Source of the DNA: Diadema antillarum
Taxonomy: Eukaryota
DNA length: 64,000 nucleotides
NCBI RefSeq assembly: GCF_040938485.1
Contig: NW_027272897.1
Coordinates: 1 to 64,000 of the forward strand
Reading direction: 5' to 3'
In this document: positions 1-64,000 of the stretch, piece by piece
Layout of the letters: every line of letters starts with the position of its first letter
Position numbering within the stretch: position 1 is the stretch's first letter
Program-made: the position numbers and the translations under genes
The notes under the pieces: model-generated
What the model saw: the letters and a program-made list of their open reading frames with translations, nothing else
Told to the model about the DNA's origin: nothing
The model's database searches: none

Positions 1-554
1 TATTGGTCTTTAGCAATGTGTATAGGCAGGTATATATGTAGGCCTACTGAAAAAGGCCCACCATGAATGCATTGCCTATGGTACACTGTAATAAGCATTG
101 CTCGGGCGCAAGATTTTTGAGCTGTAAGTGCTGTTGGTAATGTTGGTGATGATCATGATGATGACAGAATAATCATAATAAGAATAACAAAATAAACGTA
201 AATGCGTTTGGACATCTCTGATCTTAAATTGTTCTTTACAGGAGGGGGCAGGAAAAGGGAAAGGAAGACATGACGTCGAAAAAATTGTATAATTCATGAG
301 GATGTTCGATGATTGGATAAGAGAAAACAACTAAAAGTCACAATTGATTGTAATAAATTTGTTGTGAAGGCAATAGAATGAGGGCTGACTTTAAAGATCA
401 AGAAAAAGAAATACACACAAGATGTCAATAAGATGTCGATCAAAATTCATGATAGTTGGTCCAAGGACAACAAGTGCACACTGCGCCATACGTAGTGTTG
501 CTGTATAGCGATGTTGCATCCATTATGAATAACTTCCTTGGACTATTTCTACAG

Positions 555-671
555 ACGTCAACGAATGTGAAACACCCATCTGCCAACACGATGGTGAATG
601 TATCAATTCTATTGGAAATTTTACATGTGATTGTGCCTCGACGGGATTCGAAGGACGGCTCTGTCAGGAAG
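555..671 (+). CDS. Internal exon encoding a calcium-binding EGF-like domain (Notch/Crumbs/fibropellin-type protein; gene begins left of window)
   Basis: ctacag|ACGTCAACGAA...CAGGAAG|gtacgt. 117-nt phase 1-1 exon translating (D)VNECETPICQHDGECINSIGNFTCDCASTGFEGRLCQE: six Cys with EGF spacing, D-V-N-E-C calcium-binding start and C-x-N-x-x-G-x-F-x-C motif. The ORF track reads it in the wrong frame (456..680). Confidence 0.85.
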
Positions 672-920
672 GTACGTTAAATGATCATATCGTCCAGTTT
701 CCTTTTATACTGCACGTGTTCTGTCATCGAACATTTCTCTTATTTCCGAATGTCTATCAATCTAATTCAATGCAGTTAGTTTGTTCATCCCTCTGATACT
801 TTACACATCATACCCATTCACCATCATCAACCCTTAATCAGAACTTTTTGGAGCCAACTTATTGATACACACAGTTCTCGCCGAAGATTATTTTCTTGAT
901 GCTAAATGAGTATTGATATA

Positions 921-963
<43 letters not shown>

Positions 964-2541
964 TATATGATGTACATAAGTACTGATCGGTGATTGGACG
1001 TATAGTGCAGTCACGTGACTAATGCAGCGAAGTTAGAAATCGTTCTGATTATTACGAGGAGTGATATCACGGCAGATATTATTCTATATAGAATTTGACT
1101 GGTTGTCGATGAGGCTAGAATGAAACAATATGTATTTATGTAGATTATTATACTTCATAACAAAAACTGCCTTCACCTAGCTGAACTTCACCCCTCTGAA
1201 TAACATCTTTCTTTCATTTAAAAACTGCCTTGTCTACTGCTGTAATATAAATCTTGAAAGTCACTTAATAGGAGTTATATTTCCCCTTGAGACAATTATT
1301 TTAGTAATCTCTTGGTGGGGAAAGTAACTTCGGCGGGGATTTCATGAAATTACACCATTAAAAAAAAAAAAAAAAAAACAAGAGAAAAAAGCCCTATCCC
1401 CTTCTTTCAGGCACACAAATTGGAAAGGCTCTCCAGCCAAGGTGATTCTCATTGCTCCAACCCTGCAGTCTATGCAATCTACCCTATGAGGGTAATTATG
1501 TCTCCTCTCAGTAAATCTCAATCACAATCGCAGGTTTCAAAATAATTATTCGGTTCTTCTTTGATAAATACTAAATCATGCATTTCTACATTTCATTCTT
1601 TCTTCAAAACAATATAAAGATATGAATTTCCTCCCCCTCCCCCATTTATCACAATACACAGTTAAAGTGGTATCAACTCTTAGGAAGTTTTACTCTCCTT
1701 CACATGACATCAAAGTTTCTGCAATCCGATGTCTCTATCAATAGAAATGCTAAATTCAATAAAAATGGCGACCCTATTGGACCGCATCTGTACTTTGGAG
1801 GTTTTTGTAACAAATCTACTGAGGTGTACTTACGAAACATTGCTTAGTACGTTTGGTAATCTCATGTATGGTCTTATTTATAGAGAGAGTGGAACTCGAA
1901 AAGTAAGCACAAACTTGGATTTGACCCTCTGTGACATCTTTGGAAACAGATGCGTGTAAAAACATGATATTATGTAAAATGAGATTTCAAGTTTGAGACA
2001 TTACAACTCCTGAACCAAATACAATACTGACCTCTAATTTTCTCCAAATATTGATTATATGGGAAAGATGTTAATTTCCACATGGTGTTCATAAACATTT
2101 TTTAATTTAATTTAATTTTTTTTTACTTCTTAGAGAAATATTTACGGTGCATTCTGAACAATGTCTCCATAAAACCTTAGATGGTTTGAAATAGCATTAC
2201 AATTTTCAAATTTATATAAAAACCATATAAACAAACCATATAAGCAAAACAGACAAAATTATATCAAAATCGAAATGATACATTTACTCTGGCGAAACAC
2301 ACCATGTCAGCTTTGATGGCCTGCAATCTTGATTTTTTTTTGAGTGATTGATCCAAATTTTGTTAGAAACTTTCTAAAGCCAGGTTGTTTCAAGCTTCTA
2401 CCTCTATTTGAAAGATATTTTTGCTTCATCTCATCTGCTTCAGAACAATCCACTTTGAAATATAGCGATCAGCGTCACCTAAGCTACCACTTGGTATGAA
2501 AAGTTAGTTTGCAGGCACAAACCCTTGTTTATCAAAGCAAG

Positions 2542-2635
2542 AGTCTGCGTTTGCTAAAACTACTACACGAACCACTGCCACTGCTACACGCGCCAGTGCC
2601 AGTGGTGCGTGTAGTAGTCTTGACGCACGCAGACT
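2542..2635. repeat. Short imperfect palindrome (42-bp arms, 10-nt loop); MITE-like hairpin
   Basis: agtctgcgtttgctaaaactactacacgaaccactgccactg versus the reverse complement of the right arm, agtctgcgtgcgtcaagactactacacgcaccactggcactg. Confidence 0.7.
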
Positions 2636-4207
2636 TTTTTTACGACCAGCAATGTCTTGTCACAACTAAAGTGCCCATTTTTACAAAGTGAGTTTTCAAG
2701 TTTGAGACATTATTGCTCCTGAACAAAAAGCGGTACAGACCCTTAATTTTCTCCAAATATTAATTATATGTCAAACAAAATTCCTGAAACGTTTCAAGAT
2801 AATCCTTCAGTTATTTTCTGATTTATGCTGAATCAAGCATTTTCATGATTTTCCTTTTTTCAGAAAAATATCAAAAAATTAGTGTTTTCTCCTTAAAATT
2901 TCAATCCAGTTATCACAATAACCCACAAAAAATGGTATCAACTTGTAGAAAATTTTATTTTCTTTCATATGACATCACATTTGTTGAAATTTGATGTTTC
3001 TGTCGAATTCTATCATTCAAATAACAAATTCAGTAAATATGGCGGCCATTTTGGACGCCATCTTGGATTTGGAGGCTTTCGCAACAAATTTTTTGAGGTA
3101 GACCAGTGGAATGTTGTTTGTTACAATAAAATCTTGAAAATTAGCATGGTCTACTTAGTTTGTAGAGAGAGTGCAACTCACTCGTTAAATAAGCGAGTTT
3201 TTGGGGTTTGGCCCTCCGGTTATATGTTTGCATGAGCAGCAAATGTGGCATTGGAACATTTACAGCACTCTTGTCTTTTCACTTTCATGTTGATCTGGGC
3301 ATGTGTTTGTGCATTCATAAAAATTACAATGTATTTGAGTTGCAATGCAACAGATTATGCATTTAAAGACATGCAAGAAAAATGAACAGATTGAACTACA
3401 GATGTATCATGTCATAAGTTCAAAGAAGAATCTATATAGTTAAATTATGAACAGATGCAAAAATAGAAACATAACGGAGGGCTTGTGCCAAGCATCTACT
3501 GACTGACTATATTGCATAACTTGTACATCACAAATACCCAAACTACACTGACATGATTATACATGTACATGTGTGGGTATTCATGTATGGACTGCATGTA
3601 AAAAGGAGTAAAAATTCAACTCAACTGTGTGTTTTATAGAGGATATCTAATGCTTGTCTATGCCTTTCCATACATTATCTTTGATCACAATGCAAAGCTA
3701 CCACATTAACACATAAATATATGTATCCACAATAATAAACATCTCTGATGACTTAATACAACATGCAGCATGCTTTCTTTTCATCGATGACTTGCCAAGA
3801 GTTCGTAAATATTACATCATTGATTTATCAACTTTAGATGGTCAGAAGCTTAACAAACAATAGGTAATTAAAAGACAATAGAATACAAAAAGATGTAGTA
3901 CAAAGTGCTAAGAGTTGATGGAATACATCCCTTTTTAGAAAAAAAAAAGGGTAGCTAACTTTTTTTCAGAAGTGTAATGTGAACTATCAAATTCCTACTT
4001 TCTATAATTAGTATTTTGTGGTACAAAACATTAATACATGTAGAAAATAAAAATGAGGAACAAAATGCTATAACAACTGTATAAAAAATACGTAGCACAA
4101 GGCCTTTATGACGGGATTGAGTCTAGAAATGTAATACAACAACAACATACTACAATATTGCAGAGCATAGCCGTGCTGAAAACATGAGAGAGATTTCGGT
4201 CAGGTAC

Positions 4208-4377
4208 TTACTTTTTGCCATGCTTTATGTGCACAAGTAGAAAGAGAGCCCCAAAGATAATGCAGAGTGAGCCGGTGACAATGTAGGCTATACCGAGGAA
4301 GTTGTTTTTGCCTCCCAGCCATGACGTGGTTGTAATAACTATGCTCTTTGTACCACCAAACATGTCAACTTGGTAGT
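4208..4377 (-). CDS. TMEM30A: CDC50/TMEM30A exon 7 (last coding exon)
   Basis: cccacag|ACTACCAAG...; [31 protein letters not shown]...KHGKK*. Confidence 0.93.
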
Positions 4378-7300
4378 CTGTGGGATTTAGATGGTTAAGG
4401 TTACAATTTTGCACAATGATTCGGTTTAATGCAATTAAAGCACAGCAGATCACTACCTAAATAAAAAAAAAAAATCATTGTTCACTGTAGCACAGCCTCT
4501 CCTGCTTTTAATTCAGATGGTGTCTCTTCTTTATTCTGAATGTTTGATTTTGCAACTCATAGAAATTAATGAGGGGTACAGCATTTCTTGATCACCCAAT
4601 GATGTAAGAAAACTAAAGGAATGTCTTTTCACCATGACGATTATTTCATTGCAAACATTAGTAATACAGGTAAAACAAGTCCAAAAAAATGACATGACTT
4701 TCTTCAAATATATGAAAACATTGCACAAAACTGACTGATTTTACTGTAAACTTGTTTGAACTTGACCTAAGTATGCAATCGAAGACTTCCTGTATCAGAT
4801 CAAGTCAAAGTGAATTTGGGAAAATTCTTTACATCTGAAAGCCTTCCCCCCAAACTACACAGTGGTGAGAATGTCTGTCTTCTTTCCATGTCTATGAAGG
4901 TGATAACCAAGTTTAAAGACGCATAGTCCCGGTAGTGTAGAGGGCACTGTTGATGATACTACCGATCACTGTTAGCATTGATATGAAGATTGCCGAAGTT
5001 GAGCTGTCATCAAGTGTAAAGCTCGTATGTGTTGCTAGGTAACATTGTCTTTGCTGTCTTCTCTGTGCCTCACGCAGCCTGTAGTGATGCCAGGAAGCGT
5101 GCTTATGTGCTTCTTAGTATGACATCATAAAAGAAGTTTGCTGAAGCTGTCATCCCCCTCAGCTGAATCATGAGCCGAACTGTGATCGGACCACTGACTA
5201 CAGTGGATCAGACTAGGGAAAATGGGTCACAGCGTAAGTGCTAAAGAGGAGTCGATAGCTTAGGTCTCTATAGGAAACTTGCGTCATGCGCCCACGTACG
5301 CATTTGAATAAACCACCGGGACTATGTCCCTTTAAAGGACAATAACTGCATTAATTGCATAAGAGGTACTGCAGTTTGTTTAGCAAGAAAGAAATAATAG
5401 AATAAACAAATAACTACTCTTTTTAAATTTAACCCACCTCTTGTGCAATAGAAAAATATAAAAAAAACTTACAAACAGTAAACAAAAACAAGAATACAAA
5501 CAAAAAAGCAGGCTAATGAGCCATTAAAAATGGCACAGACATTTGAAGAAAAAGGATACTGTAGGAGACACTCAGTGTGTAATTGCCAGCTGGTAGCCCA
5601 CTGTCCAGGGGTGTGTTGGCCTGATTGACCACACGACCATACAGCTTGCGGAATGTTGGGAACGCAGCCGTCCTCATCCATACTATGAACGATTCCGTCT
5701 TGTAGCCATTCTCAAACTCCCAGATCTCCCTCTGCCAGTTTGGTGGCTTGGTTGTACCGGCAAAGGCTGGTTGGTAGGAAGGTGTCCAAAAAAAAAAAAA
5801 AAAAATCAGTTCCAAATTTCATTTGTCGAGGGAGACAAATTGAAGAAAATTCACACCTCAACTTTCACCCCTCTGATTAATATTCTCTTGCTTACATTAA
5901 TGCCCTGTCTGCTATGGACTACTTAACATAACAACATAACAATGTCGGAATTTCAGAGCTTAGGTATTTGTTCTAAGTTCAGCATGTCACTGCCGGCAAC
6001 CAGGGATAGCCTGGTGGTAGTGTCTCTGCCTGGAAAGCAGTAGATGACAGGTTCAAGTCCCATGGATCCTTTTTTTCTGACATGTTTGTTAAATCACAGA
6101 TCAGCAGTTGTGATCTTACAAATTTCATTTGTAGAAGAAGACAAACTGAAGAAAATTTATTTCACCCCTCTGATTAATACTCTCTTACTTACAATTAAAA
6201 AAAAAAATCATTCTGAGTGACATGATCAAATCTATTGACTCTCCTTCAAGCCAAGGTTTCCATGTGCATGGTAACTTGCTAACAATATATTCTTAGTGTT
6301 CTCCAGCATCAAGGTAGCAGCAATGAACACTTTAATAGGAAACTCTCAACATTCTCCATGTCTTCAACATGCTGATATTACTAGTAAGCACACAGATTAA
6401 ACAACCTGAATCTGAAAGAATTGCAATCTTTCACAGTGGCTTCTTGAAGACTCTCCCACAATTGTTAAATCACCCATTTGAAAGGCAAGTACAATGTATG
6501 TTTTTTCAGCATTGGCAGAAGAGTGTGAGATCATTCTTTCCCTGAGAGGTATACATTGAAACCACTACACAATACAGGATTGAATTCACTCCATTCCCCC
6601 CCCCCCCCCAATACAGTACAACATCTGGCACTGATGAAGACACAACTGTTGGGAAGCTAACAAGATGATGATGATGCCGAATGACTAGCCAAATTCTTGC
6701 CATGTTCCTGGCCCAGCATGCCATACCTTCAGAGAGATTGGCCCCAGGAGGGTTCCTGAACTTTGTTGAGACATCGCTGGCCCAGGCAATACCACTGGTG
6801 TCGATCTCCACCATATCACTCAGGTGACCGTCATCAGTGTAAGTGATGTTAAATGTGTCTGGAGTTTGCATGCAACATTAAACATTAAAGAACAAATTCA
6901 AAATCTAAGAGCATGTTGATACACAGTCGAATCCTGATGTCATACGTGCCATATCGTAAACTACATTGTACATCATAACTCCATACAAACATTCTTACTA
7001 AGTGTAAATGTTGTATTTATCTAAAAGTTATTCAATTTTAATAGAATATGTATATCTTACAGTGTAATAGCACAATTTAGCATATCTAAATACAAAACAC
7101 TCATAAAACAAACAAAGCTCCTTTACTAAATGCTGATATCGCATTACTTCAAGATGTCAAACATTTTCTAAGAACATGTTACATATAAAATGAAACCTCA
7201 TTAGAAGCACAGATTCATGGGACAATCATTGCATATGATATGGCAATATATTCACATTAGTTCACCCCCACACACACACATACACAGGCTTTGATTTCTG

Positions 7301-10300
7301 AAAACAAGACTACTGGCACCACTTTGAGGACAAACCAGCAAGGCTATCCTATTAAGATTATGACACATCCTTGGTCTCTCCGACAGCAATCTCTTGTTGG
7401 TTTGCCCTTTGCATGGTATGCATTGTAGAGACCCGATAGAAACCAAAGCTAAAGCACTTGGGCCTTAAAGGGGAAATTCAGTCCAAATATAAGTTAGTCT
7501 GATAAGAAAGATTAAAATCTTACGAGTTCGGCGGTGAAAATTTGACTGAAATCAGATGAAAAATAAGGAAGTTATGACATTTTGAAGTTTTGCTAGTTTG
7601 GGGAGAAACAGTTCTTGAACAGTTGATATGAATATGCAAATGGCAAAGTGAGCATGTCATTCCCTCACAACTTACCATATAGTTTGTACATAAAATTTGG
7701 AAATTTCCAGTTTTTTATTCAAACGCAATTATACCCGAAGCTCAAATCTTGATATATCTAACTGATCACTATTCTGAAGTTATTCAACCAGGAACAACAT
7801 CATGTTTCAGACTTCAATGACAGAAACATTGAATTTTTGTCTTTTTTTTTTGTACACAATCAATGGAAAATTGTGAGGGTATGACACGGTTAGCTCACTC
7901 ATTTGCATTCATATCCCCTAAACAAGAACTGTTTTGCAGAAATTAGCAAAACTTCAAAATGTCATAACTTCCTTATTTTTCATCTGATTTCAGTCAAATT
8001 TTTCCTGTTGAACTCCTAAGGGAGAAGTTACCATTGAAGAGGCTGTTAGCTATGGCACCGCAGGGAGCATAGGGGGTGTAGGTGATATTTTCAGTGGTGT
8101 TGTCAGCTGAAATGTGGGTTTGTCTGTCATAGGGGCTGCAGTCACTACTGACACTGAGAGGGTTCTGTCCAAGTAGCTGGAGGTCATCGCGAGAGTTCAC
8201 ATAGCGGCGATGATTTTGGAAATAGTTCGTCAGGCGGTAGTAAATGTAGATGGGACCCTGCACAAAGGAAACAAAGGACTCAGTGTTAAGCGGGCTCTTG
8301 TAACCTTGTTATGAGTTGTACCAGTATTATCTCTTCCAACATTTTCAACATAGAATACTATTGAACGCATAACAGTGCCTTCATTCAACATTGCATTATT
8401 ACAGTGTTTAAAAATTACTTTGCATAGAATAAAATTTGTGGCATGTAACTGTAAATTTATTTTTTGTATTTGTTTGTTATGTATATATGTTATATCTGGA
8501 GAAATCAATTGAAAACTCCAGTGGGCCTAGAAAAAACAAAGTTAATATTGCCAAATATTTCAGTTGTAATTCTAACATCTCAGTACATAAACATTCCTAC
8601 AAATATATATATATATTTTTTTCTTTTTCAAACAAACCCTAACTGTAATGGTGAAATTTCATGCAGATACACAGAAGGTATTTGCAAGATGGGATGTACT
8701 ACGATGCACCATTTGCAAACCTCTGCTCCTACACATAAAATGTTATCAAACATACACAGACTGTAAATTACTGACATTTTCTTCTTGCACTTCGTGTACA
8801 GGAAGTGCAATAGAGTGAAGTGTTTCCCATGTAAATATGACATTGAACCACTGACGATAACACAATTCCCAACCACAATGGAAGAACTGCTTACCTCAAT
8901 TTTCTCCTGTAGTTCAAACTGGAGGGTGCATGAGCAGGAATTGTTTTCATTGGCAGGGTCAGCATAAAAATCTATACAGGTCTCTGTTCCATTAGTGTCA
9001 TTCTGGTAAGTACAGGCTGTTGTGTAGTCCAGCATAATCTCTTGAACCTGAATTTTAAAGTGGTAATGATATGCACAAAAATAATGGCAATGATGAGAAT
9101 TACATGGTGATCTTCTTGATATTAACCTTGTATTCATTATCATTTATATTACCTTGAATCCCAATTACGCACAATTCAAAAGCTAGTGGTTTTATATTTA
9201 ACCAAACAGGATAGCAGCACTTTCAATACCAATATTTCTTACAATTGTGCATTCAGAGACAACAGAGATTTCTTCAATGTAACAGTTTACAGACAACCAC
9301 ATTATTAATCTACAAGTGTAAAGGTAGGCCTACATTGTACTGTACATTTGTATGTCCCTTCCCTATACCTTCATGTATAAAGCCATTCTTGACTAGCTAT
9401 TGATTGACAAGCTTGCACTCATGTTGATAAATGCATATTACAGGCATAAGTAATCAACATTATGCACACCGTGAGGACACTCTAAAAAATGAAAGATACA
9501 ATGTGCTGACATATGAACTCAAAGATATCGTCCATAGTGCATGCAGTAAGCACATCAATTTGAACTGCATATTATGTAGTGATTTTAACAATGCAGTCAC
9601 TAGACTAGAGGTTGATGTTGCATCCATTCATAATCCATGAGCATGCAGATATCGTAGCATGAAACGCAAAATGTTCTACACATGTATAAGTACGTACATA
9701 AAATTGACAACTATAGTCCCTTTCACTTGAAGACAATGATCAAACACAAAACAATTGTATATTGTATGCAAGCTGTTCTAATTAAAAAAAAAAATCCGCT
9801 CTAATATTTGGTCACATGGTCAAAGAGTGGGATGTAGAAATAATGTACAGTGTAACAGATTTCAAACTAGCAACTGGAAAAAAAAAGTCTCATAATATGC
9901 TGCTTTTGAATTACACTACGTACTATACAAACATCAGCAACACCTAAGAGTGAAGGGGCATGTGTACAAGGAGTGTATAATGTACTACCGTATGTGTTTT
10001 CACAGTGAGAGAGGGAAAAAAAAAAGAAAATCAAGAGAATTCACTATGATCAAGGTTGTTCAAACACAACTGCCTATTTACTCACGTTATTGGATGTCAC
10101 AAGGAAACCCACTCCTAGGGGAACAAATACCAAGCCTACCACAAAGAACATGGGTAGGACAGTGCCTGCAGTCAGAATGGGCTGCCATGCTGGTAACCTC
10201 TGCTGTTTGAAAGCTGTGTCTGTAAAAGGCAAACATACAATGTGAGAGTAGGTCAATTCAGGGTACAAATGTCACCATTTGAATCTACAATTTGTTTACG

Positions 10301-13300
10301 GTACATGGTACAGTTATGGCTACAAAATGGAGTGTACAGTATGTATACCCTTAGTATTTAGTCTAGACATGCCCAGGTTTGACAAAAGAATTGATGATTA
10401 TAGAATATTGTAAATATTAGTGGAGGCTTTAGAAAAAGATTTAAATCCTCCATCTAGACTACAAATGTACAGTTTTTCTGGTAAATCTGAGCAAATACAA
10501 CCAAAAGATCATACAAGCTGTAAGACCTACACAAAGCTCTAGATGGCAAATTGTAATGTTTGAATGCATACACTGTACTCAGATCTGCTAAACCATACAC
10601 CACACCACTACAAGGGATGCCAAGTTCAAACAATTTTTATGAGTGAGATTTTCATGACTCGGTATCTCGGCGCGCGAATGTGTGGGAGGGTTTTTCCCCC
10701 CTGTGGCCTCCCACGGTAGGGAGCTTTTTCAATTTTTTGCTCTTAATGGTGCGATCAGGTGCACACTTCAGTGATTATTTTTTACTTATTTTGAAAGACA
10801 AAAGGGAAATATACCCTCAATTGCAACTATCACTTTAATCTTTTGAGCTATGCTTATCATTATAGGCCTAAGTTGCAGACTTCGCCCTATGCGTGAGAAA
10901 AATGGGTGTCATGCGTGAGATCGTGAGATGGCCCCTAAATTCTTGAGTCTCACGCAGAATGCGTGAGACTTGGTAGCTCTGCACTACAATTCATCATACA
11001 TGTACACATGTAGTTTCTAGCTTCTTCAACTTGAAAACCTGAAATGACGTCTTGAATTCTCACAAGATGCAACCGCAGGCAATCAGTGTAGCAATGCCAT
11101 GAATTCCACATTCCCATCTTGCACAGAAATCACAGGAAATACTTAGAATGTGATAATAGCGTATTTCCAATCATTCACTTTGTCTACAGCTGTATATGTT
11201 TAAACCAAATTGTTTATTAAGTGTTGTTATTGATGTTGACTTGCAAGTCATCACTCAAATACAGCTAACTCTACGCTTCATGGTATAATGTATGCTGCAG
11301 CTGACACGATCTGAAACTGAAGTTGGCCATCTATTCTAATCTTATGCAAATATGAAGTGTTGCATGTCATCACTCAAAACAGTTCACTCTTTGCGAGCTT
11401 TGCAGGTATGTATGTTGCCTACACAAATTGAAACTAAAGTTATCCAGCTAATTTTATGCAAATAGGAGGATGCCAAAATTAGATGGCTGACTTCAGTTTC
11501 TGATAGTGGTCTACTGTTAAAGTGGAAAGTTTTGTGCATGTCATGCGCCATGAAGCCAGCACAAAATAAAAGCACAAAAATATTTGTGCTTGTTACAGAA
11601 AATTACATGATACTATGTGAAATGGAGTATTTTACAGAATTGAAAAATTCAATATTTATCTTACCCAGGCGAGTGTAAAAAATTACTCACTCAAAAATTT
11701 GCGCTCTCATGGTCATATTACGTGCCATGTACGTATGTATTACACATGCACACCTACAGTATAGGCCCATCAAGAAGGATACAACGATCCAAGTCTAGTT
11801 TCATGGACTACAATGTAGTTGCTTTAGACATGATTGGGACACTGTATAAGCTGTTAATTTTGCGTATAGATATCTTCGTAAATGAGCAGGTCACAGACAT
11901 TTTGGCAAGATGTTGTTTTCGTGATTTTGACATTGACGCTTCATATGGCACGAATGCCCATCAGTTCAAGATAATTTTGTGTGTTGTAAAAGTCACGGTC
12001 TAACAGTGATACACGAAATTTGAGAAAATTAACCCTTGCAAAAATAACAGCTCATACAGTATTATCTTCAAGGTTCAAGGTGTTGTGTGGTGGTTGTGGC
12101 GCAGGTGCAGTTTTGCACCAGGTGCCCAATCCCAGCTTTATGACATAAAATTCAATCTTTCGCTCAAAGCAATGTTAAAACCTTCTCAGGCTCTCTCTCG
12201 ACATTTTGCCACTATAAATCTGCAACATGATGAACTTTCATATCAAAATCAACAATACACGTTCTCAAGGCAGCTTGCAATGCACTGAATGTAGCGAACC
12301 AATAGCAATCACAGTGAGTTTTTCTATGGTATCTTCAAAAAGATATTCTCGTTTCCTCTTGAAATCAGCTTGTTCTAGTACTTCCACTTTTTCAAGGACA
12401 TGTATATACTACATCTTCCTCTTTTTTTTATTATTAATCACTTTCTTTCCTCTCAACTTTTCTTTATCTCCTCTTTAATGCTATTTTCTTATTTGTTTCC
12501 TTCCATCTGGCTTTTCCTTCATCTACATTTTCTTTCTTTCCTTTCCAATATCTTTTTTCTTTTAACATCTTTTTAAGTATCTCTTTTTTTTTTCTTTTTC
12601 AAATAGAATTCTTTTCCCTCTCTGTTCACCTTTTCTTTCTTTCATTTTCAATCATCTCTTTCTCCCTTTCCTTTTCAATCTATTTTTATTTTTCTCCTTT
12701 CCCCTGTTCTTTTCGAACCCCCCTGTCATGTTTTTCTTTTCTTCCGAGTAGGTTTTTTTTCCCTTTTCATTAAAAGGCTAAGTACATAAAAATCCCTTTA
12801 TAAATGTCTTACTGAATTGTATTTTAGTGCTATATCTTTGTATTCGAATGTATTTTTTTCTCCCCCTTTCCCATCCTTTCTCTTTTATCCTTGTCCCAAG
12901 TCTTTAATTCTCTTCCTCTCGCTTCTATCTCTTTTGTCTCACTCTCCCTCTTTTTCTCTGTAATTTCTAATCTACCAAAGGTCATGATTATTTCATGAAC
13001 TTAATGTACGATTACTTCTTCACATTCATATTTTAAAATTGAAACCCACATGCAACACGGAACAACAAATCTCATATCAATGACTTCTAATAAAGCAAGA
13101 CATTGCACAACTAAACCAAAAAGCGGGCGGGGGGGGGGGGGGGGGGGGGAGGGAAAAACTAGTGTGTCTTTTAAGAGATAGATCTACCATAAGACTTGTT
13201 GTGATCGCTTTGGGATCGCTACATTCTGACCAAACAATCAACTGTATTGCATCCTGCCATGAAAATGTGTATCACTAATTTGAAAAGAAAATTCATCATT

Positions 13301-14820
13301 TTGAGGATTTAAAGTTTACGACAAGCCAAGAGATGGGAAAATGTATTCCCATATTGTTTTGAACGAACGATTTAATTTTATGCTTTAAAACTAGAGTTAA
13401 GGCACCCGGTGCGGTGCAAAACTGCACAAGTGCCAAGTAGTTGTATGTTATACATGTACATTGTAGGAAGGCGGCATCATAGAGTATGCCGTGAAGCTTG
13501 AAATGAGAAAAGAGATTTAGATAATCTAGTCTAGATCTGTCCACGTCTATTAGCTTTTCATCTGTATCCACCTGTCTTGTAAGTTGTGGGGCCTCTGAAA
13601 AGACAACAGTCTTTTTGTAATGCACTTCCACTTTTAGTATCGCCTATCGGTGCCCGCACTATTAAACTAAAAGTTCAATCTCCCGTGCCAAGGACTTCTT
13701 TATTGCAGTCTAAGTTTGAATGAGTAAATTATAAATAAACCTGGACCATTCTATTATCAATCCCCAATGTCAACGAATGAAATGCTTCCAAATCCAAGTT
13801 CCATTGCATTCCAAATGGGCAAACTATCAAATTTAAAGATAATATAAAGTTTTGGTACCTCAAAAGTTTCCCTGAGTTTCCTTGTCTTAGTTTGTGTTTC
13901 AGGTTAAAGTACCTTTCATATAACTAACAATGTGAGACTTTAGGTACTCGCCCCAAAGTTCTCTCATGTCTTAGTGATCACGCAATAATGATTTCGTACA
14001 ATACGTGTATATTGATTGTCGCGGTACCGTGTCGAGTCAAACTAACGGCTCGTTCAAATTTTTCAGAGCCCGCTCTGCTCTGGTACGAAACCATTATTGC
14101 ATGATTACTAAGACATGAGAGCACTTTGGGGCGAGTAAGTCTCACTAAGTTATATGAAAGGTACTTTAACCTGAAACACAAACTAAGACAAGGAAACTCA
14201 GGGAAACTTTTGAGGTACCAAAACTTTATATTATCTTTAAGACTCTAACCAATGCTAACTGCAGACGTACTGCTACGCCTACTGCAGACTGATTTTGTTC
14301 ACAAATTTATGTGTTTGATTTACCTTGATTTACCTTGATGTTGGGCATAAAGTGTACTGACTGGACTTATTTGCCCCTCTGCATCCTCTCTTTTTTAGTT
14401 TTTCCTGTGATTTATTGCAATTTCGAAAATTAGAATTCGAGATATCTACGTGGATACAAAACCAAAAGGACATTCAACAACAACCCGGTAAATCACATTC
14501 ACATCATGCATCATGAATACCAACCACCATCCATCACACAGTATCCATACAAGGTCGCACATACATTCAACTCAGTATATGGGACTATACATTCACAATT
14601 GGTATGCTTCCTTCCATGAAACATTCACACATTTGGAATATCCATGCACAAATATCACAATCACGAGATGTTACTTACTCCCTGGCTTTTTGCTCTTGTT
14701 CTCTTCACTTGTATTATCTTCTAAACTGACAGATCTGGAGGTCCTCGGCCTGTGGTGAACGTTATTTTCGTGGCTATTTTCATTGGGCTTCTCCGTTTCT
14801 ATCTCTTCTACGTCCGCCAT
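4208..14820 (-). CDS. TMEM30A: CDC50/LEM3-family P4-ATPase flippase beta subunit (TMEM30A-like), 7 coding exons, 387 aa
   Basis: Exons 14820-14679, 10219-10086, 9047-8895, 8257-8032, 6858-6727, 5766-5560 and 4377-4208 splice in frame (1164 nt) with GT-AG ends. Family motifs: [86 protein letters not shown]. Confidence 0.95.
4378..5559 (-). other. U12-type (minor spliceosome) GT-AG intron
   Basis: Donor GTATCCTTT at 5559-5551; branch site CCTTAAC at 4400-4394, about 16 nt before the AG; no polypyrimidine tract. Confidence 0.9.
4917..5332. mobile_element. TTAA-flanked MITE (Kolobok-like) inside the U12 intron
   Basis: TTAA|agacgcatagtcccggtag ... ccaccgggactatgtccct|TTAA; imperfect TIRs of about 20 bp starting AG. 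Confidence 0.75.
5560..5766 (-). CDS. TMEM30A: CDC50/TMEM30A exon 6
   Basis: aaccag|CCTTTGCC...TCCTACA|gtatcctt; KPPNWQ...[17 protein letters not shown]...GLPAGNY. Confidence 0.95.
6727..6858 (-). CDS. TMEM30A: CDC50/TMEM30A exon 5
   Basis: ctccag|ACACATTT...TCTGAAG|gtatgg; TFNITY...[15 protein letters not shown]. Confidence 0.92.
7469..8003. mobile_element. Long-TIR TTAA-type MITE, right end truncated
   Basis: Starts TTAA|aggggaaattcag. The arm from 7537 to about 7690 is the reverse complement of about 7850-8002 (aaaatttgactgaaatcagatgaaaaataaggaagttatgacattttgaagttttgcta...). Confidence 0.8.
8032..8257 (-). CDS. TMEM30A: CDC50/TMEM30A exon 4
   Basis: tgtgcag|GGTCCCATC...TTCAATG|gtaact; [20 protein letters not shown]...[11 protein letters not shown]. 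Confidence 0.95.
8895..9047 (-). CDS. TMEM30A: CDC50/TMEM30A exon 3
   Basis: aattcag|GTTCAAGAG...ATTGAG|gtaagc; VQEIMLDYT...CSCTLQFEL. Confidence 0.92.
10086..10219 (-). CDS. TMEM30A: CDC50/TMEM30A exon 2
   Basis: ttttacag|ACACAGCTTTC...AATAAC|gtgagt; [22 protein letters not shown]... Confidence 0.95.
12400..12960. repeat. Pyrimidine-rich (T/C) low-complexity tract
   Basis: Runs of tttc/tctc/ttttt throughout. Confidence 0.7.
13837..14236. mobile_element. Young 400-bp palindromic MITE with TTAA TSD (Kolobok-like)
   Basis: TTAA at 13833-36 and 14237-40. The outer about 87 bp of the arms are perfect inverted repeats (agataatataaagttttggtacctcaaaagtttccctgag...); imperfect pairing continues to about 160 bp. 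Confidence 0.92.
14679..14820 (-). CDS. TMEM30A: CDC50/TMEM30A exon 1 ([11 protein letters not shown]...ENKSKKPG)
   Basis: AAACATGGCG start context; ends CCAGGGA|gtaagt; phase 1 joins exon 2 to give [13 protein letters not shown]. Too short for the ORF track. Confidence 0.85.
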
Positions 14821-15070
14821 GTTTGCGCTACTAATCGATAATAAGGATTGGAATTTTTATGTGGGGTTCGATCATCCCTTGACGTATGACGTAATGTACT
14901 TTACAGGAGCCCCGTAGTTGTATAAAGAGTGTAGGATCTTTGGTTCTAGTACATGTACACCACAGAACATAGTTCTGTGATGTACACTTTGTGCTAGTAG
15001 ATGTACAGACGATACCTGCGAAACGAAGCAATTTGTTCCGTTTCCTTTTTACCATACAGCAGTGACGTCA
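14821..15070 (-). promoter_or_regulatory. Putative CDC50 proximal promoter/5' UTR with CRE-like and YY1-like motifs
   Basis: TGACGTATGACGTAA at about 14880-14894; full TGACGTCA at 15063-15070; CCGCCATGTTT (YY1-like) overlapping the ATG. Motif match only. Confidence 0.3.
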
Positions 15071-15616
15071 TGGCTAAAGTCGAGTTACCAGCCTCGTTTT
15101 ATGTGCATTATGCTTTGGAAGGTTAACGCCCAGTCATATAAGTTGCTCAGTTTTGTTGACAGTTGTTTTACAGTCCTAGCCCCACTTATCTTAGGACCTA
15201 ATACCAGTAATATATGGACAACAGAACTAAATTCTGTGATATGGACTCCATTGTCTGCGCATTGCAGCCTCTCTAATGCACTACGTTGTATTAATTTTTT
15301 TTTTTCAAATATCTTCAGTGAATTTTCTGACCGTGTTTGTGCAAGCTTAATTCCCAAGTTTCCTTGGGATATTGTGGAGATGAGGATTGCATACATTTGT
15401 GACTTTTTGCGAGGTACCAAGAAACAGTCGGGAAAACTAGTATGTATGTATCTGGACATGTATTAGTCTGGATATAGTGCGTGACAGAATGCGTAGTTTG
15501 CTATTGTAATTATGCAGGGTTTTATCATATTATCTGTTTTATAGTGTTACATCGCGAAGTAAAAATAAGAATAATTATGCCCATAATATATGAGTATGTA
15601 TGTATGTACATATATA

Positions 15617-15664
<48 letters not shown>

Positions 15665-17881
15665 CGTGATTTTAAAAAAAGAGGAAACGATATATCACTA
15701 CCGCGCGACGGTGTGCATAGATGTTTGAGAATGTTCTGCATAGGCACACTGATCGAGCCACCGACTTATCTCTAGTTGGATCTCCTGGTACCAACAAGGG
15801 CCATGCAACTTTTAATCCTTTATTCTTTGCTGCACTTCAACAATGGGTTTACATGCCCACGAACATGCTTACGCACAAAACGCACTTTACATATCGGAAG
15901 ACAGGTAATAATTATGTACATGATAAGCATATGCATAATTTTTGAATATATTAATTATTAAAAAGTTGAAATTTACGTATAAGGCATCAGTAATGTTGTC
16001 CTCGCCATTGTATTACTATACTATAAATGTCATGCTTTATTTCATCTTGTCAATCCCATACATTTATTCTTACACGTCACAATTCAATTTCAATATCAAT
16101 TTTATTGTCGTATTTCTCAGCGGAAAGTACATAAAGTATAATATAACAAAATAAGATTATAATGTCCAGCCTGAATTACAAGAAAAAAAATGCAAAAATA
16201 GGACATAACGGTCGATGTATTAGTTTCAATCGAAGTAAAAGAATAATATAGAGAATTCCCAAGATACAAAATAAGGGTAGGCCCATTTTTGTGGATTTTA
16301 ATTCTTTTTTTCCCCCAGACAGATGACGTTCATGATGTCGGAAGACAGAAAAAAAAATAACAGCTGGTTTTGTTTTGTTTTGTTTTTAAGCTCACGATAA
16401 ATTATCACAATTAATTATCACGATATTATTAGAGCAATTGTGATGCACTCCTCTGTCACCCTCATACCGTAATCCCCTTTTTCCCATTCAGTTAAAATAC
16501 ATGGTTCGATTTTCCTTCCGTTTCACAATATTTGATCAAATCTGTCACAGGGCGTATAAGTAGATTTCTCAAAGATGGGTACCAGAAGTTGAAGTAGATT
16601 TACTAAACTCAGATATTCCATAAACGTCGATTAACGTGTTTATACCGTATACGTAGAACGGATAATGATCTGAATCAATCATCATTCTTTCATACTTCCC
16701 TATTGTATAGTGATATCCTTATATATTCACGGAGGTTATCATACAGCGTCATCGCTGATCTCCAATATACCTCAGAGGCCACTGATCGTTGGTGTGTATA
16801 TGGTAAAACCCCAATCATACAAATCACAACTTCTAGTACAATTATACATTGACATACCTTGATCCTAGCTGTCGATTGATCTTGGAAACCATCAGGATAG
16901 TTACTTGCAATGCATTTATATTACAATTTTTCTTTCTACTGAGAATGTGCATATCATGGAAATATGATTTGATCTCTCAAGGCAAGAGTTTCACAACTCA
17001 ACTGAGCCATAATTTTATACATGTATGGTGAAACTCGAGTTCATCATGAGCACAATCAAGAATATACGAAGTAAATATATAAATATGTAAAATAACATAA
17101 AACATATATATATATATATATATATCAACATATAAACATAGAAATATAGCGTATATATACAGTAACTGCATAATGACAAAAGCAGTATAAATCTGATTTC
17201 CACTAACAAAAGATAATTTAAAGCACTTAAGATTTATAGAGATGAATGAATATTTTAGTGTTCGCTGCCTATCATACACATATTCTCATAATTCGAGACT
17301 GGTCTACTTTATGAAATATAATAGTGCGTACCAAAACTATGAGTAATCCTACCATTAGGACTGAAAATGGACCTTTGCAAGATTAATTTTGATAGAAATC
17401 TACAAGGATTACAAATTGAATTTTAAATCGCCGATGATAACATTTACACTTTAAGCTTTTGTTTGGAATGCATTGAATTTGCTTTTATCGCCGTTTACTC
17501 AAAGTAAATTCCCCATTACACTCTCCATACATTGATGTTTATGTGTGTATTTTTACTCAAAGGTCCTAGCATATAATCTGCCTGAAAGCGATATGACACC
17601 ACATCCATTCGTGTATGCTCACTTCGGAATAAAGAGATACCAATGTTACTATATACTGTAGATACCTATACTGTATATACACATATTCAAGTGATATACT
17701 TTTAATATTTTTCGTATGTTTTGTAGGACGGTAAAGACTTCGAAATTAGATATTCCTCGGATATGTAACAAACAAGCGAAAATATAAGGAACATATAGTC
17801 ACAATGTTATATAATGCTCATATCGGAATAAAGCGCTACCAATATTACTATACTGTGCCTATATTATTCTAAGTGATACTT

Positions 17882-18415
17882 TCAATATTTTTCATATGTT
17901 TTATAAGACGTGAAAGTCTTCGAAATCAGATATTCCTCAGAGATGTAACAAATGAGCGAAAGTATAAGGAACGCCATCATGCTGTAGAGTTTGTGTGAGA
18001 CGCAGATAACGCGTGGAATTGTGAGGGCGTATGATGCAGCGGAACCCACAGCCTGCCAGAGACGATAGTTGGCGAAGGCCGGCTCTTGAACATCTGGAAA
18101 CACAACTCCAACTATAGCTGTTGAAATATGGGAGTAAATGTGACAAAAAACGTGAGGAAAAATAATGTTCATTTTTTAAAAATGTCATCTAACTTTTGAA
18201 ATTTGACAACTTTGCAATGAGTATTGTGATTTGGAGTTTTGGTTGTTTATACACTACATCAGATTCGTGGGTATTGATAAAAAATTCACGTGACGTTACT
18301 CATCATCTTTCAAAACAAATTTAAACCTAGAGTATTGTGATAAAACATTTCTCGCTAATATTGTAAAGAAAAAGAATGTAGATGACCTACATACACACAC
18401 ACACGCACACACAAA

Positions 18416-18465
<50 letters not shown>

Positions 18466-21400
18466 CATATATATTACTTTAATGGACGAAATCTTTCTTG
18501 TATTTTTCGGAAGTATATGTCAGGAGTGTGGTGATATGTAAGATTTATTCACCAAGAAAGAAAGTTGTGAAAATTAAGGTATATATAGTATACACTTTTT
18601 TTTATTTGGGAGGAGGGTATGACGTAAGACACGCCAAGATCATGGTAGACTATAAGTGTGCTTACAATTTGCTTTGGGAAGATATCTTGCTACAGTGAAT
18701 CTCGAAGTTTCGTTAAAACATTTTTTGTTGAGATAATGAGAAACCTCTTATGAAATATGAAAGAGCATGTAATTCTATGATGAATTCAACATTTATTTGG
18801 TGAAAATTGGTTTTGAAATGGCTGAGATATCCAAAAAAGAGCGATTCTAATAAAGTGTGGGACCCACACTTTATTACGATCGCTTTGTTTTACTTTGTTT
18901 TTGGATGTTTCAGTCATTCCAAACCCAATTTTCATCAAATAAACTTTGAATTCCTCTTAAAATGGTATGCTCTGTGCTATATCATAAGTGTTTTCTTGGT
19001 ATCTCGCAAAAAGTTAAAAGCCCAATTCTCATCTCCACCAATACTGTACTATCCCTTTAAGGTACACTGTCTTATAGTAAAAGTTATTGGAACAGAATGC
19101 TTTACTCCAGGAAAGGTCAATCATGCAAAAATAATCGATATCGCGTTCCGGGGGATGGAGTACCATCAGTTATGTTACTAAAATTTTTAAATTCCTCTTC
19201 TCCGGCCATACCTGAATATCTAAAAGAGTATGTATATTGTATATTATACTCGCTTGATTGTCGATCATGGAGAATATTGGGGAAGGTGCTTAAAGCGACG
19301 ATGTATAGTTTTGGTTGAGATGGGGATTAAGGTTTTAACTCATTACCAGATTATCAAAAACCGCTTATATGAAATAATGTAGAGAATACAATTCTACGAG
19401 AAATTCAAAGTTTACTTGAAGAAAATTGATTTTAAAATTGCTGTGATATCCCAAAACAAAGAGGTCCTAATAAAAGTTGGGACTCACCTGTTATCAGGAT
19501 CACTTTGTTTTACTTGTTTGGGGATACATTAGCCATTTCAAAACCGACTTTCCTCAAATAACTTTGACTTCCTCCTAGAATTGTATGCTCTTTGGTATTT
19601 CACATAAGGGGTTTATAATTAACTGGCAAAGAGTTAAATCCTGAATCCCCATCTTAATCAAAACTATATCATCCCTTTAAGGAGCGATTCATCTTGAATA
19701 GACTTACATTGTATCTGGGTTTGCCACACGGCGTCTCCGACTCCCCATCCCATGGCTAACAACACCATCTGCCACATGGCCGAGGTGTGCGGGTTCCACA
19801 TCACGAAGATGACCATTAGGACCAAATGGAGGACACCGCCGAACATAAAGATAGCAATGCGACCAGTGTACTTCTCTAGCTGTCCGAAGATGACCGACGC
19901 CAGAGCGTCAAAGGCACCGTACGCTATCATGGTGTAGCCGACCATCCCTGACCCCTCTGTGCAGCTCACGTACGACTATATAAATCAAGGCAATGGTAAC
20001 AGGAACAACAAAGTATTAAACATTTTTTCTCCCAACTTCGTCTCTTGCTTTTCAAAATTTTGATGTCCTTTTTGCTTAAGCATTTTCTGACGCCTGTTCC
20101 TATAGTTTCATATGTTTGTGTACAGCTGTGGCTCTATCATTCGTGAGTCCCTATAGGGTAGTTACTGAATGACTCAACTGCCAATGTCGACAGACGAAAA
20201 CATACACGATATCTAGCTATGGACTGTAGTGTAGTGTTATAACGAATTGCAATTTGGTATTTCAAATAATCACCTTTAGATCTGCTCTGGTATAAAAGCA
20301 AGTCCAAATAAATAACATTAAGCACTAGGTTATTTATCATTACATTGCTTGTTTGTAAATTTGATTTGTTTTCTCCGTCTGAGTATTGCAGATACTCTAA
20401 ATTTTGCGTATCCCCTTTCTCTTCTATCAAATTTTGTGTATTCTGAGCAGATGTTTGTGACACTGGATTTATGAGTAAATTTCAAACGGTCGAATATATA
20501 TAGTTTTAGACAAAATGAAATATGGCTCCAAGGGGGCAGAAAGAGAATGCGATGTAACAGTTTCTGTAGGGTACAGGTTATATAACCACCCCCGGCCCCC
20601 AAGTGATTTCTGGGTACCTGTTTTATCATCATAGTCAAGGGCATTCCGGAAGGCCATTAACTCATGACTACTTCCTTTTGGTCAAATAGAGACGCACTGA
20701 TGGAAATGGTTGCAGTCCTTCAAGCTTTATTGTCATTGGTCACTTCCTTTATGTCTATAGACAATGAATGACCTCATTGACAGATTGATATACTTCCAAG
20801 TTAGGTAGTCTGTTAATACTGCCTGCAATATTATGTGTGTAATTATGTTGATGTCTATGCAGTTTGTAGCTTCTGTGAATGGAGAAAATTAGAAGACATC
20901 AATCTATTAAAAAAAAAATTGTCATGACTACAATCATCACTAAAGGTATGGTAGGCCTATACTTCATCCATGCAAAAATTTGTCAGGATTTTGCCATATA
21001 CATCTAGAGCAATAATGTTAACCCCATTATACGGTGAAAACGTTATACAGTATTTGGATATTGATTTTGTTCTCGACAAATACTTCAAAACTTCATCTAT
21101 TAATAGTGTTTTCAGATGTTACTTCTTTGCCAGTGGTTATACAGTTCCGGCGAATAAGCCAACAAAAAGCGCATAAAGATCAACTGAGGTCGGAGAGATC
21201 GAGAGATCATAGAAAACACGATTTAATTCTTGTCCTTGTTTGTGGGAAATAACACAGCAAGAGACCTTCGCCAGTAAACAATCATGTTCTAAAGATAGTT
21301 TACCTTCGTGAAATCTGCGCCTATGAACGCTTGTTCGACTCCACTGTAAATCATGATAGGAATGAGGAGTAACAAGTATGGAGATTTCATGAGATGAAAT

Positions 21401-22230
21401 GCAGATGTCAGGTGATCACGCACGTGACTCCAGTTGAATTTTTTATCCTCATCGTTCCCGTCGGGGATTCTGTCAAGGAGGAATGTCAAGACGACGATTG
21501 CTAGGAGACCGACTCCTACGTAGATGGAGATGAGAACTGATACTTGATTGTCCTTCGTCTTCGCTCCTCCTTCGATCGTGGTAAAATTGATGTTGCTACC
21601 GCAACTGTCACGACCACAATAATCTACTGAAACCGAGGTCGAATTGTTGGTCAGGACTACCGAGGAAATAGTGTTACCAATTACATGGCCAAATTTCAGG
21701 AAGCAGAAGAAGATGCCATTAAATCTATTGATGATGGTCTCTGGAACCCTGCCCGTGACGTCTGCTAGCTGGATGGCGGAGGTTGTGATGTATGTACTCA
21801 CTGCGGCCCAAAACGGCGACGCGGCAAGTCCCAGTAACCCGGCGGCAGGAATGAGTGTGTATGCCGCTGGGTAAAAATTAGCTGCCGAGTACAAGGCGTA
21901 GAAGAAACAGCAAACCACGAGCGTCCACTTAACTTTCAGCAGCCACACGACCAGGGGTGTGATAAAACTTGACAGGATAAGTCCTACATAGATGGCACAC
22001 AATGATCCGACCCCAATCCCAGCGTTGTAGTTTAGACTACTCTGTAGATTTGCAAGCGCGCCGTTTGCAATGAACGTCAGCATGAACGCGATGGAGACAA
22101 TGAGCAGGTTCTTCCAGTAGCGTAGTGGACTGAAGAGCTTCGGGTCACGACAACTGTCGATTGAATTCGACATTTCCGACGACGAATTATATGAACGACT
22201 GAACAGCGATGGCTTTTCCTCATTAACCAT
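17882..22230 (-). CDS. UNC93A: UNC-93-like MFS protein, copy 1 (intact, 3 exons, 476 aa)
   Basis: Exons 22230-21304 (AAG|gtaaac), 19975-19708 (tatag|TCG...CAAT|gtaagt) and 18117-17882 (caacag|CT...TGA). UNC-93 motifs: KNLLIVSIAF, LANLQSSLN, ANFYP, GLAASPFW, LLIPIMIYSGVEQAFIGADFT, GWGVGDAVWQTQ, EPAFANYRLWQ. Confidence 0.92.
18727..19060. mobile_element. TTAA-type palindromic MITE, left end eroded (same family as 19294-19676 and 29485-29849)
   Basis: Internal inverted repeat around aataaagtgtgggacccacactttatt; ends tactatccct|TTAA. Confidence 0.7.
19294..19676. mobile_element. TTAA-flanked palindromic MITE
   Basis: TTAA|agcgacgatgtatagttttggttgagatggggatt ... aatccccatcttaatcaaaactatatcatccct|TTAA. 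Confidence 0.8.
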
Positions 22231-22909
22231 AGTTAAAGTGATGGCTTATCTTCTTCTTCTTCTTCTTCTTTTTCTTCTTCTTTTCTCTGGAAAATTTTTG
22301 GTTCTTCTGTCGACATGATGTCAAAAACTAATGTGACGGTCTTATAAACAACTAGTGGCTGACCCGCGCACATTACGTTGTATTTCAGGAGTTGGAATGA
22401 AAAGTTCGCAAATCTACTCTCTTGGAACGGAGGACTACCCGGTCAGGCGTAAAGGGCAGATCAATGGATTTGTCATTGGATAGACTGACTAGAACTGATA
22501 GGCACAGATAATAACGTATAGGACCGAAGGTGATGGGGGATTAAAGGGTAGGACTGAAATCATGGAACTGCAGACGGGAAAAACATCGCTTTTAGTAACA
22601 ACGGTGAATGGTGGTACATGTATCGTGTGTCCAAAGTAAAATGAGATAAAACAAAACAAAGAATATATACATGTAAATGTATATATAAGTATTTGTATGT
22701 ATGTATGTATGTATGTATGTATGTATGTATGTATATAATATAGAGTGCAAGAAATTAGACTTGAGGCGGACGTTGTTCTCGATCTTGTTCTCCCTTTTAA
22801 TCGAGCTTTCGGCCTGTCTGATTTTTAATTTCTTTCACTATAACTATGCTACCCACAATGAGGCACCGCGTACATTTGGGACAGGAACGATCTCTCGCAC
22901 TATAATATA

Positions 22910-23949
22910 CACTCAGCAAAAAAAGTAAGTTCCCCCCTAACATTTTTGGACGTATCTCAAAATGTATTTTACGGATGTTCATAATTCGAACGGGAATGGA
23001 TAGGGAATTTCATTACTCTTAACATGAATGGCATATCATTGCCACCAGATATCATTATTGGTGTAAAAAATCGCATTTTATGTCAAAATGCATGGGAAAA
23101 AAAGTTGCACTTTAGGCCATAGAGAGCATATTGTATACATTTCCTATGTAAGTTATCAAATGATCTTTTTAAATTGTGTAATTCTCAGGAATTTCTTCAG
23201 GTACAATGTGCTTCCCTATTAAACAGATGTTATGCATACTTTTTGAACAATAGGCCTTCTCAATATGAAAATATTGGTAGAAGCCATGTGATTTGTAATT
23301 CCAATTCAGGTTGATCACATTAATGTGTCTGTGGGCATTTTGCATCATGCCCTCAAGTTGTACATCAGTTTGCTGAGGGAAATGGCATCGAATGTATGGA
23401 GTGGCCTGCAAGGTCCCCTGACTGTAATCCAGTAGAGAATCTTTGGGATATCATTAAGTGGAAAGCGAGCAAGAAGTTGAAAGATGACACTTCACTGCAA
23501 GAATTTCAGCGCATCTTGCAGAGAGCATGGACCAACATTGAGCAGCGCCAAGTACAAACTTTAGTTAACAGTATGAGGAGGAGATGGCGGCTGGTCATTG
23601 CGGGTGGTGGACATATCAATTATCAAATACTTCACTATATGCTCATGAAAAGAAAGAGATAGAGAAATATGCAATAACCCATGCTTAAATGTTCAGAATC
23701 ATGAGTGATTGTTTGATTATTTGTGTAAAAGTCATTGCAAATCACTAAAGTGCAACTTTTGTTTCCATGCATTTTGACATAAAATGCATTTTCCACACCA
23801 ATAATGATATCTGGTGGCAATGATTTGCCACTCATGTTATGAGTAATAAAATTCTTTATCCATTTCCGTTTGAATTATGAAAATCGGTTGAATACTTTTT
23901 GAGATATATCCACAAATGCTAGGGGGGAACTTACTTTTTTTGCTGAGTG
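22910..23949 (+). mobile_element. Tc1/mariner internal-deletion derivative (about 205-bp TIRs, TA TSD, transposase C-terminal remnant)
   Basis: TA|cactcagcaaaaaaagtaagttcccccc ... ggggggaacttactttttttgctgagtg|TA. The 23396-23662 ORF reads EWPARSPDCNPVENLW, the Tc1 WPxxSPDLNPIENLW motif. Confidence 0.92.
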
Positions 23950-24182
23950 TATATATATATATATATATATACATACATATATAGACTTGTTAATATTTTG
24001 ACCCTATTCATTTAAAACTTCCGAGAATGACGGATACGGGTATAGTTCTTGATGAGTGATTTGATGAGCAGAGGAGGGAAGACGGTGAAAAGTTACCTGG
24101 TCAAAATTTATCTTTTGTTGGTCTTTTTGTATTCTGTATAGGACAAACTTGGTAAGGGCTTGGTCACGGTACAGCTATTTGC

Positions 24183-24234
<52 letters not shown>

Positions 24235-24255
24235 GTGTGTGTGTGTGTGTGTGTG
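24183..24255. repeat. Compound (CT)n(GT)n microsatellite
   Basis: Direct reading. (TA)n arrays also occur at about 924-960, 15620-15662, 51650-51705 and 52021-52060. Confidence 0.95.
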
Positions 24256-25403
24256 CGCTTATTCCAGCGTTACATGACACAGTGTATTGTTTACCATTGG
24301 GAGCAGTGATTTAAGAATGAGTTTGAGTTATCATATTTGATGCACATGATTGTGTAGGTCAGTAGGTAGGATCACAAAACATCCTACATATGAAAAATTT
24401 GCAATAAAACCTAAAATGTAAGGAGATATCTCTATTTTTCTCAATAAATCATAACTGTAGACGGTTTATTCTAGAAACAAATTTATAACTCTTGTGCACA
24501 TTTTGTATACTTTACAATACTTAACATTGATTATATTGATTAACATTTTCACATTGGTTGTTTCTATGACTCACATTTGAGACCTATTTTGAAGAACTAT
24601 TAAAGCTCGATTTTTGTTTCATCTGCAAAATGGTATATAATGCCTTTAAAGTCACAATATCATCACGCTCATGGGATGATACCAAGCACAAATTGAGCTG
24701 GTATTCGCACACAAAGGTTGACGTCATTTTTGTCTCGTTTATCTTCGTTCTGTTCCTGTGTTTGTTGTTTGTTATAGTTTTTTTTTTTTCATGTGGGTAG
24801 TTGGGGTCAAGGTAAAGCTATACCGTATATCAGAGACTGGGATGGCTGGTAACTGAGGTCATTAAAGCGAAATATCTTTAGCACGACATGAAAATCGTGT
24901 CAGTCAAGCGCGATGGCGGGTGAAGATTGTACAGGTTATAGTAATCACGTAATGAAGGAGAAAGATGGTACTTAGTAGATTACAGAATCGATGTATTACG
25001 TGTATTTAGCCGCATGTGTAAATTAGATAGTTTAATAAGGTGTGCATCAGTGTCCTTATACATGTACACATAAAATATGACTTTGCTGAACGTATGTTTA
25101 ATATGTATACATGTTGAAGTTGAAGTTAATTGTCTATATTCACGTGTTTACATGGCATAATACAGTGTACATAACCAAAGACACATGCATGAAAAAGGTA
25201 CCAGGAAATAGCATGAATGCTAATCATGTCTGATACCTGTCTTATACAAGGTTCTTAAAAGGTAGTATTAAGTAAGATATTATGAATAGCATGAAACATG
25301 AACATACTTACAATTATTTACAGTAAAACATTTCAATTGAAAACTTGACATGATAATACATTTCCTGCTATACTTGTAATTAGCGGGTGGGTGTAAAGTG
25401 ATG

Positions 25404-25551
25404 NNNNNNNNNNNNNNNNNNNNNNNNNNNNNNNNNNNNNNNNNNNNNNNNNNNNNNNNNNNNNNNNNNNNNNNNNNNNNNNNNNNNNNNNNNNNNNNNN
25501 NNNNNNNNNNNNNNNNNNNNNNNNNNNNNNNNNNNNNNNNNNNNNNNNNNN
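25404..25551. other. Assembly gap (148 N)
   Basis: Run of N. Confidence 0.99.
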
Positions 25552-25809
25552 AGCCCACTCTCGATGTTTGTAGTATATGATGTACCTATAATTGTATTCG
25601 GTATTTTCATGCAGTATGATGTTTGTTACTACAGGGCGCCTTTGGAAAGCAGTTTTACGAAACTGAACAGGCCTTACTTTTACCCTGCAGTACAAAATAA
25701 ATAGATAAATAATGATATATAATTATTGATATCTATTTCTCAAATAGTCTCTTAGCCACTGGAGAGTTGTGCCTCTGACTCCAAACAGTGCTAATTCACT
25801 GCAAATTAT

Positions 25810-26114
25810 ATCATGCATGATTTATTGTATCAAATGCTTTCCAGATATCGATAAACACTCCTTGTGTTATTTTACCTTCGTTCAAGGATTTTGACATCTC
25901 ATTAGATAAACTAGCAAGAGACAGTTTTGTACTATTGTTTTTTTTTATTATTTACGAAAACCATATGCTGTTCATCATACAACAAATAATTAGTCTCAAT
26001 GAAATTTAGCAGCCTTTGATTGAATAATTTCTCAGAAACTTTCCCAGTGAGCGGTAAAACAGATATAGCTCGATGATTACTAGGAACATCCTTTTCATCT
26101 TTTTGTAAATACAC
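25810..26114 (-). mobile_element. Degenerate CR1/L2-group LINE reverse-transcriptase fragment
   Basis: KDVPSNHRAISVLPLTGKVSEKL...Q, then GVFIDIWKAFDTINH, matching the NYRPISLL...KxFEK and FxDxxKAFDTVxH RT motifs. Confidence 0.8.
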
Positions 26115-26661
26115 TTGTAGGCTTAATTATTGCAATCTTCATTCCTCCGTAAATTTCAACATCTGCTTTTTGAAAATAATCATGCTGCGTAGGTGTCACA
26201 TTAGCGGCTGTCCGAGACAGCGGCGTCGAGGAATATGTGCAGCTGCCGTTACCACCAAGAAACTTTGTAGGCCTACATACTCTCCTTCCAGTATTTGCTG
26301 TCTCAAGGTCAGAATGTCTCCAGGCTCCCATGTTTCAACAGTATGATTTGCTCATATCATATGTCATCGATGACGTTGTTACCATAACCGATATTGCTTC
26401 AAGCATTTATTCGGATCGTCAAAAGTGACAGACAAAAATGGAAGCGTTTGAAGGGATTTCTCACTTGTACATTATCAGCAAATTTATTGCAAGGAAAACG
26501 TTCATTTCTGTCTTTTTTTTTTAAATCGCTGCTACATAACTCAGGCTTTTCGTCTTTTCTCACAGTCGTAGGTGGAACTACATAAAAGATGCGTATACTT
26601 TATTGCGAAGGTTCGCCACGTTTTTGTACTTCTTCTCATCAGGAGGATGAAATACTAGTAG

Positions 26662-29600
26662 TCAATGATTGGATGGCCGTAAGAGGGCGTACTCCTCCAA
26701 GATGTAGCAAACAAGCGAAAATGTTAGTAAGGTCATCAGGCCATACAGTTTGCCTGAGACGCAGACGACGTGTGGAATGGCGAGTACATACGTCAAGGCG
26801 AAACCAAGAGCCTGCCATAGACGAAGGTTGGCAAACGCCGGCTCCTGTGCATCGGAGAACAGCACTCCAACCATTGCTTTGAAAGAGAGATAAGAATTGA
26901 TCAGAAATTAGAAACTACCTGTCAGCCATCTCGTCATTAGAAAACAACAAAGTTTATCTAACATACTGGGCAGATTTGAAAGTTGTCGAACTTTGCTGAA
27001 GGAGCTGTAATAAAAGATAAAATTAAAATTAAAAAAATGCCTTATTTTAAATTTTGTATGTTTTATTTAAAAGAGTACACAAACTTATACTCAACGGCAT
27101 ATAACACATGAAATATGAAGAAAATCTTATATCATGAAATAAATACAGTATACATTGAAGAAAACACAGCTTGGAAATGTTTAAAAAAATAGAGTAGCTT
27201 AATAATGACAAGGAAAATGTGAAAAATTAACGAAATTGGAACAAAATTATCACAACATCTAAATGTTCCAAGGTAAAACGACTGTTTGTATGGGTGAAGG
27301 TCACGAGTCCGACACCAACGAGTCACACAGCCCACGATTCATGCAGTCCACCTATACCTATTACAAGGTAAGTGAACAAGACCTATGACGAGTTCAATAC
27401 AGAGTAAAGTAGGCCCACGACCTGTTGGCCCAAATTCACGAAGGTGGTACAAATGAGACCATGATTTAAACCATGGACAAAAACAATGAAGCGCAAAGTG
27501 CTGCATGGAATATTTCGTTACGAAATCAGTCATTTCGTCGATGAAATGATTATTTTGTAACGAAATGACAACATTTTGTAACTAAATAAACATTTCATCC
27601 ACGAAATGATAATTTCGTTAACAAAAGGGTCATTTTGTCGACGAAATGACCAATTTCGTAACGAAATATTCCGTGCGACACTTGGCGCTCCATGGTTTTT
27701 GTCCATGGTTTAAACCATGGTTTCGTTTGTACCACGTTCGTGAATTCGGGTCATTTGGTCCACCAGCTCGACACTAAGCAAATAAGAGCCATGAACTTGA
27801 CACTAGACACAAAAGGTCCAAAAGACCGACATTACATCACGTAGTGTCGCCTTGTTCGCCTATGGTGTCGGACTCATGGGCCTTTTTTTGTGTGTGTATA
27901 GTGTGAAGCTCATGGGTTGTAGTTGTGGGCTGTATGACTCATGGACCCTTTTTTCAATGTCGAGCCCATGGGCCTATGACTCATAGGTGTGTAGGGCTCG
28001 TGGATGACCCCGTTTGTGGTTAGACTTTAATGATTTCGCTTTAAGCAGTGTCGTAAAAAGTGACTGAAAAGTAGTTATGCGGCCAACTAATTTACCCAAA
28101 TGATCAACATGTACATTCCTTACGCTTGCACTTCTATTTTACATAAACTTTTATGCAGGGATCTGCTATAGTTTTGAAGTCTTATTCCAAAATATATGCT
28201 GACGGTTTGTCATAACTATAACTTTCAGTTTGTTTTTGGCAAGTCTATCCGTCAAGGTCCATTGCGTGAAATTGATTGAACTGTAGGCATCTGTGGGTCT
28301 TTATGAGAAAAATAGATAACGATGGCATCTGCGAAAAAGTGAACTTTGAATGAATCGAATACAGAAGGAGAATTGATAATAAGGAACATAGATAACAGTT
28401 GATCTAGGATGTATCCCTGGGCAACTATTTAAGCGAAAGTGCCACTGATCACAATTTCGACCATTTTCTTGTTATTCACGAACTATTTTTAAAACCCATT
28501 TTACCTTTGGCTACATTATTGAGGCTGTCTGAAGCTGTCTGAAGTGATATCTCATCATGACATTTCATTATAGTGTTTAAGGTCCAACTCAACCTGAAGA
28601 AATGTTACTCCAATGAATTAAAAAAAGTTTCTATAAGCTGAATTACTGTGAACATGGTTGTTGAGAAAGAAGGGACGCTTACATTGCATCTGGGTTTGCA
28701 AGGCGGCGTCTCCGACTCCCCATCCCACCGACATCAAGATCAGGTTCCACATGGCCGAGGTGTGCGGGTTCCACACCTCAAAGACGATCATCAGAGCCAA
28801 GTGGAGGATGCCGCCAAAGATAAAGATGGCAATGCGACCAGTGTATTTCTCAAGGTGTCCGAAGATGACCGAAGCAAGAGCGTCGGCCCCGCCGTAGCCG
28901 ATCATGACGTAACCAACCATCCCTGGCCCCTGCGTGCAGCTCACGAACGACTGATAATACATTAGTGTGAGTTACAAGAAAAGCGAGTCGGACAATCAGC
29001 TACTAAGTCAAGAACGGTGTTTATCGATAGATAGATATAGATAGAAGGAAAAGAGTTTACTGCGCCATTTAATTCTTAGATTCGTATAATTATATGAAAA
29101 GTATACACTCCTTCGTCTTGTTACTGACATAATCACATTATCATTGAGAGGGTAATATTCCCCTGCCTTTTGAAAGATTTAAGTCAGGGGCTCTCTCATC
29201 ATGCTAGAAAAATTGAAATACGTTAAATGATCTTCATGTTTTCTGTATTTCGTCGGCAAATCCTGACGTCATGAATCAATGTAGTCTTCTTATCCAGCGA
29301 TGGCAGTGCCAAAACTTGATAATTTGAACCGATTGTCGGATTGTCATGAACCTTCACTGATGTGTTCTTTGATATTTCAACATTCCCTAAATCTACATAT
29401 TATACTTGTGTTGACGCTTCAATTACCTTGAAAGAGTAATTTCATCCTACAACTTTAATTCTGTGGTTGATACAATGATCTTGAGGGGATGGTACAGTTT
29501 GGGTTTAGACAAGGCTTGAGGTTTCCAACTTTTTTGTGACTATTTGTGCGTACGGTGTATGTGTGTTTGGGAAATGAATACAAACCTCTTATGACATATG

Positions 29601-31922
29601 AAAGAACATGTAATTCCTAGAGGGATTCAGTTTATTTGATGAAAAATGGCTTTGAAATGGCTGAGATATTAAAAAAGCGATCCTAATAAATTGTTTTTGG
29701 ATATCTCGGTCATTTCAAAACTGATCATACAAAGTTTCATCAAATAAACTTTTGATTCCCCTCAGAATTGTATGCTCTTTCACATTTCATAGAGTGGTTT
29801 CTAAACAATAAAGCTGAATTCTCACCTAAACTAGTACTTTATCATCCCTTTAAACGTATTCGCTCCACCATGCCCATGTTCACTGTATTATTAGAGCAGA
29901 GCAGTAGAACAGTAAAAGTTTCATCGATACTGGAATTGAAAAAGGAAGGTCACGGAAATTTGAATATCACTCCCTTTCGGTGCACCATAAAAGTTATGAT
30001 AATTATCATCAACTCACAGTAATCCCGATATTTGTGCACAAAAATCATTACAGTTACATTTCTGGTTAATAATTTATCTAATATACATTTATATACCCTG
30101 TAATGTTTCTTTAATCGAAGGGAACGGAAATGTGTTTACTGTTTGATATCATGTCAAACAGGAAAATGACTGGGCGAGGGTTAATGCGAGGTTTGTTGGG
30201 CCATCAGCTATCTCACATCTCTGTTGTCAAATTTTGGAACTGCTAAACTTTTGTCTCTGGTCCAATTTTGTATGTCTTCACACCATTCTGTTTGTTTGGT
30301 TTTTATGCAAAGATGTTGTCTTATGTTATCGTTGCTGAATTTCATCTCATCCTGCACAGAACTTTCCGCAAAATATTTCATGTAAAAAATTTTCCCCGTC
30401 TTGATCTACGAATTGCGAGGGACTAAATTAGACTATCAGGGCCGGCGCAATTTGCCAGCCGATTTTGGGACACACACTTACAAACTGTATTCCAAAATGT
30501 CTTCCCCTCCATCCTCAAAATGACTCAATGTAACTGTTCCCTAGGATAGACTTGGCCTCCTTACTATTAAAAAAAGAAGAAAAAAAAAACCAACCAAACA
30601 AACAAATAAACAAACAAACAAACAAAAAACCGTAGCGCCGGCCCTGACTATGATCATGACGATTATTAACCAAAGTATTCTACTGTTAAATAAAATTTAA
30701 ATATACATGTCGGCCTACTGCTCATATAATATAGTTAGATCGCTGTAATGTATCACATTTAAACAGATATGCAAATACAGTTGAAAAGAGTTTAAAATAC
30801 GGCTGTGTTCTAATAAAAACGTAGGCCCTACACTCTGTTCCACAAGTTTAATTTCAAGATTTATTTCAAATAATACCTGTGTGAAATCTGCGACAATAAA
30901 AGCTTGTTCAGCTCCGTTGTAGATCATGATGGGAATGAGACGCAATAAGTACGGAGATTTCATGAGATGCGTTGTAGATGTCAGGTGATCACACACGTGA
31001 CTAATTAGGTCGCCATTTTCCTGGTTACTCATCCGTGGGAGTCTGTCCAGGAGGAAAGTCAAGGTAGGAACTGCCAGGAGACCAATTCCTATATAGATGG
31101 AGAGGAGAACGGACACCTGTTTGTCTGGAACATGTCCTCCCCCTTTTGGAATGATAATATTAATGCCGCTACCGCAGCTGTCGCGGCCACAGTGATTCAT
31201 CGTAACGGCAGTCGACGTATCGTGGAGGACAAGTGAAGAGATGAGGTTGCCCCATACCTGAGCTAACCGAAAGAAACAGAAGAAAACGCCATTGAAGCGA
31301 TTGATTACTGTTTCGGGAACATCGTCCGTCACATGGGCTTGTTGGATGGCTGATGTCGTCATGTACGTACTCGCTGCGGCCCAAAATGGCGACCCAGCGA
31401 TACCCAGTAAAACTGCAGCAGGAATGAGTGTGTATGCCACTGGGTAGAAATTGGCTGCTGTATACAAGGCGTAGAAGAAACAGCAAACCACAAGCGTCCC
31501 CTTTACACTCAAAAGCCGCACAATCAAAGGTGTTATGAAACTAGAAAGGATAAGTCCAAGATACAGTGCAAAGAGTGACGCCACCCCAAGCCCAGAACTA
31601 TAGTTGAGACTACTTTGTAGATTTGCCAGAGCGCCGAAAGCACTCATTATTAGCATGAATGCAACGGAGACAACTATTAGGTTTTTCCAGTATCGTAGTG
31701 GACTAAATAATTGCAGGCAAGGAGGGCTGTTGGTTGAATTTGGCAACGTCCTAAACGACTTGCCAAAATTTGAAGGTCCGTCGCGTCCCAACAGCGACGA
31801 CTCTTCATCGTTGGCCATCGTAGACTCCGAGACATCGCCGTTGATGTTTTGTGATTCTTCTGACAATACAACTCGACTGTCTAGATTAATGTCATCTGGC
31901 CTACCTCTAGATTGTATGACAT
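26662..31922 (-). CDS. UNC93A: UNC-93-like copy 2 (frameshift 5' of TM1; likely translated from internal ATG 31818, or a pseudogene)
   Basis: Exons 31922(31818)-30877 (CAG|gtatta), 28950-28683 and 26876-26662; everything from 31866 onward is in frame. The ancestral ATG at 31922 is 5 nt out of register compared with copies 3 and 4 and reaches TAG at 31883-31881. Confidence 0.85.
27427..27752. mobile_element. About 325-bp palindromic element with central ATTTCGT..ACGAAATGA subrepeats, nested in a GACTCATGG-repeat element (about 27293-28015)
   Basis: Left arm ggcccaaattcacgaaggtggtacaaatgagaccatgatttaaaccatggacaaaaac matches the reverse complement of the right arm, gacccgaattcacgaacgtggtacaaacgaaaccatggtttaaaccatggacaaaaac. 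Confidence 0.8.
29485..29849. mobile_element. TTAA-type palindromic MITE (third copy of the 19.3-kb family)
   Basis: ttga|ggggatggtacagtt ... tactttatcatccct|TTAA; shares tttgaaatggctgagatat and gaattgtatgctcttt with the other copies. Confidence 0.7.
30437..30646. mobile_element. 210-bp hAT-like MITE with 12-bp TIRs and apparent 5-bp TSD
   Basis: ACTAT|cagggccggcgc ... gcgccggccctg|ACTAT. Confidence 0.75.
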
Positions 31923-32486
31923 CTTAAGAAAGCCCAAGGTTCAAGTAGACTCGACGTTAGATACTCGACCAGGTACTCCCTGGTACTTCAACTCTGAAAG
32001 ATTGTCACTTACACTCTTAGAGACTGACGTGTTGGATATATTCAAAATGGTATACATCAGTGCCGTTTCATCCTTTGAATCCCGGACACCATGAATCAAA
32101 AGATCACTTGAAAGGTCCCACTAGCGAAGTGGAATCAATCATCACAAAACAATTCTGTTTTGAAAACAAGACAACAATTAATGCGCACAAGATAATATTT
32201 TAGGAGTCCAGATATCAGTTTAATGTGCGGTAGTAGTCAATTAGCTGCTCGCACAGACAAGACGTCCAAATCGTTCCCCTACATACTAGGAATTCTAGCA
32301 CTGTGGAGCTATAGAGAGACACTCCAAAGTCGGTATGCGATTAATGCAATGCACAAACTGAATGAAAGTCGATGATCCATGCATGAGCAATATGATAATA
32401 TCCACGCACTTAATGTGTCCTCAGCGCAGTGCCACAACAGTTCATGTCATTTTTTTTTTTCATATCCACAAGTACCACAGCTCTAA

Positions 32487-33716
32487 AGGCCCTTCACACC
32501 TTTCCGGGCAAGCCTTTGAATACGTGAGACTTACGATAAACAATTTTTGCTATACCCGAAGGTTCCCGCAGAGGACCCGCATGTTTAGGCCCTGTCGCAC
32601 CTTTCAGGGCAAGCTACGCGGGCTTTTGCGTGTGGGGATTTTCCAACATGCGGGACATTTATTTTTTATCTATTTATTTATTTATTTATTTTTTGCGGGC
32701 AGACAAGGATTTTGGCGAGGTCCGCATGCGTCTTACTTGCTGGACCCGTGCTACTTAAGTTCTACTTACGTGCATTCCGTTTGACCTGCTTGTCAGGCGA
32801 ATGGATGTCGCATGAGTGAGGGCTGGCAACTCGATGAAGGAATCCCTCTGAAGGAATTTGATATGGCATAAGTCCCACAAAATGTCATTATTTTGACTGC
32901 AGCCGACTCTCAACAAAGAAGCAGAAAGTCAGTGACTGATCCTCAGGTCATTCCACGCCGCCAGAATTGACAAGTTACACGGATATTGGCAGTTTCGACA
33001 TCGTTCCTTGTTAGTAAAACACCCGTATTCAATGCTCGTAGAATCCCCGCAGATTACACGCACTTCCGGCGCATAAGAATGGATCCACGAACAACTTACG
33101 TACTTCAAGTGGGTCAACTGCCTGTTACTTGCGGCAGCTACGGATCTCCTACTGGCGTTCTTCGTGGACGTCTGCGGGCACTCTTCGCAACTCACCGGAA
33201 AAAAGTTTTGGTCATGCTCAAAACTTGGCTGCGGGTAGATCGGACTTGCGGCGTGCCATCTCCGGGTAACTACGGGCGAGATACGCGCTAGGTACTGCAA
33301 GTCAACCGCAAGTCAACACGCAAGGCTTCCTAAGATACGGTGTGACATTTAAGGCCTTCACCATGGTTAAAACTCGTTCCGGCTGAGTCGCGAGGGTTTG
33401 CCCACAGAGGTACACGCAGAACACCAGTAGGAGGTCCTTAGCGACAGCACCTCGCAAGCAACTCCCATGCTGGTAGGTCCTACTTCGCAACTGTAACGCA
33501 GGTACTCCGTAGTCCCCGTATGTCGCTCGTAATTGAAAACGGATCCGTTTCGAAGCTCTCACGCAGGTCACACGCAAGTAGCAGGTAAAATGCAAGTGTG
33601 AAACTCGCCAACATCCTTGTCCGCCAGCAGGAAAAAAAAAAAAAAACTCCTGCGTGCTAGAAAATCAGTACTCGCAACAAGCCCGCGAGGCTTGCCGGAA
33701 AGGTGTGACAGGGCCT
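32487..33716. mobile_element. Non-autonomous PIF/Harbinger-like element (1230 bp, TAA TSD)
   Basis: TAA|aggcccttcacacctttccgggcaagcct ... aggcttgccggaaaggtgtgacagggcct|TAA; the interior is GC-richer and has no recognisable ORF. Confidence 0.85.
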
Positions 33717-35114
33717 TAAGTCTACAGGTACCAGCAGTGCTACAGTTATTACGTATAAAGCTACAGTGTGTGTCGCTGACATGCATTGAATAAAAACTTA
33801 ATTTGAAGGTCTGTTTTAATCGGTACTCTGCACGTTTGTTATATGCAGGGTACAATCCAGATCTGTTCGAAATATGTAGACCATTTTATTAGCATGTCAC
33901 AACATACATGTATATAAAATCGTGAAGAGGATCTTGCGGTGGGTGGGGGGGGGGGGGGCAGGGGAGGAAGAACGCAATCATACAGATAATTCTTTTACAA
34001 TATCTCAATGATAACATTTCTCAAGTACGTATTATAGTAGGCCTAGTTGATAGAACAACTTCTAAGAGTTAGTGAAATCAGTTGGCACTTGGATGTTCGT
34101 TCATTCGTATTTAATTTTTGCTTCTCAAATCAAATCAAAATAAATTACATGGGTGTGACAAATCGAAACAAAACATAACCAAATGACAAAGGAGCAATAC
34201 AAAAGTGCAGTTCAAACTACATACATAACAAAATAATTCTAAAACCTTTATGGTTGCATATGGATACGGAAAAGGCAGTACATTTGATTCCACAATGAAG
34301 CAGGAGACAGCATAAGCATGGCTTGACTAGGCTGATGACCTCATTGGGAATATAGCTCAAGTTTGCCTCTCACAAAAGGTAATTTATTATTGTAATTACT
34401 ACTACAATAGTATGTTTTAGGGGGGGGGGAGAGATGTGAGCGAGTGCTGTGCGTGGGCAGAAGGTGCGTTAAATGTTTGTGTTGGAGCCATATTATGATT
34501 AGTCTTCAATATATCAGTACACTAATATTAACGAAATGATGACACTAATTCCCTGCAAACAACTACACATAACAGACACAGAAGTACATTGGACCTATAC
34601 ATGTATTGAAAGTGTTCAATTCTATAACCAGTTCGTCAGCCACACCGACCCCAGTCGTTGTTTGTTTGTTGTTTTTGCACTGGAAATCTAAGCCTATATA
34701 GGGCAATAGCACCCTTTAAAATTCATCATCTACACGCATTACCAAAATCATATCAAGACAAAACACAAATACGTTTAGGATACCTTGGCTATCCTTAACC
34801 TAAGGATTAAAAAAAAAAACTTTAATGAAATTAAAATTTCGGATGTCGTTGTTATAATCATTTTAAAGTAAGTATTCTTTCAAGGACTAGGTGCAGGTGA
34901 CGTCATCGCTAGAACAGGTTGGTATTCTCCTTCCAATGCCTGGTATGTTTTAGGTCAAAATCACTTGTATTCAGGTTTCTACATCAAGTCTACATGTTAA
35001 CATCATGCACCTCATCAATGACGTTAGTCCCATAATCAAATTTTGCTTCATGCATCATAATCGGATCGTCAAAAGTGAAATACAAATAAAAGCGTTTTAA
35101 GTGGTTTCTCTATA

Positions 35115-35697
35115 TTATAACCAAAACCCAAAGAGCAATGTGGATTGTGTGAAAGCAGCAACGTGAGTAGAACACATCAATTAACGTTTGCGGAAAATCG
35201 AACAATCAACGCAAAAGTATTTTATGTTCAAAGTTTTGGTGTTATATGACTGGATAAGTAGACTACTAGATCTCATGACGTCATGTGTGCACAACAATAT
35301 AAAGAAGATATACGGAGAATTCCACACACAAAAAACAATTGTTCTGAAAATTACACGTTCCATCAACTTGATACTGACATACATGTAATATGTTAAGGGC
35401 AGTAATTATTCCCCCTGCTTTCTGATAGCGGTTCGTAAAGTGCTCTTTAATTACGCTAGAAAATTTAAAGCTAGATGAATTTTCTTTATATTGTTGTGCA
35501 CCCATGATGTCATACACTAAAGTAGTCTCCTTATCCAGTGGTTCCAACACCAATTTTTTTTTTTTTTAAATTCCTAACTTTTGCATCGATTGTCCAATTT
35601 TCCTCAAACTTTCACTGACGTGCTCTACTAATGTTGCTGCTTTCACTTTTTCTCACATTCACTTCACATTTCTCTTTCGGTTTTGGTTTCCTTTAAT
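35115..35697. mobile_element. Degenerate TTAA-type MITE in the 3' flank of UNC93 copy 3
   Basis: aaccaaaacccaaagagcaatgtg...gtgaaagcagcaac at about 35115-35180 is inverted relative to about 35600-35697, which ends gtttcctttaa. Confidence 0.55.
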
Positions 35698-35732
35698 GCT
35701 TCTGTCCTGTCATTTTCTGGGGGAAAACTTAG

Positions 35733-48297: not shown

Positions 48298-50871
48298 TGT
48301 ACATGTATGTGCGTGTGTGTTTGTGTGTGTATATTTATAAAAACATGAAGAGTTCCTTTCCAAGCAGTCCTAAATGTTCTTTTGATGGTTAGGAGAAAAA
48401 GTGGATTTTTATTTAACACGCTTCTAAGTGTTTTCACCCAGCAATTTCATTTTTCATAATAATTGTAACACATAATGGCATAAGAAAATGTTCCTAGAAA
48501 AAAAATACGTGACTACTTGGATTTAAAAAGAAAAGGATTTTTTTAAATAACTTTGCGGATTTAACACCTTTTGGAACAAATATTTTAGCACAATGTTGCG
48601 TAGAGTGGAACTCGTAGGCCTTGTTTGCCTACTGTCAGACTCATGGACCTTATTTGTCTAGTGTCGGAGCTCATGGGTTGTATGGCTCGTGGGCTATATT
48701 TATGACTCATGGACCTTTCTTTGTCAATGGTGAACTCGTGGACGGTATGACTCGTGGGTGTCGGTCTAATGGGATGACCACACAAAATGTTGCCCAATCT
48801 ATCTCTATACAGTTAATCATGCATTTTGAATATCACTTCACAGAAACTTATGTACAAGGTGGTTAGTATCATTTTTAATCATGTATTGATTATTCATGTT
48901 CAGTCTGGGAATATTGTTTGGTCAAAAATAGAGATGTTCGTTTTTGTTTGCAAAAGAGGGCAGCACAATTCATGATATCAATCTCTGTCATGAAAGTAAA
49001 CTGTTAATGGAAATGAATACAGTCCCTAAAAAGAGAACGAATTATTTTTGTCGACAAATAAATGCATCCATGGCCTTGTCCCCACCTAAATGTATAAAAT
49101 TAACTTTTGACAGAAATGGTTTTGATACAAGAGCAGCTGATTCTTCTAATGCGGTACCACCATAGATGTGTTATCCTTGAGGGTATACCACCCAAACCGA
49201 ATATTGTCTGTTTTGATATACATGTAAGTGCTTTAGATATGCAGGAGATAAGATATTGAATTCGCTCCCAAATGTCATTAAGAAATCACAATCGCTACAA
49301 GCATTCAAAGCCTTATTATAAGAAAATGTATGCTTACTTTCACTGACTCATCATAAACGCCCTGATGTAGCAGAGATTCATTTACTCTTTTTTTTAACGT
49401 ACATTCTGTAGATTTTAACATGTTCAATAGCGGTAAATCATCTATTTTTTGTTTATATCATCATGCGCCTTCCATTAAGTATTTTAAAGGAAACCTCAGG
49501 AAGATTTTCGGAGTCTTAAATTTGAATAACTACAAACTGGTTAAACTGGGTACAGAATTTTAGAATTTATAGTGATCGGGTGAGGAATGAGAATGTTTTC
49601 GAAATTTACGACAAATCACAATGAACAAGGATGATGACATGGTAGCCTCACCATAAGCATACATGAGTGGGGACTCAAGGAAGCAGAACAAAATAAGAAA
49701 ACATGCATTACGCAGGTGAACTTGTTGAGAAAGCCGTATTGTGGTGGAATTACATTGCTGCGTTTCTGAATTAATGTGAGCGTCTATGTCATCATCCTTG
49801 TTCAATGTAATTTGTTTTGGCTTTTTAAGAGTATTAGTTTCTCCGATCAAGGACCTCACTAAATTCAATTCCACAAATCTATACATGGAGCTGTCGATTT
49901 ATATACATGATATTAATTATGAAAAATCGTCTGGAATTTCCCTTTAAGTATGTGCATGGGTAAACACTCAAGCTTGTTGTCTTGTGTGATACGTCTGCAT
50001 GGGTGGTGTGCACGTGCAAGAATGCTGGAATGTTTCGATTGGGTACAATATTTGTATTGTTGAGCTTGAATGGATGTGACTGTTTTTCATATTTATAGCC
50101 CCGACACACTATAGGTGAACGCGATTGTTGAATACATGTATTGAATCACTTTGCTTTGTTCCTCTAACAATGCCGTTTTTTTTCTATGTATATTATATAC
50201 GTTGTTATATTGACAGTATTTATACATTAACAAGCGTTTGGGAATTCAAGCGTTTGTAAGCTTTATTTTGCATTTGCTTTTAGTTGAATATGTGTCATGT
50301 TTTTAACAACAGTTTTGAATACACTTGTTTTAAATCTATATATTTCTTTCTAAGATTTCAATGTTTGGTTTTAAAATTGAATCACTGATTTCAGTAGAAC
50401 ATTTGTTATTCAAACTATTATTCAAATTACAATGTATCTCGATGTGAAATATTCGCTTGCTGATCTTGATATCCTGGTTAAAAAAAAGCCAAAATAAAGA
50501 AAAATAAAACCCCGAATGAAACTAAAAAAACACACTTTCATTAGGCTTTTATTAGAAAGACTCAATTTCAAGCCTGTCCGAATAGAAGTTAATTCTGATG
50601 ATGACATGATATGACACCTGAACAAAGACAGTTAATTCCCTTGATCTCATAACTCTTGTTGTTGTCAGTGACCTTAAATGTCAACGCTTCACCATGCTTG
50701 ATTTGACTGTTATGAGCAGAGTAATAATTATAATTAAAAAATCGTAAATGTTTCTTCGAAATTGGAAATGAAAAAAAAAGTCGTATAACTCTAGATAACC
50801 CCTTCCGTTTTACCAGAGATGCGTTTAGTTATCATCATAATCAGCTCATAATTCTTTCAAATCGTTTTGAG

Positions 50872-50903
<32 letters not shown>

Positions 50904-51648
50904 AAACTTGATTTATTATTTTTTTTTGGGGGGGATAATTAAGCAAGTATGTTCCTTTCTCTGATTTTTTTTTTACTTTTTATGTTACCGAAATAAACAC
51001 ATATTTATCGAAGAATATGAGTTTCCTTTTTGCTGTCATGTCAAAAAGGGATTTTAGTCAAGAATTGGGCCATTTGTTAACGAGAGATTTGTGAGACCAT
51101 GACATCATCAGCTAATTCATTGGCATATTTGCTGTTCAAAGATGTCAGATTTTACAATCCCATTACTTTCTAATTCAACATACGATATCAAAATGTCTTC
51201 ATATAATTCCGTTTGTTTTCCTTTAGTAGGGGACGATGTTATATAGTGCTTTTAAGTTCATCTTGAACTAAATCAATTGAGACTATGTAGTGAGATCTTC
51301 TAAGGTAATGGCTAGCCTAAACAACTCTAATACCGTCAAACTCATCGAAAGCGTTTGAACAATATTTTAGGATGACTTAAACGGAATACTATCTTGTAAA
51401 TGATATAACTTTTCTCTTTCTTTATCTACGGATTACAAGGGACTTTAAATCAGACAATCACTATATCTTATTCCAATCAAATCAAATACTTACAATATTT
51501 GTTTCTAATCACGTAATGACTTTCGATTGTAACATCTATGTCTATTAGAAAATATAATATCGAGTAGCGTTTCAAACATACTTGTGTTTGGAAATAACGT
51601 GCACTTTGCTGGACAAGTGAGATGTAACATTTCAAAGATTATATATGT

Positions 51649-51709
<61 letters not shown>

Positions 51710-52017
51710 TAAACTTTGAGAAAAGAAATGGGTTTTCATCGGGATTCGAACCCGAGACCTCCGGATTACTAGACCGGTGCTCTACCGACTGAGCTATTGA
51801 AAGCCCTAGATCGGTGTTCGTCCCAAACCCTTAACTCTCTTTGCTCGTGTGGTCAGAAGCTATAGTGTGTGTATCTAGGGCTTTCAATAGCTCAGTCGGT
51901 AGAGCACCGGTCTAGTAATGCGGAGGTCTCGGGTTCGAATCCCGATGAAAACCCATTTTCTTTGCTCAAAGTTTTCACTATTTATTATTTGTTTCTGGTC
52001 AGTTTTCCCTTCCTTGT

Positions 52018-52064
<47 letters not shown>

Positions 52065-53119
52065 AATACATGTACCTGTGTGAAATCTGCGCTAATGAAA
52101 GCTTGCTCAGCGCCAGAATAGATCATGATGGGAATAAGAAGCAACAAGTACGGAGACCTCATGAGACGAAATAAAGACGTTAGGTGATCATAAACTTGAT
52201 TCCTCGGGGCCCCGTTCTCCTCCTGATTACTCTTCACTGGGAGTCTGTCCAGGAGGAAAGTCAAGATAGCCACTGCCAGGAGACCAATTCCTATATAGAT
52301 GGAGAGGAGAACGGACACCTGTTTGTCTGGAACATGTCCTCCCCCTTTTGGAATGATAACATTAATGCCGCTACCGCAGCTGTCGCGACCACAGTGCTCC
52401 ATGATCGTTACAGCAGTCGACGTCTCGTGGAGGACGAGTGAAGAGATGAGGTTACCCCATACCTGAGCTGACCGACAGAAACAGAAGAAGATTCCATTGA
52501 AGCGATTAATAACGGTTTCGGAAACGTCATCCGTCACATCAGCTAGTTGGATGGCTGATGTCGTTACATACGTATTCGCTGCCGCCCATAACGGCGATGC
52601 GGCAAGTCCCAGTAACCCTGCGGCAGGAATGAGTGTGTACACCTCTGGGTAGAAATTGGTTGCTGTATACAAGACGTAGAAGAAACAGCAAACCACAAGC
52701 GTCCGCTTTACACTTAAAAGCCACACAATAAATGGCGTTACGAAACTCGATAGGATAAGTCCAACGTACAGAGCAAAGAGTGACGCCACACCCAGCCCAG
52801 AACTAGAGTTGAGACTACTTTGTAAATTTGCCAGAGCGCCGAAGGCACTCATTGTTAGCATGAATGCAACGGAGACAACTATTACGTTTTTCCAGTATCG
52901 TAGTGGACTAAATAGTTGAGGGCAATGAGGGCTGTTAGTTGAATTTGGCAACGTCCTAAGCGACTTGCCAAATTTCGACGGACTTTCGCACCCAAGCAGC
53001 GACGACTGTTCATCGTTGGCCATCGTGGACTCCGAGACATCATCGTTGTTTTGTGATTCTTCTGACAATACAACACGATCGTCTAGATGAATGTCATCGG
53101 GTGTCGGACTGTACGACAT
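43265..53119 (-). CDS. UNC93A: UNC-93-like copy 4; last exon interrupted by a transposon (500 aa as disrupted, 508 aa ancestral)
   Basis: Exons 53119-52076 (CAG|gtacat), 47995-47728 and 46674-46504, then the insertion, then 43308-43265 (YIFMEYALLRLSRR*). 171+44 = 215 nt, equal to exon 3 of copies 2 and 3. Reading into the TIR gives LVCSQNSYT* with the stop at 46484. Confidence 0.9.
43514..43730 (+). pseudogene. Degenerate THAP-domain remnant inside the P-like element
   Basis: MPYCAAVNCTN (THAP M-P-x-C-x-x-x-x-C start) ending AG|gtaagt. Downstream, in another frame, FPK and VCRRH occur with intervening stops. No intact ORF. Confidence 0.45.
44050..45170. repeat. About 4 diverged tandem units (roughly 200-330 bp) inside the P-like element
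   Basis: Recurring gtatgttttcacactc, aagtgaaatctt, gcatttgctttc and gtgttcatt motifs. Confidence 0.7.
45559..45709. repeat. About 150-bp imperfect hairpin
   Basis: acagaaaccaatttcatgttgatcaccaacaatttatttg...ttgagcgattcgc pairs with gcaaatcgctcaa...aaataaattgtcggtgattagcatgaactcgatttctgt. Confidence 0.75.
47197..47665 (-). mobile_element. Dimer of tRNA-derived SINE-like family B (267-bp period) with a 14-bp flanking direct repeat
   Basis: Near-identical about 200-bp units; tRNA-like heads at 47363-47294 and 47630-47561 (TGGTCTAGTGG A-box, GGTTCGAATCC B-box); AAGTTATTTTCTAT at 47183-96 and 47666-79. Confidence 0.85.
48600..48782. repeat. GACTCATGG/CTCGTGG subrepeat element fragment (same family as 27860-28015)
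   Basis: Shared gactcatggacc, gctcatgggttgta and ggatgacc motifs. Confidence 0.65.
51705..51980. mobile_element. Back-to-back palindrome of two family-A tRNA(Thr)-like heads around a 63-bp spacer
   Basis: Arms 51705-51810 and 51874-51980 are near-perfect reverse complements; tRNA-like 51806-51730 (-) and 51878-51954 (+), both with a CTAGTAA loop. Confidence 0.9.
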
Positions 53120-54755
53120 CTTCGGAAAGACAATGGCTCAGGTTGTCGACTCTATGGCAATGTCTCAGTTCTTGTAGCTGTGTGAAAAATGTTTACTTCC
53201 ACTCCACAACCGCGTATACTTCCACAAGAGATTGGCGCACGAACAGGTCAAGCGTAATGGGAAATATTGTATGACCCGTTGGATAGATTATAACTGGTAT
53301 ACGCTAGTGAAGTATCATCTGCAGAATCGACCCCAAGCACCTTGTTTTCAAAAGAAGATTTCAAAGAAGAGTTGAAGAGCCTCGGTGAGCGTATTATGAA
53401 AGCGGACGGATTGATCCTGACGAAACAATGTGGTTGCGGAAACAAGACAGCAATAACTACGCGAGAGACAAAACTTAACTATACAGTAAGGACACCAGCT
53501 AATGGTGTGGTATGTCACATGGCTTCATGCACAGTGATTACACGAAAAGACGTCCAAATAATTTTCCTATATCGGAGTTTCAGCACTGTGAAATCACCGA
53601 GACATATTACAAAGCCGGCGTGGGATTAAGACATTGCACAAACAGAAAGAAAAATTGTTGATCCACGCAAAAGCAATGTGTATATGTATTTACATGAGAA
53701 ATACTACCGCAACTGTCTTTTGTTTTGGGTACAGTGTACATACTTAACCGGGTTCCCCAACCCCCCTCCCCCCGTTAATTGATAACGGCTATTAGCAATG
53801 GGGTGTAGCGGCATCAGGTGGCTGAAAGATATCAGCATTCTAAGTATTTCATGCGTCGCTGACATGCAGAGCATAATACACGTCGTTATAGGCTTTGAGG
53901 TCAGGTTGTATATCTTTCATATACCATTCACATCTGCTACGATTCCGAGGGTAGACCAGATTTGTTCCAAATGGAAAAAGAAAAAACCATGACAAAAGAT
54001 TGTCTATTCTTTTTTTTTTGGGGGGGGGGTATTTAGGCAAACAAATCAAAATACACAAATTATCTGCCTATATTACTTGCTGAATAGGAACAACATGAGC
54101 AAGGGGTAACGAATATGCCCTTGTAAAAGAGAACAAGCAGTTTTTTTAAATTGAGTGAGGTCTAATAATTGGTATGGGAGAACCAGAGTATTGCTTCGTG
54201 TATCGTCGTCCATAGGTGTAAGACTATAAAGAGACCCCCGCAGGGTTGGAAGGGGGAAATAAAATCATAACATTCCCCACTTTCAAAACGATTCTGAATT
54301 TTGCATCAGGTGGGGAAAATATCTCAGTCATTACATAAAACTCTTCATGCAAGCTGCATAAGACCTTTTGCTGTAAGGTGGTCGCAGGGGAACAATTAAA
54401 GGGAGAAAGGACTGTTACAGCATTCGATTATGCATAATATTCTTTAAAAGATTCATATTATATCCATAACACTGGAAAGGAGAAATATATCTCCTACATT
54501 TGTCTTTCATATATTACACTTCTGTATCAATGTTGAGGTAGACTTGACTGAAGCTATATTGCAGATAATATCAGTAGTGTATGAAAGGAATATATTACCA
54601 AATGTCAGAAATAGCTACTATAGTATTAGACATGTTAGATGTTAGTTAGCTCTGTAATCTTTTGTGTCACAGGAATAGATGGACAGTCAATAATGTTCGA
54701 GTAAAGTATGCAATCAAATTACCACATTTCTTGTTTCATTGAACGTGTTATGTTG

Positions 54756-55027
54756 AGGGAGTTTTAGATTTGCGACGCGAACGTTAAGAGGGGAAAAAAT
54801 CAGGATTTGCGTCGTCTTAAACCAACGACGGTTCTGGGCCATTTTAGAGTCCATTCGGCAAATTCACGACGCAGAGAGCTACTTGATGGCATTATTGACT
54901 ACGTTCACGAACGACTTATTATGGAGGGACTATTAGTCTTCGCGAAATCTAAAACTACTTTGGAACACGACGTAGGGAGAGAGGAGAGAGTCGTCTTAAC
55001 GTTCGCTTGGCAAATCTAAAGCTCCCT
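54756..55027. mobile_element. MITE with AGGGAGCTTTAGATTTGC TIRs (Harbinger-like)
   Basis: agggagttttagatttgcgacgcgaacgttaag ... cttaacgttcgcttggcaaatctaaagctccct. Confidence 0.75.
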
Positions 55028-55124
55028 TCTACATTTGTATCAATATTGGACACAATTCCCCGGAACCGATAGTAACGATAGTACAGGGCAACTTCAAAGA
55101 CAGGTAATGAAATCATCTTACAAT

Positions 55125-55475
55125 GGGGAGCTTTAGATTTGCGGCGCGGACGCTTGAGACGACGCTTGAGCTGGACGTTCTCTTCTCCCCTGCGACGTGC
55201 TGAAAGGTAGCTTTAGATTACGCCGAGACGCAACCTATAAAAAATAAAATGGCACCCCCATATTATGATCGGTGCATAAAGTACATGCAGCTCCATGAGT
55301 AGCTCCCTACATCGTAAATAATTGAGCGGACGTAAAAATAGCACAGAACGCCTAGTAAAAACTCAGACGACGCGAGCTATTCATAGATCGACTTTGATAT
55401 GCGATTTTGCTCATGCTCAGAACATGTTTTCTTTTTCCTTCTGAACGTCTCCGTCGCGAAAATCTAAAGCTCCCT
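55125..55475. mobile_element. Second MITE of the same TIR family
   Basis: ggggagctttagatttgcggcg ... cgtcgcgaaaatctaaagctccct. Confidence 0.72.
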
Positions 55476-57813
55476 ATTATTGGATTTGATGACGTCGATT
55501 CCTTCTATCTATTACAACTCAGAGACAATTACTGTTATTCAGTGTCCTCTCTTCCTCCTTTTAAACAAGATTTAGAGTACATGTATAAGAATAATACTCT
55601 CTGATCACGATATGATTCTAGAAACCAATGATTTACATGCAAAATTGACACTGATTGAAGCGACATACATATACAGACGAACACATGTACATGCTTGACA
55701 CAATTAACATGCACACACAATGAAAAGCACATAACTGACTAAATCAAACACAAGGGACGCATCATGATAAGTTACATTGTCACTGGAAATTTCTTAACTG
55801 GTTCCAATAAAGCTATGCAAATTTAATGATATAATTGTACATAGTAACTCTGTATGACAATCCCCTGTCTATGTACGCAATAGTGTCTGGTAGAAGGCAT
55901 TTATAGGATACTTTTAGATACCTTTTATATATTTTATGTAAAATCTGTTAATACGTTGATTGACAAACAGATATCAAAATGAAAATTGTAACTGAAATTC
56001 GCATGAGTTCTACCCTGTACATACGGTGTATTACATTAATCTCCAATCACAATATTCGTAATGAGTATCTAATCTCATTTCATGATACACGAGGTAAACA
56101 TTCAGTTGTTTGTATACTGCTAACAATACTTCCTGAAAAAATGTTGGTTACAAAGTATGTAAAGGGATATTTTGAAGAGGTTTTTTTTCGCAAAACGAGC
56201 TAACTCCATTGTCAAAATAAGACACTTGAGACTAAAGTCTTGCATATAAAACAAAGACGATAATAAGAAAATACGGAATACTTGTAATTATAACTTCAAT
56301 TTCTTACTATACTTACATGTGTGATATCAATAGAAAGGTTTTATTTTGCTCTATCTGATGACCGACTTACTTTAAAATGTCAAAAATGGCACTTAGCGCT
56401 TAGCCCATTTTGCGATGAAACTTTTTATTTGGTTTGTTACAATAATTCTGACGAGAAGCGTGTTCCTAATCTTCTGCCTTACATAATACTAGGAATGTCT
56501 CGACGACTGCACCTTATACTGACAAATGGTTATAAAAAACACTCTGCTTCTAGTCAAACATAAGATTTAAACTGGAAGACAAGTAAGGACTGAAAATTGT
56601 AAGAGATCAACCGCAAAGACTAAATACAAATTGGTATAGCATTATAATTGTAAATATGAATGATACAAGCGTAAAGATTATTGACAAAATGCATGGGACT
56701 ATCAACAAGTACACCTGAACCTCTTTAAGTGCATTCCGAAGACAGCGTTAATACAACTAAAGGTACATAGGTAGCTTTAATGTCAAAACAATTATCGACA
56801 CAATAATCCTGTATACAATGTACTACTCATACAAATACCCATACACATTCAAGTAAAAGATCCGCAGACCACATTCCACTAAATGAAGAAAAAAAAAAAG
56901 AAGAAGAAATACATATTGCAGGTTCCACTTGGATACCATACGGTTTTTAAGACGCACGGACGGACGGACAACGGAGACATACACTTACACACTATAAATC
57001 TATATACACAGTTTTACATTTTCTGTCGGATTAATACATATCAGAACATTATTTTGCAAACAATTTTGACAAAGATATGAAGATACAATTAAGGCTTTTC
57101 TGTCTAGTGATTAATCATGTCATTTCTTTTGGTTCACCGAGCATCACCTCAACTCATTCTTTTTGAAGAAATGGGAAAGGGACAAGCCTGTCACGAACAA
57201 ACAACTGAATCGGCTAGCGATTTCTTTCGGTATACATCATTATCATCCATGCGTGATTCGTGGACACAGCGTATCCATACATTGAGATAGTATTGAAAAT
57301 ATCGTAGTTAGTGTCTCTTGTTTGACAAAGTATAATATTATAGTCAAAGTGACACACCATTAACCGTCTACCAATCACTATTCAATTCAAAGCGATGTAT
57401 TTCTTTCTGCTTGTTTTGGAGGCAATGAAACAATAAACACTATATAATATAAGAACATAACAAAATTTGTATTCTGCGCATCTAGTATATACTTTCAGAA
57501 TTGTAAAAATATTCAATGATGATTTGTAAGGGGGTGTGGCTATAAAAACTGAATTAGCCGCCAAACGCATATTTTTTAAATGCACATCATCGGAAGCGAC
57601 GATATCATATACCTCATTGAATTTCATTGATCAAAATCACTGTTAAAAAAAGAAAACACTTTCAATGTAGGTGGCCGAAAGTGTATCATACTTTCCATGT
57701 CAAATCCGACGTTCATGAAATTCTTGCGAATCTGGTTGAACTGAGGATATGTTCATTTGATATGGTCAACTAGGGCATAAAATGGTATTTCATCCAAATG
57801 ACTCGTTGCAACT

Positions 57814-58127
57814 GACTGACAAATTGCCCTATACGACGTGAATAAGTACCGAATTAATAAGTATGTACAGTATTTAGTAGTAGCCACGACAAAAGAAATC
57901 ATGGGCACAAATACTCGGGAAGGATTCGAACCTGCCACCTCCTGATTACCGGACAGGGGTCATATCCACTAGACCACCGTTAACGAACGCCTGTCCAGTA
58001 ATCAGGAGGTCGCAGATTCGAATCCCTCCCAAGTATGTATTTGCCCATAATTTTTTCGTGGCTACTAGTTAACACCAATTAATTCAGTGCGTATTGACGT
58101 CGATATAGGGCAATTTGTCAATCAGTC
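57814..58127. mobile_element. Back-to-back palindrome of family-B tRNA-derived repeat
   Basis: Left arm gactgacaaattgccctat...ggattcgaacc...ggacagg; right arm cctgtccagtaatcaggaggtcgcagattcgaatcc...atagggcaatttgtcaatcagtc. The right head lacks its A-box. Confidence 0.85.
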
Positions 58128-58329
58128 GTAATAAAGACATCTGTACGCAAGAATTTCATTTATTTAAATAAATAAATTGTTTCTGAAGCGACTGCTCTAG
58201 GAAATCCAATTTTTGTTCTTAATGATGAGTCAGGCTAAAACTTCGTCAACTTCAAACAAAAAGTTACATGTGACAGTTCCGTAGTCCATTATTATACATT
58301 TAGTTCAGACACATTCTTAAAACTTGGCA

Positions 58330-59380
58330 TGGGAGACTGAATTAAGTAAGGTTTTCAATACCACTGATCACGAAACTGAATAATTATGCTATCCATGAGA
58401 TTGCTGTCTCTTGGCTTAAAAGCTTAATCTAATAGGCAAGAATTAGATTTCATTTACAATTGTAATTAATCGTCATAATACCCAATGTGGAATTCCTCAG
58501 GGATCCATACTTGCCCCGTATAAGTTTTGAAATATATGAATAATATCAATAGTCAAATTCACAATGATTGCTGATGATACCCAGCTCTATTCTAGCCTTT
58601 CATGAAAATCTTAATATCCTAGTCGACATATGAATTGTGGAATTAATCAAAATAGTGACATTTTCAAATGTAGCAAACTGTCTTTGGATAGCAAAACTAA
58701 TGTACAATGTAATTCTAAACTACAAACATTAACGTACATCTGCCGTTCCGTTATGGGACAAAATCGATGGTTATAATCATTGCACAAAATTCTTAGGCAA
58801 TACACTTGTGACCAGTTAACTTGGAATTTAGCCAACTACCCCCAATGGCAGAGGGAATAGATATAATATATAAAATAAAGTATTCATTGCTGCAAAAATT
58901 ATCCTTTGCTATATAACACTTTAATCCAAACATTTATGAATTACACAAGAAAATATATGGGGAAAGAGTGGCACATCTAAATACAACCATAATTTCTTCT
59001 TTTATACAGAATATACAGAAGAAATTGTATTATCTTCTTACATAGCCCAACAGCCCTGCAAATATTAACGCTTTATATTACAAATCAAAATTCCCATTAG
59101 TTTAAGATATATTCTACGAACTGTTCAAGTGCACAAAATGTATAGTTCACCTTTATGTAGAAATTCGTTTCTATATGATATAAACTTCCAATCTTACCCG
59201 AGGGCCGACACGTATACTCAAAATTATTTGAATAGTCCCAATCTTTAATACCGGATAGGTCATATTAATTCCCCGAGACATCATGAGCTAGGAATGTGAA
59301 ACGCCCTCTCGATTATAACAGCAATTGCCACTCCTACGCCCCTTCAAAAGAAAAATGAAATACAATGTATAAACTTTTAT
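58330..59380 (+). mobile_element. Old degenerate CR1/L2-group LINE RT fragment
   Basis: CGIPQGSILAP at about 58485 and MIADDTQLY at about 58565, with many stops and frameshifts. Confidence 0.75.
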
Positions 59381-60289
59381 GTCAATACAGTAAAGAGTTA
59401 TAAAAGTCGTTAATAAGTACTATAACAACAGTCAATTATGAATGATATCATTAGTTTTGTGAACCCAATAATAAACCAGAATAGTACTGACCACATAACG
59501 ATACATTGTCCTGCAACACTACCTTAATTCGGCAAATCGAAAAGTCTTATTATACTAATATCATCCTTGCGTCTGATTTCATTAATCTATACTTGCTTTT
59601 TAAGTTTATTGATCTCATCGTTCACCCCTCCCCATCCCCTGCACTGTTCCGTTTTCCCTCTTAATCCGTAGATTAACGATTATTTAATGCATTTCAAGAG
59701 GCACATCGAGTAACTTTGCTTTTTGTGACAGCCCTGCGACAAGTTTTATTCTGTTGTTGCCGTTATTTTAAAAGAAAAAAAAATGGGACCCTATTGAAAA
59801 AAACTAATTTGCCCCCGACAATACTGACATTATACCAGACCATAATAAATCTTAAACAAACCAAACATTATCATTAGATGTACATTGTTATGATAACATT
59901 ATGACTGTACAAGGGAGCGTACAATAAATGTCTTCATGTTTTATTCTATTACAAGAAGAAATAAAGATATTTTCAACAGTGTCATTATAGATATACGATT
60001 TGTTACTTATAACTTGCTTGGGAGAAAATCGACCATCGGTATATAATACTTTCATGTGTGTCTTTGAATGCATTATCGTATATACTTCGTGTATGCATTA
60101 TGCATTCACAGTGTGTATTTTTAATCTTTATGATTACTGTACTTTCGTACGACTTTTGTATCATGAAAAAGTTGCAGAAATGAATTAACTGAACTCTGCT
60201 GAGTTGAAGTCAGTGCTACAGTTTCTCATTTGACAGTAGCTGCTGCTTTTTCGAGAAATAGAATCGCACATGTAAAAAAAATCACTAAT

Positions 60290-63200
60290 GGAAGCTGTCT
60301 AAACGCAACCACCAAACATCAAAACTATTTTAGGTCAATATCATTGCGTTTGATGAGATGTATGAACTGTTAATCTAACATTTCAACCACCCTAATGGGA
60401 TCTTCATTGTTTCATATTGATAGATCCAAACTGATTACAAACAATAGACCGTGCAAGAAAGGAGGTGGAGTTGGTTTTTATGTAACAGAAAATTTAAACC
60501 ATCGGTTATTAGAAGAGTTCAGTTTTATGACAGAATTTTTTTAAAGTATTTTCATTGAGATAAAAGTACCAAATAAAGGAAATGTAATTGTTGGAGAAAT
60601 TTATAGGCCACCAAACTCTAATTTTACTGAATTCGGTGAATTAATCCACGGTATTTTGTCGAATAACTATTTCAAGAATAAATTATGTTTTCTTATGGGT
60701 GATTTTAATTTAAATCTTTTAAATTATGATAATCATAATTGCCAAGAGTTTCTTAATCAACTGTTGTCTAAGTCTTTTATTCCTCTCATAAGAAGACCTA
60801 CAAGAATCACCGACCTCTCTTCTACTTTAATAGATAATATATTTGTTAACAAGTCATTTTCTGATATTTCATCTGGTATTGTTGTTACGGATATCTCTGA
60901 CCATTTTCCTGTGTATGCACTTATTGGTAGTATCCACCCTCTTGCTGACAGTGTGCAAAAAAACTCCGGTTTTCGTGTTATGTCAGACTCGAACCTGAAT
61001 AGTTTTAGAGAAAGGTTGAAACTCGTTGATTGGTCGATTGTATATAATCAAAATGACGTAAATCTATCTTTTGATATTTTCATAGATATTTTGATAACTC
61101 AGCTTAATATTGCTATCCCTTGTTGTAAATTCTCTAACTCAAATCATAAAAAAGTACCCCGGCAGCCATGGGTTACAAAATCACTTTTAAAATCAATCAA
61201 TAAGAAAAATAAACTTTATCATAAATATCGCAAAGTACCCACAGTTTCAAACAAGTCCAGATATACTCAGTATCGTAATATCCTCACTTCTGCATTACGG
61301 TCAGCCAAACGGATGTATTTTATGAATCAATTCGACAAATGTAAATTTGATGTGAAGGGTACGTGGAGGGTGATAAACCGAGCATTGAAACGTAATACTG
61401 ATAATAACGTGCCTAGTTATATTCAAGAGGATGATGTTCGTATTGATGACCCCATAGATATAGCTGAAGTTTTTAATGATTTTTTTGTAAACATTGGGCC
61501 AAATCTGGCTGATAAAATTCCTGAAGCGCAGCGAGAATTTCACTCTTTCCTGGGTACTAGGAATATGGAATCTTTATTTTTTGTCGCAATTGTCGAAGAT
61601 GAAATAATAAAGATTGTTGACAAGTTAAATAATAAAAAAAGTTCGGGATATGATGGAATCACAAACTTCTTGGTAAAAAATGTGATTCATGAAATAATTT
61701 CGCCTCTTACTTATACATTGTATTTTCAATCAATCTTTATCTACTGGTAAAGTTCCTCAAAAAATGAAAGTAGCCAGAGTTGTTCCCATTTTTAAAAAAG
61801 GGCGAAAAGACCTTGTCAATAATTATCGCCCCATTTCTCTTTTAACTTCTTTTTCAAAGATACTTGAAAGACTTGTGTACAAACGCACCCTTAATTTTTT
61901 TCTTCAGGCTAAAATATTTACTGAATCTCAATTTGGATTTCGGAAAAAACATAGTACAACTCACGCATTACTCAAGTTTATCGATAAGATAGCTCATGCT
62001 ATAGATGATGTTTCTCACACTGTCGGTGTTTTCCTTGACTTCTCCAAGGCGTTTGATACAATAGACCATGACATATTACTTTATAAGTTAAATCATTACG
62101 GAATTCGGGGAAGGGCGCTAGAATGATTCACTGATTATTTAACGAATAGAAAACAATTTGTAAGTATTCACGGTCACGATTCCCAACCAAAACTGATTTC
62201 TTGTGGTGTTCCACAGGGTTCCTTGTTAGGCCCACTTCTCTTTATTCTATATATTAATGATATCCAGAACTCCTCTAAGATTCTCTCCTTCGTTTGCTTT
62301 GCAGATGATACAAATTTGTTCTTCTCTCATCAAAATCCTGATGCGCTTATAAACATAATAAATAAAGAACTTGTTTCTGTCCAATATTGGATTTTTGCGA
62401 ACAAATTATCCTTAAACATTGATAAAACTCAGTATATGTTATTCAGTAATTCGCTACCTGTGTTACCTCTCTCTGTCAAGATAAACAACATTGATCTGTC
62501 ACAGGTCAACAATACAAAATTTTGGGGTCTTCATATCGATAGTGATTTATCTTGGAGAACCCATGTTAATTATGTAAGCAGAATTATTGCTAGAAATACC
62601 GGGGTTCTTAACAAACTTAGCTATTATTTTCCAAGTAATATTCTACAGAGCATATATTCAACTTTGATATCTCCCTATCTCAACTATGGGATTCTGGCGT
62701 GGGGAAATGCTTCTAAAAACCTTATCGATTCGTTATTTCTTGTACAAAAACGAGCTGTTAGAATTGTTAACCACACTGGATATTTATCCCACACGAACGA
62801 ACTTTTCGTTAGTAATAAAATTTTGAAAATTCCTGAGTTATTTTATTACAACGTCGGCCTGTTTATGTTTCAATTTTCAACTGGCCAATTACCAGACGTA
62901 TTTTCCCAAATGTTTACAAGAAATTACACAGTTCATGATTATCCAACTCGTCAACGTTACGCATATCACCTTCCACGTACCCGAACAATTTTCGCGAAAA
63001 AAACCATTATGTTCGCTGGACCCAAATATTGGAACGAACTTCCTATGGAACTTGTAAGTTGCACCACTGTAACCTCATTCAAACGAAAACTGAAGCAATA
63101 TCTTCTTAGCAGCTACATTGTACGGCATGCATAGTGTATAGTTCTTGTTGCTCTTTACATGTTACCCCTTGTCTATCCCACCTTAGTCCGGCGGGATCCT

Positions 63201-63880
63201 AACCATGAACACTATTTTTGAACAGTCTGCCTGTTGCGCTGTTCATGCACCTATTGTTCCACTCGGTTATCGAAATTCTCGCGCGTGACAGCTGTCGGTT
63301 ACTATGGTCACATGGAATGCTTGGTTTTAGGACCCATGCTGGAATGTTACTCCTGAGCTTTCGGTATTGTTTACATTCACGACAAATCTCATTATCCCAC
63401 CTTCTATACTTACCTATTTATGACATACAGTTACGCCATTTTCTATACTCTGCAACACACCCCTTGAATCTCTGCAGTTGTTGTTCACTGCTGCAACATG
63501 TGACCTTTCTGTTTACTGTATTTTTATTTAGTGACATATATTTAATTGGATTTTTTGTTTTGTTTGTTTTAATCGGTTTCCCCAGATATAGTTGGTCTTA
63601 AAAAACATCCGTACTTTAAACTTCCCCTAATCTGATTACTCACGGGACCTGCGGCTGTACAAGCTAATGCTTTTACGCAGGCCCCATCATATTTTTTCGC
63701 ATTATGACCACAGTTTAAATTGGCATGCATACAGACCTCATGTTTATACCAAATCAAACTTCTGTACATTCTGATGAAGTCTCATCTAAATTATGTTTTG
63801 TATAATTTTCGTATTTATATACTTTATTGTGATATATGTGAGAAATATGAAAATAAAATTGAAATGAAATGAAAATGAAA
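60290..63880 (+). mobile_element. 5'-truncated CR1/L2-group (Crack-like) LINE: APE endonuclease + RT ORF2 pseudogene, 3' UTR and tail
   Basis: EN motifs KGGGVG, IYRPP, MGDFN, IDNIF, SDHFP; RT motifs NYRPISLL, QFGFR, DFSKAFDTIDH, GVPQGSLLGPLLF, FADDT. Frameshifts at about 60540 and 61710 (7-nt insert); TGA in place of TGG at 62124-26; stop at 63134; tail AATAAAATTGAAATGAAATGAAAATGAAA at about 63851-63880. Confidence 0.93.
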
Positions 63881-64000
63881 TATCTTTGGGTTGTTTTGCA
63901 TGACTGTTTTGATTTCCACTGCACTTGTCCTCACTATGCAATTTCCTATTGAAACTTCAAAACAAAACACTGAAACTGCACACACTCCATTACGCCCGAT

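What the first reader, a model, noticed from the sequence alone, without database searches (positions are those of the whole stretch)
17882..53119. Tandem UNC-93-like (UNC93A) array caught in birth-and-death evolution
Seen: four co-oriented paralogues with identical exon phases (0,1) and a 268-nt exon 2, in four different states (intact, frameshifted 5' end, intact, TE-split last exon), plus an orphan exon. Copies 2-4 share about 500 bp of upstream sequence; copy 1 is divergent in N-terminus and promoter. Established: UNC-93 family members are MFS-fold proteins. C. elegans UNC-93 regulates the SUP-9 K2P channel, UNC93B1 chaperones endosomal TLRs, and vertebrate UNC93A is single copy. Inference: a lineage-specific expansion, possibly tied to solute transport or to expanded innate-immune receptor repertoires.
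Basis: partly seen in the sequence, partly recalled or inferred. Interest (0 to 1): 0.72.

Follow-up and report, generated by a model that had tools for sequence, protein, structure and literature searches.

The report
Sea-urchin UNC93A-like tandem gene array
[quoted passage not shown] The individual's two chromosome copies carry different broken versions of the three youngest genes, which is a clear but ordinary case of a gene family gaining and losing members.

Summary
The window (Diadema antillarum, contig C2009) holds four minus-strand, three-exon UNC-93 family genes. Their intron phases are 0 and 1, and exon 2 is 268 nt. There is also one dead exon-2 relic. All four models equal RefSeq 'unc-93 homolog A-like' proteins.

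A fifth, slowly evolving copy lies just past the window end.

The 1.75-Gb assembly keeps both haplotypes, so the whole array is present a second time on contig C890 (94-99% identical, collinear). Comparing the two shows that every lesion is allele-specific:
- Haplotype A has the +5-nt frameshift in copy 2 and a 3.2-kb transposon in copy 4.
- Haplotype B has a 2-kb Transib-like insertion in copy 2 and an 8-nt deletion in copy 3.
- Copies 1 and 5 are intact on both.

D. setosum shares copies 1, 3, 4 and 5 one-to-one and shares the relic. It lacks copy 2, and it has an extra duplicate and a pseudogene. Strongylocentrotus and Lytechinus returned only one gene of this clade.

dN/dS is 0.06 for copy 5 and about 0.22-0.25 for the others.

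Birth-and-death evolution is supported. An immune link is not. RNA evidence could not be obtained. The assembly gap is intergenic. The scan had not noted this array on other DNA.

The parts
17882..22230 (-). Copy 1 (c1). Exons are 21304-22230, 19708-19975 and 17882-18117. It encodes 476 aa and is intact on both haplotypes. It has a short, divergent N-terminus and sits on a long branch.
   Evidence: equals P0007; tree; dN/dS 0.23 against the D. setosum orthologue P0121
25404..25551 (.). Assembly gap of 148 N. It is intergenic, between the c2 stop and the c1 start.
   Evidence: the flanks are collinear with haplotype B, where they lie 2940 bp apart. The letters were not read. No UNC-93 match falls in that interval.
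26662..31922 (-). Copy 2 (c2). Exons are 30877-31922, 28683-28950 and 26662-26876. On this haplotype a net +5-nt change at 31904-31909 stops the frame of the original ATG (31922) at codon 14. The ATG at 31818 gives 474 aa.
   Evidence: equals P0003. Haplotype B has the unshifted 5' end.
35733..38581 (-). Copy 3 (c3). Exons are 37538-38581, 36866-37133 and 35733-35947. It encodes 508 aa and is intact on this haplotype.
   Evidence: equals P0001. AlphaFold model with 12 transmembrane helices, pTM 0.77.
40502..40662 (-). Orphan exon-2 relic. It covers about 60% of an exon 2, carries indels, and has no exon 1 or exon 3 nearby.
   Evidence: An orthologous relic lies upstream of the c3-type genes of D. 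setosum.
43265..43316 (-). Displaced original end of the last exon of copy 4. It encodes ...YIFMEYALLRLSRR and the stop, and includes one copy of the 8-bp target duplication.
   Evidence: It matches the intact haplotype-B allele and D. setosum P0005.
43317..46503 (.). Non-autonomous DNA transposon of 3187 bp. It has perfect 28-nt terminal inverted repeats and an 8-bp target duplication, TGTTTGCT. It is present on this haplotype only.
   Evidence: At least 27 full-length copies at 94-98% identity lie elsewhere in the genome.
46484..53119 (-). Copy 4 (c4). Exons are 52076-53119, 47728-47995 and 46484-46674. The CDS runs 20 nt into the transposon, so the last 14 residues are replaced by SQNSYT and the product is 500 aa.
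   Evidence: equals P0004. The haplotype-B allele is an intact 507 aa (equals P0126).

Best explanation
This is a tandem family of five UNC93A-type genes of Diadema antillarum. Four of them and one exon relic lie in the window.

What the genes encode. Each encodes a 12-helix membrane protein of the major facilitator superfamily (MFS) fold.

How the family arose. It grew by repeated unequal duplication of a three-exon gene. That growth came after the Diadema lineage left the lineage of Strongylocentrotus and Lytechinus, from which the searches returned only one such gene.

Current state of the copies:
- c5 keeps the ancestral form and is strongly constrained.
- c1 to c4 are still under purifying selection on their membrane helices. 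They are about four times more relaxed overall, mostly in the N-terminal tail and two loops.

Turnover continues:
- D. setosum has duplicated a c4-relic-c3 block and let one c3-type copy decay.
- c2 exists only in D. antillarum.
- In the sequenced individual, three of the five genes carry a disruptive allele on one or both haplotypes. Two of these lesions are recent transposon insertions.
- Short gene-conversion tracts are overlaid on this pattern.

Function (inferred, not shown). By homology with Drosophila CG4928/UNC93A, and with C. elegans UNC-93 (the latter from general knowledge), these proteins would act in ion and solute homeostasis. They could do so as transporters or as partners of two-pore potassium channels, and the extra copies would be partly redundant.
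For: - Family and fold: Pfam PF05978. AlphaFold model with pTM 0.77, whose best structural match is UNC93B1 (TM 0.74), followed by other MFS transporters.
- UNC93A affinity.
- Five copies per haplotype: every UNC-93 match comes in a pair on two contigs. C2009 and C890 are collinear at 94-99% identity. The published paper says this 1.75-Gb assembly retains both haplotypes (PMC13511894).
- Allele-specific lesions.
- D. setosum array and synteny as far as CDC50.
- Tree.
- dN/dS: c5 0.056; c1 0.23; c3 0.22; c4 0.25. dS between c2 and c3 is 0.36, against 0.15-0.22 between orthologues. By region, the helices give 0.09-0.24 and the tails and loops 0.3-1.7.
- Gene conversion.
- Single gene in other urchins.
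- CG4928 function: PMC7591606.
Against: - Transcription of each copy therefore rests on RefSeq models only.
- The two small indels rest on one assembly at about 11x coverage per haplotype, although they are not homopolymer errors.
- RefSeq gives the same 474-aa c2 protein on C890 despite the 2-kb insertion I see there. No GT-AG intron could remove that insertion, and I cannot explain the discrepancy.
- 'Single copy in camarodonts' rests on annotated proteins in the searched collection, not on a genome scan.
- The biochemical function of UNC93A is unsettled even in model animals.
Confidence: 0.85

Rival explanations
1. The repeated genes are an assembly artefact: haplotypes or collapsed reads laid side by side, not true paralogues.
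For: The assembly does retain both haplotypes.
Against: The haplotype copy is a separate contig (C890) carrying the whole array again. Within one contig the copies differ by 10-35% in protein and have dS of 0.36 to about 1. Each has its own orthologue in the chromosome-level D. setosum assembly.
Confidence: 0.02
2. The lesions are sequencing or assembly errors, and all five genes are intact and fixed. On this reading the array is stable and is not turning over.
For: Coverage is only about 11x per haplotype. RefSeq models an undisrupted c2 protein on both contigs.
Against: The two insertions have clean target-site duplications, inverted ends and many copies elsewhere in the genome. The +5-nt and -8-nt changes are not homopolymer slips. 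D. setosum independently shows a pseudogene, relics and an extra duplicate.
Confidence: 0.07
3. The similarity among c2-c4 reflects concerted evolution by gene conversion rather than birth-and-death, so the copy ages inferred from dS are meaningless.
For: Conversion-like tracts exist. D. setosum c3-type and c5-type are 100% identical over 120 nt, against 45-80% elsewhere. D. antillarum c2 and c3 are 97-98% identical in exon 2. c2 resembles c4 at alignment positions 721-900.
Against: The copies group by orthology across the two species, not by species (support 98-100). The tracts are short.
Confidence: 0.08
4. The expansion is an adaptive innate-immune innovation. The extra UNC93A copies would chaperone the very large sea-urchin Toll-like receptor repertoire, as UNC93B1 does in vertebrates.
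For: The only support is the shared fold with UNC93B1, plus general knowledge that echinoids have many TLR genes.
Against: The proteins are UNC93A-type, not UNC93B1-type. Camarodont urchins, known for their large TLR repertoires, returned only one gene of this clade. No dN/dS value above 1 is sustained over a region of useful size. No co-location with immune genes was seen; the neighbour is CDC50.
Confidence: 0.04

Closest known systems
Vertebrate UNC93A and Drosophila CG4928 (putative atypical solute carrier, MFS fold)
   Same: They are the best sequence relatives outside echinoderms, at 38-43% identity over about 78% of exon 1. They share Pfam PF05978 and the 12-helix MFS fold. CG4928 affects potassium balance and membrane potential and co-localises with TASK1 channels (PMC7591606).
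   Different: Here there are five tandem copies instead of one, and a three-exon structure with a 0.9-1.0-kb first exon. There is a long, disordered and variable N-terminal tail. The loop between helices 5 and 6 is variable but carries a conserved CGRxSCG motif. No functional data exist.
UNC93B1 (trafficking chaperone of endosomal Toll-like receptors; PDB 7C76, 7C77)
   Same: It belongs to the same Pfam family and is the best structural match (TM-score 0.74; E 6e-16 by Foldseek, 7e-24 by sequence).
   Different: Identity is only 22-24%, and the array proteins are much closer to UNC93A. UNC93B1's role with TLRs cannot be transferred on this evidence.
Birth-and-death evolution of tandem gene families (the Nei and Rooney model, as for MHC, immunoglobulin and olfactory-receptor genes)
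   Same: There is orthology across species, together with lineage-specific duplicates, pseudogenes, exon relics and segregating null alleles.
   Different: The family is small (five genes) and of unknown physiological role. Some gene conversion is superimposed.
Other tandem gene arrays noted in this same genome by the scan (SRCR/Ig, phytochelatin-synthase-like, sulfotransferase, SGNH esterase)
   Same: They show the same general pattern of local tandem expansion in D. antillarum.
   Different: The gene families are different and unrelated. Here the second haplotype was used to show that the lesions are allelic.

Membership tests
UNC-93 family (Pfam PF05978) | Significant match to the family profile above the curated cut-off | tested here: met
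   Exon 1 of all four copies scores 63-78 bits against a cut-off of 22.9. Five matches per haplotype lie over the cut-off in the whole genome.
UNC-93 family (Pfam PF05978) | 12-helix major facilitator superfamily fold | tested here: met
   The AlphaFold model of c3 has pTM 0.77 and 12 long helices. Foldseek ranks UNC93B1 first, then VMAT, GLUT and other MFS transporters.
UNC93A subfamily | Closer to UNC93A than to UNC93B1 | tested here: met
   Identity to vertebrate UNC93A is 38-43% (E about 1e-55). Identity to UNC93B1 is 22-24% (E 7e-24).
UNC93A subfamily | Placement inside the UNC93A clade in a tree that also holds MFSD11, UNC93B1 and C. elegans UNC-93 | not tested
   No tool supplied sequences of MFSD11, UNC93B1 or nematode UNC-93. 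The tree holds only UNC93A-like proteins.
UNC93A subfamily | Regulation of, or association with, two-pore potassium channels, or a transport activity | not testable with these tools
   This needs electrophysiology or transport assays.
Birth-and-death gene family | Paralogues group by orthology between species rather than by species | tested here: met
   c1, c3, c4 and c5 each pair with a D. setosum gene at 98-100% support.
Birth-and-death gene family | Lineage-specific gains and losses, pseudogenes or relics | tested here: met
   D. setosum has the extra duplicate P0123, a c3-type pseudogene and two exon relics. c2 is found only in D. antillarum. The relic is shared between the species. Disruptive alleles are present in c2, c3 and c4.
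hAT or P superfamily (the element in c4) | 8-bp target duplication plus terminal inverted repeats and a matching transposase | tested here: inconclusive
   The 8-bp duplication and perfect 28-nt inverted ends are present. No open reading frame longer than 87 aa is present, and no transposase was available for comparison, so the superfamily is not settled.

The most novel reading that the evidence does not exclude
The disruptive alleles of c2, c3 and c4 might not be neutral decay. They could be a maintained presence/absence polymorphism of partly specialised UNC93A copies. That would give a variable transporter or channel-regulator repertoire under balancing or pathogen-driven selection, in a species that has passed through two mass die-offs.
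Probability: 0.05. Interest if true: 0.65.

Novelty: new member of a known kind. Interest (0 to 1): 0.3.

Why it matters
UNC93A is a poorly understood membrane protein found across animals, usually in one or two copies. A five-gene array holds one conservative copy and four relaxed copies. Natural knock-out alleles of three of the genes are already present, and they distinguish the two haplotypes of one animal. This gives a natural series for asking which parts of the protein tolerate change and whether the copies are redundant.

It is also a practical warning for this genome. The public 1.75-Gb assembly holds both haplotypes, so a 'pseudogene' seen on one contig may be only one allele. Beyond that, it is an ordinary lineage-specific tandem expansion, and its genes are already annotated in RefSeq.

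Tried and rejected
- Sequencing runs. I asked look-up of sequencing runs for runs holding copy 2, to test expression, splicing and heterozygosity.
- Exon-2 motif hits. Hits at window 61964 and 3181 looked like further relics. The 61964 hit proved to be a chance match when read; the 3181 hit was not read.
- Origin of c2. I tried to decide whether c2 was lost in D. setosum or gained in D. antillarum by aligning the c3-to-c1 interval. Only the part next to c1 aligns and there is no clean junction, so this stays undecided. The dS values and the tree favour an origin before the species split.
- Second UNC-93 locus (contigs C18 and C604). I tried to identify it through the solved-structure library. 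One exon gave no UNC93B1 match, and tblastn shows only about 30% identity to UNC93A-like proteins. Its subfamily is unresolved.
- Literature. A search for UNC93A in sea urchins found nothing relevant.
- Spliced models. Full-length searches used database proteins that proved identical to the models.
- Assembly gap. The letters that correspond to the gap on the other haplotype were neither printed nor examined.
Full report
**What is in the window.**
The window is the first 64 kb of a 272-kb contig (C2009) of Diadema antillarum. Four stretches on the minus strand match Pfam PF05978 (UNC-93) far above the curated cut-off. They are repeats of one another at 62-91% nucleotide identity.

Reading the junctions shows the same structure in every copy:
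- The first exon is long (927-1046 nt) and ends after a Lys/Gln codon followed by GT.
- The second exon is exactly 268 nt, between AG and GTAAG.
- The last exon starts after an AG in phase 1.

The spliced translations, built in scripts only, are identical to four RefSeq proteins named 'protein unc-93 homolog A-like'.

**The assembly gap.**
The N run at 25404-25551 lies between the stop of copy 2 and the start of copy 1, so no reading frame crosses it. Both flanks align, in order and orientation, to the second haplotype, where they are 2940 bp apart. The gap length is therefore only nominal. I did not read the corresponding letters. The genome-wide UNC-93 search found no family match in that interval.

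**The states of the copies.**
- Copy 1 is open (476 aa).
- Copy 3 is open (508 aa).
- Copy 2 has TAGAGG at 31904-31909 where its allele has C, a net +5 nt. The frame from the original ATG (31922) then stops at codon 14. The next in-frame ATG (31818) gives the 474-aa RefSeq protein.
- Copy 4's last exon is interrupted after the codon for Cys494 by a 3187-bp element (43317-46503). The element has perfect 28-nt inverted ends and an 8-bp target duplication. The displaced exon end, still readable, is at 43265-43316. The element has no long reading frame. It belongs to a young family with at least 27 full-length copies at 94-98% identity.
- An exon-2 relic sits at 40502-40662.

A genome-wide search finds a fifth array member just beyond the window, at C2009 64084-67568. 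It is intact at 508 aa and equals P0125.

Every UNC-93 match in the genome comes in a pair on two contigs. C2009 and C890 are collinear at 94-99% identity over the whole array. The published description of this 1.75-Gb assembly states that it retains both haplotypes of one male, with 84.4% duplicated BUSCOs and a haploid size of about 0.7-0.9 Gb (PMC13511894; preprint).

Comparing the two haplotypes changes the picture, because every lesion is allelic:
- Haplotype B lacks the +5-nt change in copy 2.
- Haplotype B lacks the transposon in copy 4, so its allele is an intact 507 aa and equals P0126.
- Haplotype B has a 2.0-kb element in the last exon of copy 2, with CACAGTG termini and a 5-bp target duplication, as in Transib elements.
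- Haplotype B has an 8-nt deletion in the last exon of copy 3 that shifts the frame from about residue 480.
- Copies 1 and 5 are intact on both haplotypes.

I mapped the lesions on an AlphaFold model of copy 3 (pTM 0.77; helix 12 spans 477-507; residues 1-66 are disordered):
- The copy-2 frameshift costs only part of the disordered tail.
- The copy-4 insertion removes the last 14 residues, which are the end of helix 12 and the C-terminal tail.
- The copy-3 deletion removes helix 12.
- The copy-2 insertion on haplotype B removes helices 11 and 12.

**Comparison with other urchins.**
The D. setosum chromosome carries, in gene order:
1. a c5-type gene (P0006);
2. a c4-type gene (P0005);
3. an exon-2 relic;
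4. an uncalled c3-type pseudogene with frameshifts and no last exon;
5. a second c4-type gene (P0123);
6. a second relic;
7. a c3-type gene (P0002);
8. 10 kb without any copy;
9. a c1-type gene (P0121);
10. CDC50.

The c4-to-c3 spacer of D. antillarum, relic included, aligns to both D. setosum spacers. So D. setosum duplicated a c4-relic-c3 block and then lost one c3-type copy, and the relic predates the species split. No trace of copy 2 is found in D. setosum.

In a maximum-likelihood tree the Diadema proteins form one clade (support 97/98). That clade is sister to the single gene of S. purpuratus, L. variegatus and L. pictus. Inside it, c5 branches first on a short branch. Next comes c1 on a long branch, and then c2, c3 and c4. 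c1, c3, c4 and c5 each pair with a D. setosum orthologue. A search with the S. purpuratus protein found no second camarodont paralogue down to E 1e-60.

**Selection.**
Values are Nei-Gojobori estimates between the two species.

| Comparison | dN/dS | dS |
|---|---|---|
| c5 orthologues | 0.056 | 0.21 |
| c1 orthologues | 0.23 | 0.15 |
| c3 orthologues | 0.22 | 0.22 |
| c4 orthologues | 0.25 | 0.21 |
| c2 vs c3 | 0.21 | 0.36 |
| D. setosum duplicates (P0005 vs P0123) | 0.48 | 0.10 |

The c2-c3 dS of 0.36 exceeds the orthologue range, so c2 is probably older than the species split.

By region, the helices of c1-c4 give 0.09-0.24. The N-terminal tail, the helix 5-6 loop and the central loop give 0.3-1.7, on few sites. 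c5 is constrained almost everywhere. The derived copies are therefore real genes with relaxed loops and tails, not long-dead pseudogenes. Short tracts of near-identity between otherwise diverged copies show some gene conversion.

**What it is and how it probably works.**
The proteins are MFS-fold members of the UNC-93 family and belong to the UNC93A side of it. The only functional guide is homology. Drosophila CG4928/UNC93A is needed for renal potassium and water balance, alters membrane potential, and sits next to TASK1 channels (PMC7591606). From general knowledge, C. elegans UNC-93 regulates the SUP-9 two-pore channel.

I therefore infer, without direct evidence, a role in ion or solute homeostasis. 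One conserved copy would do the ancestral job and four partly redundant copies would be free to vary or be lost.

Nothing supports a Toll-like-receptor link. The proteins are not UNC93B1-type, and urchins famous for their large TLR repertoires returned only one gene of this clade.

**Limits.**
- RefSeq lists the same 474-aa copy-2 protein on C890. Yet I see a 2-kb insertion there that no GT-AG intron could remove. This is unexplained.
- UNC93B1, MFSD11 and nematode UNC-93 could not be put in the tree.

**Verdict.**
The thing itself is a lineage-specific tandem expansion of an already annotated gene family. It is ordinary in kind, with a neat added result: the 'four states' are heterozygous alleles.

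Noticed in passing
G000:C2009:64084-67568 (L027; just beyond the window end): This is the fifth array member, c5: 508 aa, intact on both haplotypes, and the most conserved copy (dN/dS 0.056). It is the closest Diadema copy to the single gene of other urchins.
   Followed up: yes
L022:5810-7805 (G000:C890:1163810-1165805): On the second haplotype a 2.0-kb element splits the last exon of copy 2. It has termini beginning CACAGTG, imperfect inverted ends of about 36 nt and a 5-bp target duplication, CGGCG. This is the signature of Transib transposons, whose ends resemble V(D)J recombination signals. No long reading frame is present.
   Followed up: partly
window 39130-39972: An 843-bp element with 26-nt inverted ends (TAGGGGAGAGCGGGG...) lies about 550 bp upstream of the copy-3 ATG. 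It is present on this haplotype only, and is absent from haplotype B and from D. setosum.
   Followed up: partly
window 17640-17800: The end of copy 1's last exon and its 3' flank are repeated in tandem about 180 bp downstream of the real one, in diverged form.
   Followed up: no
window 36059-36133, 36385-36459, 47291-47365, 47558-47632, 51730-51804, 51880-51954: tRNA-like heads of SINE-type repeats lie in and around the introns of copies 3 and 4. The pair at 47.3/47.6 kb sits in a 267-bp tandem duplication (47190-47668), and about 470 bp of that stretch has no counterpart on haplotype B.
   Followed up: no
L029/L030 (D. setosum OZ188189.1), codon-alignment nt 721-900: The c3-type gene (P0002) and c5-type gene (P0006) of D. 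setosum are 100% identical over 120 nt and 92% over the next window, against 45-80% elsewhere. This looks like a recent gene-conversion tract.
   Followed up: partly
G000:C18:4944321-4955302 and G000:C604:1237052-1247143 (L011-L020): A second, multi-exon UNC-93 family gene is present once per haplotype. It is only about 30% identical to the array proteins, and one tested exon gave no UNC93B1 match. Its subfamily (MFSD11-like or UNC-93 proper) is unresolved.
   Followed up: partly
G000:C890, copy 2 (RefSeq XP_071508076.1): RefSeq gives the same 474-aa protein for copy 2 on both contigs. The C890 allele nevertheless has an open upstream ATG and a 2-kb insertion in its last exon.
   Followed up: no
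window 23396-23662: An 88-aa open frame with a Tc1/mariner-like transposase C-terminus (…PDCNPVENLW…) lies in the spacer between copies 1 and 2.
   Followed up: no
window 49642-52021 and 60402-63880: Two further stretches specific to haplotype A (2.4 kb in intron 1 of copy 4, and 3.5 kb between copies 4 and 5) have no counterpart on haplotype B. Structural heterozygosity in this region is high.
   Followed up: no
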